The notes below the pieces were generated by a model, which saw only the letters and a program-made list of their open reading frames with translations, was not told the DNA's origin and did no database searches. From positions 288,001 to 352,000 of the forward strand of contig JAXCHI010000004.1 in NCBI GenBank assembly GCA_033977065.1: a stretch of DNA of 64,000 nt, given 5' to 3'. The position numbers were made by a program, and so were the translations under genes. Shown piece by piece: positions 1-64,000 of this stretch. Each line of letters begins with the position of its first letter. The first letter of the stretch is position 1. Origin of the DNA: Candidatus Algichlamydia australiensis. Lineage in GTDB: Bacteria > Chlamydiota > Chlamydiia > Chlamydiales > JAJFMI01.

Positions 1-552
1 GATTATGAAGATCGCAACACCTGTGTCCTCTTTGGTGATGGCGCTTCGGCTGCTATTATTAGCCATGAAGGGGCTGGGTTACAAATTCCTCACATCTGTC
101 TCGGCTCTGACGGCCAGCAAGAAGACCTCATTAAACTTCCTGCTGGTGGTTGCCGCAAAGTTGCCTCCCGTGAGAGCATCGAGTCGCGCGAGCACTTTCT
201 CCGCATGGAGGGAAGAGAGGTATTCAAACACGCTGTGCGCCGTATGGAGCAAGCGGCAAATGAGTGTTTGGAGCATGAAGGACTCACAGATAGCGATGTC
301 AATTGGCTTATCTCACACCAAGCGAATATTCGTATTATAGACGCAATGGCAAAACGTTTTTCTATTCCTGCTGATCGCGTCTATAAAACCGTTCATAAGT
401 ATGGAAATACTTCATCATCTTCAGTGGGGATAGCCCTACATGAGCTCCTGCAAGATGGCGCTGTAAATGAGGGAGATCGTCTCCTTCTCGTCGCTTTTGG
501 TGCGGGATTAACCTGGGGCGCAGCCCTACTTGAAAAGAGGTCAAATGGGTAA
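1..552 (+). CDS. fabH: 3-oxoacyl-ACP synthase III (5' truncated by window edge)
   Basis: Frame 1 from base 1 reads DYEDRNTCVLFGDGA; later HQANIRII, YGNTSSSS and AFGAGLTWGA motifs; followed by fabD-fabG-acpP. Confidence 0.97.
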   Translation, partial: DYEDRNTCVLFGDGASAAIISHEGAGLQIPHICLGSDGQQEDLIKLPAGGCRKVASRESIESREHFLRMEGREVFKHAVRRMEQAANECLEHEGLTDSDVNWLISHQANIRIIDAMAKRFSIPADRVYKTVHKYGNTSSSSVGIALHELLQDGAVNEGDRLLLVAFGAGLTWGAALLEKRSNG

Positions 553-1504
553 GAAAATTGCCTTTATTTTCCCCGGACAGGGAGCGCAGTACCCAGGTAT
601 GGGGCGCGATTTTTATCACCAATTTCCAGAAGTGAAAGAGATGGTGGACCGTGCAGATGAAATTCTCGGTTACTCTCTATCGGAAATGATTTTTGAGGGT
701 TCGTCTGAAGATTTGAAGCAGACACGCTACTCACAGCCCGCGATCTTCATCACAAGTCTTGCTATTCTTAAAGTTATTCAAGATAAGTTCCCAGTACTTG
801 TTCCAAGCTATACTCTCGGGTTGAGTTTAGGAGAGTACACAGCGATGGTTGCAGCAGGCATTCTCCCATTTGAAGAGGGACTAAAGCTTGTTCAAGCGCG
901 AGCAGATGCAATGCAGAAAGCCTCTGAAGCAACACCCGGAACGATGGCAGCAGTGCTCGGATTAGATCCCGATTTAGTCGAAGAAGTTTTAGAGAAGATG
1001 CGTCCTGACAATGCGATCTGGATTGCAAACCTGAACTGTCCCTCACAAGTTGTTATAGCGGGAACAAAAGAAGCTGTTGAAGCTGCTAATGAACCCCTCA
1101 TAGAAAAAGGAGCCAAACGCGTTGTTCCTCTTAACGTCTCTGGAGCTTTTCATACGCCACTTATGCAGCCAGCTGCAGAAGAACTTGGGCAAAAAGTTGA
1201 ATCAGTCACCCTTCATCAAAGTGAAACGCGCCTTCTCATGAATGCGGCGGGTGATTTTGTTGAAGACCTCGATGAAATGCGCAAACTCCTTCTTGAACAG
1301 GTGATGCAGCCCGTTCTTTGGGAAAAGTCGATTCATGCTGTGATGGAGCAGGGGATCGATCTCTTTTTAGAAGTTGGCCCTGGTAAAACTCTTTGTGGTA
1401 TGCTCCGCAAAATCAATAGAGAGCTCAACACTCTCAATGTAGAAAATATCGAAGATCTCGATCGCCTAGAAGAGTATTTAATCTGTACCGTGGAGAAACA
1501 ATGA
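545..1504 (+). CDS. fabD: Malonyl CoA-ACP transacylase
   Basis: FIFPGQGAQ, QPAIF, GLSLGEY, VSGAFHT motifs; ATG at 545 chosen as start. Confidence 0.97.
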   Translation: MGKKIAFIFPGQGAQYPGMGRDFYHQFPEVKEMVDRADEILGYSLSEMIFEGSSEDLKQTRYSQPAIFITSLAILKVIQDKFPVLVPSYTLGLSLGEYTAMVAAGILPFEEGLKLVQARADAMQKASEATPGTMAAVLGLDPDLVEEVLEKMRPDNAIWIANLNCPSQVVIAGTKEAVEAANEPLIEKGAKRVVPLNVSGAFHTPLMQPAAEELGQKVESVTLHQSETRLLMNAAGDFVEDLDEMRKLLLEQVMQPVLWEKSIHAVMEQGIDLFLEVGPGKTLCGMLRKINRELNTLNVENIEDLDRLEEYLICTVEKQ

Positions 1505-2226
1505 AGAGACTTGAAGGAAAACGCGCTCTTGTTACAGGCGGCACCTCTGGAATTGGCAAAGCGATTGCCTTAAAATTTGCAGAAGCTGGTGCTGATGTGA
1601 CAATCTTAGGCACTAATAAAGAGCGTGCAGAAGCGACTCTCAAAGAGCTAAAAGAGATCTCTTCAACTCAAAATTTTTCTGCAAAAATCGTCAACCTTTC
1701 CCAACCCGAAGAGATTCGCGCCCTTGCAAAAGAGATTGAAATTGACATCCTTGTCAACAATGCAGGCATCACTCGGGATAAACTCTTTATGGCGATGAAG
1801 GAGGATGACTGGAATGAAGTGATCAACGTCAACCTCAATGCAATCTACCACCTCACACACGCCTTTATCAGACCTATGTTGAAAAACAAGGGAAAAATCA
1901 TTAACATCTCCTCAGTAAGTGGATTGAGTGGCAACCCGGGACAAGCTAATTATTCAGCTGCAAAAGCTGGTCTGATTGGCATGACACGTACACTCGCTCG
2001 CGAGTTGGGAGGAAAAGGCGTTACAGTCAACTGCATCGCTCCCGGTTTTATCACAACGCCGATGACAGACAAACTTAATGAAGCGCAGCAGCAGGCAATC
2101 CTATCGAGGATCCCGCTTAAACGCTTTGGAAAACCAGAAGAAATTGCCCAAGCAGCCCTTTTCCTTGCGACTGCTGACTACATTACTGGTCAGACACTTG
2201 CAGTAGATGGAGGCATGCTGGCCTAA
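1501..2226 (+). CDS. fabG: 3-oxoacyl-ACP reductase
   Basis: [26 protein letters not shown] motifs; ATGA overlap with fabD. Confidence 0.97.
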
Positions 2227-2254
2227 GCTATTATTGATAACAAAGGAAAAACCT

Positions 2255-2488
2255 ATGTCCATGGAAAAAGAAGTAATCGACATCGTAGTGGAACAACTTG
2301 GTGTTGAAGAAGCAGAAGTAAACGTTGAAAAGCGTTTTGTTGAAGATCTGAATGCCGACTCACTAGATCTTACAGAGCTGATTATGACTTTTGAAGAGAA
2401 ATTCGGCCTAGAAATTGCTGAAGGTGAAGCTGAGAAGCTGAAGACCGTTGGCGATGTAGTGACCTTCATCGAGTCAAAAAAGGCTTAA
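2255..2488 (+). CDS. acpP: Acyl carrier protein
   Basis: DLNADSLD phosphopantetheine motif; AAGGA upstream of ATG 2255. Confidence 0.97.
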
Positions 2489-2505
2489 TTTAAATTTTTT
2501 ATTTT

Positions 2506-2540
2506 AAAACCCAAGTACGAGCTGTGCTTGGGTTTTTTTT
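2506..2540 (+). terminator. Rho-independent terminator of the fab operon
   Basis: AAAACCCAAGTAC-GAGCT-GTGCTTGGGTTTT stem running into a T tract. Confidence 0.85.
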
Positions 2541-2543
2541 GAA

Positions 2544-2572
2544 TTGATTTTTTAATATAGTCTTGATAGTAT
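2544..2572 (+). promoter_or_regulatory. Sigma70-type promoter
   Basis: TTGATT-17 nt-TAGTAT with TGn extension; homologous copies at 4145-4173 (TAGTTT-17-TAAAAT) and 5425-5453 (TTGTTT-17-TATAAT). Confidence 0.6.
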
Positions 2573-2595
2573 TGTCCGAAAAATAGGAGAATACT

Positions 2596-4059
2596 ATGGC
2601 GAGCTCGGTTCATTCAATAAGTAATTTAACATCATCTTTCAGAGGTTCTCAAGGACTTTTACCCCTCTCAACTTTGCAGAAAGCTGTGCAAGTGGCACCT
2701 GTAGGAATCAACGCAGGTCTTACCGTATATAACCAACACAAAAGTACTCGGTTCTTTGTTTTTTCTCTACTTACAACGGTTGTCTCTTCACTAACAGTCT
2801 CCTCAAACAATACTTATGCCATTGGCGCTAAATTTACCTTAACAGCTGCAAACATCGCCCTCACAGTCCTTACAAAAAGTTCTCCAGTTAGAAATAAGAA
2901 CCTAATTTCTCAGCAACTACCGCCACGTATCGCAAATACCGCAGAGATTCCAAATACAGCTAGCGGGTCAACTCAATCTACAGAAGTGTTGGCGAGAAAA
3001 CTAGAAGAGTTTTACTCTTTTGAATATGGTGACTCAGGATTCGAATTTGATAGGTGTAAAGCTGAACTCCAAACATTCATCGAAGGCCTCTCACCTAGGA
3101 TGAAATTGGAATATTTTGCGGCAGCTCTTTATGCTCCTAATACTCCTATGATCAAAACAGCAATTGCAATTATTGGATATGAGAACAAAGACACTATTGA
3201 AGTTGATACTTATGGTACTGATATTCTAGCTCCTATTCCTAATAACAGAAGAAATACTCTTTTCACACTTCTGGATTCTATTGCCAGAGGCAATCGGTTT
3301 AACGGACAAGGTGAACAAGTAGACTTTGCTCTTGTTGGTGAACAAGTAGACTTTGCTCTTGTTGAGGATATATTAAAAAGCCTTTTTGAGCTGGAAAAGC
3401 AGAGTGGTCAAAGATATTTTAATAGAAGTTATTGCAGTGTCTCATTGCTTGAAAAACTGAATGGTTTACCTCCTCAGCTTATTCTTTCCTGTCTTGAGAA
3501 TGAAGATTTGGATCTTTGCAACCCTCAAGATCTATTTCCACAATCAGTTGCAAAGTTATTAGCTTATCTTCTTTCTCAAACGAGAGGAAATGTGGCTGAA
3601 GAGGTCACTAATCTCTATTCGTGTATAGAAAAATTCATTCAATTAGGCCTTGTTGAGTTTCTTTCTAAACAACAGCATGATAGCAGAGCGGTAATGGAGG
3701 GGTTAGATTCTGTATTTTACGCAACAAATGCTTCGTTAACCGCTTTGGATACTCAAAGTTTTGAAAAAATTATTTTGGAACTTCTTGATCTAGCTAAGTT
3801 TAATAAAGATTATTGTCATAATTTTATGTTGAACTCTCTTCGATACAAAAAAGAAAACATTATAAAAGAAATTTTTAATCAAGAACCAGATAGTGTTTTT
3901 GGATTAGATATAAAATATTATATTGAGCAACTAGAAGATACTCCTCTTAAGGCAACTATGCTTGAGCACTGGGAAAAGGGTACCGATGATCAGAAGAAAC
4001 TAGAGAAGGGTTTTCTAGGTGGTTGGGCTGATGATTCGGATGGTGATTCGGATATGTAA
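2596..4059 (+). CDS. Hypothetical protein, tandem family 1 (N-terminal bilobed hydrophobic module, Inc/effector-like)
   Basis: 487-aa ORF with AGGAG RBS; N-terminus and C-terminal HWEKGTD motif shared with next ORF. Confidence 0.8.
   Translation: MASSVHSISNLTSSFRGSQGLLPLSTLQKAVQVAPVGINAGLTVYNQHKSTRFFVFSLLTTVVSSLTVSSNNTYAIGAKFTLTAANIALTVLTKSSPVRNKNLISQQLPPRIANTAEIPNTASGSTQSTEVLARKLEEFYSFEYGDSGFEFDRCKAELQTFIEGLSPRMKLEYFAAALYAPNTPMIKTAIAIIGYENKDTIEVDTYGTDILAPIPNNRRNTLFTLLDSIARGNRFNGQGEQVDFALVGEQVDFALVEDILKSLFELEKQSGQRYFNRSYCSVSLLEKLNGLPPQLILSCLENEDLDLCNPQDLFPQSVAKLLAYLLSQTRGNVAEEVTNLYSCIEKFIQLGLVEFLSKQQHDSRAVMEGLDSVFYATNASLTALDTQSFEKIILELLDLAKFNKDYCHNFMLNSLRYKKENIIKEIFNQEPDSVFGLDIKYYIEQLEDTPLKATMLEHWEKGTDDQKKLEKGFLGGWADDSDGDSDM
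3310..3363 (+). repeat. Perfect 27-bp in-frame tandem duplication
   Basis: GGTGAACAAGTAGACTTTGCTCTTGTT x2 (GEQVDFALV x2). Confidence 0.95.
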
Positions 4060-4105
4060 AAATCCCTCTTTCCATATGAGGAGAAAGGAGGTAACAACTT
4101 AATTT
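4060..4105 (-). repeat. Degenerate arm of palindromic element family A
   Basis: AAATCCCTCTTTCCATA...GGAGAAAGGAGGTAACAACTTAATT resembles 51662-51705. Confidence 0.55.
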
Positions 4106-4196
4106 TTAAAATCTGAGTGCAAGCCGTGCTTGAGTTTTTTTAGGTAGTTTTTTTAATAGAATCCTGATAAAATCATTTGCTAGACAGGAGAATACC

Positions 4197-5282
4197 ATGT
4201 TAAATCCGCTAAAGTTAACAAATGATTTTACTCCAGCCCTTAAAAAGCCTTTGGAGTCTTTTTTTCCAACTTTTCTCAAGACAGCTAAAGTGGCACCGCT
4301 TGTAATCAACATAGGCTTTACAGGTCTTAACTTGTGTAGTCAAAGTAAGCAAATTTTCGCGTTCTCTTTAGCTACAACTCTCTTTTCCTCATATGCCATA
4401 ACATCAAAAAACACTTACGTAAATGCGGCAGCAGTTACTCTCACAATTGTGAATCTTGCTCTTTCCTGTTTTCCAAAATCTTTCGGGGTAAGTCACCAGC
4501 CACCAAAAAATAGGCAAATAGAAGATCAGCAAACTGAAAACCAAATGAGAACAACAGAAGGGTGGTTTGCTGATATTGAGGAATTTATGCCCAAAGGAGA
4601 AAACATAGACGAAGGAAAAGCTGCAAAATTTCAAAAGTTTATCAATCGCCTCAATCCAACAGAGAAGTTAGAATATTTTCTAGCAGCATTGAGTAACGGG
4701 TTTGAAGAAGAAGCAGTAAAAATTCTTGGGGTTGATTGGTTTGGGGATGAAGAGAACGTAGCCGATCTATTTACTCGCCTCTTAGATAAAGCGTATCAAA
4801 GAGAACACAGCCTGGAAGTCATCACTTCTTCTATTAAAACAATATTGGAACAACTGGTTTCTAATAAAGATTCCATTTTCGATATTTTGAAGAATAACGA
4901 AGAGTTTTGTAATAAGTTCCATGGATTGATAGAAGAGCTAGAAATAGATTGTATAGATGGAAGTGGTACACGCAACTTAAGTGCTAAAGAAATAAAAGAA
5001 AATGAAGATTTCGTCATAAGCTCTTTGAATCTCTTTAAATTTAAACAAGAGGATTATAAATTTTCCATTGTTAAAGCTGTTCTAGTGCATAAATGGAGAG
5101 TGCTAGAAAAAATCTTTGAACTTAAGCCAGATTTAGTTTTTGAAAAAGATGTTCTTAATATATTTTTTCACCTTGATGAAGATTCTGAGTTGAGGCAGAA
5201 GGCATTTGCTCATTGGGAAAAGGGTACTGATGAGCAAAAAGAATCGTCGAAAGAAATCATGAATCGCCGTTCTAAAAAATAA
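4197..5282 (+). CDS. Hypothetical protein, tandem family 1
   Basis: 361-aa ORF with AGGAG RBS; KVAPLVIN, KLEYFLAAL and HWEKGTDEQK match the 2596 ORF. Confidence 0.8.
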   Translation: MLNPLKLTNDFTPALKKPLESFFPTFLKTAKVAPLVINIGFTGLNLCSQSKQIFAFSLATTLFSSYAITSKNTYVNAAAVTLTIVNLALSCFPKSFGVSHQPPKNRQIEDQQTENQMRTTEGWFADIEEFMPKGENIDEGKAAKFQKFINRLNPTEKLEYFLAALSNGFEEEAVKILGVDWFGDEENVADLFTRLLDKAYQREHSLEVITSSIKTILEQLVSNKDSIFDILKNNEEFCNKFHGLIEELEIDCIDGSGTRNLSAKEIKENEDFVISSLNLFKFKQEDYKFSIVKAVLVHKWRVLEKIFELKPDLVFEKDVLNIFFHLDEDSELRQKAFAHWEKGTDEQKESSKEIMNRRSKK

Positions 5283-5300
5283 AGTTTTGCTACTCATTTT

Positions 5301-5378
5301 TTAGAGATTGCTGAAGACGAAGCTGAAAAGCTAAAGATCGTTGACGATGTAGTGATCTTCATTAAATAAAAAATGTAA
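5301..5378 (+). pseudogene. Relic of the acpP 3' end
   Basis: Translates LEIAEDEAEKLKIVDDVVIFIK* versus Acp[23 protein letters not shown] (2408 onward). Confidence 0.9.
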
Positions 5379-5475
5379 ACTTATTATTTAAATCTGGAAA
5401 AAGCAATTTTTAGGAGGGTATTTCTTGTTTTTTTAGTATTGTCTTGATATAATATTAATATATTTAAAATTATAT

Positions 5476-6390
5476 ATGATTGATTCAATAAGTTTGGTAA
5501 AAAATTATTTAATTCGTTGGATTCCTTCTCCTACCACACATCTAACATGTGCGGTATTTAAAAAAGTGGCAGAAACATCACCACTAATAATTAATGGTTG
5601 CATCTCCTGTAAAAGCTTAGATAGTAAAAAATTTACTTTTTCACTCTTTTCTACTCTTGTTTCGCCTCTATTTTACTGCAATAACAGCTATGCAAAAGGG
5701 TTTATTCTCCTGCTGACGGTAACGAATCTACTGTTTCATAATTTTTTTACAGGTAGCCAAGCAAAAACAAATTTTGTCTCTAAACCTGCGGTTCCTAAAA
5801 AAAATGAGGGGATAGGACAGGCCGGTGTAGATCAAATAGGCACTGTTGGGGTAGTCAGACTTTCTCGATCAGAAACGAATTCTGTCTCTAAACCCGCGAT
5901 CCTTGAAAAAAATGAGGGGACAGATAAAAATTCAGAACCAAATAAGGGGATAGGACAGGCAGATCCAAAAGATCTTTTCTCTGAGAGTGAGAAAGAAATT
6001 TTGAAACAGATTGATCCGTCACGTTTTGAACAATTTTTTAATGGTGAAATCACCGAGGCTGAGAAGCAAGTAGTTTTCGATTTTAATAGAAAAACAAATA
6101 ATGCTTTATTCAATCGATTTTTAGTTCAACTTTTCAAGTATAGAGATGGGTATCCCTACCAAAATAGTTTCAGCTCAGAGTCAGAACTTCCTACTAATTT
6201 AGATAGTTTGATCTGTTCATACGATCACGACAAATTTGCCACAGAAGAAGAGCGAAAAAGAATCTTTAGCAATACAAGATCCTTTGTAGAGAAATTTATT
6301 CACACTCGACTCAAAGGGCTGGATGACTACGAAGAAGTTATTGCTCAATCAGTAGAGAATGCTGATTGGATGGAACAGCTAATTAAGTGA
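5476..6390 (+). CDS. Hypothetical protein, tandem family 1 (divergent C-terminus)
   Basis: 304-aa ORF; KKVAETSPLIING...FTFSLFSTLVS...NNSYA N-terminal module matches the two upstream ORFs. Confidence 0.75.
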   Translation: MIDSISLVKNYLIRWIPSPTTHLTCAVFKKVAETSPLIINGCISCKSLDSKKFTFSLFSTLVSPLFYCNNSYAKGFILLLTVTNLLFHNFFTGSQAKTNFVSKPAVPKKNEGIGQAGVDQIGTVGVVRLSRSETNSVSKPAILEKNEGTDKNSEPNKGIGQADPKDLFSESEKEILKQIDPSRFEQFFNGEITEAEKQVVFDFNRKTNNALFNRFLVQLFKYRDGYPYQNSFSSESELPTNLDSLICSYDHDKFATEEERKRIFSNTRSFVEKFIHTRLKGLDDYEEVIAQSVENADWMEQLIK

Positions 6391-6917
6391 TCATTGACAA
6401 GGCCAACAGCCTGCATAAATGAGTAAATTATAGTGGGTCCAACAAAGGCCATACCGCGCTTCTGTAAATCTTTTGCTATCGCAGTGCTAATGTCTGTTTT
6501 GCAAGGGACATCTTGAGAGTTTTTCCACTTATTGACAATAGGTTTATAGTCGACATACTTCCATAGATAAGAATCAAATGAGCCAAACTCTTTCTGAATT
6601 TTAAGAAAAATTTGTGCGTTTTGGCGAGCACTAAAGATCTTTCGTCTATTGCGAATAATTGCAGGATTTAAGATGAGGTTCTCAAGATCTTGATCAGACA
6701 TTTTTGCTACAGTTTCTGGATCAAAGTTATGAAAGTGTTTCCGGTAAGCTTCTCGTCTTTTCAGTATGAGTTCCCAGTTTAAACCTGCTTGAGCGCCTTC
6801 TAAAACTAGCATTTCAAAAAGGTGTCTGTCATCGTGAACAGGGATACCCCACTCTTCATCGTGGTACTTGGCGTACAATTCTTTTCCGGGGCCATCCCCA
6901 AAGCATCGTTTTTTCAT
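6345..6917 (-). CDS. tag: DNA-3-methyladenine glycosylase I
   Basis: KRC, YHDEEWG, LEGAQAGLNW, IIRNRRKI, FVGPTI, GLVNDH motifs. Confidence 0.95.
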   Translation of the reverse strand: MKKRCFGDGPGKELYAKYHDEEWGIPVHDDRHLFEMLVLEGAQAGLNWELILKRREAYRKHFHNFDPETVAKMSDQDLENLILNPAIIRNRRKIFSARQNAQIFLKIQKEFGSFDSYLWKYVDYKPIVNKWKNSQDVPCKTDISTAIAKDLQKRGMAFVGPTIIYSFMQAVGLVNDHLISCSIQSAFSTD

Positions 6918-7969
6918 CCTTTAACTTCTATCCAGAGTTTACGGCTCTCTTCTTCAGGCATAAGGTTTTGTATAAAGTGGAATTTTTTCCCATTCCGTTT
7001 GTCAAGCTCACTCATCAACCAGTGGTAGCGATCAGAGAACTCTAAGTCCTCAACGATCGTCTCTGTAGGCGGAAGGTTACACCACGTGTTGCACTGATTG
7101 ATGAGATTCTCTTTTTCATAAAGATGGTTTATGAAAGCGTAGGTAAGCTCTTCCTTGTCACTTTTTTGTGGTAAGGCAAGACTCTCTATTGAGGTAAAGA
7201 TGGGACCTTCAGGAAGGACAAAGTCGACATGGGGAGCATCTTTTTCCATACGCCAAAGGTAGTAGTGTTGGGCAAGGGCAAGAGAGCAGTTGCGTGTTGC
7301 TAGGAGATAGTCGGCTCGCACTTCTACGTAAGCCTCCACAAACTCTTTTTGCGAGAGAAGAACTTCTTTGACTTCGGCTATTTGGTGCGGAGTCAGAGAT
7401 TTTACTGGCCCATAGAGGTAGAAGGCGGCAAAATTAATCGCTTCGATGGGATCGTTGAGCATTACAATTCGCTTCTCGGAGTTAAAAATTTGGTCGTAGG
7501 TAAGGTGGGGCAGTGGAAGATCTTCTTTGTTAATTCCAAAACCGTAGACAACCCATTGAAGGGGAATGGAGTAGTTGTTTTCTGGGTCAAAGGCGTGTCC
7601 AAGAAGGCGAGGATTGAGGCTTTTATAAAAAGAGAGTTTACTGCGGTCAATTTCTTTGAGTAAACCCTCTTTTTTTAGAAGCGGTATTGCGTAGTCAGAC
7701 GGGATAATCAGGTCAAAACCTCTTCCTTTTGTCGCCTTCATTTTCGTGAGCATCTCTTCGTTCGAGCCATAGCAGTGAAGACGCACCTTTGCATGATACT
7801 TTTCTTCAAAGGAGTGAATGGTTCGTTCATCGATAGAGTCAGCCCAGCCAAAGATGTGTAGGGTGTTGCTACTATCCCCTTTAAAAAGGAGGATCTTGGG
7901 CCATGAGAGGAGGAGAAAGGAGGCGGCTACCCAGGCAGTGATGGAGAAAAATTTATAAAAACCGCGCAT
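6914..7969 (-). CDS. potD: Spermidine/putrescine ABC transporter substrate-binding protein
   Basis: SNEEM, DLIIPSDY, FDPENNYSIP motifs; last gene of the pot operon. Confidence 0.9.
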   Translation of the reverse strand: MRGFYKFFSITAWVAASFLLLSWPKILLFKGDSSNTLHIFGWADSIDERTIHSFEEKYHAKVRLHCYGSNEEMLTKMKATKGRGFDLIIPSDYAIPLLKKEGLLKEIDRSKLSFYKSLNPRLLGHAFDPENNYSIPLQWVVYGFGINKEDLPLPHLTYDQIFNSEKRIVMLNDPIEAINFAAFYLYGPVKSLTPHQIAEVKEVLLSQKEFVEAYVEVRADYLLATRNCSLALAQHYYLWRMEKDAPHVDFVLPEGPIFTSIESLALPQKSDKEELTYAFINHLYEKENLINQCNTWCNLPPTETIVEDLEFSDRYHWLMSELDKRNGKKFHFIQNLMPEEESRKLWIEVKG

Positions 7970-8745
7970 CAGTAGATCCTCGTTCGTATTTTTGGAGAGA
8001 AGAAGAGAAGCACAAGGAGGGAACTAAGAAGCAGCAGAAGGGTAGAGAGGGCGTTTACAACGGGTGAGATGCCTTGGCGGATCATACTGAGAAGATAGAG
8101 AGAGAGCGTTTGTATAGAATTACCAGCACAAAAATAGGAGAGGATAAAGTCATCGAATGAGATGACAAAGACAAGCAGTCCAGTAGCGATAAGAGAGGGA
8201 CGTAAAAGGGGTAAAGTAATTTTGAAAAAGGTTGTCCAAGGAGTAGCACCGAGATCAAGTGAAGCCTCTTTTAGCTTGGGATCAAGATCGCTATAGCGAG
8301 TGTAGAGGATGGGGATAGCAAAGCCGAGTCCTAAGATTGTATGAGAGACGATGAGTGTGGGCATGCCGAAAGGGATATCAAGCAGAGAGAAGTAGCTAAG
8401 GAGACTAACAGCAAGAACGGTCTCTGGAACGATGAGTGAGCCAAAAAAGAGGGGGAGAAGGCGTCTCCCTTTCTTACTCCCACTATCCAAAAAATAGATC
8501 AGCAGTGTGCTTAAAAAAAGACTTAAAAGAGTGGTGATACTAGCAATTTTTAGAGAATTAAAAAATGATTCCCAAAGGTCGTAGGAGCGGAAAAGTTCAC
8601 GGTACCAGTTCAGTGTAAAGCCGTGCCAAGGTGCTGGAAAAGTTTTTGTGTTAAATGAGAAGGCCACAAGCACCAAGATAGGGAGATAGAGGAAGAGAAA
8701 TGTTCCGAAAACATGGAGTTTGTGAAGCGCCTTTTTCCTGATCAT
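7969..8745 (-). CDS. potC: Spermidine/putrescine ABC transporter permease
   Basis: FLYLPILVLVAFSFN, EASLDLGA, SFDDF. Confidence 0.92.
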   Translation of the reverse strand: MIRKKALHKLHVFGTFLFLYLPILVLVAFSFNTKTFPAPWHGFTLNWYRELFRSYDLWESFFNSLKIASITTLLSLFLSTLLIYFLDSGSKKGRRLLPLFFGSLIVPETVLAVSLLSYFSLLDIPFGMPTLIVSHTILGLGFAIPILYTRYSDLDPKLKEASLDLGATPWTTFFKITLPLLRPSLIATGLLVFVISFDDFILSYFCAGNSIQTLSLYLLSMIRQGISPVVNALSTLLLLLSSLLVLLFFSPKIRTRIY

Positions 8746-9599
8746 CGCAACCTCACAATAGTTTTATTGATTTTTTTAAAGAGGATATAAAATCCGCCAG
8801 AGAAGAGAAGAAGAATAATCGAGCTGACAACAGTGAAAGCAGCACCCATTCCTTCAGTATGTTCTCCTAGAATATATTGTGAGATGACGTTGCCAACAAA
8901 GTAAATGCGGTCGCCTCCCATAAGTTCAGGGATCACAAACTCACCAAAGGCAGGAATAAAGACGAGGAAAAAGCCGGTGCGGATGGCGGGAAGCGAGAGG
9001 GGAAGCATGATGCTGCGAAAAGTTTGTTGAGGGGTAGCGCCAAGGTCAAGGGAAGCTTCGATAAGTTTACTGTCGAAGCGCTCTAAGCTAGCGTAGATGG
9101 GAAGGACCATAAAGGGGAGATAGTAGTAAACCATCATGAGCATGGTTGCAAAAGGAGAGTTGAGCAGGTGAAGGGGTTCAGAAGTGATCCCCAAATTTAG
9201 TAAGAGGTTGTTGAGAAACCCTTGACGTTCAAGAACAAAAAACCAGGCGTAGATGTGAAGCAAAAAGTTGGTCCAAAAGGGAACAATCAACATGAAGAGA
9301 AGGAGGCTTTTGATTTTTTTGGCGTAGAAAGCCATATAGTGGGCAAGGGGATAGGCGATGATTAAAGAGATCCCGGCTGTTAGAGTGGCAATGCCAAGCG
9401 AGTTCCCAATAATTTTAAAATAGACAGGTGAGAGAACGGCAGAAAAATGGCTGAGAGTGAGCCCAGCAAAATAGCCTTCCCCAGATAAGCTCATAACACT
9501 AGAAAGAATCAAAAGAAAAAGAGGAATGTAGAAGAAAAGAATTTGCCAGATAAAGGCGCCTGAACCGAGGCCGAATGGAAGAGTGCTGCTTTTTTCCAT
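8742..9599 (-). CDS. potB: Spermidine/putrescine ABC transporter permease
   Basis: PFWTN, YLPFMVLPIY, EASLDLGA. Confidence 0.92.
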   Translation of the reverse strand: MEKSSTLPFGLGSGAFIWQILFFYIPLFLLILSSVMSLSGEGYFAGLTLSHFSAVLSPVYFKIIGNSLGIATLTAGISLIIAYPLAHYMAFYAKKIKSLLLFMLIVPFWTNFLLHIYAWFFVLERQGFLNNLLLNLGITSEPLHLLNSPFATMLMMVYYYLPFMVLPIYASLERFDSKLIEASLDLGATPQQTFRSIMLPLSLPAIRTGFFLVFIPAFGEFVIPELMGGDRIYFVGNVISQYILGEHTEGMGAAFTVVSSIILLLFSGGFYILFKKINKTIVRLR

Positions 9600-9602
9600 G
9601 CC

Positions 9603-10697
9603 TCAATGCTCCAATAGTACGACATTTTCCCGTTGCCAGTAGAGGTAGACCTTATCGTCATAATCGATATCCTCATGCGGAAAATGCTCTTCATTCTGTT
9701 CAAAAACTTGCAGCATTGTACCGCTTCCAAGCTTCACGTTATACTGCGTTGATCTGCCGTAATAAACGATCGACTGCACACTGCCTTCAACTTGATTGGA
9801 AAAATCTTTTGCGGGCTTTTTAGAGATAAAGATTTTTTCTGGTCTCAGGCTCATCACTACGCTCCCTCCATTGGCCATCCAAGGTTTTTTCTGCGGTACA
9901 TAGACCTTTAAGCTACCGAGTCCCTCTACCTCAACTTCAGGGTCAAGCTCAATATTGCGCATAACCCCGTTTAAAATATTTGTTGTTCCAACAAATTTTG
10001 CAACAAATGAGGAGACGGGAAATTCATAAATCTCTTTTGGTGTACCAATCTGTTCGATTTCGCCATCAGAATTCATAATGGCCATCTGATCGGCTACAGT
10101 GAGCGCCTCAAACTGGTCATGGGTGACGTAGACAAAAGTTGTTTTGAGCTTGTCCTGCAGCTCGATTAACTCAACAAGCATCTTCTCGCGAAGTTTATAA
10201 TCGAGTGCTGCAAGCGGCTCATCGAGAAGAAGAACATCGGGCTCGTTGATGATGGCGCGACCAATCGCCACTCGCTGCTGCTGGCCTCCTGATAGCTCTG
10301 ATGGAAGTTTCTCTACCTGTTTTTCCAAGTGAAAAGCGCGCACAATACGCATCACTCTTTTTTGAATTTCATCCTTGGAAAGTCCCTGAATGACAAGGGA
10401 GTAGGCGATGTTGTCAAAGACGTTAAGGTGCGGGAATAAAGCATAATTTTGAAAAACAATATGAATACGACGTTTATTGATCGGAAGGTGTGTGATCTCC
10501 TTTTCTCCAATCGTAATCGTTCCGCTATCGACCTCCTCAAAGCCGCCAATGAGGCGCAAAAGCGTGGTCTTACCGCAGCCGCTTGGGCCGAGAAGAGCAA
10601 AAAATTTGCCAGAGGGGATAGTTAAGTGAATTTTTGAGAGGATCTTCCCGCTGTTGCCGTACGATTTTGTTACATTTTTCAAGTTAATGCTTCGCAT
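9603..10697 (-). CDS. potA: Spermidine/putrescine ABC transporter ATPase
   Basis: GPSGCGKT, VFQNYALFPH, LSGGQQQR, LLLDEP; C-terminal TOBE-like region. Confidence 0.93.
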   Translation of the reverse strand: MRSINLKNVTKSYGNSGKILSKIHLTIPSGKFFALLGPSGCGKTTLLRLIGGFEEVDSGTITIGEKEITHLPINKRRIHIVFQNYALFPHLNVFDNIAYSLVIQGLSKDEIQKRVMRIVRAFHLEKQVEKLPSELSGGQQQRVAIGRAIINEPDVLLLDEPLAALDYKLREKMLVELIELQDKLKTTFVYVTHDQFEALTVADQMAIMNSDGEIEQIGTPKEIYEFPVSSFVAKFVGTTNILNGVMRNIELDPEVEVEGLGSLKVYVPQKKPWMANGGSVVMSLRPEKIFISKKPAKDFSNQVEGSVQSIVYYGRSTQYNVKLGSGTMLQVFEQNEEHFPHEDIDYDDKVYLYWQRENVVLLEH

Positions 10698-10881
10698 TCT
10701 GCTATTTTACTCTTTCAAGGCAATTTTCATAAACAGTAAATATTTTCTTACACGTTTAATATTTGTAAAATGTTTTATTTGTTTTTTAATCTATTAAGAT
10801 GGTTCGTTTTTTTGAAAAATATATAGGTTTCTATGTTAAAGACTGTCTTTGAATTAAATGCTCAAAGTTCATTCGTTGGCA

Positions 10882-11045
10882 ATGAACCTATCCAACTAAA
10901 CATGCTTTTGCCTTTTTCCAGATTTTTGGCTGGATTTTGAGCTATTTTTTCAAACAACTTAATTAAGTTGTTTTCAAAAAGATCCCAAAATCCTTCTCAA
11001 AACTGAGAAAAAATTTCAAAAGCAGCTTTAGTTGGATAGGTTCAT
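10882..11045. mobile_element. 164-bp palindromic MITE-like element (family B)
   Basis: Perfect 19-bp terminal IR ATGAACCTATCCAACTAAA / TTTAGTTGGATAGGTTCAT; central palindrome AAACAACTTAATTAAGTTGTTT. Confidence 0.75.
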
Positions 11046-11115
11046 ATTTTAGGGAGGGTTGAATAAACCCTTAGTTATTGCATTTTACTCGTGATTCCCA
11101 AACAATGTGGGAGTA

Positions 11116-12066
11116 ATGGAAAAGTACAAACTCATCATCGTGGGATCTGGCCCAGCTGGACACACTGCGGCAATTTATGCAGCACGTGCAAACTTAAATC
11201 CTCTTCTCTATGAAGGTTTTTTTTCAGGAACACCTGGAGGGCAGCTCACGACAACAACAGACGTGGAAAACTACCCTGGATTTCCGGAGGGAATTACTGG
11301 TCCTGCTCTCATGGACAACTTTCGCAAACAAGCGGCACGCTTTGGTACGACGATCTTGACAGAAGATGTGGAGTCCATTGACTTTTCCAAACGGCCATTT
11401 GTTGTGAAAGGAAAGAAGACTATTGCGGAAGCTGAGACAGTGATCATTGCCACAGGAGCAACAGCCAAGCGCTTAGATATTCCCGGTGCAGGTGAGGGAG
11501 AGTTTTGGCAAAAAGGGGTAACAGCGTGTGCGGTTTGTGACGGTGCGGCTCCCATTTTTCGTGAAAAGGATCTCTATGTAGTCGGGGGAGGCGATACCGC
11601 AATTGAAGAGGCGGTTTTTCTCACCAAATTTGGTAAAAAGGTCTATATTGTTCATCGCCGTGATGAACTGCGTGCGTCAAAAATTATGGCAGAGCGCGCT
11701 CTTAACCATCCTAAAATTGAGATTGTTTGGAACAACGTTGTCGTGAACGTCGCAGGTGATGATGTTGTGCGTGAGGTAACGTTAAAAAATACACAGACAG
11801 GTGAGGAACAGAAACGCGAAGCAGGAGGGCTCTTTTTTGCAATTGGCCACCAGCCCAATACCGCGTTTTTGGGAGGAGCTTTAGCAACGGATGAGACGGG
11901 TTATCTAAAAGTAGAACCATTTTCTACAAATACTTCTGTAGAAGGTGTTTTTGCTGCAGGAGATGTCTCAGATCATAAATATCGTCAGGCAGTGACTGCT
12001 GCTGGCTCTGGTTGTATGGCGGCTCTTGATGCAGAGAGGTATTTAGTTTCAAAAGGATTAGCATAA
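11116..12066 (+). CDS. trxB: Thioredoxin reductase
   Basis: GSGPAG, CAVCDG, VGGGDTA, FAAGDV motifs. Confidence 0.97.
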
Positions 12067-12870
12067 GTGCTGCGTCGCATTTTTTTTATCCTTTTTCCTT
12101 TAACTCTCTTTAGTTTGCATTACGATCCTTGGTTTGGACAGACTTGGCTCTTCTACCTAACACCCTCTTACACCTATGACCACTATCCAGATGTTGACAA
12201 TGGGACGCGGAAATACTCCTCAGATGATAACCTTATAAAAGGAAATTTAAATTTCTCTTTTCTCCCGCAATGGGATATTCAGTTTGAGGGAATTTTTGCT
12301 TCTACACAAAAGCTCTCTTGGGGCATGCAAGCAATTGGCACTTCGCTGCGCTATCTCCAGTGTAACGATGTAGAAGGGGATCCAGTGAGTTTAACCTTTA
12401 ATGGCTCGCTTTTTTATGTTCCTGTGCGTTCACAAAAAGATCCCAGCACTCCCTTTCATGCAACGCTTAACTTAGAGCTCGGAGCCGCTCTTGGAAAAGA
12501 GATCGATAAAATTTATAATTGGCGCTATCGCTTTTGGGGTTATGGAGGAATAGGGGTGGCTAATCGCGGTGCTCCTTGGGCGCGCGGAATTCTTGCGCTC
12601 GATGCGCGTATCTACACCCAGCATCTCTTCCGCCTCTTTGGCCATGGCTATTTTGGTATGGGAGGTGTTGAGGAGGTCAACATCGATCGCTTGCGCGGTT
12701 ATGCTAATATTGCTCACCAGTCCGTCGACTTAGGTCTGCGCTACGCTTACGAATTCGAAATTTGGGGGAATTTTTCCGTCGAGTATTTTTATCGTGTTTT
12801 TGCGCATAGTTTCCCAGAATGCATGCATTCTATCACTGTAGCTTATACCCTTCCTTTCTCCCTTTTCTGA
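12067..12870 (+). CDS. Putative outer-membrane beta-barrel protein
   Basis: Signal-peptide-like N-terminus, aromatic-rich alternating strands, terminal Phe. Confidence 0.6.
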   Translation: MLRRIFFILFPLTLFSLHYDPWFGQTWLFYLTPSYTYDHYPDVDNGTRKYSSDDNLIKGNLNFSFLPQWDIQFEGIFASTQKLSWGMQAIGTSLRYLQCNDVEGDPVSLTFNGSLFYVPVRSQKDPSTPFHATLNLELGAALGKEIDKIYNWRYRFWGYGGIGVANRGAPWARGILALDARIYTQHLFRLFGHGYFGMGGVEEVNIDRLRGYANIAHQSVDLGLRYAYEFEIWGNFSVEYFYRVFAHSFPECMHSITVAYTLPFSLF

Positions 12871-12872
12871 TT

Positions 12873-12989
12873 CGTATCCTTCTCGCTTCGCAAAATCGAA
12901 AAACGTTCGCCACGCCGTGTTATCTACACTGTCGCGGCGAACGTTTTCCGATTTTGCTTTGCGATAAGAATCCGCTAGGCCGCTTCGCG
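12873..12989 (+). repeat. Long-hairpin intergenic element (family C), copy 1
   Basis: About 100-nt imperfect hairpin plus tail CCGCTAGGCCGCTTCGCG; second copy at 31396-31511. Confidence 0.85.
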
Positions 12990-13013
12990 CATGTAAAGGG
13001 GAATTATTTTGAG

Positions 13014-13580
13014 TTAGTTGAAAAGAGTGAATACGTTGCGATTGAGATCATCAATAATCTCACGATTCATCACTTGCATGTTCATTTCTAGCGCTCGTGT
13101 GCTGCTCTTTGCATTCTGATACCAGACATATCCATTGTCTTCAGCTGTACGATATTTTTTTTTGAAAATAACTTTACCATCTCTTTTGACTTTAATTTTT
13201 AGGGTCATACGGCCGTTGTAATGCTTGCCCGTATCACAGTAGAGATCGTAAATATTTCCTTGTATTTCTGTTTCTGCATTGCTCCCAGAGCCAGTGACAG
13301 TGTAGCCAGAGCGCTCTAACTCTTCTCGAAGGGAGCTTGTGGCCCACTTGACTACGTCATTTCGAGCTACAAGTTTTACTGTCGGGATATTGTAATCGTT
13401 GCGGAAATGTCCCACGAGGTCTTTTGCGTGGCGTGAGTCTTTAAAATCGAGAAGTTTTATAACAACGGAATTTTTTGGTTGCTCTTCAAGTAGAGGTTCA
13501 TAAGTAAGGGTTGTTCTGTTTGTACTGCAGCTTGTAAATAGTGTAGTTATCGTTCCAAGGATTAAAATAGTACTTTTCAT
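13014..13580 (-). CDS. Putative lipoprotein (YajG-like)
   Basis: MKSTILILGTITTLFTS-C lipobox; 'F-D-S-R...VG' pattern. Confidence 0.65.
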   Translation of the reverse strand: MKSTILILGTITTLFTSCSTNRTTLTYEPLLEEQPKNSVVIKLLDFKDSRHAKDLVGHFRNDYNIPTVKLVARNDVVKWATSSLREELERSGYTVTGSGSNAETEIQGNIYDLYCDTGKHYNGRMTLKIKVKRDGKVIFKKKYRTAEDNGYVWYQNAKSSTRALEMNMQVMNREIIDDLNRNVFTLFN

Positions 13581-13660
13581 ACAAAAATAATCGCATGATA
13601 AAGGGGTTGTTGTCAATTACTTAAGGAAACAAGGGGGTGCCAACTTGAATATCAATTAAC

Positions 13661-14611
13661 CTAGAAGTAATAAAAGTATTCGAGAATAGCGCTGACAAAA
13701 GCTTCCGAGTTGCGGCCAGCAACTGTAAACCAGGCGCCACCTGCCATACTCATGTTTTGATTAAAGTTGTATTCTAAGCTAGGAGCTAAACTGAGTTGTT
13801 CGGAAGAGGGAAGCCCTACTTTTGCAGGCAAGCCATCGAGAGTCACACCGCGATCTCCCTTAAAAGAAGCGCTGTTTGTATGCAAGTAGAATACATTTGT
13901 ACCTATTTCCCAATGTTTATCAAGAGTCACTTCTACTCCAAGGCTGGCGACATACTCCATTCCAGGGTTGACCCGCCCCTTTGTTTCAAAACCGCCACCG
14001 TAAACGTTAAAACCACGAACGGAGAGCTCATTTGGAAAGAGTGTCCAGATATTGAGATTAATGTTGAAAGGGTGTTTCGGAAAGGTATAGAAGATTTTTT
14101 GCCATACTGCTATGAGATAGGTGGTAACAGAGCCACTCCCACTTGCATCACTTAAGTTTTTTTCGGGGTTTAGTTTTTCAAATTTTCCTGTAGGATAAGT
14201 CTGCCCCACTACGATGCGGAAATCGGGTATCCATGTATCTTTGATATCACTTGAGATTTGAAAGCCAAAGAGTGCCCAAGTATCTTCATAACGCCAAGAA
14301 GAGAAACCATCGATATGAGTGTAGAATCCTCCAACAATTAAATTGAAATCGATAAAATCCGTAATTCCTGTTTCTAAACTTAAAATAAGTTCAACTTCAT
14401 TGACATTTTTCTGGTTTTGTTTTTTCCAGTTGCTATCGTAGGCACCGTAGAAATGTGTAACAAAAAATAAGGGTTCAAAAACAAGGCGTCCAGGCGCTGC
14501 ATTTTGCGAGTAAAAATTGAGGAGAGTGCCCGCATAAATCGGCTTATACTCCTCATCCTGATCAGCCATTAACTGCAAACTAAAAAAAAGAAAAAAAAGC
14601 CACTTCTTCAA
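13661..14611 (-). CDS. Putative outer-membrane beta-barrel (transporter/MetA-pathway-like)
   Basis: Signal peptide; PTGKF...SGSGS and LAPSLEYNF...GRNS patterns; terminal Phe. Confidence 0.65.
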   Translation of the reverse strand: MKKWLFFLFFSLQLMADQDEEYKPIYAGTLLNFYSQNAAPGRLVFEPLFFVTHFYGAYDSNWKKQNQKNVNEVELILSLETGITDFIDFNLIVGGFYTHIDGFSSWRYEDTWALFGFQISSDIKDTWIPDFRIVVGQTYPTGKFEKLNPEKNLSDASGSGSVTTYLIAVWQKIFYTFPKHPFNINLNIWTLFPNELSVRGFNVYGGGFETKGRVNPGMEYVASLGVEVTLDKHWEIGTNVFYLHTNSASFKGDRGVTLDGLPAKVGLPSSEQLSLAPSLEYNFNQNMSMAGGAWFTVAGRNSEAFVSAILEYFYYF

Positions 14612-14692
14612 CTGCTACTCACAAAGAATTTATACGGACTATACACGATTTGCCTATTTGTGCTACAGTCTCGCAATTACAATGGAGAAATT

Positions 14693-15106
14693 ATGTACTC
14701 AAGGTTAGTAGCAGGAGCTGGATCTCTTCTTTTAGGGGGTGGGGCTGTGTTTAGTTATACTAGAAAGTCTCATAACTCAAAAATGCAATTGATTGCTACT
14801 CATGCTATTGAGCTAGCAAAAACGCACTTAACAGAAGATCCTAATGCATTGAAAGAGTATCGTCGGATTTGTAGTAAAGTGTTAGAACAGAAATTGGAAG
14901 ATGGTAAAATTCCACAGCGAGGTGTTGAAGTTAAATTACCGGATAATAGTGAAAACATTTCCTATTTTTCCCTTGTATTAAGGAACGAATTTCCAAAAAC
15001 AAATAGTAGCTTATGCTGCTTCTTTTTACAAACTGGTCCAGATACTTATCGTGTAGCAACAGATTATGATGGTGAACCTTGTAAAAGAGTGGAAGTTAAA
15101 GTATGA
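14693..15106 (+). CDS. Hypothetical protein with N-terminal hydrophobic segment
   Basis: GGAG RBS before ATG 14693. Confidence 0.6.
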   Translation: MYSRLVAGAGSLLLGGGAVFSYTRKSHNSKMQLIATHAIELAKTHLTEDPNALKEYRRICSKVLEQKLEDGKIPQRGVEVKLPDNSENISYFSLVLRNEFPKTNSSLCCFFLQTGPDTYRVATDYDGEPCKRVEVKV

Positions 15107-15145
15107 AAGCTTGATTAAAATTTCGTAAAGGAGTTTGATGGAGCG

Positions 15146-15937
15146 ATGTGCATAGAAGTTGTTGACGGTGATGTTGAGGATGGAAGTTTCATTGTTGGGG
15201 ATATTGAAGATGAAGAGCTTTCCGATGTTTCTCTAATTTTTTGTAATGGTATCGCCAATACAAGAAGTGATGCCATTCGAAAAGCGGGGTATATCTCTGA
15301 GGAATTTAGAGGTAAACATGTCTTTTGTCGCTACAATCCTACTGAACTACTTTCGTGGATTATCACGCGTTTTTGGTCTTCACTTAACCGATTGAAAGAG
15401 ACAAAAAACGATGAATCTAACGCGATCGTTCAAAATCTTGCAGATCGTATTTTTAAAGAGCTGCAAAAAGAGAACAAGAGAGTCCTTTTGATTGCTCATA
15501 GTCATGGAGTTTTTATCGCAAACCGCGCGTTAAAAGATAAGCGTTTAGATGCAGTGAGAGAGCGCATTGAAGTGCACGCTTTTGCAGGCGCTAAAATCAT
15601 GAAAAGCGACCGTGCAGGTCGCGTGTGGAACTACGTTTGCGGATCGGCAATCATCTCCCACTTTGCTAACTGGATTTATCACAAAAAAGAGACCTTCGAA
15701 ATTATCAAAGAGCTTCGCCTGGGGCGCACTTGTGAAGAAGCTGCGCGCAATGTAGTTGCAAAGCGCAATTCTGCTGACGGTATTGAGCCTCTATCTGAAT
15801 ACGAAGAGTGCCTACGCAAAGCGAAAAAATATAATATTTCAATTCTCCCTTCGCGCAATTGGCTCTCTTATCGCGACCACTCACTTGTGACCTTCCTTCC
15901 TGAAATTCGCCGCATTGCACAAGAGTGTTTCCCTTAA
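15146..15937 (+). CDS. Alpha/beta-hydrolase-like protein
   Basis: IFCNGI, LIAHSHG nucleophile elbow, VHAFAGA, C-terminal DHS. Confidence 0.6.
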   Translation: MCIEVVDGDVEDGSFIVGDIEDEELSDVSLIFCNGIANTRSDAIRKAGYISEEFRGKHVFCRYNPTELLSWIITRFWSSLNRLKETKNDESNAIVQNLADRIFKELQKENKRVLLIAHSHGVFIANRALKDKRLDAVRERIEVHAFAGAKIMKSDRAGRVWNYVCGSAIISHFANWIYHKKETFEIIKELRLGRTCEEAARNVVAKRNSADGIEPLSEYEECLRKAKKYNISILPSRNWLSYRDHSLVTFLPEIRRIAQECFP

Positions 15938-15979
15938 ACATTTATTTTGCAATAGTGAGGGCATTCCAGGGAGGAATTT

Positions 15980-16534
15980 ATGGTTATGTATTTCTATCTA
16001 GCGACAGCACTGCTTGCATCACCCTTGCTAGCTCTACCACTTAGCAATAAAACGGATAGTATGGTCTACCGTTTTTTAGATCGCTATGACAATCATGTGC
16101 AAAGGGAGAAGCTAACCTATATCGGTCCCATGACAAGTTGGGGGTCACAAATTGGAAATTTTGGGGTTCATGTAATGTCTCGTGAGTATTTGAACGAGGA
16201 TCAAGCGCGTGAGCGCTTTCAAAAAGCTGTAGAGGACTTTGTTGACCAAGCGAACCGTGACCCTAAAATGAAAAATTTGATTAAGCCTTTTCCACTTACA
16301 GTTGATCGTGTTGAATTTAAGCTCAGTTTTTGGGGTAAAGAGATGGAGCGTCCTGAGCGTCCTCACGTGGCGCAGATGTTCATGAAAAATGGGCATGTAG
16401 AAATTTCATACAAAGAAAATGCGAGTGAGTTTTTAGATAGTGAAGTTGTGAGCGAATCGTATGAAAAGATGATTGAGAAGATTAAGATCTTTACTGCTAT
16501 TCCTGATCAGAAGGAGGAGCGCGCATCTTCTTGA
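15980..16534 (+). CDS. Hypothetical exported protein
   Basis: GGAGG RBS; signal-peptide-like N-terminus. Confidence 0.7.
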   Translation: MVMYFYLATALLASPLLALPLSNKTDSMVYRFLDRYDNHVQREKLTYIGPMTSWGSQIGNFGVHVMSREYLNEDQARERFQKAVEDFVDQANRDPKMKNLIKPFPLTVDRVEFKLSFWGKEMERPERPHVAQMFMKNGHVEISYKENASEFLDSEVVSESYEKMIEKIKIFTAIPDQKEERASS

Positions 16535-16904
16535 TGCTACTGCGCTGGTGCTTCTCTTCTAATATTTTCTCTTTAGTGCGCCGCGAGCGGCGCTTTTTTT
16601 GTTTTCGAATTTTAGCTATCTCTTTGGCAGCCGCTGACTCTTTTTCAAAGAGGCGATTTTCCATCTCCTCACAAAGTCGCTTACGTGCTAAATAGCGATT
16701 TAAAGCGCGCGAGCGCTCTTGCTGGCACTTCACCTCAATCCCTGATGGGAGATGTTTCAAATAGACGCATGTGTGGCTTTTATTGACTTTTTGGCCACCA
16801 GAGCCCGACCCCAGAATAAACTTCTCGACAAGGTCATCCTCTTCAATCCCTAGCTTCTTCATTCGCGCTGCAAGCGCTTCTTCTTTAGATTTTTTTGTTG
16901 TCAT
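16497..16904 (-). CDS. Peptide-chain-release-factor-like ribosome rescue protein (ArfB/YaeJ-like)
   Basis: GSGSGGQKVNK GGQ domain, HLPSGI, basic C-terminal tail, no codon-recognition domain. Confidence 0.88.
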   Translation of the reverse strand: MTTKKSKEEALAARMKKLGIEEDDLVEKFILGSGSGGQKVNKSHTCVYLKHLPSGIEVKCQQERSRALNRYLARKRLCEEMENRLFEKESAAAKEIAKIRKQKKRRSRRTKEKILEEKHQRSSIKKMRAPPSDQE

Positions 16905-16922
16905 ACAGAACTTTGCCTCTTT

Positions 16923-16986
16923 TGACTATTTTGCATGCTATTGCAAAATAGTCATGACTTTTCCGCAATAGCTTGCGGAAAAGTCA
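16923..16986. repeat. Doublet of two 32-nt perfect hairpins (family E, REP/REPIN-like)
   Basis: TGACTATTTTGCA-TGCTAT-TGCAAAATAGTCA directly followed by TGACTTTTCCGCAA-TAGC-TTGCGGAAAAGTCA. Confidence 0.9.
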
Positions 16987-17081
16987 ATTGAAAACATTTG
17001 GTTCAGAGTTCTAAAAAATTCAAGTTACCACGAAAAATCGATTGAATTTTAATTCGAAGACATTCTCTAAACTTAAGTTCT

Positions 17082-17708
17082 CTAAGTTTCTAAAAAGAAA
17101 AAGTCATGTTTTTGATGAAATTCAATATACTTTTCCTCATAAGGTTTTCCTTCTGACTTGTTTTTAGATTCAGCAAGGACTTTTGTTTTGAATTTGGTAA
17201 ACACAAGAACTTTCTCTAATAGATTAGCTGCCTCACAGACCAGGCCGGCTCCAACTATAATCTCAAATCTTTTGGTAATACCATTATAAAACGATATTAA
17301 TTCATCTTTTTGAAGTGGTTTAGCAAAAGCATGAACGTTATTCATAGTGTTGCTAATTACATAATCACAATACTGTAATAATGAAGAGTCATTACGGTAA
17401 GTCTCTTTCCATTCACACTCTTGCCAAGGAGAATATACAATAGAAATGGCTTTGCTTTTTTCCCATTGTTTTACATCAAAAAAATAGCTGGTATCAGGCT
17501 GAGGTATTGTTTCACATTTTATCCATTCAGTCCACGTTAATTTATTGGGTTCTACTCCATGTAATAACCATATTTGATAATCTTCAGTGATCATTATTGC
17601 CTGTTCATCCACCGGAAAAACCTTCCATATAAGTTTTTCTTCTGCCATACTCCGTCTGCAGACTAATACTAAAAGTAGGAATATTGCACTTTTTACGACT
17701 TGCCTCAT
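17082..17708 (-). CDS. Hypothetical exported protein
   Basis: 208-aa AT-rich ORF with GAGG RBS and signal-peptide-like N-terminus. Confidence 0.7.
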   Translation of the reverse strand: MRQVVKSAIFLLLVLVCRRSMAEEKLIWKVFPVDEQAIMITEDYQIWLLHGVEPNKLTWTEWIKCETIPQPDTSYFFDVKQWEKSKAISIVYSPWQECEWKETYRNDSSLLQYCDYVISNTMNNVHAFAKPLQKDELISFYNGITKRFEIIVGAGLVCEAANLLEKVLVFTKFKTKVLAESKNKSEGKPYEEKYIEFHQKHDFFFLET

Positions 17709-17769
17709 TTTATACCTCTTTTCAGTCCGTCCGTTATTTTAGTGGTTGTTCAATACTATGTGTAGGTAT

Positions 17770-18135
17770 TTATGAAGACCAGAAAGCGATAGCTGTGGCA
17801 AAAGTCTTGCAGTGGGAGATAGAGATTTGGAATTGGGGGTTTTGAAAGGTTTTCTTGGCAGCTTCGGAGAAGTAGAGGAGAGGTTTGCCAGAAGGGGAGG
17901 GGAGAATTTCCATATCAAGCCAGGAGAGGTGCTCACCGATTCCGCAGCCGAGCGCTTTGGAAATGGCTTCTTTTGCAGCGAAGCGACCTGCAAAACTATT
18001 TGAGGAATTTTTTTGACTATTGCAGTAAGCGCGTTCTTTTTCTGTAAAGACACGTTTGAGAAAGTGATCGCCGTATTTGTCAATTGATTGCCTAATGCGC
18101 ACAATTTCAATAATGTCGTTGCCTATCCCTTTCAT
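17770..18135 (-). CDS. acpS: Holo-ACP synthase
   Basis: GIGNDII, FAGRFAAKEA, SISH motifs. Confidence 0.96.
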   Translation of the reverse strand: MKGIGNDIIEIVRIRQSIDKYGDHFLKRVFTEKERAYCNSQKNSSNSFAGRFAAKEAISKALGCGIGEHLSWLDMEILPSPSGKPLLYFSEAAKKTFQNPQFQISISHCKTFATAIAFWSS

Positions 18136-19172
18136 TGTGAGCTGTCTTCAAGAAGGTTACAGAAGATAATGCGGCCGGAGGTGGTATGGTTAACAGAGAG
18201 CACTGTAACATCAATTGTTTGGTTGATAAAGTCGCCGCCTCCATTGACGACAACCATGGTGCCATCCTCTAGATAACCGACACCTTGACGAGGCTCTTTT
18301 CCTGGGCGCTGGATTTTGATTTTCATTACCTTACCGCTTTCTGTCAACGGTTTTAAGGCGGTAGAAAGAGCGTGCATGTTGATAAATCGTGTGCCATTGG
18401 TTTCAGCATTCTGCATGCGCGTGATGTCAGCTGTAATGATATTGGCATCAAGTAGTCTTGCCAAGCGCAAAAGTTTTAAAACAATTTGTTGCTCTTCAGG
18501 GAAGTCGGTGTCGTTATAGCGAAGACTAAGGTTAGGAAGGTCTTCCAATTTCTCTATCACGTCAAGAGATCGCTTTGCACTCTCTTTTGCCGCTTCATCA
18601 TGTCCTTCTGTGTCTGCGTAAAGCTCTTTGATTAAAAAGCGGGGAAGGATGAGCTGATGGTCAAGGAGTCCTGTTGTACAGAGATCGATAAGGCGTGGAT
18701 CGGAAAGCACGGTACTATCAAGCAGGATGTCTTTTTTCTTTTCAGCCTTTGGGGTGAGCTTAACAAAAGGAATGCTAATGTAGATTTCATCTGAAGAGCG
18801 CAGAGTCATAATCGTTCCTAGGTAAATTCCAAAGAGAAAGAGTCCAATTTCAATGATTTCTATTGTTCTGGGACCAAGAGTAACTGAGGCAGCACTTATA
18901 TCGAGAATTGCACTAAAAATTAAGGTAAGTGCCAAACCCATTAAATACCCTACAAAGAGTCCGATAATGGAGATATTGAAGGCGCGTAGATTAAAGCGCC
19001 TAAAGAGAACATCAAAGCCAATGAAAAGGGCGGTCAGTAGCAGGCCCATTCCAGCACCGATTGCAAAATTCAGAGGGATCATAGCACCCTCACCTGAGAC
19101 CATATAAACGGTCATAAAAAATATGCTAAGGATAGCAAAAAATATTCTAGTAAAGATTAGCGACAAATTCAC
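18132..19172 (-). CDS. Membrane PIN/TRAM domain protein (YacL family)
   Basis: Four N-terminal TM segments, LLDSTVLSDPR PIN motif, GKEPRQGVGYLEDGTMVVV TRAM motif. Confidence 0.9.
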   Translation of the reverse strand: MNLSLIFTRIFFAILSIFFMTVYMVSGEGAMIPLNFAIGAGMGLLLTALFIGFDVLFRRFNLRAFNISIIGLFVGYLMGLALTLIFSAILDISAASVTLGPRTIEIIEIGLFLFGIYLGTIMTLRSSDEIYISIPFVKLTPKAEKKKDILLDSTVLSDPRLIDLCTTGLLDHQLILPRFLIKELYADTEGHDEAAKESAKRSLDVIEKLEDLPNLSLRYNDTDFPEEQQIVLKLLRLARLLDANIITADITRMQNAETNGTRFINMHALSTALKPLTESGKVMKIKIQRPGKEPRQGVGYLEDGTMVVVNGGGDFINQTIDVTVLSVNHTTSGRIIFCNLLEDSSQ

Positions 19173-19229
19173 GGCAGGTGTCCCTTATTAATCCATTATT
19201 TATTACTATGCTATAGAAAGAGGTTTTTT

Positions 19230-19267
19230 TAAGGAAGGACTGAACAATCTGGTTCAGTCCTTCCTTA
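19230..19267. repeat. Perfect 16-bp hairpin; collapsed member of family D
   Basis: TAAGGAAGGACTGAAC-AATCTG-GTTCAGTCCTTCCTTA; ends match 59453-59622. Confidence 0.85.
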
Positions 19268-19743
19268 TGAAAGTTTCTAAAAAAAGCGCGATCAAGATTT
19301 GCTTTGCAACTTGGTTTTTAACAGGAACCTTACTGCTTTGGAAGGGATTAAGGTTTTTATCGGTAGAGGTAAAATTTTTAGGTGCAAAGCAGCTCCCTCT
19401 GCTGCGTTTTGCAGCTCGCTACTCTCGTGATTTGGAGCAAGCGATCTTGCTCCTCATTGCAACGGCATTAATTGTCGGATTTATTAAGGGCAGAATTGCA
19501 TTAAGAGGGGTGGTAAATCGCACAATTGCGCGCATGAACGATAAAGTGCAATTACAAAGTGTATTTGCCCCAAGAGAGCTGATTTTAATTGGGTTTATGA
19601 TCGCACTTGGAGTCTCCATGCGATTTCTCCCTATTCCAATTGATGTGCGTGGCTTTGTCGATGTTGCTATTGGTTCCGGCTTAATGAACGGTGCCATGCT
19701 TTTTCTTCGTAAACTTATTTATGATAAGGCCGGCCAGAGTTAA
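19267..19743 (+). CDS. Hypothetical membrane protein
   Basis: Four hydrophobic segments; GFVDVAIGSGL motif. Confidence 0.8.
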   Translation: MKVSKKSAIKICFATWFLTGTLLLWKGLRFLSVEVKFLGAKQLPLLRFAARYSRDLEQAILLLIATALIVGFIKGRIALRGVVNRTIARMNDKVQLQSVFAPRELILIGFMIALGVSMRFLPIPIDVRGFVDVAIGSGLMNGAMLFLRKLIYDKAGQS

Positions 19744-20119
19744 TCATGATGGCCCGGTAGATTTGTTCTGCGAGAATGAGCCGCGTCATATGGTGAGTAA
19801 AAGTCATTTTACTAAGTGAGATGAGCGCAGAGGCGTTTTTTTGAATGGTGGGAGTAAATCCCTCATCGCCTCCGATTACAAAGACAATGTTAGCGCTTTG
19901 GGTCTCAAGAAATTTAGCAAACCCTTCGCTTGAATACTGCTTGCCTGTAGGATCTAGGCAGATATAGCTTTTCTCTTTAGCAAGAACTTTTTCAAGTGCA
20001 GCAAGATCCTTTGGGTAGACCCAAAGGATTTGCGCCTCAGAAGTAAGGCGCTTTGCATACTCGGCTAGCTCTTTCTCGAAGGATTTTTTGCCTGGAGTAA
20101 AAATTTTGATCTTTCTCAT
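19715..20119 (-). CDS. rlmH: 23S rRNA pseudouridine1915 N3-methyltransferase
   Basis: LDPTGKQYSSEGFA, FVIGG, SLSKMTFTH, EQIYRA, PYHK. Confidence 0.93.
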   Translation of the reverse strand: MRKIKIFTPGKKSFEKELAEYAKRLTSEAQILWVYPKDLAALEKVLAKEKSYICLDPTGKQYSSEGFAKFLETQSANIVFVIGGDEGFTPTIQKNASALISLSKMTFTHHMTRLILAEQIYRAIMINSGRPYHK

Positions 20120-21414
20120 CCACCTGCGACATTAGCACGACCTGTAAATATAAGTCTGCGGTGATCAGAAAATACGCCCTTGGCTCCTACACGGCTGAAC
20201 TTTGTGCGATCAAACTTCTCTTTCCCAAGTTTGTAATCAACCTTCTTTAAGAGTTTATTCCAAAGGGCGCGATCCAAATTACAAGGCTCTGAGACTCTTT
20301 TGGGGATGATTTTTTTCTCTTCCCAATTAAATGTGGGAGCGATCCAGTTGAATAGGGTATGAGCCATTTTTGTAATGGGCTGCCAATTCACATACTCAAC
20401 GCAGAGTTGGTCTCCCAACCAAGTATACTGTTTAACTCCATCTTTTACCCACTCTCTTTGTGTCTCAAATTTTTCAAACCAGTAGTCGTACTTGTCAAAT
20501 TCCTCATCATCACAGTTAAAATCGCCCATGATGAGGGTAGGCAACTGCTCTACTTTATGCACTGCGTGATTAAAGAGAGTGCGCATTTGCGCTGCTCTTC
20601 CAGTGAGCTCCTCCTCGTCTGGAAATTGAGGCTCTTCAGAGTGTTGCGGATGGGTAAAGCCTACTCTTGCAAAGATCTCTCCTTCTGAGGCAAGTTCACC
20701 AAAAAAAGTTCCTTTGATGCAGTGGTCTTTTGTGCGACCTGCTAAAGTTTCATTATCAAATCGTACGAATTCAGGGTTTTTGATTTCATACTTGCTAAAG
20801 ACAGCAAGGCCTGATGGGCTCCCAAATCCTTTCTTTCCAACATTCCAGTAGATGTAGCGGTAGTGCTTTTTAAGGCGCTCAACAACGCGTGCATTGAGCG
20901 TTGTGTCGTTCATTTCACAGAGGCCGACTACGTCTTTGTCCTCTTTTATGATTTCATCAATAATGTCTTCTATACGATCTTCAAGGTTTGAAAGTCCTCC
21001 ATCGGTGTAGTTGTAACCTGCGCGCGCGCCACAGATATTCCAGAACATCACAGAAAATGTGCGATCTGCAGGAAGTACTTTTGCGTCAGCATTTCCTAGA
21101 GTGAAGATGTAAGGGTGATTTTGAATTACATTTCCAAAACGTCTGAGCGCGATCCCTGGCCCTGCTGTAACGGCCCCAAAAATCGAGTAGGCGATAACAC
21201 GCATGGCTAAGTTTGCTCGCTGAAGGGCAACCTCGAGGTTAGTTGCTGAGGGGTAGAGCTTGTCATAGAGCCAGGCGGTATGCAAGCTTTCACGCGCTTT
21301 GCAGACGGGGGTTGTTAGATGGGAGGCTAAATAAAAACTTTGTTCTGCAATCCAGTCACAGCCCCACCAGCCTTCTGCTACTCCTTCTGCATCTGCGTCA
21401 ACTTCGCTACTCAT
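20116..21414 (-). CDS. Endonuclease/exonuclease/phosphatase (EEP) family protein, sphingomyelinase-like
   Basis: FWNI, GLCE, SGLAVFSKY, FTH, MGDFN, LD, SDH motifs; AAGGAG RBS. Confidence 0.82.
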   Translation of the reverse strand: MSSEVDADAEGVAEGWWGCDWIAEQSFYLASHLTTPVCKARESLHTAWLYDKLYPSATNLEVALQRANLAMRVIAYSIFGAVTAGPGIALRRFGNVIQNHPYIFTLGNADAKVLPADRTFSVMFWNICGARAGYNYTDGGLSNLEDRIEDIIDEIIKEDKDVVGLCEMNDTTLNARVVERLKKHYRYIYWNVGKKGFGSPSGLAVFSKYEIKNPEFVRFDNETLAGRTKDHCIKGTFFGELASEGEIFARVGFTHPQHSEEPQFPDEEELTGRAAQMRTLFNHAVHKVEQLPTLIMGDFNCDDEEFDKYDYWFEKFETQREWVKDGVKQYTWLGDQLCVEYVNWQPITKMAHTLFNWIAPTFNWEEKKIIPKRVSEPCNLDRALWNKLLKKVDYKLGKEKFDRTKFSRVGAKGVFSDHRRLIFTGRANVAGG

Positions 21415-21493
21415 AAAAACTCCTTTCGAGCGGCAAATGTAAAGAATTTGTGAATTTGTTGTCAATAATGGTTTTTTTAGCGAAAATGGCTAC

Positions 21494-22306
21494 ATGGGAT
21501 ATGTATACTGGAATCCAAGCGGAGATCTATTCACTCTGCCTTTTTGGCCCGTACCGATTCGCTGGTATGGTCTCTTCTTTGCATTGGGCTTTTTGCTGGG
21601 GTTTCAAGTTTTTACTAAAGATTTAGAAAAAAAACTAGGTAGCAAGACGCGAGCCAAAAAATATGCCGATCGCTTTATTCTCTTTGTCATCATTGGCGTA
21701 GTTTTGGGAGCGCGTTTAGGTCATATTCTTTTTTATGAACCTCTAGGGCCCTATTTGCACGATCCGTTGCGTGTGTTGCGCATCTGGGAGGGAGGCTTAG
21801 CCAGCCATGGCGGTGTAGTTGCGGTGCTCTTGATGCTGGCACTTTTTTTGCGAAAAAGTCGCGAGCTTTCATTTCGTGCTCTGCTTGATTTGATGGTCAT
21901 CCCTTCTTGTATTTTGGCTGGATTTATCCGTTTGGGAAACTTTTTTAATCAAGAAATTTTGGGTAGGGTGTGCGATCTGCCTTGGGCAATTTATTTTGGC
22001 AGCCCTGCAGATGGGAGTTCGCCTGCACTGCGTCATCCCGCGCAACTCTATGAGATGGCCTTTTATTTTTCTCTTGGAGCCATTCTCTACTTTATTAAGC
22101 GAAAGGTGGAGTGGCCAGCGGGGAAATTGACGGGAGTTTTGTTGACTTTTCTTTTTAGCTTCCGCTTCTTGATTGAGTTTATCAAAGTGCCACAGAGCGC
22201 TCTGGTGAATGGCGGTGGCTTGCTGATGGGCCAATGGCTCTCACTTCCTATTATTGGAATAGGGCTCTACTTATGGCAAAAGAGGAAGCCGGTCGCTCAG
22301 ACTTAA
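21494..22306 (+). CDS. lgt: Prolipoprotein diacylglyceryl transferase
   Basis: IRWYG, GARLGH, IWEGGLASHGG, RLGNFFNQE, HPAQLYE. Confidence 0.97.
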   Translation: MGYVYWNPSGDLFTLPFWPVPIRWYGLFFALGFLLGFQVFTKDLEKKLGSKTRAKKYADRFILFVIIGVVLGARLGHILFYEPLGPYLHDPLRVLRIWEGGLASHGGVVAVLLMLALFLRKSRELSFRALLDLMVIPSCILAGFIRLGNFFNQEILGRVCDLPWAIYFGSPADGSSPALRHPAQLYEMAFYFSLGAILYFIKRKVEWPAGKLTGVLLTFLFSFRFLIEFIKVPQSALVNGGGLLMGQWLSLPIIGIGLYLWQKRKPVAQT

Positions 22307-23737
22307 ATCAGGATTTAAGGCTTTGTAGCGCTCTAGAGGGGTCCCGTCTGCTTTTCGATAGTTTCTGTAGCGCTCGTAGATCCATTCACGCTTCTTGATC
22401 TCGTCCGCAAATGAGAGGAACTGTGTGGGGAGTTTCTTGGCTTGCGGCTCAGGTAGATTAAGTTCAAGAAGAACAAGCTCATTTTGCAAAGCCCAAAATT
22501 CAATTTTCTCTTCTAGACCTTCTTGGTTCTCTAAACTCTCTTTAGCTTTTTTAAAGTGAAGTAGAGTCTTCTGAACTAAGGCCCAAAACTCTTCAATATT
22601 GCTATTGCGGATTACGCTGACAAGCTCACTATCGATGAGGTCTGAAAGGATGGGTGAAGAGGGGATTTGTAATTCTGCAATCAGCGCCCAGATCAGAGCT
22701 TTTGTGTCACTTGCTGTTAAGCTTAAAAATCGCGTTAAGTTGCTTACTTGTTCAATCTGATGCTGCGTTTCTGAGTGCCCGTACTCTTCAAACTCTAACA
22801 AAATTTCATTTTGATAGAGGTCGAGAAGTTGAGAAGGTGGATGATCGCCATAGCAACTCTTTGCCATCAGTACGATCATTTCAAAGTGGCGAGCGATTTT
22901 GGAGGGAGAGTTTCCCTCTTCAGCCTCTTTTTGCACTAGCTCCTTCAAAAGGTGGAGCTCATTCTCACATAATTTTGCTTTAAGAGTTGCGCTCCACTTT
23001 GTCCCGAGATGGCAAGCGATGGCAATTTCTAGTTTGTTATTCTTATGAGGTGCAGGAATCTCATACAGCATGGAGAGTTTTTGCTCGATAACAGCCTGTA
23101 GCTGATAAAATGTGATTTCTGGGTAGTCGCTGATTGTTTCAATTTGCGTCTTGACAATGAGTGCATCACGAGCATCACAGGAGTAGAAGGGATTTTGTGG
23201 GGGAACTTCAGAGAAAAGAGCTTTCAAACCACTATAGGTTTTGGCCATTAAGCCAACTAAATTCGGTTTTCTTCCTTGGAGTGTTGCAAGACACTCGCCC
23301 ACGTTTTGTGCAATTTGCTCGCTCTGCGCTTTGATGGAGTTGTAGATACCAATTTCAAGTTGGTTGCGCAAATTTTCGCGGATAAGGGTATTCGCATCTA
23401 GGTTTTTATGGCCATAGAGCTTCTCATAAAAATAGGCGACCTTTTCAAAAGCTTTTTTTAGTGCGAAAAGCCCGAGGCGGTAGCGCGGGAAACGCGCTTT
23501 GAATTCAGGCAAAATTTTACGAAGGAGGTCTTGCTCAATCTGTGCCGACCACTCTTGTGTTGAGCCGTGTGCGGTGATTTCTGTTGTGATTTTTTCTGAG
23601 AGAAAGAGGCTGATGTCGGAGAAGGGGTCGTGGAATTCGTCGAGTTCGTGCAGGGAGTTGTCAGAATAAGAGGAGGGAAGAGAGTGGATATTTTTTTTGA
23701 TTGTTAGGTCTTCAGGCTTTTCTGCCGACTCGCCCAT
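22271..23737 (-). CDS. Hypothetical protein
   Basis: 488-aa ORF with GGAG RBS; no recognisable motif. Confidence 0.75.
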   Translation of the reverse strand: MGESAEKPEDLTIKKNIHSLPSSYSDNSLHELDEFHDPFSDISLFLSEKITTEITAHGSTQEWSAQIEQDLLRKILPEFKARFPRYRLGLFALKKAFEKVAYFYEKLYGHKNLDANTLIRENLRNQLEIGIYNSIKAQSEQIAQNVGECLATLQGRKPNLVGLMAKTYSGLKALFSEVPPQNPFYSCDARDALIVKTQIETISDYPEITFYQLQAVIEQKLSMLYEIPAPHKNNKLEIAIACHLGTKWSATLKAKLCENELHLLKELVQKEAEEGNSPSKIARHFEMIVLMAKSCYGDHPPSQLLDLYQNEILLEFEEYGHSETQHQIEQVSNLTRFLSLTASDTKALIWALIAELQIPSSPILSDLIDSELVSVIRNSNIEEFWALVQKTLLHFKKAKESLENQEGLEEKIEFWALQNELVLLELNLPEPQAKKLPTQFLSFADEIKKREWIYERYRNYRKADGTPLERYKALNPDLSLSDRLPLLP

Positions 23738-23944
23738 ATGATGGTACTCCGCATCAATTAGTTAATTTTCTTTATATATATAGTATTATTTTTATACAAA
23801 TAAAAATTTTTAATGTTTAGTTTGTATTAGTTTGTTTGTTGTAAAAAAAACTGTTTGAGAAATACTTCAGAAAAGGAATGTGCTATTGTCTTTTAGCTGT
23901 AAAAAAGGTATCTTGAGAGTTATTCGAAATACTTGGAGTACAGG

Positions 23945-24445
23945 ATGAATTACTTGATGATTGCCGGCCGTTTAGGAGCCGACCCAGAGGTGCGCTTCAC
24001 CTCAAATGGCCAAAAAGTGACCACCATGCGTGTGGCTGCTAATACGCGTCGTGGCAAAAATGAGGAGACAATCTGGTGGCGTGTCACAATTTGGGGCGAC
24101 CAATTTGAAAAAATGATGCCCTACTTAAAGAAGGGAACAGCTGTCATGATTTGGGGAGATATGGCAAAGCCCGAGATGTTTACTGATCGCGAAGGTAAAA
24201 ATCAAATTTCAATGAACATGACTGCGACAAACATTTCCTTTAGTCCCTTTGGCCGTAGTGATGCGGAAAAGCAGCAACAGCCTGCCATGGCAGCAGCGCC
24301 GAAACCACAACAACAGCAGCCTCAACAAGCAGCTCCTAGCCAAGAGCAGACTTTTGGTAGCGGTGATTTTGGAAGCTTTGGAGGTAGTTTTGGTACAGGC
24401 GAAGCGGACAATACACCTTTCAACGATGAGGAGATTCCCTTCTAA
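23945..24445 (+). CDS. ssb: Single-stranded DNA-binding protein
   Basis: GRLGADPEVR OB fold, Q/G-rich linker, DEEIPF tail. Confidence 0.97.
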   Translation: MNYLMIAGRLGADPEVRFTSNGQKVTTMRVAANTRRGKNEETIWWRVTIWGDQFEKMMPYLKKGTAVMIWGDMAKPEMFTDREGKNQISMNMTATNISFSPFGRSDAEKQQQPAMAAAPKPQQQQPQQAAPSQEQTFGSGDFGSFGGSFGTGEADNTPFNDEEIPF

Positions 24446-25857
24446 TGAAATTCTCCACAAGCGCTGACTTAAGCAAGAAATGTGATCTGGTCATTGTACC
24501 GTTTTTTGAGGGGCCAAAGCTTGGTTGCAAGGCCTCACTTTTTTCTGCAAAAGATTTAGGACCAATTAAGACAAAAGATTTTAAAGGCAAAGAGAAAGAA
24601 ATTTCCCTTGTTTATGATGGCGATAAACGGTATTTGCTCCTTGGGCTTGGTAAGGGCACTTCAGTTCGAAGATGCTACGCCGAGGCGGTAGGATTTTGTC
24701 ATAAGAAAAAAATCAAAAACATTGCAGCGCTTGTTCCAACGAAAGGTTCTATCTACGATTTGGCAGACGGCTTGCTTTTAGCTAACTACGCTTTTGACAA
24801 GTATAAAAAAGAGAAGAGCGTACTGCTTACAAGTTGCCTATTAGTTGGAGGGACAAAAACCCACCTCAAGGAGTGTGAGCATGCAGCAAAAGTGATGCAG
24901 GGTGTCTATCTTGCACGCGACTTGATCAATGGGAATGCAGATGAGGTAACTCCTGAGCGCTTAGCTAAGGAAGCAACAGCTCTTGCAAAAAAGTATACGG
25001 ATGTCAAAACAAAAGTTCTAAACGAAGCAGAAATTAAAAAAGAAAAAATGGGCCTTTTCTTAGCGGTAGCGCAGAGCTCACGCGTACGGCCTCGTTTCAT
25101 TGTCTGCGAGTACCGTGGCGCTCCGAAATCAAAAGAGCATACGGTAGTTATAGGTAAGGGAGTGACCTACGATACTGGCGGTCTTAACCTCAAGCCCACC
25201 GGCTATATGGAGACGATGAAGGCCGATATGTCGGGATCTGCAGCGGCAATTGGTCTGATCAAAGCGGCAGCAGAAGCGAAAATCAAGGCGAATGTCACCT
25301 GCGTTGTAGCAGCAACAGAAAATGCAATTGATCGCGATAGTTACAAGCCGGGTGATGTCTTTTTTGGAATGAATGGCACCAGTGTAGAAATTGATAATAC
25401 TGATGCGGAAGGACGTTTGACAATGGCAGACGCTCTTGCCTACTCTGTGCGCAATCTTAAGCCGACCCGCATGATTGATATGGCCACACTTACAGGGGCA
25501 ATTGTCGTAGCACTTGGAGAGGAGCGTAGCGGGCTGTTTACGGAAAATAAATCTTTAGAGAAAGCCCTGGTGGAAGCAGGGGAGGCAACTGGCGAAAAAG
25601 TTTGGCCTCTTCCCATGGATAAAGAGTACCGTGAACTTTTAAAATCGGGCGTTGCTGATATAAAAAATTGCGGTGGTCGCCAAGCCGGTTCGATTACGGC
25701 CGCTATCTTCTTAAAAGAGTTTGTAGGCAAAGTGCCATGGGCTCACCTGGATATAGCAGGAACTGCCTACCTTGATAGCGGAAAGTTTTTAGGGACGACT
25801 CCTGCTTCAGGTGTTGGTGTACGCTTGCTCATTCGACTTCTTGAGGGCAAAAGATGA
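24445..25857 (+). CDS. pepA: Leucyl aminopeptidase
   Basis: GKGVTYDTGG, MKADMSG, NTDAEGRL, WAHLDIAG. Confidence 0.96.
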   Translation: MKFSTSADLSKKCDLVIVPFFEGPKLGCKASLFSAKDLGPIKTKDFKGKEKEISLVYDGDKRYLLLGLGKGTSVRRCYAEAVGFCHKKKIKNIAALVPTKGSIYDLADGLLLANYAFDKYKKEKSVLLTSCLLVGGTKTHLKECEHAAKVMQGVYLARDLINGNADEVTPERLAKEATALAKKYTDVKTKVLNEAEIKKEKMGLFLAVAQSSRVRPRFIVCEYRGAPKSKEHTVVIGKGVTYDTGGLNLKPTGYMETMKADMSGSAAAIGLIKAAAEAKIKANVTCVVAATENAIDRDSYKPGDVFFGMNGTSVEIDNTDAEGRLTMADALAYSVRNLKPTRMIDMATLTGAIVVALGEERSGLFTENKSLEKALVEAGEATGEKVWPLPMDKEYRELLKSGVADIKNCGGRQAGSITAAIFLKEFVGKVPWAHLDIAGTAYLDSGKFLGTTPASGVGVRLLIRLLEGKR

Positions 25858-26750
25858 AACCCAAGGCGCGTCGTACTTTCCATGTAGGCCGCGAAGAGGC
25901 GGGAATGCGTTTGCTCAGCTATTTAAAGAGCAAACTCTCTCCCTCCTATTCGGCCAAAATGGTCAAGCGCGCCATTGATCGCCACGCCTGTATGGTTAAC
26001 GGCAAGTCGGAATCCTTCTCCACTTATCGTGTCACGTTTCGCGATCGCGTTGAGTTCAATGAGAGCCGTATGCTCAAGCTCACTTCATGTGAAATGCAAA
26101 AAATTTGTATTCTTTACGAGAATGAGGAGCTTTTGATCATTAGCAAGCCTGGTGGTGTCACTAGCGATAATGGTGAAATTAAAAATCATCTCCCAATTAA
26201 GTATCCCTACTTAGAACTTGTGCATCGTCTTGATCGCAATACATCTGGAGTACTTGTTTTAGCGAAAACGCCACGAGCAAGACGTGAGATGGAAGATCTT
26301 TTTCGCAATCGAGAGATTGAAAAAGAGTATCTTGCCATTGTAGATGGCAGTCCGAAGAAGCCGAAGGGAAGTATAGAAAATTATTTGGGAAAAGTGAGCA
26401 CTTGGGAGGGACAATCTCTTTTCGGAGCTGTACCTGAGTCTGAGGGTCGCTACGCGCTAACAGAGTATAAGACCCTTGCAACAGGCGTAGGACTTTCACT
26501 TTTGAAAGTCTCTCCTCAAACAGGGCGCACGCATCAAATCCGCACGCATTTAAAAAGCATTGGCACACCGATTCTTGGTGATTACCAGTATGCTCGTTCA
26601 TTCCGCTCCTCTTTTGAAGTAAGCCGACAGATGCTCCACGCTCACAAACTCTCCTTCACTTTCCAAGGGGAAAAAATTTACGTGACGGCCCCACTTACAC
26701 GTGAAATGCGCGAGCTGATCAATGAGATCTACCAAGTATCTGATTGTTAA
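25854..26750 (+). CDS. RluA-family pseudouridine synthase
   Basis: S4-like N-terminus, HRLDRNTSG, TGRTHQIR, ILGD..Y. Confidence 0.93.
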   Translation: MKPKARRTFHVGREEAGMRLLSYLKSKLSPSYSAKMVKRAIDRHACMVNGKSESFSTYRVTFRDRVEFNESRMLKLTSCEMQKICILYENEELLIISKPGGVTSDNGEIKNHLPIKYPYLELVHRLDRNTSGVLVLAKTPRARREMEDLFRNREIEKEYLAIVDGSPKKPKGSIENYLGKVSTWEGQSLFGAVPESEGRYALTEYKTLATGVGLSLLKVSPQTGRTHQIRTHLKSIGTPILGDYQYARSFRSSFEVSRQMLHAHKLSFTFQGEKIYVTAPLTREMRELINEIYQVSDC

Positions 26751-27756
26751 ACTCTCCTCACTTGGAGATGTAATCCAAACCCTGCCCTTTGCTTCCTACT
26801 TAGATGGTCATGTAACTTGGGCAGTCGAATCAGAGTATACCCCTCTTTTAAAAAGTGTTCCTGCGATCGATGAGATTCGCCCCATACCTTTTCGTAAATG
26901 GCGAAGCAAAAAGTGTTGTTTTTCTGAACTAAAGAGAAGACTTCAGGATCTTGGCAGTTACGATGTCGTTTTTGATTTGCAGGGTAACTGCAAATCGGGC
27001 CTTGTAACCAAATTTGCAAAAGCTAAAGAGAAGGTGGGGTTTGCTAAACCGGTTGAGTGGCCCAACCGTCTTGTTACAAATCGAAAAATTGTCCTGCCTG
27101 AACACTTCTCAATACGTGAGCAGTTGCGCCATTTGTATACGAGCTATTTTGGAAAAGAGCCAGAGGAGCATCCGCTCAAACTGGTTGGCGAAGAGATTCC
27201 TATTCCCAAACCCGTTTTTATGGTTTGTATGGATTCGCGTTGGAGGAACAAGCAGCTTACCAAAGCCCTTTGGAGAGAATTTCTTGCGAAGCTCCAAAAA
27301 GAGTATAAAGTGCATTTTCTCTTTGTCTTTGGAGAAAAAGAGGAGCCAATTAGCAAAGAGTTTCCCGGTTCGGTTACGATTCTAAAACCAGAATTTGGCA
27401 CTTGGCAGCGGCTAATGCACGAGGTTGATCTCATTTTAACCGTTGACTCTGCAAGTTTGGCCCTGGCAAACACTACCAATACTCCTACATTTGCCCTCTT
27501 TGGGCCCTCAAGTGCAAAAATTTTTGGACCATCTGCACCTGGTAGTGGAAACTTTCAAGGAGTTTGTCCTTATGGAGAGACGTTTGTAAAGCGTTGCAGC
27601 AAATTGCGCACTTGTCCTACGGGTGCCTGTTTGCGAGAGGCGACACTTAAACAGCTTTTATTATCCTTTCAAAATCAATGTGGTTTTCCACAAGCTCAAT
27701 CGCCTCATGAATCTTCTCCTTGTCCTCTATCCGAATCTTTACCGTGTACGAAGTGA
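26722..27756 (+). CDS. Glycosyltransferase family 9 (heptosyltransferase-like)
   Basis: IVKLSSLGDV, DLQGNCKS, VDS, ALFGPS. Confidence 0.88.
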   Translation: MRSTKYLIVKLSSLGDVIQTLPFASYLDGHVTWAVESEYTPLLKSVPAIDEIRPIPFRKWRSKKCCFSELKRRLQDLGSYDVVFDLQGNCKSGLVTKFAKAKEKVGFAKPVEWPNRLVTNRKIVLPEHFSIREQLRHLYTSYFGKEPEEHPLKLVGEEIPIPKPVFMVCMDSRWRNKQLTKALWREFLAKLQKEYKVHFLFVFGEKEEPISKEFPGSVTILKPEFGTWQRLMHEVDLILTVDSASLALANTTNTPTFALFGPSSAKIFGPSAPGSGNFQGVCPYGETFVKRCSKLRTCPTGACLREATLKQLLLSFQNQCGFPQAQSPHESSPCPLSESLPCTK

Positions 27757-28747
27757 TCATCTTTGTGACTTTATAACTTGGAAGAGGGGCATAAAGCATA
27801 GGAATAGAGGCTTCACGCAATTTTCCTACCATCTTTTCATTGGGCTCTGTGCGCCCTGTTAAAATGATCGCAACATCGAGCTCCTCTCCTCTTTTTTGAT
27901 ACTCCTTAAACTTTTTAAGAGTGATGCGCAAAATATCATCTCGTGTTGCCGAGGTGATTAAGAGAGTAGAGGGGACGATCATCTTTGCAAAATCTCCCGC
28001 GGAAGTAGAGATAAGACGGGTGTGGCGGTAGTGAGAGAGGCGCCTCTCTTCACCTGAAAGAAGTGTTGTACGGAATAGGGACTCAAAATCGTTTAATGAG
28101 GGGTTGCTTAAAAAGGGATCAAAAGGAATGCAACCCAAAATAGGAAGATTCCATCGCTTTAACGCTTTTCCCATATAATTGAGAATCATTTCGCGCTTAT
28201 CAGGCAGTACGCGATTCAAAATGACACCTGCGACCTCTACTCCTTGTAGATCGCAGCAGAGCTTGTTTAGGGCGAGTGCATCAAAAGAGGAGCCTAACCC
28301 ACCAGAAGCGATAATGACACACTTGAGACCTAACAGCTTTGCGACCTCCGCATTGTTGAGGTTAACGATAGAGCCTACGCCGATGTGACCTGTGCCTTCA
28401 GCCAAGACAAAGTCTGCCTCTTTTCTAATGGCTTGGTAGGAGTCTGCAATTTTTTTTTTAAGGTCTTTAAGATTCCACTTGCCATCCAGATATTCGCGCG
28501 TAAATCCACGAGGGAAAAGAACGGGGCTCATCGTCTCATACCCTTCTGGCAGGCTAAAGTGATCTTTGAAGAGAACAACATCTTTGTCTGCATGCGCACC
28601 TTCTGTAGTGATGACATGCTCCTGACCCACAGGTTTAATGAAACCAATTTTTGAAAAACGTTTGCGTAGGCCTGAGAGCAACCCTAAACAAGTAGTTGTT
28701 TTCCCTACATGCTGTCCTGTTGATGCAATGAAGACTCCCGAACTCAT
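27647..28747 (-). CDS. BioD-like P-loop/DRTGG protein (phosphotransacetylase N-terminal-like)
   Basis: TGQHVGKTT, FIKPVGQ, EGTGH..VGS, LNNAEVA. Confidence 0.85.
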   Translation of the reverse strand: MSSGVFIASTGQHVGKTTTCLGLLSGLRKRFSKIGFIKPVGQEHVITTEGAHADKDVVLFKDHFSLPEGYETMSPVLFPRGFTREYLDGKWNLKDLKKKIADSYQAIRKEADFVLAEGTGHIGVGSIVNLNNAEVAKLLGLKCVIIASGGLGSSFDALALNKLCCDLQGVEVAGVILNRVLPDKREMILNYMGKALKRWNLPILGCIPFDPFLSNPSLNDFESLFRTTLLSGEERRLSHYRHTRLISTSAGDFAKMIVPSTLLITSATRDDILRITLKKFKEYQKRGEELDVAIILTGRTEPNEKMVGKLREASIPMLYAPLPSYKVTKMITSYTVKIRIEDKEKIHEAIELVENHIDFERIIKAV

Positions 28748-29190
28748 ACCAATACTTTTCCTAATACTTTTAGAAATACCTCTCTAACATCAGGAAAAAG
28801 ATCGAGCTTCTCTACTTCTTCAAATGTGAACCACTCAAATCCACACCCTTCGCGAATTTTGGCCCCCTTTTTAGGATTTGCCATATAGACAAAGTCCATA
28901 TGCTGGTGAGCAGGAACATCCTTGTAGGTGGGAATGTTTTCCATTAAGCAAAAGGCCGGTCTCTCAAAACTTGAGGCGTTGGGTACCTCAATCCAATACT
29001 TCTCATCGCGAATAAAATCGATCTCAAGTCCGCACTCCTCCATCACTTCACGACGTGCAGCTTCAGCAGGGGATTCATTCTCTTCAACGTGACCACCTGG
29101 TGGGAGCCATCTCTGTAATTTTTTGTGAAAATGGAGGAGGGTCCTGTTTCCTTCAAAAATATAGCAAGTTGCAACAAATTCTTTCTGCAT
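28744..29190 (-). CDS. NUDIX hydrolase
   Basis: PGGHVEENESPAEAARREVMEECGL Nudix box. Confidence 0.92.
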   Translation of the reverse strand: MQKEFVATCYIFEGNRTLLHFHKKLQRWLPPGGHVEENESPAEAARREVMEECGLEIDFIRDEKYWIEVPNASSFERPAFCLMENIPTYKDVPAHQHMDFVYMANPKKGAKIREGCGFEWFTFEEVEKLDLFPDVREVFLKVLGKVLV

Positions 29191-29244
29191 AGATCCTGCA
29201 TTATCCCTTGAAAAATTGATAAAAAACAAGTATAACGTCCTCCT

Positions 29245-29793
29245 ATGGCAGAAGTAGATCTATCAGAAAACTCTATTCATTTAAAAAACCCTCCTTTTTG
29301 GGAACAAGAGAGGGTGAGCATTTATACAGAGAATGAGTGGAGGGTTGTTATAGGAGCAATTATTTCACTATTTTCTCTTAGTATCAGCGGAGCGAGTTTC
29401 TATAAGTATAAAAAAACAGTTCCTTTTCAAAATATAAAATATTTATATATATCTATTTCAGTTATAGCACTTATTTCGTCACTCTCTGTTGCTTTGATTG
29501 CAGCAATCAAGTTTTATACATTAAAAAAATGGGAGAGTGAATCAACCAGATATTTAAATAAATATTCTGAATTGGCACGCACGATTTCATTTGTAACAAA
29601 GAACTCTTATAAGGGCATCTTTGATGAGTTACATAAATGTAATTTCGAGAAAGAAATTCTCTATGCCAATGAATGGGATCTCAAAAATAAAACACAAGTT
29701 GGTCCCTTTCGCCGTTACTGGAATTGGATAAATGCCAGGCGTTATCCCTACCACACAGGGAGACCAAGCTGGGGGGAAAATGGAAGCGTTTAA
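29245..29793 (+). CDS. Hypothetical membrane protein (two TM segments)
   Basis: AT-rich ORF preceded by TTGAAA-17-TATAAC (29208-29236). Confidence 0.65.
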   Translation: MAEVDLSENSIHLKNPPFWEQERVSIYTENEWRVVIGAIISLFSLSISGASFYKYKKTVPFQNIKYLYISISVIALISSLSVALIAAIKFYTLKKWESESTRYLNKYSELARTISFVTKNSYKGIFDELHKCNFEKEILYANEWDLKNKTQVGPFRRYWNWINARRYPYHTGRPSWGENGSV

Positions 29794-30421
29794 AAAATTC
29801 ATCTCTGTTGCCAGGACTTTGAATAGTCCAGGTGGCTGTCCTTGGGATTTAAAGCAGACATTTAAATCTCTGCAAAAGCATTTGATGGAAGAGTCGCAAG
29901 AGCTTTTAGAAGCAGTTGATAGCGATGATGATAGCGAGATTATTGAAGAGTTGGCAGATGTTTTCTATATTGTAATTTTTTACTGTCTGATTGCTGAAAG
30001 AGAAGGACGTTTCACTTTTGATGATGTATGCGACCATGAATGCGATAAGTTAGTTCGACGCCATCCCCATGTTTTTGGCGAAAAAAAGGCAGGAGATGCG
30101 GAAGAGGCAGTAGAGCGTTGGAACGAAATGAAAGCGCAAGAGCAGAAACAGAAAGCACGAAAAAGTGCTCTTGACGGCATACCCAAGGGCATGGACTTGC
30201 TAATGCGTGGTCAGAAAGTGATGGAAAAAATTACCCGTCACAATTTAGAACACCTTCTTCCGAATAAAGAGCCAGATGAAGTGACAGAAGAGGGGATTGG
30301 AGAGAGCCTTGTTCGCTTGGTTTTTCTTGGTCATCGGCATGGGTTTGATGTGGCAAGCAGTATGAGGCGCGCACTAAAAACTTATGAAAATGCATTTAGA
30401 TCCTGGGAAGAAAATTCTTGA
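29780..30421 (+). CDS. mazG: MazG-family nucleoside triphosphate pyrophosphohydrolase
   Basis: GCPWDLKQT, EESQELLEA, EELAD, KLVRRHPHVF. Confidence 0.92.
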   Translation: MEAFKKFISVARTLNSPGGCPWDLKQTFKSLQKHLMEESQELLEAVDSDDDSEIIEELADVFYIVIFYCLIAEREGRFTFDDVCDHECDKLVRRHPHVFGEKKAGDAEEAVERWNEMKAQEQKQKARKSALDGIPKGMDLLMRGQKVMEKITRHNLEHLLPNKEPDEVTEEGIGESLVRLVFLGHRHGFDVASSMRRALKTYENAFRSWEENS

Positions 30422-30438
30422 TCGATTACAGTCTAGTC

Positions 30439-31383
30439 ATGCGCCGCATTCTATTTTTGGCCCTAATTTTTGCCGTTCCTATTTTTTCAAGCCAGCATGG
30501 TGATCTGCCCCATCATGTTCTTTTCGAAGCTGATGTTGTCTACTTTGAGCGGGATAATGTACCGCCACGCTGCTTTGTTCAGGAAGAAAATAGCGGCCAG
30601 TGTGCCATCTCTGCAGATAATCTAGTTGATGAGTTTGGACACAACCCCGGCCTACGTGCCCTTATGAACATCATGCCCAACTTAGACTCTACTTGGCAAT
30701 TTGCTTTTCTAGGATTTTTCCGTTGGGACCGCAATAAGGGTACCACATCAGTTGGAAATCTGGAAATGCCGCTTAACATTTCCACAAATGATTATGTCGA
30801 TGCTGACTCTGCTAATGTTCGTTACTTGAGCAAACTCGACACAGGGGAGATCAACTACATACGTCACATCACCCCACAGCGCATCAATTACTTCTCCCTC
30901 TCTTACATTGCTGGTTTGCGTTTTGTCTACGAGAGTGAATACGCGCGTATTCGCTTTAACAAAGATGAGCGCACAAGTGAGTACTGGGCAAAGACTTGGA
31001 ATCGCCTCTACGGTTTTCAGTTTGGCGGACTCTTTGAGATCAATCCTGAAGATTGGATCACCTTTGGCTTGCGTGGCAAGTGGGGGTTAATGGGCAACTT
31101 TGGACACCAAAACTCTGTGATGCGCGACTTCAATGACACAAAGACCTTGCGCGATCACGATCATGGCGCTTTTAATCTCTCCTGGGAGGGAGAGGGAGCC
31201 TTCGATTTGACCATCTACTTCTTTAAGCGCATGCGTCTCCATGGGAGCTGGGAAGTATTCTATCTCTCAGATATCGCAACAGCTTTCAGCCAGTTTGGTC
31301 AGACTTCTAGCGGCAGTGACATTAAAAACAACGATGATGTGCTCTACCACGGCTGGTCGGTCGGGTTAGGCATCGAATTCTAA
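30439..31383 (+). CDS. Putative outer-membrane beta-barrel protein
   Basis: Signal peptide; C-terminal YHGWSVGLGIEF beta-signal-like strand. Confidence 0.7.
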   Translation: MRRILFLALIFAVPIFSSQHGDLPHHVLFEADVVYFERDNVPPRCFVQEENSGQCAISADNLVDEFGHNPGLRALMNIMPNLDSTWQFAFLGFFRWDRNKGTTSVGNLEMPLNISTNDYVDADSANVRYLSKLDTGEINYIRHITPQRINYFSLSYIAGLRFVYESEYARIRFNKDERTSEYWAKTWNRLYGFQFGGLFEINPEDWITFGLRGKWGLMGNFGHQNSVMRDFNDTKTLRDHDHGAFNLSWEGEGAFDLTIYFFKRMRLHGSWEVFYLSDIATAFSQFGQTSSGSDIKNNDDVLYHGWSVGLGIEF

Positions 31384-31395
31384 GAAGATTTTTTT

Positions 31396-31511
31396 CGGGT
31401 CCATCTCGCTGCGCCAAATCAAAAAACAGTCGCTAAGCCGTGTAATTACACTGTCATAGCGGCTGTTTTTTGATTTTGCTTTGCGATATGAACCCGCTAG
31501 GCCGCTTCGCG
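31396..31511 (+). repeat. Long-hairpin intergenic element (family C), copy 2
   Basis: Homologous to 12873-12989 including the CCGCTAGGCCGCTTCGCG tail. Confidence 0.85.
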
Positions 31512-31527
31512 TTGCTTTTTGGGGAAG

Positions 31528-31944
31528 CTAGTACTTTGTAGGTTTCATTTTAACATATAGATGTAACTTACTACCATCAGCCTCATCACGCTTTTCATAC
31601 GCTCGTTTATAGTCATTTCGAATCCAATTAAACATATTTATCAAAAAATAATCATAATCCCCGTATTCAAGAACCATATCTTTTGTCTTGTCTTTACCAA
31701 GGATTGTGACTGTTTCAAAAACTTTCCTGCTCTGGATACAATAAGAATTTGTTGGAGGTGGCATTCCTAGAAACCTAGAACCCGCTTCTGTAGGAGCTTT
31801 TGTTAGCAATAGTTTTTCTGCACTAATTTTAAATAGATAACCTAACTGCACTATCTTGAATTCTATTTCGACTTTGTTGTCTCCAAGGTCTTCATGGGGT
31901 TTAGTAAATGGTTTTGTGTCATTAAATAGTTTTGTGGCATTCAT
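31528..31944 (-). CDS. Hypothetical protein
   Basis: 138-aa ORF with AAGGAGG RBS. Confidence 0.7.
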   Translation of the reverse strand: MNATKLFNDTKPFTKPHEDLGDNKVEIEFKIVQLGYLFKISAEKLLLTKAPTEAGSRFLGMPPPTNSYCIQSRKVFETVTILGKDKTKDMVLEYGDYDYFLINMFNWIRNDYKRAYEKRDEADGSKLHLYVKMKPTKY

Positions 31945-32014
31945 GGCTTTCCCTCCTTTGCAACATCTTAATAAAAAAATATATCAAAGTGAGAGTTTTA
32001 TAAAAAAGAAAAAA

Positions 32015-32108
32015 CCGAGGAGAGCTTAGAGCAATCATCATTTTCCTTAAGGCTGCTGCCTTCCGGCTCTGACCTGGTTCGGAAATGATGACCCTCTAAG
32101 GTCCTCGG
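32015..32108 (-). ncRNA. ffs: Signal recognition particle 4.5S RNA
   Basis: Minus strand contains CAGGTCAGAGCCGGAAGGCAGCAGC (SRP helix-8 motif) in a long hairpin closed by CCGAGG/CCTCGG; TGn-TAAAAT just upstream. Confidence 0.93.
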
Positions 32109-32213
32109 AAAAGACCATTTTATCACATACACGTCTCTTTTTCTATTAAAATATTTCCTCTTCTTTAAAGTTTTCTTAAAGAGCGGTATGATACCTGAAG
32201 GTTTGGTGTTTTT

Positions 32214-33155
32214 ATGGAAGATACAGTTGTAACAGCTTTAAATTTAGCGACATCTGCTGCCGCATTATCGCAAAGTAAATATTTGAATAGTTTTCTTCGG
32301 AGTGAGCCAAAAGCGCTACTTTATTTAAATATTGCGACTTTATTAGGAAATACCTATCGCTGTATGCGGTCACGAGATGGCTATCCTCTTAAATTCTCTC
32401 GTAGATCATTTAACTCGATTAGGTTTCAAAGTGACGAGTCTCTAAATAGAGAAACAAGGGGCTTTTTTGACCGTCCTATTCCGCGGTTCCTGGCTATTAT
32501 CACGGGGTTTGCTGTAGCAGGTGTTGCATTAAATCGCGTTTTTGTTCCAAGTAAAAGTGTTCTTCCTACAATTGAAGGAGCAACAAATATTTATTGGTCT
32601 GTGCCGCGCTCCCAAGACTTGATGCAGTTTGTCACGATTTGCAACCTTGCTATCAATACTTTTATGGCCAGATGTGCTAGAGATTCAACTGTAAGATACC
32701 AAGGGGCTATCTCATCTCTTGCGAATGTGGCCACTCTTGCGTCTACGGCTTCTGTTAGAACTATTTGTGTAGAGACAGAGAAGACTTTTCTACCATTACC
32801 TCTTAGAAGAGTTACTGTCGGTTATGCTATTCCGGTTCAAGGGCGTGAAAACCTTCAAGCGCTTAATGAGTTCCACTCTTTAAAACCTTTTTCTGAAGTA
32901 GCGCAAGGGTTTGTCGATGCGGTAAAAGAAGCTGGGGGTAACGATGCAGAACTTGGGATTTTCAAGAAGGTTGGGCTGGTCAGCTCTCTTTTTGGTCAAA
33001 AAGAGAGCTATATGCTCACTATAAGGGGTAAATACTTTAGTCATCTTCAATTCTCTGGTAATGAACTTTTTGGCTACAGTACCTACTCAGGACTTTTTGG
33101 AACGTGGAAAGGCGCTGCTAAAGTTATTCTCAAAGGCACGCGCTTTTTTGATTAA
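32214..33155 (+). CDS. Hypothetical protein, tandem family 2
   Basis: ALNLA.SAA, W..P....L.Q.....N...N pattern shared with next ORF. Confidence 0.75.
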   Translation: MEDTVVTALNLATSAAALSQSKYLNSFLRSEPKALLYLNIATLLGNTYRCMRSRDGYPLKFSRRSFNSIRFQSDESLNRETRGFFDRPIPRFLAIITGFAVAGVALNRVFVPSKSVLPTIEGATNIYWSVPRSQDLMQFVTICNLAINTFMARCARDSTVRYQGAISSLANVATLASTASVRTICVETEKTFLPLPLRRVTVGYAIPVQGRENLQALNEFHSLKPFSEVAQGFVDAVKEAGGNDAELGIFKKVGLVSSLFGQKESYMLTIRGKYFSHLQFSGNELFGYSTYSGLFGTWKGAAKVILKGTRFFD

Positions 33156-33169
33156 AAAATGGAGATATT

Positions 33170-34105
33170 ATGAGTAATTCAATAGATCGTTACGATGTTG
33201 CAACATACGCACTAAATCTTGGTTTTGCTGCCGCGTCTGCTTGCGAGCACTCCCGTATAGGCAATGTATTAAGTAAATGGCGTATAAGTTTATTACTACT
33301 TGGAGCAACAACCTATGCTTTTAATTATGTCCAATTTATTAGGACATTGTCCGATGACTTAAAAGATCAATTTAATCCTCACAAAAGCGAAGTCGATAAC
33401 GATTTTTTTAAGTTCTCGCTTGCAATTACACCTATTTTTGCCGCTTTCTTGCTTCCAGTTGCTTGCCATTATTTGGGAAAGAGAGTAACTCACGCATTTC
33501 CTAGGGTTCAGTTGCAAGCGCCTAAGGGCTGTACTGCAGAATGGCTAGCTCCCTCTACATTTCACAACTTGGTTCAAGGATTTGCAGTGTCAAATGCACT
33601 TTTAAATCTTGCTGCAACTTTTGGTGGAAATGCGCACTCAAGATTATCTACAGGAGTTTTGTCTCTATTACACTTTGGCACAATACCTACACTTGCAAGT
33701 GGAAATCTAATTGAAGCGACTACCACAAGAGATCATAGTGATGGAAAAACACAGTTCCTTTTCAGCTATATTTTTCGAGTAAAAAAACCTACTGATCCCT
33801 TGACCATAAGTGAAAGTGGTACAGTTTATTCCTATTCAAAAGTTATAGAAAATTTTTATAAAAATATTCAACAAATTAAACTTGATGATAGCACAGTTGA
33901 ATGCTCTGAAAAAGCGATACCAATTGTTGTTGGTGTGAATCCAACAATCACTAAAATCGTGAAATTGATTACCTATCACTTAACAGTTGCCAAAGACCTT
34001 ATACCTGAAAAACTCAAAGGCTTTTCTCAACTCACTGCTTTTGTAAAAGATACGGGGCCCTTTGTTCCCAACGTCATCAAGGCAGCATCTATTGTGCCTT
34101 TGTAG
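33170..34105 (+). CDS. Hypothetical protein, tandem family 2
   Basis: GGAG RBS; similar length and motif layout to the 32214 ORF. Confidence 0.75.
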   Translation: MSNSIDRYDVATYALNLGFAAASACEHSRIGNVLSKWRISLLLLGATTYAFNYVQFIRTLSDDLKDQFNPHKSEVDNDFFKFSLAITPIFAAFLLPVACHYLGKRVTHAFPRVQLQAPKGCTAEWLAPSTFHNLVQGFAVSNALLNLAATFGGNAHSRLSTGVLSLLHFGTIPTLASGNLIEATTTRDHSDGKTQFLFSYIFRVKKPTDPLTISESGTVYSYSKVIENFYKNIQQIKLDDSTVECSEKAIPIVVGVNPTITKIVKLITYHLTVAKDLIPEKLKGFSQLTAFVKDTGPFVPNVIKAASIVPL

Positions 34106-37100
34106 GTGAAATGATGTTTACTACCTTTCCACCTTTCTCACCAGCTCCAGGCCCTAGCTCGATTTGGTAGTCAGCCGATTCGATGATATCGGAGTTGTGC
34201 TCGATCATAATAATGGTATGACCGCTATCGACAATTTTATGGAAAATTTTGAGGAGTTTTTCGATGTCGACACTGTGCAGGCCGATAGTCGGTTCGTCAA
34301 AGAGGTAGAGGGTGTGGCGTTTGGCTGGACGGACGAGTTCGCGAGAGAGACGCAGGCGCTGCGCTTCTCCGCCAGAGAGCGTTTGCACGCGCTGGCCTAA
34401 GGTGAGGTAGCCAAGTCCCACTTCTACTAAAACTTTTAGTGTCTTTTGAATTTTCGGAATTTTTGGGAGGAAGTCAATCGCTTCATTTACGGTGAGGTTG
34501 AGCAGTTGCCCGAGGTTTTTTCCTTTGTAGGTCACCTCAAGGGGAAGGGGAGCGAGGCGATTGCCATTACAGCTGTCACAGGTGATGGTCACAGCCGGCA
34601 TTAGCTGTAGCTGGATTTTGCGTGTTCCCAGGCCCCAACACTTGCGACACATGCCTTTCATGTGGTTGTAGCTAAAATGGTAGGCTTTCAGGTTGCGCAT
34701 GCGCGCTTCGGGTAGTTCAGCAAAAAAGCGGCGCAGAGGTGTAAGAAGATCGGAATAGGTGGTGATGTCAGCACGTGCAGTGTGTCCAATAGGAGATTGG
34801 TCAAGTGCAATGCATTTTTCGATTTGCTTAAGCCCTGAGATTTTGCTTCCATGAATGGTAATGGTGTCGGGGGGTTGCCTATGCGTAAGCGCTTTTTCGA
34901 CAGCTGGCCGTAGTAGGTGGTGCATCAGCGTCGATTTTCCCGATCCTGAGACACCGGTAATGCAGGTAAAAATGTGCAGGGGAATGTCTAGAGAGATATT
35001 TTTAAGATTGTGCAGCGAAGCGTTTTCAATTTTTAAAACTTTTTTGGTAGGTTTGCGGTATTTGCAATCCACAGCGCTCTTTTCTCCAGAGAGGTAGGCG
35101 CCAGTAAGCGATTTCGGATCGCGTTTGATTTGCGCAATAGAGCCTTGTGCAATGATCTGCCCCCCTTTTTTTCCCGCTTCTGGGCCAAAATCGATGAGAT
35201 AGTCGGCTGTGTTAATAGTAAGAGGGTCGTGCTCAACAAGAAGGAGAGTATTGCCGCTTTTACAGAGTTTTTTTAGTGCGCGGTTGAGTAGCGCGTTATT
35301 TTGCGGATGCAAGCCGATAGTGGGTTCGTCTAAAACATAGAGGCAGCCAGTTAGACCAGATCCAAGCTGACGCGCTAAATGAATGCGCTGTGTCTCCCCA
35401 CCTGAAAGTGTAGGTGCGCTACGAGAGAGCGCGAGATACTCAAGTCCGATTTCCATCATAAATTTTAGGCGATGATCGATCTGCGAGAGCGTCTCATCGA
35501 GAAGGTTTTTCTTCTCTTTTGGAAGGGAGAGTTTTTTCAAGAATTGTACTGTTTGTGAGATGGGAAGCTCACACACCTCTGGAAGGGTTTTTCCTGCAAC
35601 TTTTACCCCTCGTGCAAGGGGATTCAAGCGCGCTCCGTTGCAGCTTGGACAGGGAGACTCGTCCATGTGTGGCAAGATCTCTTTGCGTAAATTATTTTTT
35701 GCCGCCTTTGCTCGCTTAGCAAAGAGCGTTTCAAAGCCGATCCATTTAAAAGAAATTTCTGCAAAAGTAAAGCTCTTTTCGCTACCTCTCATTAATAGTT
35801 TTTGCTGCTTATCTGAGAGGTCACAGAGAGGGGTGTTGGGATCAATTTCTTCTTTTTCAAGAAATGCCTCAAAAAGCTCTAAAGCTTCATCAGAGAGACG
35901 ATCTTTGCAGAGATAGTAGAAGAGTGTGATGGGAGGGCAACGCATGATTTTAGGAAAGCGAGTAAGATCTGCGCCCCACTGAATGCCAAGTCCCTGACAG
36001 TCAGGGCACATGCCCTCTTCAGAATTGAAAGAGAAGGTGTGGGGTTTAATTTGGGGGTAGGAGCGTCCCGTTGAAGGAACCGCGAATTCTAAGTTAAAGA
36101 AAAGATCTTGATCATCAAGGGCTGCAATCAGTTTTCCTTCTCCACGCTCGCTCGCAAGGGAGACGGCCTCAAAGAGGCGTGGAGTGATGTCAGGTTTGAT
36201 TACGATCCGATCGATGACAAGATGGAACTCCTGTTTGACTCCGCGTGAGAAGGGGATTTCATCTTCCAAATCATAGGTCGTGCCATTGAGCCGCACGCGG
36301 CGAAACCCTTCTGCTTTGAGTCGCATAAGAAGAGAGGAAAAGTCTTCTCCATGCCGAAGAGTGAGTGGGGCTAAAATTTGCACACGCGTCTTTTCTGGAA
36401 GCTCTTGCAACTTCTTGCAAACAAACTCTTTGGTAATTGCTACAATTTTTTCACCCGTCTCAGGACAGAATGCTTCACCCAAATGCGCGTAAAGCAGGCG
36501 CAAATAGTCATAGACTTCTGTCATGGTCCCAATCGTTGAGCGTGGATTGCCTGCGTGGCGCTTCTGTTCAATAGAAATTGCTGGAGATAGGCCCTCAATC
36601 AACTCTAATTTTGGCTTGGCCATCTGCTTGACAAACTGGCGTGCGTAAGAGGGGAGAGACTCAATATAGCGACGCTGCCCTTCAGCATAAATTGTCTCAA
36701 AAGCAAGCGAACTCTTCCCCGACCCAGAAGGTCCCGTACAAACCGTCATTTTGCCGCGCGGAATTGTGAGATCAATTCCTTTTAAATTATTTTGTTCTGC
36801 TCCCTTCACTACAATCTCTGTATGCTTTGAGACTCTCTTTTTAGATGGTGCGCTGACTCTCTTTTTCTCCCCCAGCGCAATCCCAGTTGCCGTCTTTGCT
36901 TTGATGATCTGTTCCGGTGTGCCCTCAGCAAGAACATTTCCATCCTCCAAATCGATGACCCAATCGGCTACCTTGATCAAATCCAAATTGTGCTCAATAA
37001 CAAGGACTGTATTGCCTTCGCTCACAAGTCGCTCCAAAATGCGCAGCAAGCGGTCAATATCGCGAAAATGGAGACCTGTTGTCGGTTCATCTAAGATGTA

Positions 37101-39659
37101 AAGAGTTTGTCCCGTCGAGGGGCGAATGAGCTCTTTGGCAAGCTTGATGCGCTGCGCCTCCCCACCAGAAAGCGTGGTGGAGCTCTGGCCGATTTTCATG
37201 TAGCCGAGACCCACGTCGTTGAGAAGTTGCAATTTTTTGCGAATATTAGGAATTGCATCAAAGAACTCCAACCCTTCTCGCACACTCAAGCGCATCACGT
37301 CGTAGATCGATTTTCCCTTGTAAAGAACAGAGAGCGTTTTGGGATCAAAACGACGCCCGTCACAGAGAGGACAAGTTGCAAAACTATCCTCTAAAAAGTC
37401 CATATCGATACGTATCTGACCCATTCCAGAGCATTTAGGACACGACCCCTCGCGCACATTAAAACTAAAACGACCTGAAGAAAACCCTTGCGCCTTAGCA
37501 TCGGGAAGCGAAGCAAAGAGATTGCGAATATCGTCGAACAACTTCACATAAGTCGCAGGATTGGAACGCGGCGTGCGGCCAATGGGCGTTTGATCGATTG
37601 CAATAACCTTGTCCAGATGCTCGATGCCCTCTAATGCCTTGTGCTTGGCGGGGCGTAGCAGCGATCGCTGTAATTTATTGGAAAGAGCAGGGTAGAGCGT
37701 ATCAATAATCAGCGAAGATTTTCCCGCACCTGAGATTCCTGTTACTGCAACAAAAAGTCCAAGAGGAATTTCCGCATCCATCTTTTGCAAATTATTCGCC
37801 TCAGCGCCTCTGATCACTAGCCTTTTTTCTGTAGGCTTGCGGCGGCTTTTCGGAGTTGCAACTTTTTCTTTTCCCGAGAGGTAAGCACCCGTAACAGAGC
37901 GCGGGCTCTTGATCAGATCAGCCGGCTTGCCTTGTGCCACAATCTCACCGCCTTCAACACCTGCACCAGGACCCACATCGACAATCTCATCGGCCGCATA
38001 AATCGTCTCCTCATCGTGCTCAACCACAATCACCGTGTTGCCTTGATCGCGCAAGTTCAAAAGCGTGCGAATGAGGCGCTCATTATCTGTCGGGTGCAAG
38101 CCAATTGAAGGCTCATCTAAAATATACGTAGTCCCAATCAGCCCCGCTCCAATTTGTGAAGCGAGGCGCACACGCTGCGCTTCGCCACCTGAGAGCGTTG
38201 CTGAAGTCCGCTCTAAAGAAATATAGTGCAGGCCGACATCAAGGAGAAAATGCAGACGCCTCTGCAACTCCTTAATCATCTCAGCCCCGACTTTTTTCTC
38301 CATTTTGGAGAGCTTAAGCGCATCAAAAAAATTTGCCGCCTCAGCAATTGTCATACTCGTGATATCGTGAATTGTCTTTTTTCCAAGCGTTGTCACCCGA
38401 GGGTAAGAGCGAATGCGCGCGCCCAGGCAGTCAGGACAGACCTGTTCGCTCATCATCTCTAGCATCCGCTGCTTGTACTTTTCGCTCTTAGCTTCATTAA
38501 AGCGTTTTTTAACCTCATGTAAAACGCCCTTCCACTCCACATATTCAATCCAGCGCTTCTTAGACTTTGGATGGACAAACGTCATCTTCGTCCAGCGCTC
38601 CTCCGTCCCATGCAGAAAAATATGCTTGGCACTCTTTGAAAGCTTTTTCCAAGGCTTCTTTACATTAAAATCAAAAATGCGGCCTAAATTGCGATAGATA
38701 TTGCCCCAGAGTACCGTCTCAAAACTGCCCGCAATTGCGATGCAGTCCTCACTAATACTCTTCTCTTCATCGATGATTTTTTCCTCATCAAAGACAAGAG
38801 TCGTGCCCAAACCCGAACAAGCCGGACACATGCCTTTCGGATGGTTAAAAGAGAAATCTTGCGGTTCAAGCGGGGGATAAGAAATTCCCGATTTAGCTGA
38901 ATGCGCATGCGTAGAAAAAAGATGTTCCTTGCCACTCTCCACTTCAAGACAGCTCATCACACCCTTGCCTAGCTCAAGAGCGCTACTTACCGCCTCTTTC
39001 AACCGCCCACGGTTTTCACGATCAACCTTCAATCGATCAACCACTAGATCGACATCGTGTGAGACACTTTTTTTAAGCGACATACCCTCTTCTAGCTCAA
39101 CAATCTCGCCATCGACACGCACCCGCATGAACCCTTTGCGAAGTAGCTCCGCAAAATCTTCCTTAAACTCGCCCTTTTTACCCTTTGCAAACGGCGCCAA
39201 TACAATTAGCTTTGTACCTGCCTTCAACTCACTAATCTGCTCTAAAATTTGCGTATTGCTCTGCGGCGTGACACGCTCCCCACTCTCCGGACAGTGCGCC
39301 ACACCAATCCGCGCAAAAAGTACCCGCAAATAGTCATAAATTCCCGTAATCGTCCCGACAGTTGACCTCGGACTCTTGTGCGTGGTCTTCTGCTCAATGG
39401 AAATTGTGGGAGAAATCCCGGTAATCAGCTCCGCATCAGGCTTAGGGATATCGCCCATATACCGTCGCGCATACGTAGATAAAGATTCAATATAACGGCG
39501 CTGCCCTTCAGCATAGATCGTATCAAACGCCAGCGAGCTTTTGCCTGAGCCAGAGACCCCGGTAAAGACAATCAATTGTCCCGGCTTTAGCTCTAAAGAA
39601 ACTTTTTTAAGGTTATGTACAGAAACTTTTTGAAGTTGGATCTTAGGACTTTCGCTCAT
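34089..39659 (-). CDS. uvrA: Excinuclease ABC subunit A, tandem double-length form
   Basis: 1856 aa with four Walker A motifs (GVSGSGKS, GISGAGKS, GPSGSGKS, GVSGSGKS), four LSGGE signatures and zinc fingers. Confidence 0.97.
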   Translation of the reverse strand: MSESPKIQLQKVSVHNLKKVSLELKPGQLIVFTGVSGSGKSSLAFDTIYAEGQRRYIESLSTYARRYMGDIPKPDAELITGISPTISIEQKTTHKSPRSTVGTITGIYDYLRVLFARIGVAHCPESGERVTPQSNTQILEQISELKAGTKLIVLAPFAKGKKGEFKEDFAELLRKGFMRVRVDGEIVELEEGMSLKKSVSHDVDLVVDRLKVDRENRGRLKEAVSSALELGKGVMSCLEVESGKEHLFSTHAHSAKSGISYPPLEPQDFSFNHPKGMCPACSGLGTTLVFDEEKIIDEEKSISEDCIAIAGSFETVLWGNIYRNLGRIFDFNVKKPWKKLSKSAKHIFLHGTEERWTKMTFVHPKSKKRWIEYVEWKGVLHEVKKRFNEAKSEKYKQRMLEMMSEQVCPDCLGARIRSYPRVTTLGKKTIHDITSMTIAEAANFFDALKLSKMEKKVGAEMIKELQRRLHFLLDVGLHYISLERTSATLSGGEAQRVRLASQIGAGLIGTTYILDEPSIGLHPTDNERLIRTLLNLRDQGNTVIVVEHDEETIYAADEIVDVGPGAGVEGGEIVAQGKPADLIKSPRSVTGAYLSGKEKVATPKSRRKPTEKRLVIRGAEANNLQKMDAEIPLGLFVAVTGISGAGKSSLIIDTLYPALSNKLQRSLLRPAKHKALEGIEHLDKVIAIDQTPIGRTPRSNPATYVKLFDDIRNLFASLPDAKAQGFSSGRFSFNVREGSCPKCSGMGQIRIDMDFLEDSFATCPLCDGRRFDPKTLSVLYKGKSIYDVMRLSVREGLEFFDAIPNIRKKLQLLNDVGLGYMKIGQSSTTLSGGEAQRIKLAKELIRPSTGQTLYILDEPTTGLHFRDIDRLLRILERLVSEGNTVLVIEHNLDLIKVADWVIDLEDGNVLAEGTPEQIIKAKTATGIALGEKKRVSAPSKKRVSKHTEIVVKGAEQNNLKGIDLTIPRGKMTVCTGPSGSGKSSLAFETIYAEGQRRYIESLPSYARQFVKQMAKPKLELIEGLSPAISIEQKRHAGNPRSTIGTMTEVYDYLRLLYAHLGEAFCPETGEKIVAITKEFVCKKLQELPEKTRVQILAPLTLRHGEDFSSLLMRLKAEGFRRVRLNGTTYDLEDEIPFSRGVKQEFHLVIDRIVIKPDITPRLFEAVSLASERGEGKLIAALDDQDLFFNLEFAVPSTGRSYPQIKPHTFSFNSEEGMCPDCQGLGIQWGADLTRFPKIMRCPPITLFYYLCKDRLSDEALELFEAFLEKEEIDPNTPLCDLSDKQQKLLMRGSEKSFTFAEISFKWIGFETLFAKRAKAAKNNLRKEILPHMDESPCPSCNGARLNPLARGVKVAGKTLPEVCELPISQTVQFLKKLSLPKEKKNLLDETLSQIDHRLKFMMEIGLEYLALSRSAPTLSGGETQRIHLARQLGSGLTGCLYVLDEPTIGLHPQNNALLNRALKKLCKSGNTLLLVEHDPLTINTADYLIDFGPEAGKKGGQIIAQGSIAQIKRDPKSLTGAYLSGEKSAVDCKYRKPTKKVLKIENASLHNLKNISLDIPLHIFTCITGVSGSGKSTLMHHLLRPAVEKALTHRQPPDTITIHGSKISGLKQIEKCIALDQSPIGHTARADITTYSDLLTPLRRFFAELPEARMRNLKAYHFSYNHMKGMCRKCWGLGTRKIQLQLMPAVTITCDSCNGNRLAPLPLEVTYKGKNLGQLLNLTVNEAIDFLPKIPKIQKTLKVLVEVGLGYLTLGQRVQTLSGGEAQRLRLSRELVRPAKRHTLYLFDEPTIGLHSVDIEKLLKIFHKIVDSGHTIIMIEHNSDIIESADYQIELGPGAGEKGGKVVNIISPTKAQ

Positions 39660-39717
39660 AGGGGGAAGTATAAGAGATTTCTGTACTTTTATGCGAATTT
39701 AGATTATATTACTTCTT

Positions 39718-41268
39718 ATGAATATCGTGCCAGTAAGTCTAGAAGCAACTAAAAATTATTTTAATATAGATCGCGCAGGATGGAGCCAAACAGCAGGGAA
39801 GGTGAGTTCCTTTATCTTCTCACATAAGAGGGGGCTGTTGGGGTTGACTCTTATTCTCTTCCCATTTGTACTTGTCGCAAAGAAATATTATAACATTACA
39901 GACGTGTGGCCTCATCAAGTATTAATTGCGAATATTTTATATTCTTTACGTAATTATGTGCCGGAAAATTATCGCGTAGGGATTGAGCGGTATGTTGGTG
40001 AAGTCTATCCGGCAAATAAATTCTCTGAAGAAGATAGGGAAGAATTACAAGAGTGGGTTAATCAAGCACAACCTAGGCAAGCACAAGCTAGAGTAATTGG
40101 AATAATTGATTCTCAGGAATCACGTCAGAGACTTATGAACTGTTTGCTACGAGGTAGTAAGGAACTGGAGTATGCACCTTCAAGTTTTTTAGAATTAAAC
40201 GTTTTTGATAAGCTTTCGCACCTCCAGTCAATAGAATTTAATTCAGATGAAAAACTGGATCTTCCAGAGAAGATTCTAAATTTAAAAAATCTGCGTAGTT
40301 TGCGACTTGAAAATTTTAGAATTCCAGAAAATTTTGAATTTGAAAGACTTTCTAAAATCCAACAGCTTTCTCTAATTAAGTGCGATATTTCAAATGATGT
40401 ACACTTGGAAAAACTCTTTTTTTTAAAAAAACTTCGTATTTCCGAATCTAAACTTGAAGCATTACCTTTTTTACCATTAAAAAATTTAGTTACATTAGAT
40501 CTTTATTCCCTTGATCTTGCTGTTATTCCTGAATGGATCGGAGGTTTATCAAAATTAGCTAGTTTAACATTGACTAAATGCGCAGCTTTAAAAAGCCTAC
40601 CAGAAGAAATTTATCGGCTGCCAAAGGGATGCAAAATAAACATATGGGCTTCTGGACTGGCTCATGCCCCTATTTTTGAGCAGACGACAAAAGAAGGTTA
40701 TTCAGGACCTAAATTCTCTACAGAAAGTAGGACTAGTTCTTTCCCTTTTAGAAAGACTCCTTTTTTAAGATTTGGAGCTAGCTGGCTTGATGTAGTCAAA
40801 GAGCTTGACAAATGGATTCATGTAAATAAGGAGAATTCTCTTAGCCGTATAAGATTTCGAGATGAAATCATAAATAGAAGTTTTATTTTTGAGAATTTTA
40901 GTCAGGGTGACGAACTAGAGAATAAAGCATACATTGACATGTTGGCATTTATTTTGAAAAAGAGTCGAGACACGGGTAAACCTTTTCAATCTTATTTTGA
41001 GTTTTGCCCAAGAAGCGTTGTTGAGTATGAAAGAACTCTCGAAATATTGGAATATATAGCAGATAAATATGCAGGCTCATACACAATGGCATTTTATAAC
41101 TATAATCATCTGCCACTAGAAATAGATTTTGAAAAATTAGGAGGGTTGCTTTATCAAAGAGAACGTTGCAGTAGGTTGTCGATTGAAGGATTTACCTTAC
41201 GAAACTTCGGTTATCTCGATAGTCTACCGATCGAAAAATTATCTCTAGAAAATTGTGAAATTTTGTAA
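39718..41268 (+). CDS. Leucine-rich-repeat protein with N-terminal TM anchor, tandem family 3
   Basis: LKNLRSLRL-type LRRs; conserved VWPHQ..IANILY.LRNY module. Confidence 0.85.
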   Translation: MNIVPVSLEATKNYFNIDRAGWSQTAGKVSSFIFSHKRGLLGLTLILFPFVLVAKKYYNITDVWPHQVLIANILYSLRNYVPENYRVGIERYVGEVYPANKFSEEDREELQEWVNQAQPRQAQARVIGIIDSQESRQRLMNCLLRGSKELEYAPSSFLELNVFDKLSHLQSIEFNSDEKLDLPEKILNLKNLRSLRLENFRIPENFEFERLSKIQQLSLIKCDISNDVHLEKLFFLKKLRISESKLEALPFLPLKNLVTLDLYSLDLAVIPEWIGGLSKLASLTLTKCAALKSLPEEIYRLPKGCKINIWASGLAHAPIFEQTTKEGYSGPKFSTESRTSSFPFRKTPFLRFGASWLDVVKELDKWIHVNKENSLSRIRFRDEIINRSFIFENFSQGDELENKAYIDMLAFILKKSRDTGKPFQSYFEFCPRSVVEYERTLEILEYIADKYAGSYTMAFYNYNHLPLEIDFEKLGGLLYQRERCSRLSIEGFTLRNFGYLDSLPIEKLSLENCEIL

Positions 41269-41305
41269 TTTTCAGACTTTTTCAAAAAAAATATTATAAT
41301 ATCCC

Positions 41306-41378
41306 TAAAGCCAATCAATTGTCCCATTTTTAGCTGCAAATAAATTTTTTTAAGTTGGACCTTAGGACCTTCGCTCAT
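41306..41378 (-). pseudogene. Relic of the uvrA 5' end
   Basis: Translates MSEGPKVQLKKIYLQLKMGQLIGF versus UvrA MSESPKIQL[QKVSVHNL]KKVSLELKPGQLIVF. Confidence 0.88.
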
Positions 41379-41435
41379 AGAGGAAGTATAAGAGATTTCT
41401 GTACTTTTATGCGAATTTAGATTATACTACTTCTT

Positions 41436-43004
41436 ATGAATATCGTGCCAGTAAGTCTAGAAGCAACTAAAAATTATTTTAGCATAGATCGTGCAGGATG
41501 GAGCCAAACAGCACGACATGTGGGTTCCTTTGTGTTAAGCCACAAAAGGGAGCTGTTGGGAATTACCATTGCTTTCCTTGCGGTTGCTGGGGCTGCATCA
41601 TTCGTTTATCAACAATATACAGATGTTTGGCCGCATCAACTGTTTATTGCAAATCTCTTGTACCCCTTACGCAATTTCGTTCCGCAAAAAATAAAAGGAG
41701 GAATTGAAAGGTATAACAGCGAAGTCTATCCGGTGCACAAATTTACAGAAGAAGATCGACAAGAATTGCAAAATTGGGTGGAAAGAGTTCCCCTTGGTGT
41801 ACATCACATGGGCGGAGCTAGAAGGGAGATCCGCGAAACTATAATGGAAGAGGTTCTTGCCGGTAAAAAGAGCCTGTCGAAGGAAGTTCCAGTAAATTTT
41901 TTACGGCTAAACGTGTTTGATAAACTTTCCCATCTTCAAAAAATAAAAATTGTTTCGGGAGGAACGAAAATCGATCTACCTGAAGCGATCAAAAAATTAA
42001 AAAATCTCCAAACCTTACATCTAAACAAGTTAATAATTCCCGAAGATTTTCAATTTGCAGAATTTCCTAAATTGGAGTGCCTTTCTTTAGAATTTTGTGA
42101 CGTTCCGTGTGGCCTTCAACTAGAGAATCTTAAGCATTTAAAGAAGCTTAGTCTTAGTTATAATTGTACACTTGGTGCACTCCCTTCAATTCCATCGAAA
42201 AATTTAGTATCGTTGGAGCTTTGTTGCACACTTTTGGCTTCTGTTCCAACTGCAGTCGGGGGCTTCTCAAAGTTAACTTTTTTAGATTTGAGCCATAATA
42301 GAGAAATGAAAAGCCTACCTGAGGAAATTTATCAATTATCAAAGAAATGTAAAATATTAATAGGGTGGTCTGCTATTGCTCTTGCGCCTGTCTTTCAAGA
42401 GATAATAAAAGAAGGCTATTCAGGGCCTCAATTTTTTGTTAATAGCACGCCTATTGATGAAGGCGATTATCATCTTCCTTTATCTGAAAATAAAAGTCAT
42501 TCATTTTTGTCATTGGGATCTAATTGGCTTGAAATAGTCAGAGAGCTTGATAAACTTGTTCATGACAACGTCCCTCTTCATAGATCTTTTCGAGAAAAAA
42601 TTATACATAACAAATTGACCGATTATAAATTTAGGCTAGGGGAGCATATGCGACAAGATAAGAAAGTTATCGACATGCTGGTATATATTTCGAATAACTG
42701 CGAAGCAGGAAGCCCAATACGTAACTGTCACTTTCAATTTGAACCAATGTGTGTTTCAGATACGGAACAATCCATTAAAATAGCAAATTATATTATCGAT
42801 AATTACAAAGAAAAATATTCATTCTCATTTAGGAAGCTTGGCCCCAGACCTCTAGAGATAAATTTAAGAGAATTGGTGGGCCTAGCGAATCAAACAGAAC
42901 TCTGTAGTAGCCTGTCGATTAAAGGATTTACCTTGAGGAATTTTGATTATTTGGACACTTTATCGGTAGAAAAGCTTTCAATAGAAGATTGTGAAATTTT
43001 GTAA
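41436..43004 (+). CDS. Leucine-rich-repeat protein, tandem family 3
   Basis: Identical first 15 aa to the 39718 ORF; LRRs; same GFTLRNF.YLD.L..EKLS.E.CEIL end. Confidence 0.85.
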   Translation: MNIVPVSLEATKNYFSIDRAGWSQTARHVGSFVLSHKRELLGITIAFLAVAGAASFVYQQYTDVWPHQLFIANLLYPLRNFVPQKIKGGIERYNSEVYPVHKFTEEDRQELQNWVERVPLGVHHMGGARREIRETIMEEVLAGKKSLSKEVPVNFLRLNVFDKLSHLQKIKIVSGGTKIDLPEAIKKLKNLQTLHLNKLIIPEDFQFAEFPKLECLSLEFCDVPCGLQLENLKHLKKLSLSYNCTLGALPSIPSKNLVSLELCCTLLASVPTAVGGFSKLTFLDLSHNREMKSLPEEIYQLSKKCKILIGWSAIALAPVFQEIIKEGYSGPQFFVNSTPIDEGDYHLPLSENKSHSFLSLGSNWLEIVRELDKLVHDNVPLHRSFREKIIHNKLTDYKFRLGEHMRQDKKVIDMLVYISNNCEAGSPIRNCHFQFEPMCVSDTEQSIKIANYIIDNYKEKYSFSFRKLGPRPLEINLRELVGLANQTELCSSLSIKGFTLRNFDYLDTLSVEKLSIEDCEIL

Positions 43005-43168
43005 TTTTCAGATTTCCTAAAAAATATTTTAATATCCCTAAAGGCAATCAACTTTCCTAGATTCAATTATAACGAAAGTTAGTGAATTCAGATCAGAAGA
43101 GCTTTAATCCTATTGGAAGTATTGGGAATCTCTATACTTTATTACAAGTTCATGTTAAAATGTTCTCT

Positions 43169-44125
43169 ATGAATGCTACAAATTTAACTGAAACAAGTCT
43201 AAAAATATCAAAAAATATTTTTAATTTTGATCATGCTGCATGGAGCCAGACGGCAGAGAAAGTGGGCTCTTTTTTCCATTCACACAGATTTCTAATGGCT
43301 AAAATAGTGTTGGGAGTGACTCTTTTAAATATTGTTACTATTATGGGCGCTGGATCTCTGATATATAGAAAAATGCGAGGTGTTTGGCCACATCAAGTAC
43401 TTACTGCAAATATTTTATATCCTCTTCGTAATTATACACCTGAAAGTTGGAAAACAATCATTGAGAACTATAATGACGAAATCAACCCGGCAAATAAATT
43501 TACAGCAGAAGACAGAGAAGAACTACAAGAGTGGGTTGATCAAGCAGAAGAGCGACCTGATAGAGGTGCAGGGATTCCTGATTCTCGGGATTTACGCCAA
43601 GGACTCATGAATCGTGTGCTAGAAGGAAAGAAGAATTTAGATTTTTATTTACGTAGGCCTTTAAACTATTGGGAGCAGGGGGGGCTTCCTGATGAAAGAG
43701 AAATAGTTGTTCCTCTAAGTTTTTTAGATTTAAAAGTATTTAATAAATTATCTCATATTTCTGATATTAGCATTAAATCAAATGAAAAACGCGATCCACC
43801 AGAGGAGATTTTAGATCTAAAAAATCTTCGTAGTTTGACTCTTATAAATTGTACAATACCAGAAAACTTTGAGTTTGAAAAACTCCCTAAATTGGAAAAA
43901 CTTTTCTTTTGGCGGTGCGATATTCCAGATATTTTGTATTTGAAAAAGGTAAGCAATTTGCATCAAATTGGTATTGCAAATTGTACAATACCAGAAAACC
44001 TTCAGTTTGAAGAACCCTCTAAATTTGAAAAACTTTTCATTGTTGATTGCAATATTCCAGATATTACGTTTTTGGAAGGGTTAAGCCATTTGCGTGGAAT
44101 TGATATTGAAGATTGTATAATTTAA
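43169..44125 (+). CDS. Leucine-rich-repeat protein, tandem family 3 (C-terminally truncated)
   Basis: Same N-terminal module; ends within the LRRs. Confidence 0.75.
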   Translation: MNATNLTETSLKISKNIFNFDHAAWSQTAEKVGSFFHSHRFLMAKIVLGVTLLNIVTIMGAGSLIYRKMRGVWPHQVLTANILYPLRNYTPESWKTIIENYNDEINPANKFTAEDREELQEWVDQAEERPDRGAGIPDSRDLRQGLMNRVLEGKKNLDFYLRRPLNYWEQGGLPDEREIVVPLSFLDLKVFNKLSHISDISIKSNEKRDPPEEILDLKNLRSLTLINCTIPENFEFEKLPKLEKLFFWRCDIPDILYLKKVSNLHQIGIANCTIPENLQFEEPSKFEKLFIVDCNIPDITFLEGLSHLRGIDIEDCII

Positions 44126-44194
44126 ATTGCCATTCTGTAACCTAGAGGATCTTCCGCTTCAGATTACAGTTTTTTGTATAGTATTTGTTAGTTC

Positions 44195-44240
44195 AACTGA
44201 AGTTGCTACCCAGTTTCTCCTATAGAGAGGGGGATTTTTT
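44195..44240 (+). repeat. Arm of palindromic element family A
   Basis: AACTGAAGTTGCTACCCAGTTTCTCCTATAGAGAGGGGGATTTTTT matches reverse complement of 51661-51705. Confidence 0.8.
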
Positions 44241-44340
44241 CTTTGCATATTCTCCGCAGATAATTAATCATATTAAATAATTGAATTCTTGTAACTTATC
44301 GCTTTTTTAGTTAAAATATTCCCATAACAAGGTTACTCCT

Positions 44341-45033
44341 ATGCTAACTGTAAATGAATACTTTAATCACTCTTGTACGCTCGCCAACGCAGGAAAAGAG
44401 CGCCTGGTCTCCTATTTTAAACCTGTATCAAGCTATGCAGAAACGTTTTTTAGTGAAGGAGCGAAAGAGACAATTGCTAAAAATCGCGTTCTAATTATAA
44501 CAGTTCTTTCAATTACAGCCCTAGGATTAACAGGGCTATCTGTTTATTACATTGCAAAGCGGGTCTTCAGTAAAACAACTTCCGATGCCAAACCTTCTCT
44601 TAAGAGGAGCCCAGAGTATGACAAAAATACAGGCAGGTATTCTAGTGCCGGGTGCTCTTTTGCTCTTCCTAATGGAATAAATCCCAAAGAGGAGGAGATA
44701 ACATTTATCCTTCCGAGTGGTGTAAAGCTGACGTTTTTTCAATATAAAGACCGTACAAAGTCCACAATTGATGATGACTTGAGCGCGTATACTACTCATT
44801 ATCAGAAAGGCTTGAATCAAGAACCCAAAAAAGGTTCTCTTGATAACGGACTTAAGTATCTCGCAATCTCTCCGATTCATGTTGAAGGAAATCCCTATTT
44901 AAAATCCTATACTATCTACAACGGAGAGGATAGATATAGGTTTACGGCGACTCATATAGAGCAAGCAAAGATAAAAGAGAGTATTGAAATGAATGCAATT
45001 TTAGAATCATTTACCCTTACTAAGGAGAGCTAA
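44341..45033 (+). CDS. Hypothetical protein, tandem family 4 (TM plus putative PsbP/DcrB-like domain)
   Basis: FF..G.K..I..NR..I then TM; GCSFALPNG; ILESF end. Confidence 0.7.
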   Translation: MLTVNEYFNHSCTLANAGKERLVSYFKPVSSYAETFFSEGAKETIAKNRVLIITVLSITALGLTGLSVYYIAKRVFSKTTSDAKPSLKRSPEYDKNTGRYSSAGCSFALPNGINPKEEEITFILPSGVKLTFFQYKDRTKSTIDDDLSAYTTHYQKGLNQEPKKGSLDNGLKYLAISPIHVEGNPYLKSYTIYNGEDRYRFTATHIEQAKIKESIEMNAILESFTLTKES

Positions 45034-45034
45034 A

Positions 45035-45739
45035 ATGGCAGCTATAGGAACTACACTTTCCATAGCAGGGAGCGCTGCTCAAGCTTTACCTGGAGCAAAC
45101 ACTAACCAAGCAAAGACAATTGCTAACAGATTCTTCAACAATGATATAAAAAAAACATTTGTGCAAAACCGCACTCTTATTTTCGCTACTCTTACAGTAG
45201 TAACTTTGTCATCTACTGTACTCGCTATCTATTTTGTTTATCAAAAAAATGTAACCCTCAATAAAACAGATAAAGAAAATGAGTTCACGATTCAAATCAG
45301 TGGAAATCGTGTTTCTGTTTCTCCCTCAGGTTTTACTTTTCAGATTCCTTCAAGTACAAAACAACACGCAAATCAGAAATTTTTGCTACCTGAAGATTTA
45401 ACACTACAATTTTCAGTCTCTAAGACGAACAAGAGCATTGGTGATTATGTGGAAGAATTTAAAGATAATGCATGTTCAGGAAAGACGGAAAAACCGATAA
45501 GTGTAAATGGAAGATTAAGAACTTCATACGCAGGAGAGTTTGTTCCACAATTGTTTAGCGTTAATGGGGTTCAGGTTCTAGAACGTCGCCCTAAAAAAGT
45601 GCTTGAGGGAGTGTTTGAGCGGAGCTATTACATAGTAGGTGCAGGTCGCCTCTACCTACTAAAATTTTCTCACGAAAGTGATCCGTCAAAACTAGAAACT
45701 TTACAAAATGTTTTAAAATCAATAGTTTTTCATAATTAG
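45035..45739 (+). CDS. Hypothetical protein, tandem family 4
   Basis: AAGGAG RBS; FFNN..K.TF.QNRTLI then TM; GFTFQIPS; VLKSIVF end. Confidence 0.7.
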   Translation: MAAIGTTLSIAGSAAQALPGANTNQAKTIANRFFNNDIKKTFVQNRTLIFATLTVVTLSSTVLAIYFVYQKNVTLNKTDKENEFTIQISGNRVSVSPSGFTFQIPSSTKQHANQKFLLPEDLTLQFSVSKTNKSIGDYVEEFKDNACSGKTEKPISVNGRLRTSYAGEFVPQLFSVNGVQVLERRPKKVLEGVFERSYYIVGAGRLYLLKFSHESDPSKLETLQNVLKSIVFHN

Positions 45740-45748
45740 AGACTTAAG

Positions 45749-46471
45749 GTGACAACTGTAGGAAATATTATTACAGAAGCAAGCAAAGCCACTCAGGGTT
45801 TACCTGCAGCAAAAATGGACCGAGCGAGTTTTGTTGCTAGTACGTTTTTTAGCGGAGGTATGCGCAACTTTATTGCTGAGAATAGATCATTCGTTATTGC
45901 GCTTTCTGCAGCCACGCTATTTGGTACAGCTTATTTAGTTCATAAAATGATATCTGAAAAAACTGGAGTTAAGTATAACATCCAATTTGACCTTCCTGAC
46001 GGAGTAAAAAAGGCTGATTTAGAAAAATCTATCAATCTGGAAGTGGCCAAAGAGAGTGCAAAAAAAGAAATTACCGCTCGTCAAAAAGATGGCATTGTTT
46101 TTACTGATGAAGAAATAGCCTTTCTTTGTGCCGATCTGATAGAAATACAGCTATTTAAAAAGCCTAGTGCAAAAGAGTTATATGTATTTTGTTCCATCCA
46201 AAGCAGAGATCAAACGTTTGATTTTTCACAAATTCATACTGTTTGGACGAAATTCTATGGAAAAGATTTTGTAGAATCAACGCTCTTAACTTTGACAAGT
46301 GGGGAAAAAGCCGTCCGTTTTAGGGTGTCAGGTAAAGAAGCTTCTGAAATTGTCATGATTGAGAAAGGGGGGTTCTTTTACGGGCTCTGTTTTCCTTCTT
46401 CTGAAGTTCAGCTATTAACGTTTCGGGCTGATGTAACAAATCTGATCAATTCAATCACATTTCCCGAATAA
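45749..46471 (+). CDS. Hypothetical protein, tandem family 4
   Basis: FFSGGMRNFIAENRSFVI then TM; IQFDLPDG; LINSITF end. Confidence 0.7.
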   Translation: MTTVGNIITEASKATQGLPAAKMDRASFVASTFFSGGMRNFIAENRSFVIALSAATLFGTAYLVHKMISEKTGVKYNIQFDLPDGVKKADLEKSINLEVAKESAKKEITARQKDGIVFTDEEIAFLCADLIEIQLFKKPSAKELYVFCSIQSRDQTFDFSQIHTVWTKFYGKDFVESTLLTLTSGEKAVRFRVSGKEASEIVMIEKGGFFYGLCFPSSEVQLLTFRADVTNLINSITFPE

Positions 46472-46525
46472 AATTCTGAATAGAAGCAAAAAGCGTTTTC
46501 TGTAATTAGCTCAAAAGTCTGTTTA

Positions 46526-46746
46526 GGGGTGTTCTCTTAATTTATGAATTTGAGGGGTGGTTTTCTTTTTAGAAGAAATTTATTATAGAGGGTAAAAGCA
46601 GCTTGATAAAACTCAAGTTACTACCTAGTCTCTCCAGAAGGGGATGGGGGTAGCAACTTGAGTTTGATAAAATCGGTGAAATCTGAATAGCAAATCTACT
46701 CAGAAAGAAAACCGAACAGCAAGTTCAAAAATTCAGAGAACACCTC
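46526..46746. mobile_element. About 220-bp imperfect palindrome (family F) with a family A element nested near its centre
   Basis: GGGGTGTTCTCTTAATTTATGAA...GGTTTTCTTT pairs with AAAGAAAACC...TTCAAAAATTCAGAGAACACCTC. Confidence 0.7.
46611..46663 (+). repeat. Short form of palindromic element family A
   Basis: ACTCAAGTTACTACC...GGTAGCAACTTGAGT flanked by TTGATAAA direct repeats. Confidence 0.88.
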
Positions 46747-46748
46747 AA

Positions 46749-48548
46749 ATGCACCGTAGAACAAAAATTGTTTGTACTATAGGCCCCGCCGTCAGCAGCG
46801 AAGAGAAGATCGATCAGCTGATTTCCGCAGGAATGAATGTGGCGCGCTTAAACTTTAGCCATGGGACCCGTGAGGATCACGCGAAAACAATTGCTAATTT
46901 AAAAAAACTGCGTAAAAAGCGTGAAATTCCTCTAGCTATCATGCTGGATACGAAAGGACCTGAGATTCGTGTAGGCAAGTTAATCCAAGAGCAGCTTGAG
47001 TTAAAGAAGAGAGACAAACTTAAGCTAGTAAAAGGTGAGGCAAAAGAGAGCTTAGAGGTGCCAATTACGCCCGCTTCTGTTGTAGATGATTTAGAAGAGG
47101 GAATGCATGTACTCTTTGATGATGGCTACATCAGTGCAAAGGTTATAGAGAAAAGCAAAGACTTTGTAACAGTTCAAATAGAGAATCCTGGCGTTCTGCT
47201 TAGCAATAAAGGAATCAATATCCCCCATGAAAATATTGATTTACCTGCGATGACAGAACAGGATATGGCAGACATTCGGTTTGGGTGTGAGCAGGATGTG
47301 GATATTATTGCCGCATCGTTTATTCGCTCTGCAGAGCATATTCTTGAGATCAAACAGCTGCTGGCAAAAGAGAAGGCGCAGGATATCATGGTCATGGCCA
47401 AGATAGAGAGCGCTGAGGGGGTCAACCACTTTGACTCTATTCTCCAGGCAGCAGATGGAATTATGGTAGCAAGGGGCGATCTAGGCGTAGAATTGCCTCT
47501 TAAAGATGTGCCGCGCTTGCAGAAAATGATGATTCGTAAGTGCTACCATTCAGGCAAGTCTGTGATCATTGCGACGCAAATGCTAGAGTCGATGATCACA
47601 AATCCAAGACCGACGCGAGCAGAAGTCTCTGATGTAGCCAATGCGATCTATGATAGTGCATCTGCTGTGATGCTCTCAGGAGAGACCGCTGTTGGTAAGT
47701 ACCCAATTGAAGCGGTTAAAATGATGCGCAGCGTAATTGAAGAGGCTGAGAGCGATTTTGACTACCGCAGTTTTTTCTACAGTGACACAAGAGGGGATTT
47801 TTATGATGTGGCGACTTCTGTTGGCTTAGCATCGGTAAAAACAGCCTATGCGATCGATGCAAAAGCTATTTTTGTCTTTACTCATAGTGGTAATGCGGCG
47901 CGTACTATTGCCCGTTTGCGACCTTATCAGCCGATCATTGCACTCTCTCCTACACAGAAAACTTATCATCAGATGGGCGTAAATTGGGGGGTCGTCCCAT
48001 TTTTTGGTGAGGTTAAGGATTTGAAGAGCGGATTCGCCACTCTGAGCTGTTTTGCACTGAAGAAAAAGCTTACGCGCTATGGAGATTTGGTAGTCGTTTC
48101 AGCAGGATCGCCCTTTGGGATTTCAGGAACAACTAATACAATGATTGTGGAAAATATTGGAGATGTTCTAGTGCGTGGGTACGCGACAAAAAAAGGCAAA
48201 CGCACAGTTGGGAAAGTGCTCATTGTGCTCTCTACAGAAAATAAAAGACAGTACCATATACAAGGCAAAGTTGCGGTGCTCACTGCTTGTGATACAGAGT
48301 ATGAGAAGCTTCTGCATGGAACAGCTGGAATCATTTTACAGAATCATCCAGACGATTTAGAGTCGGAAAAATGTGCCAAGGCACTGGCAAAAAACCTTAA
48401 TGTTCCTCTGATCACGCGTGCTGATAACGCCTCCACAATTCTGCAAGAAGGACAACTGGTCACTCTTGATCCGCAAAAAGGTCTTGTTTTCAAAGGATCG
48501 TTTTCAACAGACGATGAGATGATTCATCAAGTTTGTTGTGATGATTGA
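46749..48548 (+). CDS. pyk: Pyruvate kinase with C-terminal PEP-utiliser-like domain
   Basis: RRTKIVCTIGP, RLNFSHG, DTKGPEIR, MVARGDLG, MLSGETA. Confidence 0.97.
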   Translation: MHRRTKIVCTIGPAVSSEEKIDQLISAGMNVARLNFSHGTREDHAKTIANLKKLRKKREIPLAIMLDTKGPEIRVGKLIQEQLELKKRDKLKLVKGEAKESLEVPITPASVVDDLEEGMHVLFDDGYISAKVIEKSKDFVTVQIENPGVLLSNKGINIPHENIDLPAMTEQDMADIRFGCEQDVDIIAASFIRSAEHILEIKQLLAKEKAQDIMVMAKIESAEGVNHFDSILQAADGIMVARGDLGVELPLKDVPRLQKMMIRKCYHSGKSVIIATQMLESMITNPRPTRAEVSDVANAIYDSASAVMLSGETAVGKYPIEAVKMMRSVIEEAESDFDYRSFFYSDTRGDFYDVATSVGLASVKTAYAIDAKAIFVFTHSGNAARTIARLRPYQPIIALSPTQKTYHQMGVNWGVVPFFGEVKDLKSGFATLSCFALKKKLTRYGDLVVVSAGSPFGISGTTNTMIVENIGDVLVRGYATKKGKRTVGKVLIVLSTENKRQYHIQGKVAVLTACDTEYEKLLHGTAGIILQNHPDDLESEKCAKALAKNLNVPLITRADNASTILQEGQLVTLDPQKGLVFKGSFSTDDEMIHQVCCDD

Positions 48549-48570
48549 TTCTATTTGTTAAGCTAATTGC

Positions 48571-49020
48571 ATGTTTGTACAGTCGTATGTCGAATTAAAT
48601 GAAACAGAAAGTCTTGTCTATTATTTAAAAACAGCAGATGATTTTGATCCCACATCTCAAAGTGCTGTAGCGGCACTTTGGACTGCTTTCGAAAAGAGTT
48701 ATTTTGACGTTCAGGATGTTTTAATGAAGCAAGGCGTTGCAAATGCTGATTATCGAGATGATGAAGGAAATCACCCTATTCATCTTTTAGCAGAAAAGGG
48801 CAATACCTCTGTAGGCGTCTGTTTACAAAATGGAATTCCTATAGATCTTGAAAATAGTGCTGGAATGACACCTCTACAATTGGCTGTTGCCCATAACCAG
48901 AAAGATATGGTTCAGTATTTGATTAATAATAAGGCGAAGATTCCTGATAATGAGACAGATCAAAAGATCCAAGAGCTGCTTCAGGAAAAACCGCATCACT
49001 TTTGTTGCCACCTTTTATAA
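48571..49020 (+). CDS. Ankyrin-repeat protein with C-terminal CaaX-like motif
   Basis: GNHPIHLLAEKG and GMTPLQLAV...MVQYLINNKA ankyrin repeats; ends FCCHLL*. Confidence 0.85.
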   Translation: MFVQSYVELNETESLVYYLKTADDFDPTSQSAVAALWTAFEKSYFDVQDVLMKQGVANADYRDDEGNHPIHLLAEKGNTSVGVCLQNGIPIDLENSAGMTPLQLAVAHNQKDMVQYLINNKAKIPDNETDQKIQELLQEKPHHFCCHLL

Positions 49021-49072
49021 AAATTGTGTAGAGTGGCCCTATAAATCTAATTTTTCCTTATTACTTTCTTTT

Positions 49073-49633
49073 ATGGGATTTGCAAATATACAGTCACTCG
49101 TTTTAGTTCGTCACGGTGAGGGCGAGCATAATGTAAAAGGGATCTGGTCGCAAACGGCCCCTCTCACAGAGGTGGGTGTGGAGCAAGTTTTTCAGACAGG
49201 TAAAGATCTTTTGGAGCAGGGTCTCTCGAGTGAAAAAGTTTCTGTTGTCTATGTTTCACCTATGCCTCGTACGCGTCAGACAGCGCAGGCGCTTATTGAT
49301 TCTGGAGTCATTCGAGAGGAGCAGCTTGTTTTTGATGAGCGGCTGGCTGAGATCGATGCTGGCTCACTCGAGGGAGAAAAATTTCGCCCTTGGGGAGATG
49401 CCGATCTTTGGGATTTGCCTTTTGCTGAAGAGGTCGGTGGGGAGACGCTAGCGCAGGTGCGCGATCGTATCGGAAGTTTTCTTTCTGAGCTCTCTAAGCA
49501 GGAATTTGAACACCATGTTTTTGTGATTTCTCACGGCTCTCCGTTACGAGAGTTGCTGGGGCTACTTGGGCATGAGCGCATCAAGTTGAATACAGCAGAA
49601 GCCAAAATCATCCCAAAACCGCCAAAGCACTAA
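49073..49633 (+). CDS. Histidine phosphatase (phosphoglycerate mutase family)
   Basis: LVRHGE, SPMPRTRQTA, L.EIDAG, ISHG. Confidence 0.92.
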   Translation: MGFANIQSLVLVRHGEGEHNVKGIWSQTAPLTEVGVEQVFQTGKDLLEQGLSSEKVSVVYVSPMPRTRQTAQALIDSGVIREEQLVFDERLAEIDAGSLEGEKFRPWGDADLWDLPFAEEVGGETLAQVRDRIGSFLSELSKQEFEHHVFVISHGSPLRELLGLLGHERIKLNTAEAKIIPKPPKH

Positions 49634-50273
49634 TTCCGGCTGTTTCAGCTCGTAAAACATGCCTGCTCAGGCGCACCCCTGTAGCAAATTCACGAAGTTG
49701 TGTAAGTTCATTTTCAGAAAAACCTCCTTCGGGTCCGATGTAAATCGTCGTATTTCCTTTGGCAGCAGTGAGAGGAGGCGCATTAGGATCGAGATCACCA
49801 AAGAGTGCTTTGCCTTTAGCCTCTGGAAAGGTAGAAAAAACTTCAATTTTGGGAAGGTAGAGGCGCTTGCACTGCTTAAGTGCACTGATGGTAGCGGTTT
49901 CAAGTCTCGCAAGATGGTTAGAGGAGAGTTTTTGTCTTTCTGAGTGATCGGAAGCAAAGAGGTGAAAAGCAGTAGCCCCGAGCTCTGTTCCCTTTTCAAT
50001 GAGCCACTCCAAGCGGCTCTGTTTGATGAGGGCTGCTGCCAGAACAATTTTGGGTGCGGGTTCCTGCTGCTTTTCGCAGGCGGTAATTTCTACAATTGTT
50101 TCGTGTTTATTTGAGGAGAAGAGAGTGCCTTGCGCGAGAGTTCCTTTGCCATCAACAAGTTCAAGATGATCTCCTTTTTTGCCGCGCATCACACGCGTAA
50201 GGTGATGAGCTTCTGCTCCCGATAGGATAGACTTTCCCTTCTGCAGTTTTTCTGTCACATAATAGCGATTCAT
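49608..50273 (-). CDS. rsmE: 16S rRNA U1498 methyltransferase
   Basis: HHLTRVMR, EKGTELG, IGPEGGFS, VLRAETA. Confidence 0.95.
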   Translation of the reverse strand: MNRYYVTEKLQKGKSILSGAEAHHLTRVMRGKKGDHLELVDGKGTLAQGTLFSSNKHETIVEITACEKQQEPAPKIVLAAALIKQSRLEWLIEKGTELGATAFHLFASDHSERQKLSSNHLARLETATISALKQCKRLYLPKIEVFSTFPEAKGKALFGDLDPNAPPLTAAKGNTTIYIGPEGGFSENELTQLREFATGVRLSRHVLRAETAGISALAVLG

Positions 50274-51466
50274 ATATGTTCTTCCCTGCATATTGCGAGT
50301 TTCAAGATCTTATCAAAGGAGGGCTCTTGTGCTAAGATGAGTTTGGGGGTAGCAAGTTCTATTAAATCTTTTTTTGTTAGTACTTCAAAAGCCGCTTGGC
50401 GTTTCCAATGACGTGTAATGTTTTCTTTAGAAAAATTAAAGACAAGTTTAAATCGGTAATCTTTGCGGTAGGGATCGTATGCCAGGTGTTCAAAGCCGTT
50501 TTGAGGTGTGGGGCACATAAGAGTGAGAAAAGCGCGCGGGTAGATGGTGCGAAAGGTTTGCATCCAAGGCTCCCATTTAGGTGCAATGATGAGAATGGAA
50601 TCGTGGCGAAAGCGGTAGTAGACGTTTTTTGGGCTCTCTTGCTTCCAGCGATTGTGTTGCCAGAGCCACTGCTCGGGGCAGGTTTTGATAGAAGTTTCAA
50701 AGATTTGTAGCGCCTCCTTCATCATGCGCTCAGTCTCTTCATTCATCGGTTTGGATTTATCAGGCCAAATAGGATCACTGTAGGTGATTTCGTAGGTGAC
50801 GCCTACGCGTTTTGTAGTAGCGACCATGATGGGGCAACCGGTTTTATAGGAGAGGAGTGCGGGCGCTGTTGAGGTAAAGGCGCGTCTGCCAAGAAAAGAG
50901 CTGGAAAAGTCGCTATCGGGAAAGCCTTGGTCACCAACGATTCCAAGGAACTTTCCAGCTTTTAGACCGCGCAAGCCCTCTTTGATCGCAAGCTTAGGTG
51001 GGACAATTGTGCCGCCAAACTTTTCGCGCATCTGTACGATCCACTCATAAACTTTTTTCTGTTTAATAGGCCTTCCAATAGCAACACCGGGCATGCGTTG
51101 GGTACCTTCTAAAAAAAGAACTTCCCAGTTGGCTTGGTGACCGCAGAAGAAGATGATACCTTGCCCTTTAGCAATGAGCGCAGCAGCTGGTTCTGGATTT
51201 GTGCAGCACGCCCACTTAAAGCTTTTTCTATGGGCAAATTTGGGATACTCAAGAGCGCAAGTGAGGAGGTTGGCAAAGGAAGCTTTGGCTATACGTCGAA
51301 TCTCTTTAGGGCTCAGCTTAAGGTCTGTAGCGAGGGCGAGATTGGAGAGTGCGCGCTTGCGCCACTTAGGAATGGCGCAGTAGGCAATGGGGGCGAAGCC
51401 GTGGCTTAAAAGATTGATAAGCCATTGTGGGGTAATCGCAAGAGGTGTGGTTAGGAGTTTAAACAT
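50270..51466 (-). CDS. htrB: Lipid A biosynthesis acyltransferase (HtrB/LpxL family)
   Basis: GHQANWE, IVGDQ, FLG..A.T...PA, PEQWLWQHNRWK. Confidence 0.88.
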   Translation of the reverse strand: MFKLLTTPLAITPQWLINLLSHGFAPIAYCAIPKWRKRALSNLALATDLKLSPKEIRRIAKASFANLLTCALEYPKFAHRKSFKWACCTNPEPAAALIAKGQGIIFFCGHQANWEVLFLEGTQRMPGVAIGRPIKQKKVYEWIVQMREKFGGTIVPPKLAIKEGLRGLKAGKFLGIVGDQGFPDSDFSSSFLGRRAFTSTAPALLSYKTGCPIMVATTKRVGVTYEITYSDPIWPDKSKPMNEETERMMKEALQIFETSIKTCPEQWLWQHNRWKQESPKNVYYRFRHDSILIIAPKWEPWMQTFRTIYPRAFLTLMCPTPQNGFEHLAYDPYRKDYRFKLVFNFSKENITRHWKRQAAFEVLTKKDLIELATPKLILAQEPSFDKILKLAICREEHI

Positions 51467-51468
51467 GG

Positions 51469-51492
51469 TAGGGTAAAATCGATTCTACCCTA
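51469..51492. promoter_or_regulatory. 24-bp palindrome overlapping the putative -10 of htrB
   Basis: TAGGGTAAAATCGATTCTACCCTA (one mismatch); minus-strand TTGAAA-18-TAGAAT. Confidence 0.55.
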
Positions 51493-51545
51493 TAGGCAGT
51501 TCTATTTTCAATGGATAGAATACAAAACAAGGGAGTGTCTTCGAA

Positions 51546-51704
51546 ACTCAAGTTGCTACCCCTTTCCCCCTTTGGAGAGACCCTTTTTGCGATCTACTTA
51601 GTTTAAAATTTCAGAAATGCTTGATAAACATTCCTTCAATTTGAAACGAAACATCTCATCAAAAATCCCTCTCTCCATAGGAGAAACTGAGTGGCAACTT
51701 GAGT
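51546..51704 (-). mobile_element. Long form of palindromic element family A
   Basis: ACTCAAGTTGCTAC / GTGGCAACTTGAGT terminal IRs flanked by TTCGAA on both sides. Confidence 0.82.
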
Positions 51705-51769
51705 TTCGAATTAAAATAGAGTCCAAAAATTGGCCAAAATAATTGAAAATCTTTCTCTTGATGAGGAGT

Positions 51770-52178
51770 CTAGTACTCTGTAACAGAAAATTTTAGCATT
51801 ATTTTTACGTCAAAGCCTTCGCATAAAAATGGATCCCAAACGTGAAAAGTAAAGCGATTGTATGTGATTGAAAAAGCTGTCTAGACCTTGCAAAGTTTTC
51901 TGCAAAACAAAAAAAACAGCCGCGCAAGCGACGTGAAAGGGGCCCCTCCCGAAACAAAGTGGAGGGTGGGGAATGAACGCGCGATGCGCTCGATGGCTTC
52001 AGATTGGCTTTGAAAAATTGCGGTGCAGGAGGAAGAAGTAGTGCTTTGCACGGTTTTCCGACGAAACGCAATTTGGCATGCCAAGATGAAGCTCAAAGGG
52101 CAGCGGGGATTTGCCCGACTGTCTCTATTGGCTGTTTTTTTAAATTAAACACTAAGATTTTCTGTTACAGAGTACTAG
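51770..52178. mobile_element. 409-bp MITE-like element (family G)
   Basis: 27-bp IR CTAGTACTCTGTAACAGAAAATTTTAG / CTAAGATTTTCTGTTACAGAGTACTAG (one mismatch), CTAG at both ends, no transposase. Confidence 0.85.
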
Positions 52179-52253
52179 GTTCCAAAAATAAAATCATGTT
52201 TTCGAAAATTAAAGATTGTTGATAAGATTGAGCTGATCAAAGTGGAGGTAAGC

Positions 52254-52955
52254 ATGAAAAAGAAGATTACTGTAGCGGTACTTTCAGTACCATTTCTATT
52301 TGTCCCTCTTGCTGCGGATTCCGTACCAAGTGAAAAAAGCATGGTAGAAAACTTTTGGGAGCTTATTGGTCTTCAAACAGAGAGTTCTAAAAAGGAAGTT
52401 GGGTTGCTCATTCAAGAAATTGCTGAGCTGAGACAAAAAAATGAGAAGTTGCGCATGCGTGATGAATGGTTGCGTAATCGATTAAAAGGATTTGAAGAGG
52501 GGTCTTGTGAAGCGCTTAAAGAAAATAGGTCTCTAAAGACCCGATGTGGAGAATTAGAAATGATAAATGCAGACCTTATAAATCAATTACATAAGCAGGA
52601 TCTTGAACTTAACAAATTGAATTTTATCGGTTGCGAGATAGGATCTTCTTCTGTGGAAGATATGACAGATGAAGAGCTTGAGAGGGAGTGTAAAGAGCTT
52701 AGCAAGAGAAGAAGGGCGCTTATCGGAAAGCACAAGGAGATCTGGATAAGGCATAGGGATATCTCTAATGAGTTATTTTTAAGAGAGTGTGAAGATATGG
52801 ATTTGCAAGAGGAGCGCGAAGGAATGAAAGAGCAAATCAAGAAGCTAGAAAAGAAAATTGCAAAGAACAAAGCAGTTTATGATACGCAAGAGGCCTTGTT
52901 TAAAGGCGAGATAGAGAGTCTTCAATCAAAGCTTCAGGAGGAAGAGACGCAGTAA
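52254..52955 (+). CDS. Hypothetical exported coiled-coil protein
   Basis: GGAGG RBS, signal peptide, E/K/L heptad-rich. Confidence 0.75.
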   Translation: MKKKITVAVLSVPFLFVPLAADSVPSEKSMVENFWELIGLQTESSKKEVGLLIQEIAELRQKNEKLRMRDEWLRNRLKGFEEGSCEALKENRSLKTRCGELEMINADLINQLHKQDLELNKLNFIGCEIGSSSVEDMTDEELERECKELSKRRRALIGKHKEIWIRHRDISNELFLRECEDMDLQEEREGMKEQIKKLEKKIAKNKAVYDTQEALFKGEIESLQSKLQEEETQ

Positions 52956-52957
52956 AC

Positions 52958-54037
52958 TTATCTCACAAATTGAAAACTTGAGTTTTCTAAACATATTTTA
53001 GTTAATGCGCTTAACTGGTTTTCGAATGTATACGATTTCACTGTATTACGGATCTTTTTGGCGCGCTCTTCTGTTTTAGGACGGGTAAGAGCTTTCTGTA
53101 GGGCTGCGAGAAGAGAGTCTTGTGAAGTGAGGTCCTCAATAATAATCCCTGTTTCTGGAGTGAGGACTTCATGACCACCATTGGTTTTTGACGTTACGAC
53201 AGTAAGGCCCATAGCGAGGGCTTCGACGGTGGTATTGGCGAAGGGGTCGTAGAGTGTGGGAAGAACGAGGCAGTCAGCTTTTTGGTAGAAGGTTTGGATG
53301 TCAACACGTTTTCCAAAAAATTGGACTTGGTTTTGAATTTTTAACTTTTCTGCGAGTTGTAGGTAGTGAGTGAGGTTGCGATCATAGCCAACAACTGAGA
53401 GTTGCCAATCTTTTTGGGAGAGGTGGGCAAGTGCGAGCAGAAGCAGGTCAAGACCTTTGCGTTTAAAGCCAGAACCCACAAAGAGAAAATGAAACTTTTC
53501 ATTGGATTTATAGGAGGGAGTCAGCTCGTTCCACTCAACTCCGTTGTAGATTACACTGATTTTTTCCTCAGGAATACTGTAGTGCTGCAAAATCTCTTGT
53601 TTGACCATTTGTGAGTTTGTAATGAGTCTTTTCAAGCGGGGATTTTCAAACGATTTTTTCTCAAGATCTAGTAGTAGACGATGGAGAGGGTTAAGAGGAA
53701 AGGTAAGGGTTTTGTAGAGGGGCTCAAAGCGTTTACGATGATTCAAATAGGCGGCATGGCAGCCGTTGCCTGCACGAATATGGGTTGCCATGCGAATGCG
53801 GTCCATTGTGAAGATGCAGTTGTAGCTGCTTCGGGCAAGATGGTCACTGCAGGCGCGGTCAAAATTTTTGATATTTTGGAATGAGAGAGGTTTTCTTTTA
53901 AGGTGCAGACTATCTGCTGTAATGAGGGTAACACGGCAGCCTGCGTCTTCAAAAGCTCTCTTGATTCGCCGCGCTTGCTTTTCTAATCCTCCTGCAAAAC
54001 CAAAAGAGGTTTTAATCAGTGCAACAGAGGTCTTCAT
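52958..54037 (-). CDS. Glycosyltransferase family 4 (RfaG-like)
   Basis: GGLEK, IYNGV, FVGSGFKRKG, YDPFANTTVEALAMG. Confidence 0.92.
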   Translation of the reverse strand: MKTSVALIKTSFGFAGGLEKQARRIKRAFEDAGCRVTLITADSLHLKRKPLSFQNIKNFDRACSDHLARSSYNCIFTMDRIRMATHIRAGNGCHAAYLNHRKRFEPLYKTLTFPLNPLHRLLLDLEKKSFENPRLKRLITNSQMVKQEILQHYSIPEEKISVIYNGVEWNELTPSYKSNEKFHFLFVGSGFKRKGLDLLLLALAHLSQKDWQLSVVGYDRNLTHYLQLAEKLKIQNQVQFFGKRVDIQTFYQKADCLVLPTLYDPFANTTVEALAMGLTVVTSKTNGGHEVLTPETGIIIEDLTSQDSLLAALQKALTRPKTEERAKKIRNTVKSYTFENQLSALTKICLENSSFQFVR

Positions 54038-55271
54038 GAGCTTCGTTAATCGTAATCATTTTTTCGTGTTGGTAGATGTCGAGTTCAAATTTTGAGCTGT
54101 CAGCTCGGTAGAGCTGGAAGCGGTTCATGTAGCTGCGAAAGCGATTGCGTAGATACTCCTCGCGCATTTTAGGGTTAGCAAAGCCACCCTTGTCCTGCAT
54201 GCTATTTCCCATGGCCAGCGTAATGTAGCGGTTTTCTAGTTCACGCGGGTTGATGAATTGTACACTCCAATCAAAGCTATTGTGGTGGCCGGGACCAACA
54301 ATCACGGTAATTTCAAGGTGGTTTTGTACAGTTTGTAAAAAGAGTTCGCTAACCCCTTTTGTATACAAATCTTCTTTGATCAGTTTTACCCCATTGACCT
54401 CTTTCACAAGTGGAGATGTTGCAAGTTGTAATTTCCCTTTTTTCAAGGTACGTGCAGAGCGCAGGGGGTAATAGAGATTGATCTGAATAGGTGCTTTTAC
54501 AGGAAGGAGTTCGGTGCGTATGAAGTCGATGTGTAGAGCTTCATTTTTTTTGTCAGCAATATCAATAGGGGCAGCTGAGACATCAGGAAGGTAGATCTGT
54601 TTCCAGTGTTGAGGTATGTCAAAGGAGATAACGTCAGTCTGGCCATTATGTTCGCTCACTTTTAGCTCATCGAGCTCACCATGAGTGATATCCCCTAAGT
54701 TAAAGGTAAGCTTTACACCGCGCGATTTGTAGCGTGAAATGATATCTTCAGGTCCGCGCAACATAACATGGGCGCGATAGGGCCAAACATCAACAAATTG
54801 GTATCCTTTCGGAGAATCTCCCTTTGGCTCTGTAATGACTACCGGAATTTTTTCACGGATAAGCCTCTTTGGTTTCAGGGCAAGTGTAACGGGGTTTACG
54901 CGCTTGATTCCTGTGAGGTTGGAGTTGGGATCAGTTGCTACAACATTTTTTTTATTGATTTTTTCAATCCACTCAGAAGTATGGCCATGCCCATCAATAA
55001 GAATTTCTAGATCTTGCTCGCTGATTTTGTCTAAAAGTATCCTGTTACCAGTGATATTTAGATCTAATCGACGAGAGAGTACACCTCCAGTATTCATTCC
55101 TTCGACTGTGATACCTTCAGGCAAGTTGACAATGCGAACACCAACATTGTGAAGCATTTTTGTTTTCGTTAGCGATTGGTTTACCACGAACCAAACAATA
55201 ACTGCGAGAATAAGGGAGAGGATCTTTCTCTGCCAATTAGCGATAAAAATCTTATTACACAACTCTTTCAT
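54012..55271 (-). CDS. ybbR: YbbR/CdaR-like diadenylate cyclase regulator
   Basis: NWQRKILSLILAVIVWFVV N-terminal TM; ATGA-coupled downstream of dacA. Confidence 0.8.
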   Translation of the reverse strand: MKELCNKIFIANWQRKILSLILAVIVWFVVNQSLTKTKMLHNVGVRIVNLPEGITVEGMNTGGVLSRRLDLNITGNRILLDKISEQDLEILIDGHGHTSEWIEKINKKNVVATDPNSNLTGIKRVNPVTLALKPKRLIREKIPVVITEPKGDSPKGYQFVDVWPYRAHVMLRGPEDIISRYKSRGVKLTFNLGDITHGELDELKVSEHNGQTDVISFDIPQHWKQIYLPDVSAAPIDIADKKNEALHIDFIRTELLPVKAPIQINLYYPLRSARTLKKGKLQLATSPLVKEVNGVKLIKEDLYTKGVSELFLQTVQNHLEITVIVGPGHHNSFDWSVQFINPRELENRYITLAMGNSMQDKGGFANPKMREEYLRNRFRSYMNRFQLYRADSSKFELDIYQHEKMITINEAHEDLCCTD

Positions 55272-56065
55272 CTGTTGAGGAGTGCCTTGAGTTTAAAAGT
55301 TGCTTTTGTTTTTGGTTTGACCGGAGGATTGAATACGCTTCGTATAATTCCGCTAAAACGATCAATTTTTACACCGCGGGTCATAATGCCGTCACGCGCA
55401 ATGGAGACTTTTCCTGTCTCTTCAGAGATTACGATAACAAGAGCATCACTAATTTGGCTAATACCAAGACCTGCTCTATGACGCGTTCCCATCAAACGCG
55501 AGAGGTGTCCAATATCTTCTGCAAGTGGGAGGATTACAGCGGCAGCAACAATAGAGAGATCGCGTACGATGATCGCTCCATCATGTAAGGGGGTTGTCGT
55601 TTTGAAGATGGATTCAACTAATTCTGATGAGAAGGTCGCATTGAGCATCACGGCTTTTTGTGCGTATTCATCTAAAGTATCTTCATTTTCAATAACAATA
55701 ATCGCACCAATGCGTTTGTCTGCCATGCGATAGGTTGAAGTAGCAAGCTGGTCTAAAAAACGGTCAAACTCTGTGATCTCTTTGTAACGTTTCCCTTTGA
55801 GACTTAAGCGAGATAGCGCAACGCGCAGTTCGGGCTGAAAAATAATGAGTATGGCGATAACGGCAACACTAGAGACGTTGATCATGAGTTGATGAAGAAC
55901 AGGGAAATTCAATAGAGAAGAGAAAGCATAGACACTTAAGAACGCAAAAAGACCGAGAATAAGGTCCATCGATCTTGTATTCCAAAAGAAAGAGAGGATG
56001 TAGTTGATCATGACTGCAATGATCAGGATTTCGATGAATGGAGTAATGTGGGTGTAGAAATACAT
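55268..56065 (-). CDS. dacA: Diadenylate cyclase
   Basis: Three TM segments, FQPELR, PLHDGA, GTRHRA, SEETG. Confidence 0.96.
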   Translation of the reverse strand: MYFYTHITPFIEILIIAVMINYILSFFWNTRSMDLILGLFAFLSVYAFSSLLNFPVLHQLMINVSSVAVIAILIIFQPELRVALSRLSLKGKRYKEITEFDRFLDQLATSTYRMADKRIGAIIVIENEDTLDEYAQKAVMLNATFSSELVESIFKTTTPLHDGAIIVRDLSIVAAAVILPLAEDIGHLSRLMGTRHRAGLGISQISDALVIVISEETGKVSIARDGIMTRGVKIDRFSGIIRSVFNPPVKPKTKATFKLKALLNR

Positions 56066-56141
56066 CTTAATTCGATCTTACATGAAGCTGTAAAAAAAAA
56101 CATCATTTGTGCATGATGGAAAAAAAATTTTGGTACTACTA

Positions 56142-57509
56142 ATGGACGTTGTAATTCTAGCTCGAATTCAATTTGCGATGACGATCGCATTTCACTATCT
56201 TTTCCCCCCATTAAGCATTGGCCTCTCATTAATGCTTGTCATCATGGAAGGGCTCTATCTCAAAACAAAGAATCCTCTTTATAAACGGATGACCCAATTC
56301 TGGATGCGCATCTTTGCTATCTCTTTTGCGCTCGGAGTTGCGACAGGAATTGTCATGAGTTTTTCTTTTGGAACAAACTGGGCTCGCTATTCGCGTTTTG
56401 TTGGAGATGTCTTTGGAAGCGCCTTGGCAGCAGAGGGAGTTTTCGCCTTTTTTTTAGAGGCTGGATTTATTGGTCTAATGCTTTTTGGTTGGAACCGTGT
56501 GAAGCCAGGAGTGCACTACTTTTCGACAATTATGGTCAGTCTGGGGGCACATTTTAGCGCCGTTTGGATCGTGATTGCTAACTCTTGGATGCAAACACCC
56601 GCTGGATTCAAAATTGTGGGTGAAGGACTCGATGCAAAAGCGATCATCACAGACTTTTGGGCGATGGTCTTCAACCCCTCTTCTATGGAGCGGCTCTTCC
56701 ACGTAATTATGGGTTGTTGGCTTACAGGAAGTTTTATTATTGTCTCTGTCGCTGCTTACTATATTATCAAAAGGCGCCATCTTGACTTTTCTCGGGCTAC
56801 AATGAAAATTGGGTTAATTACAGGGATGGCCGGACTTTTGTTACAGCTCTATTCTGGAGATCAGACGGCTCGCGGTGTAGCAAAGAACCAGCCAGAGAAG
56901 CTCGCAACTCTTGAAGGTGTTTTTAAAACAGAAGAGTACACCCCATTTAATCTGATAGGGTGGGTCGATATGACGAAGAAGAAAGTTTATGGAATTAGTG
57001 TTCCTGGTGGCTTAAGCTTCCTTGTCTACCATAAATTTAAGCCAGCTGTTCCAGGACTTGATAATTTCCCAGAAAAGGATTGGCCTAATGTACCGGTGGT
57101 ATTTCAAACTTATCATATTATGATCATGATGTGGGGAGCGATGTTTTTACTCGCAATGCTTGGCATCATTTATTGGAGAAGAGGGACCCTTTGGAATTCT
57201 AAGTGGACGTTGCGCGCTATGGTACTCTCTATTGGTGCCCCTTATATCGCCAATCAGGCGGGTTGGTTTACAGCAGAGATGGGTCGCCAACCATGGATTG
57301 TTTACCACCTACTCCGTACAGCTGAAGGAGTTTCAAAATCTGTTGCTAGCAATCAAATTTTGGGATCGATCCTTATGTTTATTGTGATCTATTCGTTTCT
57401 TTTTGCCCTTTTTATCTACCTCATGGACCACAAAATTAAAAAAGGTCCTGATGAAGAGGGAGCTGATGAAAAATTGTATTCTGATCCGATTCTAGAAGGA
57501 GGAAACTGA
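56142..57509 (+). CDS. cydA: Cytochrome bd ubiquinol oxidase subunit I
   Basis: ARIQFA...FHYLF, FGTNW, NSWMQTP, QPEKLA, GRQPW. Confidence 0.97.
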   Translation: MDVVILARIQFAMTIAFHYLFPPLSIGLSLMLVIMEGLYLKTKNPLYKRMTQFWMRIFAISFALGVATGIVMSFSFGTNWARYSRFVGDVFGSALAAEGVFAFFLEAGFIGLMLFGWNRVKPGVHYFSTIMVSLGAHFSAVWIVIANSWMQTPAGFKIVGEGLDAKAIITDFWAMVFNPSSMERLFHVIMGCWLTGSFIIVSVAAYYIIKRRHLDFSRATMKIGLITGMAGLLLQLYSGDQTARGVAKNQPEKLATLEGVFKTEEYTPFNLIGWVDMTKKKVYGISVPGGLSFLVYHKFKPAVPGLDNFPEKDWPNVPVVFQTYHIMIMMWGAMFLLAMLGIIYWRRGTLWNSKWTLRAMVLSIGAPYIANQAGWFTAEMGRQPWIVYHLLRTAEGVSKSVASNQILGSILMFIVIYSFLFALFIYLMDHKIKKGPDEEGADEKLYSDPILEGGN

Positions 57510-58537
57510 TGAGCTTAGAACTCTTACAAAATCTTTGGTATTTAGTGCTCTGTGGAGCTGTGGTGTTGTACACAATTTTGGACGGTTTTGATATGGGAGT
57601 AGGTGCTCTCTATCTCTTTCCAAAGGCTGATCGAGATCGCCGAATTTTTTTGAATGCGATTGGCCCTGTTTGGGATGGCAATGAAGTCTGGCTTGTCATT
57701 GTAGGGGGAGGTCTCTTCGCTGGATTCCCCGCAGTCTACGCTTCAGTCTTTTCTGGCTTCTACAACCTTCTTATGCTCTTTCTAGCGGGTATTATTTTTC
57801 GCGCAGTGGCGATTGAGTTTCGATCTAAACACATCTCTAAACGTTGGCGTAGCATGTGGGACTACTTCTTTAGTTTTTCGAGCATCGTTATCGCTTTTGG
57901 ACTAGGAGTTGTTCTCGGAAATCTGATTCTTGGAGTGCCTCTCGATAGTAATGGGGACTTTATTCAGGAATTTGGATACATTGTGCGCCCATACGCAATC
58001 TTAGTGGGTGTTTTCTCAGTTGCTCTCTTTACCATGCATGGTGGCATCTACCTTTTAATGAAAACAGAAGATGAACTGCACGAGCGCCTGCGCTCATGGA
58101 TGCGTTACATTATTCCCGTGTTTTTTATTTTGTACCTTGCTGTCTCTTTCATGACCTGGATTGAAGTGCCTTCGATGGTACAACCGATGTTTGACCATCC
58201 CTACCTTTTTGCTGTACCTACTTTGACACTACTTCTTTTTGCTAACGTTTGCCGACAAGTGTACAAGCGCAATGATGGCTGGGCCTTTCTCTCCTCATCT
58301 GGAGCGATTGCGACCTTTTTTGCTCTTTATGGGATTGGAAATTATCCTGTCATCATTCGCTCAACTGTCGACCCAGTAAACAATAGTTTGACAGTTTTTA
58401 ACGCCTCTTCATCAATCGAGACGTTAAAAGTGATTATGATTGTGGTGCTCATTGGCTTGCCTCTTGTCTTTGCTTACGGCATTTGGGTGTACAAGATTTT
58501 TAGAGGGAAGGTTAAGCTTGACGCCAACAGCTATTAG
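57509..58537 (+). CDS. cydB: Cytochrome bd ubiquinol oxidase subunit II
   Basis: LDGFDMG, IGPVWDGNEVWL, FRGK end. Confidence 0.97.
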   Translation: MSLELLQNLWYLVLCGAVVLYTILDGFDMGVGALYLFPKADRDRRIFLNAIGPVWDGNEVWLVIVGGGLFAGFPAVYASVFSGFYNLLMLFLAGIIFRAVAIEFRSKHISKRWRSMWDYFFSFSSIVIAFGLGVVLGNLILGVPLDSNGDFIQEFGYIVRPYAILVGVFSVALFTMHGGIYLLMKTEDELHERLRSWMRYIIPVFFILYLAVSFMTWIEVPSMVQPMFDHPYLFAVPTLTLLLFANVCRQVYKRNDGWAFLSSSGAIATFFALYGIGNYPVIIRSTVDPVNNSLTVFNASSSIETLKVIMIVVLIGLPLVFAYGIWVYKIFRGKVKLDANSY

Positions 58538-58554
58538 AAAAAAGTTATTTGGAC

Positions 58555-58650
58555 TCACCTTGACATGCCAAATAGCGTTTCAGAGGAAGGCCGTGCAGAG
58601 CACTGCTCCTTCCTCTTGCACCGCAATTTTTCTAGTAGTCAATCTGAGCC
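58555..58650 (-). repeat. Copy of the internal core of the family G element
   Basis: Reverse complement aligns with 51995-52089 (CATGCCAAAT..GCGTTTC...CCGTGCA.AGCACT...TGCACCGCAATTTTTC). Confidence 0.85.
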
Positions 58651-58696
58651 CACTAGTCGCTTTACGTAGAGAGGATTTTTTTGAAAATTATAGGGA

Positions 58697-59140
58697 CTAT
58701 TTCGTTGGATCGTGAACTGTAAGCAGTTTACCTTTTCCATATTCGAGTATTTTATTGTCACATGTTACTAAGGCTGCGTTTTGTTCTTGGGCTGAAGCCA
58801 TAAGTATTCTATCAACAGGATCACCGTGAACTTCTCCGGCTAGGCGCGTGCTTTGTATGGCAATTTTTGGAGTTAGCTCACAAATGTTAATTCCAGCTGA
58901 ATCTAACGCCTGGTCAACCCATTCCATAGGGTCCATATCTAAGCTGAGTCTTTTTTTCTCGACGAGCATGCCTATCTCCCAGACAGACATAGGAGAAACA
59001 AGTACTCTTTGCTCTAATAAAGCAACTTTTAAGCTATCCCGAAAATGTTTTTTAAGCATGGAGTGTCCTGTCATTGTCCAAATTAAAATGTGGGTATCCA
59101 AAATAATTTTATTTTTTTTGATTTCTTTAATTACTGGCAT
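58697..59140 (-). CDS. vapC: VapC-family PIN toxin
   Basis: IILDTHILIW, SPMSVWEI, HGDPVDRIL, LVTCD. Confidence 0.92.
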   Translation of the reverse strand: MPVIKEIKKNKIILDTHILIWTMTGHSMLKKHFRDSLKVALLEQRVLVSPMSVWEIGMLVEKKRLSLDMDPMEWVDQALDSAGINICELTPKIAIQSTRLAGEVHGDPVDRILMASAQEQNAALVTCDNKILEYGKGKLLTVHDPTK

Positions 59141-59357
59141 CCCACACCTCATCAATTGGATTAATGATATCGCCATGATAATGGACCGTTCCCTTCAGTT
59201 TGCCAAATATTTCTTCTTCTTTTTCGTCGATTGGCCCGATTTGAGCTATCGGCACGTTTCGTTTTGTAATCACAATTTTTCTACGAGTGCGGCTAACTCT
59301 ATCCATCACCTTTAAGCATTCTGCTTTAAATTTGCCTGCTGGCATTTTTTCTGACAT
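59127..59357 (-). CDS. Phd/YefM-family antitoxin
   Basis: AGKFKAECLKVMDRV...IVITKRNVPIA; overlaps toxin start. Confidence 0.92.
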   Translation of the reverse strand: MSEKMPAGKFKAECLKVMDRVSRTRRKIVITKRNVPIAQIGPIDEKEEEIFGKLKGTVHYHGDIINPIDEVWDASN

Positions 59358-59380
59358 AATATAAACCTTTTTTAAAGACT

Positions 59381-59416
59381 ATGGTCATAATACCATGGTC
59401 ATGAATAAAAAATCAA
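59381..59416 (-). promoter_or_regulatory. Toxin-antitoxin promoter/operator
   Basis: TTGATT-18-TATTAT (TGn) with two near-palindromic ATGGTCAT boxes at 59381-59388 and 59395-59402. Confidence 0.6.
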
Positions 59417-59452
59417 ATTTTTAAAACTCACTAATTATCAAAACCTTAAATG

Positions 59453-59622
59453 TTAAGGAAGGTTTGAATAACTGCTGTACTGATAGCATGAGGCGAAAAT
59501 TCTAAAAAAAAGTTATTTGGAGACCGTAAATGACTGGATATAGTTATTAGAGGTTGAAAATAATCTTTTCTAGGATTTTTCGGCCGTAAGATCTACGGAT
59601 GAGTTGTTTAGACCTTTCTTAA
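59453..59622. mobile_element. Degenerate 170-bp palindromic element (family D)
   Basis: TTAAGGAAGGTTTGAATAACT / AGTTGTTTAGACCTTTCTTAA outer IR; GAAAATTCTAAAAAAAAGTTATTT / AAATAATCTTTTCTAGGATTTTTC inner IR. Confidence 0.65.
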
Positions 59623-59672
59623 AGTGGAAATTGTTGTAGAAAAACTGTTTTGTTTAAAAGAGGTTATTCAAT

Positions 59673-59724
59673 ACTCAAGTTGCTACCCAACTTATCCAGA
59701 AGGGGAAGGGGTAGTAACTTAAGT
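59673..59724 (+). repeat. Short form of palindromic element family A
   Basis: ACTCAAGTTGCTACCC...CCAGAAGGGGAAGGGGTAGTAACTTAAGT, colinear with 46611-46663. Confidence 0.85.
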
Positions 59725-59743
59725 TGGGTAATGATTTCATAAT

Positions 59744-59977
59744 TTAAAAAAAGTGCAAAGCTCCATAGAAAATACGGGCAGCTAAAAGAACAAAAAACAC
59801 ACTTACAACCCTTCGCACAGAAAAGAAGGGTGAGAGTTTTTTAAAATCAAAAAGCTGGATGCTTAAACACAAAAAAATGGACGATAGCAACAGCCTAAAA
59901 AAGAGCACAAGGACCATACCCGGAATACTTACTAGAAAACCTCCAAACAATTTCTTTTCCTCTTCAACCTTTTGCAA
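59744..59977 (-). CDS. Small hydrophobic hypothetical protein
   Basis: 77-aa ORF with two hydrophobic segments overlapping the upstream gene end; start uncertain. Confidence 0.4.
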   Translation of the reverse strand: MQKVEEEKKLFGGFLVSIPGMVLVLFFRLLLSSIFLCLSIQLFDFKKLSPFFSVRRVVSVFFVLLAARIFYGALHFF

Positions 59978-60218
59978 AAATAGCGCACAATGTTTGACAA
60001 ACTAGCACGGCAAGGGGAGATACATCTGGGTTTTCATTGCACTTATTCATGCAGTCAACAAAAGTCACAGCTTCTGCTCCGTTAATCATAGAAGTCGCAG
60101 CAATTGTGATAGCTGGAACAGCATAAGTTCCTACGTTTTTAATTACTTGATCTTTTGAAACAGCCGGAACGTAACTTCCTGCTCTTTGCACATAACCTGA
60201 TAGGGCGTCAAAACTCAT
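59964..60218 (-). CDS. Small Cys-rich protein with twin CX3C motif
   Basis: AGGAGG RBS; 84 aa; ...INGAEA-VTFVDCMNKC-13 aa-CQTLCAIFAKG. Confidence 0.75.
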   Translation of the reverse strand: MSFDALSGYVQRAGSYVPAVSKDQVIKNVGTYAVPAITIAATSMINGAEAVTFVDCMNKCNENPDVSPLAVLVCQTLCAIFAKG

Positions 60219-60333
60219 TTCGAACCTCCTGTTTTTTCCTTTTAAACGAAAATGTACAAAAAATACCACAAACAGTCAAGTGATTTTAATTGAATCTTGA
60301 TCTGCAGTCATAAAAATACATTCACGATCATGT

Positions 60334-62490
60334 CTATTCGAGGATTTTGCTAAAAGCCAGAGGCTCTGAGGCTAAAACAAAGGCTGTTGGAGGAAAGTGC
60401 TCTGTACGTGTAAGAAGTTTTTGGTAGTACTCTCCATAAGATTCCGGGGTTTCATCTAGGAGAGGGGGGCGCAGACCAAGAAAAATAAGATCAGCACCAG
60501 AGGAGGACTTTCGCATTGCTTCGGCAAAGAGATCGCCTTGAGCAAGGATCACTTCAGGTGTCAGAGGCAGGCGGCCATTGCAGGAGAGTTCGCGCAGCTT
60601 TTCTAAACTCTGCTCGCGGCTTTTTTCGTTGAAAATGGCGGTTTTCAGGTGGAGTTTTGCTCCGCGCCATTTTCCACTTGTGCGAAGCATGTGTGCAAAA
60701 AGAAGCATCAGTTCAGAGTTTTGCGGGTTAAGGCCTCCCCACCAAACATCAATCTGTTTTGGCTTTAAAGAGAAGGGGGAGCCTTCTTGAACAAGAATCA
60801 CATTTTTCTGTTCTCTGTAGGCGGTTAAGATTAGCTTTCCATACTCGGTAAATCGGCTCTCTTTGCGAGTTGTACCAAGGACAATGGTGTTAGGAGTGAG
60901 TGGACCAATACCTGCTGCTTGCGCTAGGCTCTTCATTCCATCAAAGAGGTGTGTTGAAGTAAAGGTTTCAACAAGCCCTGAGATGCGCGCCTTTTCCAAG
61001 TAATCTTCCATTTTTTTCTTAAAATTTTCTGCTTTCTGCTGCTCTTCTAAAATAGAGGCAAAGATGAGGAAACCTTGTCCATGGGTAAGGTCGTGAGTAA
61101 GCTCCATTAGGCTTTGGCGCGAGAAGGGATCTTCTAGAAAGACAAGTAAGTTGGGGCGCCACGACTTGGTCGATTTTTTCATGCGAGCAAGACCATAGAT
61201 GGAGAGGCGCGAGAAGAAGACAAGTAGCGCTTCTCGAAGATCATCGAGTTCAAAAAGTGTTTGCCGGCGCGCAGCAATGAAATAGATAGCTACCACACTC
61301 ATGAAGGCGAGTAGGGAGTGACTGGCGTCGATAAGAAGCATTACAGCAACCGCTAGCAGGGTGCCAAAAAAGGAGATGTACCATGGAAAGCGGAAAGTTG
61401 GCCGCCAGCTGGGGCTATCAAGTATTCCTTCAAAACTTGTAGCGAGGTTGAGCATAGCGTAAGAGATGAGGAAAAACATGGAGAGAACAGGAGCAATTTG
61501 ATCGATCGATCCAAGAAGAAGTCCTGCCATGACAAAAAGAGCTGTGATAACAATTGGCAATCTAATTGAGCGTCCTGCCATCCAGCGGGGTGCGATGCCA
61601 TCTTCAGCAAGCGCGCTAAGTGTTCTTGGAGCGCCAAGCATACAGGAGAGAGATGAGGAGAGTGTTGCCCCCCAGATTCCAATCAATATGAACTCTTTGA
61701 TTAGGGCAATCTCTTCCATGATCATGGGGTGTGAGATGAGCAAATCTGCAGAGACGCGCGAGGAAAGAAAGAGAGCGAGGAGAAGGTAGCTAATGTATCC
61801 AACCACTACAGCTGCAATGGTTCCCATAGGAAGCGAACGCGCAGGATTTTTTAAGTCTCCCGACATGGAGATTCCCGCCTCTATTCCTGTAACTGCAGGA
61901 AAAAATAGGGCGAAAAGGGGCCAAAAACTAATTTTTGGTATCTCTACAATTTCTGTTGAAATGGGTGTTGCGCGGCCCATAGCAAGTGAGAAGAGGGAGA
62001 TAATGATGAGCCCGAAAATGATCAGCTGACTTTTCAGAGCAATATCTGTGGAGATAAGGGCTAATGTTGTGATCAAGCTGAGCGTTGCGATCTCAATTAC
62101 TTTTGGGGAGAGAAAGGGAAGAACCCCCGTAACCGTTTCGACAAAACCTGAAATGTAAAAAGAAATAGATAGCGCCTGAGCTAAAAAAAGGGGAATACCA
62201 ATAGCACTCCCAATTTTAATTCCAAAAGTGCGCGAGAGAATGTAGTAGACGCCTCCTGAACCGATCCGCATATTTGTTGCAATAGAGGAGAGGGAGAAGG
62301 CGGTGATGAGAGTAATAAGCGAACTTAAAGAGATGATTCCAACGGTCATCCAGGGGCCTGCTACACCTACAATCCAGCCAAGTCTCAAATAAAGAATTAC
62401 CCCAAATATCGTAAGAACGCTGGGAAGAAAGACACCGGTGAAGGTACCAAACTTCGGAGAGGTAGTAAGGGTTTCTGTCTTTGTAGTCAT
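60334..62490 (-). CDS. Cation-chloride cotransporter (SLC12/CCC)-like APC transporter
   Basis: KFGTFTGVF, IFGVILYLRLGWIVG, GGVYYILSR, FFPAVTGI, PSWRPTF, WRPNLLV, IDVWWGG. Confidence 0.88.
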   Translation of the reverse strand: MTTKTETLTTSPKFGTFTGVFLPSVLTIFGVILYLRLGWIVGVAGPWMTVGIISLSSLITLITAFSLSSIATNMRIGSGGVYYILSRTFGIKIGSAIGIPLFLAQALSISFYISGFVETVTGVLPFLSPKVIEIATLSLITTLALISTDIALKSQLIIFGLIIISLFSLAMGRATPISTEIVEIPKISFWPLFALFFPAVTGIEAGISMSGDLKNPARSLPMGTIAAVVVGYISYLLLALFLSSRVSADLLISHPMIMEEIALIKEFILIGIWGATLSSSLSCMLGAPRTLSALAEDGIAPRWMAGRSIRLPIVITALFVMAGLLLGSIDQIAPVLSMFFLISYAMLNLATSFEGILDSPSWRPTFRFPWYISFFGTLLAVAVMLLIDASHSLLAFMSVVAIYFIAARRQTLFELDDLREALLVFFSRLSIYGLARMKKSTKSWRPNLLVFLEDPFSRQSLMELTHDLTHGQGFLIFASILEEQQKAENFKKKMEDYLEKARISGLVETFTSTHLFDGMKSLAQAAGIGPLTPNTIVLGTTRKESRFTEYGKLILTAYREQKNVILVQEGSPFSLKPKQIDVWWGGLNPQNSELMLLFAHMLRTSGKWRGAKLHLKTAIFNEKSREQSLEKLRELSCNGRLPLTPEVILAQGDLFAEAMRKSSSGADLIFLGLRPPLLDETPESYGEYYQKLLTRTEHFPPTAFVLASEPLAFSKILE

Positions 62491-62491
62491 T

Positions 62492-63334
62492 CTAAATATT
62501 GAGTTTTCCTGCCCAGCCAAGCTTGCTTCTTAGGGTAGAGAAGTAGTCTCTTCGGTGGAGGTTTACTAGTTTAAACTTTCTTGCACTTTTACTCACGCGA
62601 TATTGCTCATTTTTTTCTAATTCAAAAGTTTTTAACCCATCAGAAATAATTTCAATTGGCTCATTTGTACTTAGATATTCAATACTTAAATTTGAATTTG
62701 TCGGAAGAACAATTGGCCGATTTGAGATGGTGTGAGCAGAAATGGGGGTAATTACAAGAGCATCAAGCATCGGGCTGATAATAGGGCCGCCAGCAGCAAG
62801 GGAGTAGGCTGTAGAGCCGTTGGGAGTTGCGATGATTACGCCGTCAGCTTTAAAGTTTGTAAGATAGACATCATCGATATGAATAGATAGTTCAATCAAA
62901 CTGGGGTTACGAGCCCGGTGAAAGACGATATCATTTACAGCAAACGACTCCTCTCCGCGATTGGATTCACCGCGTAGAACGGTGCGCTCTTCAACGGTAT
63001 ACTCTCCCTTGAGAAGGTCATCCAAACTGGGAAAGAGATCGGGAATAGGAACATCGGCCATGAATCCAAGCTGACCCAAATTGATTCCTAAGATCGGCGC
63101 TTCGATATCAGCATACTCATGATAGATTTTTAAAATGGTACCATCGCCGCCAAGAGTGAGGATAAAATCAATTTCTGAATTTTCGACATTAGAGAGCATC
63201 TCGCAACCAAGCTCTGATGCTTCTGCATCTTCTGCAACGACGGTCACGGAGTGCCTTGCAAAAAACTCTAAAATTTCTTCACAAACCTCTTGAAAATCGG
63301 GTTTGCTTTTATTGGGGAATAAGAGAATCATCAT
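62492..63334 (-). CDS. nadK: NAD(+) kinase
   Basis: LGGDGT, GINLGQLGF, ND, DGVIIATPNGSTAYSLAAGGP. Confidence 0.96.
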   Translation of the reverse strand: MMILLFPNKSKPDFQEVCEEILEFFARHSVTVVAEDAEASELGCEMLSNVENSEIDFILTLGGDGTILKIYHEYADIEAPILGINLGQLGFMADVPIPDLFPSLDDLLKGEYTVEERTVLRGESNRGEESFAVNDIVFHRARNPSLIELSIHIDDVYLTNFKADGVIIATPNGSTAYSLAAGGPIISPMLDALVITPISAHTISNRPIVLPTNSNLSIEYLSTNEPIEIISDGLKTFELEKNEQYRVSKSARKFKLVNLHRRDYFSTLRSKLGWAGKLNI

Positions 63335-64000
63335 GGGAGACCACTCTGTTTGCTATTTGCTCTGCTGTTAATTCTATCTCTCTCAGCAGACTTTTGCGAT
63401 CGCCATGTTCCACATAGCGATCAGGCACACCGATAGTTTGGAGCTGCACATTTTTAACCCCTTCACGCACCATCCAGTTCGATACTTCGGCACCGAGGCC
63501 ACTGTTAACAGCGTGCTCTTCAATTGTGATGAGGCGCTTATGAGTAAGCGCAATGGAGTAGAGCATCTCCTCATCAAGCGGTTTGACAAAGATGGGATCG
63601 ATAATTGTGGGTTCATATCCTTGCTTGCGCAAAATCTCTGCCACGTCAAATGCGGTGTCGACCATATGACCAAGAGCAATAATCGCAATCTCTTTTCCGG
63701 CAACAAGAACTTCACTTTTTCCCAATTTGCGTTTTTGTTTAATTTCTCCGCTCTCTGTCAGCATATTTGGATAGCGAATCGCAACAGGACGCTTCCATTC
63801 GAATGCGACCTCCATTAGCTCGCGTAAAACTTCACCTGAGCGTGGCACGGCAATGACCATATTGGGCATCGCGCGTAAGAATGAGAGGTCATAAATTCCA
63901 TGGTGGGTGCAGCCATCTGCGGCAGAAAGTGAGCTACGATCAATTGCGAAAAGAACAGGTAGGCGTTGCAAACAGACATCGTGAAAGAGATTGTCAAAGG
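63309..64000 (-). CDS. dxs: 1-deoxy-D-xylulose-5-phosphate synthase (5' part outside window)
   Basis: FDNLFHDVCLQRLPV..AIDR...DGCTHHG.YD, AIRYP, FVKPLD, TIEEH. Confidence 0.95.
   Translation of the reverse strand, partial: FDNLFHDVCLQRLPVLFAIDRSSLSAADGCTHHGIYDLSFLRAMPNMVIAVPRSGEVLRELMEVAFEWKRPVAIRYPNMLTESGEIKQKRKLGKSEVLVAGKEIAIIALGHMVDTAFDVAEILRKQGYEPTIIDPIFVKPLDEEMLYSIALTHKRLITIEEHAVNSGLGAEVSNWMVREGVKNVQLQTIGVPDRYVEHGDRKSLLREIELTAEQIANRVVSHDDSLIPQ

Follow-up and report, generated by a model that had tools for sequence, protein, structure and literature searches.

The interiors of MITEs are usually regarded as decayed filler. Similarity between type II prokaryotic MITEs and insertion sequences (IS) is confined to the ends, at least in the part of the published account drawn on here (PMC10969869), and Nezha has its matching IS in another species (sections of PMC3184786). 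MITEs of 150–170 bp are also listed for other bacteria (PMC3184786, Table 1, as excerpted), so that the size may be general; the same excerpts give about 155 bp for bcr1 and about 168 bp for YPAL/RU-2. In Paramecium, the length of the IES is held near the DNA persistence length, which the relevant passages of PMC3464196 read as a looping requirement.

Candidatus Algichlamydia australiensis carries about ten families of non-coding small elements amounting to 2.1% of its genome, a multi-family MITE set apparently undescribed in chlamydiae. Families A, B, D, F and G, from the 64,000-nucleotide stretch analysed here (the window), and H, I and J, from elsewhere in the genome, are MITEs: they are multi-copy elements of less than 500 bp without a transposase gene, with terminal inverted repeats, family-specific target duplications of 2–9 bp, and both filled and empty sites. 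The palindromes of the window are mostly multi-copy across the genome, 13 of 16 element queries finding 7–99 loci each by BLAST (the left end of F found 4, and E and a 32-bp D copy 1 each), while 80 shuffled queries gave 3 chance hits. Full-length copies have on average 46–68 symmetric base pairs vs 4.9 (maximum 31) in control windows, which comprised 120 of 382 intergenic windows. The places listed in an earlier, sequence-only reading of the window all hold the palindromic sequences described there, above chance by both controls. Families B, G and H seem to have been active recently, their median nearest-neighbour identity being 0.99–1.00. An assembly artefact was rejected for the long G element, at which read depth was 100–127 vs 8.5–8.7 on unique DNA in run X1, a run that may be the source; an empty-site joint was sought in two read runs of one study and not found. 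At the Rfam gathering score the sole match in the whole window was the SRP RNA, none of the elements being matched, and 44000–60000 gave no match at E<=0.1.

Family A is represented by a 159-bp MITE (51546..51704) with a 6-bp target duplication and ends that match a 959-bp IS982 element, and by a 52-bp deletion derivative (59673..59724). A 53-bp derivative (46611..46663) with an 8-bp target duplication lies inside the family F element (46526..46746), which is 160 bp without its guest (160+53+8 = 221; four nested insertions in all sum exactly); the ends of F resemble IS5-type elements of 857–870 bp, and no target duplication was seen for this copy. Two further family A sites, which had been taken for palindromes, proved to be single-end remnants: a decayed one at 4058..4104 (boundaries approximate, 7 loci at E<0.01) and one at 44196..44240. 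Family B contributes a 160-bp MITE (10884..11043) with a 2-bp target duplication and an end match to an 877-bp IS5-family element, family D a 162-bp MITE of subfamily D2 (59457..59618) with a 4-bp duplication and a 32-bp deletion derivative (19233..19264), and family J a single-end remnant on the minus strand (17000..17067, inner boundary approximate) that was absent from the earlier list. The long G element (51774..52174, 401 bp) has IS630-type ends and a 4-bp duplication and is a mosaic of a G left arm (its bases 1–47), half of an old H element (48–108), a 233-bp core module homologous to family C (51909..52141, minus strand) and a G right end; a free fragment of the core lies at 58552..58660 (plus strand). 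Family C itself has two plus-strand copies: 12872..12990, which lacks a terminal inverted repeat and has a deleted remnant at the same site of the sister genome G001, and 31395..31511. Empty orthologous sites were seen in G001 for the 159-bp A element and for the 32-bp D derivative (a 36-bp gap without element).

Terminal inverted repeats, flanking direct repeats, internal-deletion derivatives, nesting and compensatory substitutions, all features of the sequence-only reading, were seen. That there are several families is also supported, but the E double hairpin (16922..16987) has one genomic hit and an orthologous site in G001 (89% identity) and falls outside the mobile set, and C and the G core form one superfamily. 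Its proposal that other palindromes are the preferred targets holds only for G beside G: insertions inside other elements number about 7–8 of 136, not above the 20% of non-coding DNA that elements occupy, and G alone shows a real target preference, for a site beside another G end (10 junctions vs about 3 expected, in a count of G-G junctions).

The target duplications across families are 2, 3, 4, 6–8 and 9 bp, their length going with the IS family, and other chlamydiae have full-size elements of the IS982, IS5, IS630 and IS4 types whose ends match. Family A (6–8 bp; duplications in 10/15) is paired with the 959-bp IS982 element (NF033520, 170.9 bits, cut-off 130), B (2 bp; 14/15) with the 877-bp IS5 element, which is in two frames, and I (9 bp; 7/12) with a 1.2-kb IS4 element (NF033591, 234.9, cut-off 152). 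For G (4 bp; 23/27) the partner is an IS630 element (NF033545, 142.6, cut-off 100), and for H (2 bp; 34/35) a broken IS5 element inside the Candidatus Algichlamydia australiensis genome. In A, B, I and F, 14–20 of the 22 end bases compared are the same in MITE and IS; G and H were compared in separate alignments, and G shares with its IS630 end only the first 10 bases, which counts against that assignment. Ends shared with an IS around an unrelated interior are thus found in A, B, G, H, I and F. The transposases of IS982, IS5 and IS4 very probably moved A, B and I respectively, those of the matching IS probably moved G and H, and an IS5-type enzyme more likely than not moved F. No IS partner was found for D or J; for D, none appeared by pattern in 50 genomes, in plasmids or among the loci compared, and DDE_Tnp_1 is absent from G225 although that genome has 111 D ends. 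Plasmids gave only chance matches to B, A and G, and in viral contigs the end pattern of B met an unrelated hairpin that lacked a second end.

As the earlier reading had it, the window showed no transposase (a Pfam scan of 48 of the 102 listed ORFs, and genome-wide family searches without a match inside it); the genome, however, has four IS5-type transposase genes. An intact transposase with matching ends was not found in this 93% complete assembly, in a search that omitted IS110, IS1595, IS3, IS256, IS91 and ISL3. Profiles for RAYT/IS200, IS630, IS701, TnpB and DDE_Tnp_4 had zero matches in the genome, and 79 proteins encoded at transposase loci, used as tblastn queries, recovered only the IS5-type genes already known. 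Contig C1 is conjugative-plasmid-like; its intact IS5 was rejected as a MITE partner, having no match elsewhere in the genome.

What the families share is a length and a fold, and we found no description of this combination in the literature. Among 136 two-ended copies, 88 are 159–162 bp and 11 are 171–172 bp long, and 40 of 61 copies in other chlamydiae are 158–165 bp; all full-length copies fold back over their entire length. D copies hold 160–162 bp although only 84% alike, and most interiors have no detectable mutual similarity, yet they are of the same length; none matches its cognate IS. Neither the shared length nor the interiors common to different ends had been noticed in the sequence-only reading. 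The difference between 161 and 171–172 bp is one helical turn; lengths of 163–165 and 169 bp in other genomes blur a helical-phase rule. In a wedge model, curvature is strong in B, H and J (0.52–0.61 vs 0.89–0.92; 0/300 shuffles); intrinsic curvature was rejected as a general feature, being missing in D, G, I and one of two A copies.

The G interior occurs in 11 elements in 10 genomes, flanked by different ends, so that this middle probably serves some function in itself. In its alignment 29 of 44 pairs are changed on both sides (0/500 shuffles as high; slid controls 5–12), and a C-C mismatch at columns 20 and 111 is invariant in 11/11 rows; these elements were collected through their likeness to the core that carries the motifs, a choice that biases the set towards conserved motifs. 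In G218 an element with B ends likewise aligns to the arms of J (z = 33). The superfamily of C and the G core has no IS-type terminal ends; terminal inverted repeats with a duplication were not found, and 20 aligned copies show asymmetry between the two ends. Family C has a small GC-rich hairpin at one end and a 15:2 orientation relative to replication. In this genome the orientation bias relative to replication is 59:31 (P = 0.004); it is absent in H (13:17) and was not reproduced in G225 (9:12).

Our preferred reading, to which we give a probability of roughly 0.55, is that these non-coding MITEs are mobilised in trans by DDE enzymes which visiting IS supply, with the ~160-bp fold-back interior as a reusable DNA scaffold for end pairing. 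Transposases of visiting IS982, IS5, IS630 and IS4 elements would likely do the moving, supplied by passing IS, for example on contig C1; the ends would be replaced over time as transposases come and go, the long-lived scaffold persisting and likely bringing two ends together. The non-autonomous, trans-mobilised set proposed earlier is supported to this extent, mobilisation itself being read from sequence. For the narrower idea that the interior is selected because, as DNA, it makes the elements more mobile, whether by forming a loop that is already bent and close to the persistence length in size (B, H, J) or an end-juxtaposing hairpin or cruciform, we see about even odds; the curvature of B, H and J was counted in its favor, as was the lack of any gap-type bias (51 co-directional, 24 divergent and 23 convergent, in line with available bases) or transcribed-strand preference. 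A stronger version is rather doubtful: an old, transposase-independent chlamydial scaffold of ~160 bp, with its conserved mismatch and motifs, whose hairpin or bent duplex is read by a host factor; the scaffold would pre-pair any ends, persist over long periods by exchanging them and parasitise passing IS. If true, the middle rather than the ends would define this mobile element, which would also serve as nature's own measurement of the cargo geometry that suits several DDE transposases best.

An RNA-rod fold has been proposed for Correia, ERIC and bcr1, and selection could act on the same MITEs at that level, copies in or near transcripts surviving when they form a compact rod, which is either processed or left alone. 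Among the broken pairs of the G interior, 13 columns have A-C and 3 have G-U, so that the opposite strand retains wobble pairs, family C has the same one-strand bias (11 vs 1, P = 0.006 uncorrected), and bcr1 is transcribed with its structure kept by compensatory changes (PMC3184786, in the sections used). Such selection is nevertheless unlikely: it leaves the single length unexplained and finds no echo in gap type or transcribed strand, G-T is tolerated by single-stranded DNA too, and no significant wobble-strand bias exists within copies of A, B, D1, D2, G, H and I (nor is a general bias significant, chi-square P = 0.066). Alternatively, the interior may have no function, having arisen by fold-back duplication of one end region, with arm-to-arm conversion keeping the symmetry and a few ancestors setting the length. 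The Watson-Crick double changes in A, D1 and D2, which show no strand bias, fit conversion, and several interiors are common to different genomes by descent. Conversion should, however, remove the mismatch that is invariant in the G interior, and neither the single length of mutually dissimilar interiors and divergent D copies nor the lack of a match to the cognate IS is expected, making this quite improbable. Least probable is one undescribed mobiliser (RAYT/HUH-like or RNA-based, as a new system had been suggested) reading the hairpin and moving all families: the common fold and size would suit it, and it may hold separately for C and the G core given the end hairpin, wobble bias, orientation and missing terminal repeat of C, but it does not fit the set as a whole: the ends and duplication of every family indicate an ordinary IS family of their own, PF01797 (RAYT/IS200-type) is unmatched in the one 93% complete genome searched (control positive in 6/14), the one metagenome copy has no transposase beside it, and the core, forming inverted arms within longer elements in G001 and G173, may be a passenger there.

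MITEs, which break genes and assemblies, can thus make up 2% of the DNA in environmental chlamydiae. In these elements the interior lasts longer than the ends and keeps its length, its fold and one mismatch; with matched IS982, IS5, IS630 and IS4 transposases and MITEs identified, it is now testable which features allow a non-autonomous element to be moved well by a transposase that it borrows.

Compared with described systems, as far as the cited excerpts go, the Paramecium IES offer an analogy and not membership, one enzyme and a 10-bp ladder standing against several enzymes and one main peak. Like REP/REPIN-RAYT and the Rickettsia RPE (PMC3733652), the chlamydial elements are dispersed palindromes, and the C/G core carries a short hairpin at its end and stands in inverted pairs in G001 and G173, but in units of 120–230 bp vs the 20–40-bp tetranucleotide-tagged units of REPINs; unlike them, A–J have IS-type ends and duplications, and no tyrosine transposase was found. 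They resemble bcr1 and YPAL/RU-2 in size, folded interior and direct repeats, and bcr1 in compensatory changes; those, however, are single families of one lineage, for which the excerpts do not mention end exchange or a conserved mismatch, and bcr1 folds into two stem-loops where the chlamydial elements form one rod. The closest likeness in these sources is to type II MITEs and Nezha: terminal repeats that an IS also has, target duplication, a non-coding, intergenic sequence with a stable stem-loop, filled and empty sites and a partner IS in another genome. Unlike these, at least eight families of a single genome share one length here although their ends differ, and the same interior recurs between different ends.

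The sites proposed in the sequence-only reading each carry the sequence described there, and profile searches of the genome (1.80 Mb in 7 contigs, 93.4% complete) showed the listed families to be multi-copy, with 31 matches for A, 20 for B, 38 for D1, 36 for D2 (these two counts overlap because of shared ends), 36 for G, 6 for F, 25 for C and 34 for the G core; 80 shuffled queries gave 3 matches. Families H (64 matches), I (17) and J (12) were absent from that list. All families combined occupy 37,414 bp, or 2.1% of the genome, and are missing from contigs C1 and C5. Read depth backs the copy number of the long G, which is a patchwork of pieces of G, H and the core. E has 1 match in the genome and is likely a conserved regulatory site: its two tandem hairpins (window 16922-16987), 89% identical in the sister genome G001 where the flanking genes are ~75% identical, lie directly upstream of an RF-1-domain gene that we take to be ArfB-like, with a terminator-like score on both strands. 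C and the G core, thought to be distinct, can be aligned with each other and form a single superfamily that lacks terminal repeats.

Element ends were set by pairing end motifs family by family, and length and target duplication proved fixed within each family: G measures 161 or 401-403 bp (duplication 4 bp), H 161 bp (2 bp), B 160 bp (2 bp), A 159-160 bp (6-8 bp), D 160-162 bp (4 bp), I 171 bp (9 bp) and J 172 bp (3 bp, seen in shorter J derivatives), while F comes to 160 bp after subtraction of the A copy nested in it, along with the 8-bp duplication that this copy made. The nesting claimed from the sequence is borne out by four insertions that sum exactly to host, insert and duplication, and comparison of filled with empty sites agrees: in G001, a 32-bp D is missing (a 36-bp gap), a 159-bp A and a 401-bp G are both missing together with an adjacent 237-aa ORF (window 52242-52955, no Pfam match), and a stretch of a 162-bp D and a 52-bp A is reduced to 13 bp. 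These gaps and exact sums are transposition footprints. Nearest-neighbor identity is 99-100% for B, G and H copies versus just 84% for D, pointing to bursts at different times. A 52-53-bp A derivative is common to two genomes (window 46611 and 59673; L257 of G242), some copies with a full duplication, and probably arose via deletion between short sub-terminal repeats.

Full-size insertion sequences with the same ends were sought by end pattern in 250 genomes of the order and in 50 selected IS-rich ones, and six families (A, B, F, G, H and I) have an identified partner. Those of I (IS4; G108, G242, G087), G (IS630; G042), B (a two-frame IS5; G183, G030) and A (IS982; G183) have target duplications as expected; the two B-partner frames, scored separately, reach 71.7 and 80 bits, both below the 110 cut-off, and a candidate 888-bp pair with B-type ends lies in G073. 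H has 14 end bases in common with a broken IS5 gene on contig C2, itself split by a B copy, and the F ends resemble IS5-type elements of 857-870 bp. The same end-pattern searches found no partner for D or J. MITE interiors give low local scores against their own partners (20-31, uncalibrated values). In every testable respect, these elements are type II MITEs.

Besides the broken gene, the genome has two frameshifted IS5-type copies, presumably IS903-like, and a single intact IS5; the latter, on C1, was rejected as a partner since its ends match nothing else. C1 (L431, L004) is an 87-kb contig of 37.6% GC with F-type conjugation genes, and the best plasmid matches of its TraU protein are chlamydial; profile searches with all families gave zero MITE matches on it, and it is a plausible route for passing transposases. 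A conserved short hairpin containing the B end pattern is shared by ~100 viral contigs (L064-L183); no second end was found in them, and the match is coincidental.

Other features of the window include a double-length UvrA, which we take to be typical of chlamydiae, a bacterial-type small SRP RNA (32011-32109, minus strand, 63.2 bits) and an intergenic 83% copy (5302-5373) of the 3' end of a small, putatively acyl-carrier-protein-like gene (2207-2488, judged by context). Three tandem leucine-rich-repeat genes (39718-44125, internal repeat 132 bp) have a backward joint (44121 to 44000) in contigs of both sequencing runs containing the DNA (labeled dinoflagellate metagenome), so that the repeat may exceed its assembled length. 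A PIN-domain gene and the short ORF preceding it (58697-59360), probably a toxin-antitoxin pair, lie between a fragment of the G core and a copy of D; the stretch with the PIN gene has an ortholog in G001.

Full-length copies fold as a single rod with 46-68 symmetric pairs versus 4.9 in controls, and arm identity within families is 67-84%. The compensatory substitutions reported earlier were confirmed as Watson-Crick double changes (A 44, D1 59, D2 39, C 29, against shuffle means of 12, 19, 14 and 9), counts that come from related copies and so are not independent. A further 11 genomes contain the short-G interior, bounded there by six or more types of end; TA-containing duplications nearly always flank these elements, which measure ~155-170 bp wherever the automatic boundary reached true ends. 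In an alignment of 11 rows from 10 genomes (two flipped to the common strand; a second G096 copy and two rows with a 10-base insertion dropped from 14), 29 of 44 pairs are altered at both positions, which 0 of 500 shuffles reach, and slid controls give 5-12; the rows were selected by similarity to the core, which favors motif conservation. J arms align with a G218 element bearing B-type ends, and the interiors of D2, I and A also turn up elsewhere among the genomes, each with its own ends. Interiors outlive ends.

G001 has ~25 C-like matches, a remnant at the site of the C copy at 12873, and core modules forming inverted arms within 600-bp elements that have other ends; G173 has core pairs similar to these arms. 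One exact pattern matches 1 of 75 genomes; it also matches a single metagenome contig, where the copy has no adjacent transposase. Riding inside MITEs would account for the young copies. C is oriented 15:2 relative to replication.

Length is shared across families. Among the 136 elements that have two ends and measure 45 bp or more (a set based on chosen end motifs, C left out), 88 are 159-162 bp long and 11 are 171-172 bp long. A detector that uses no motifs picked up 149 fold-backs of up to 260 bp, with 44 in the 160-169 bins and 24 in a second peak at 100-104 that probably represents internal segments of H. Of 61 paired elements below 260 bp in other chlamydiae (20 of them from G225; counted manually from the coordinate lists), 40 fall at 158-165 bp and 3 at 169 bp.

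The proposed preference for other palindromes as targets is unnecessary: ~7-8 of the 136 elements, by our reading of the flags, lie inside another, versus an element share of 20% of non-coding DNA. A scan flagged 12 elements for repeats on both flanks and 22 for repeats on a single flank, several of these flags being self-overlaps or tandem arrays. G-G junctions with one shared duplication are in excess (10 visible versus 2.8-3.6 expected under a rough model, P 0.0007-0.004); mixed in orientation and size, they are separate insertions beside an existing G end.

We prefer the reading that the interior would be a DNA scaffold assisting end pairing. For a DNA role, B, H and J are predicted to be strongly curved (D, G and I are not), and 59 of 90 copies have the weaker-folding strand placed on the leading-sequence strand (P = 0.004; ratios of 8:0 for A, 10:2 for G, 12:3 for B and 14:4 for D, with H at 13:17 and I at 2:4 lacking the bias). 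The bias for D was not reproduced in G225 (9:12; L386-L405), and other causes of orientation bias in IS elements are known (PMC3971601). A wobble bias toward one strand, seen in C and in the G interior, speaks for action at the RNA or single-strand level; against an RNA role, the copies favor neither a type of gap nor the transcribed strand. Neutral arm conversion, which would keep the elements symmetric, is argued against by an invariant C-C mismatch (columns 20 and 111) within the covarying stem of the G interior.

Accessible portions of the literature on chlamydial MITEs, 160-bp MITEs and length constraints hold no description of these families (census tables may list copies); chlamydiae are unmentioned in the main-text portions of the 2024 MITE review and the MITE census, and the available sections of PMC9997750 have no passage on MITEs. 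That census gives a median size of 104 bp across 183,232 genomes (PMC11602168), but several known MITEs measure 150-170 bp (PMC3184786, Table 1), so the ~160-bp peak may not be specific to chlamydiae. The scaffold reading would invoke the same looping logic as the size rule for Paramecium IESs (PMC3464196).
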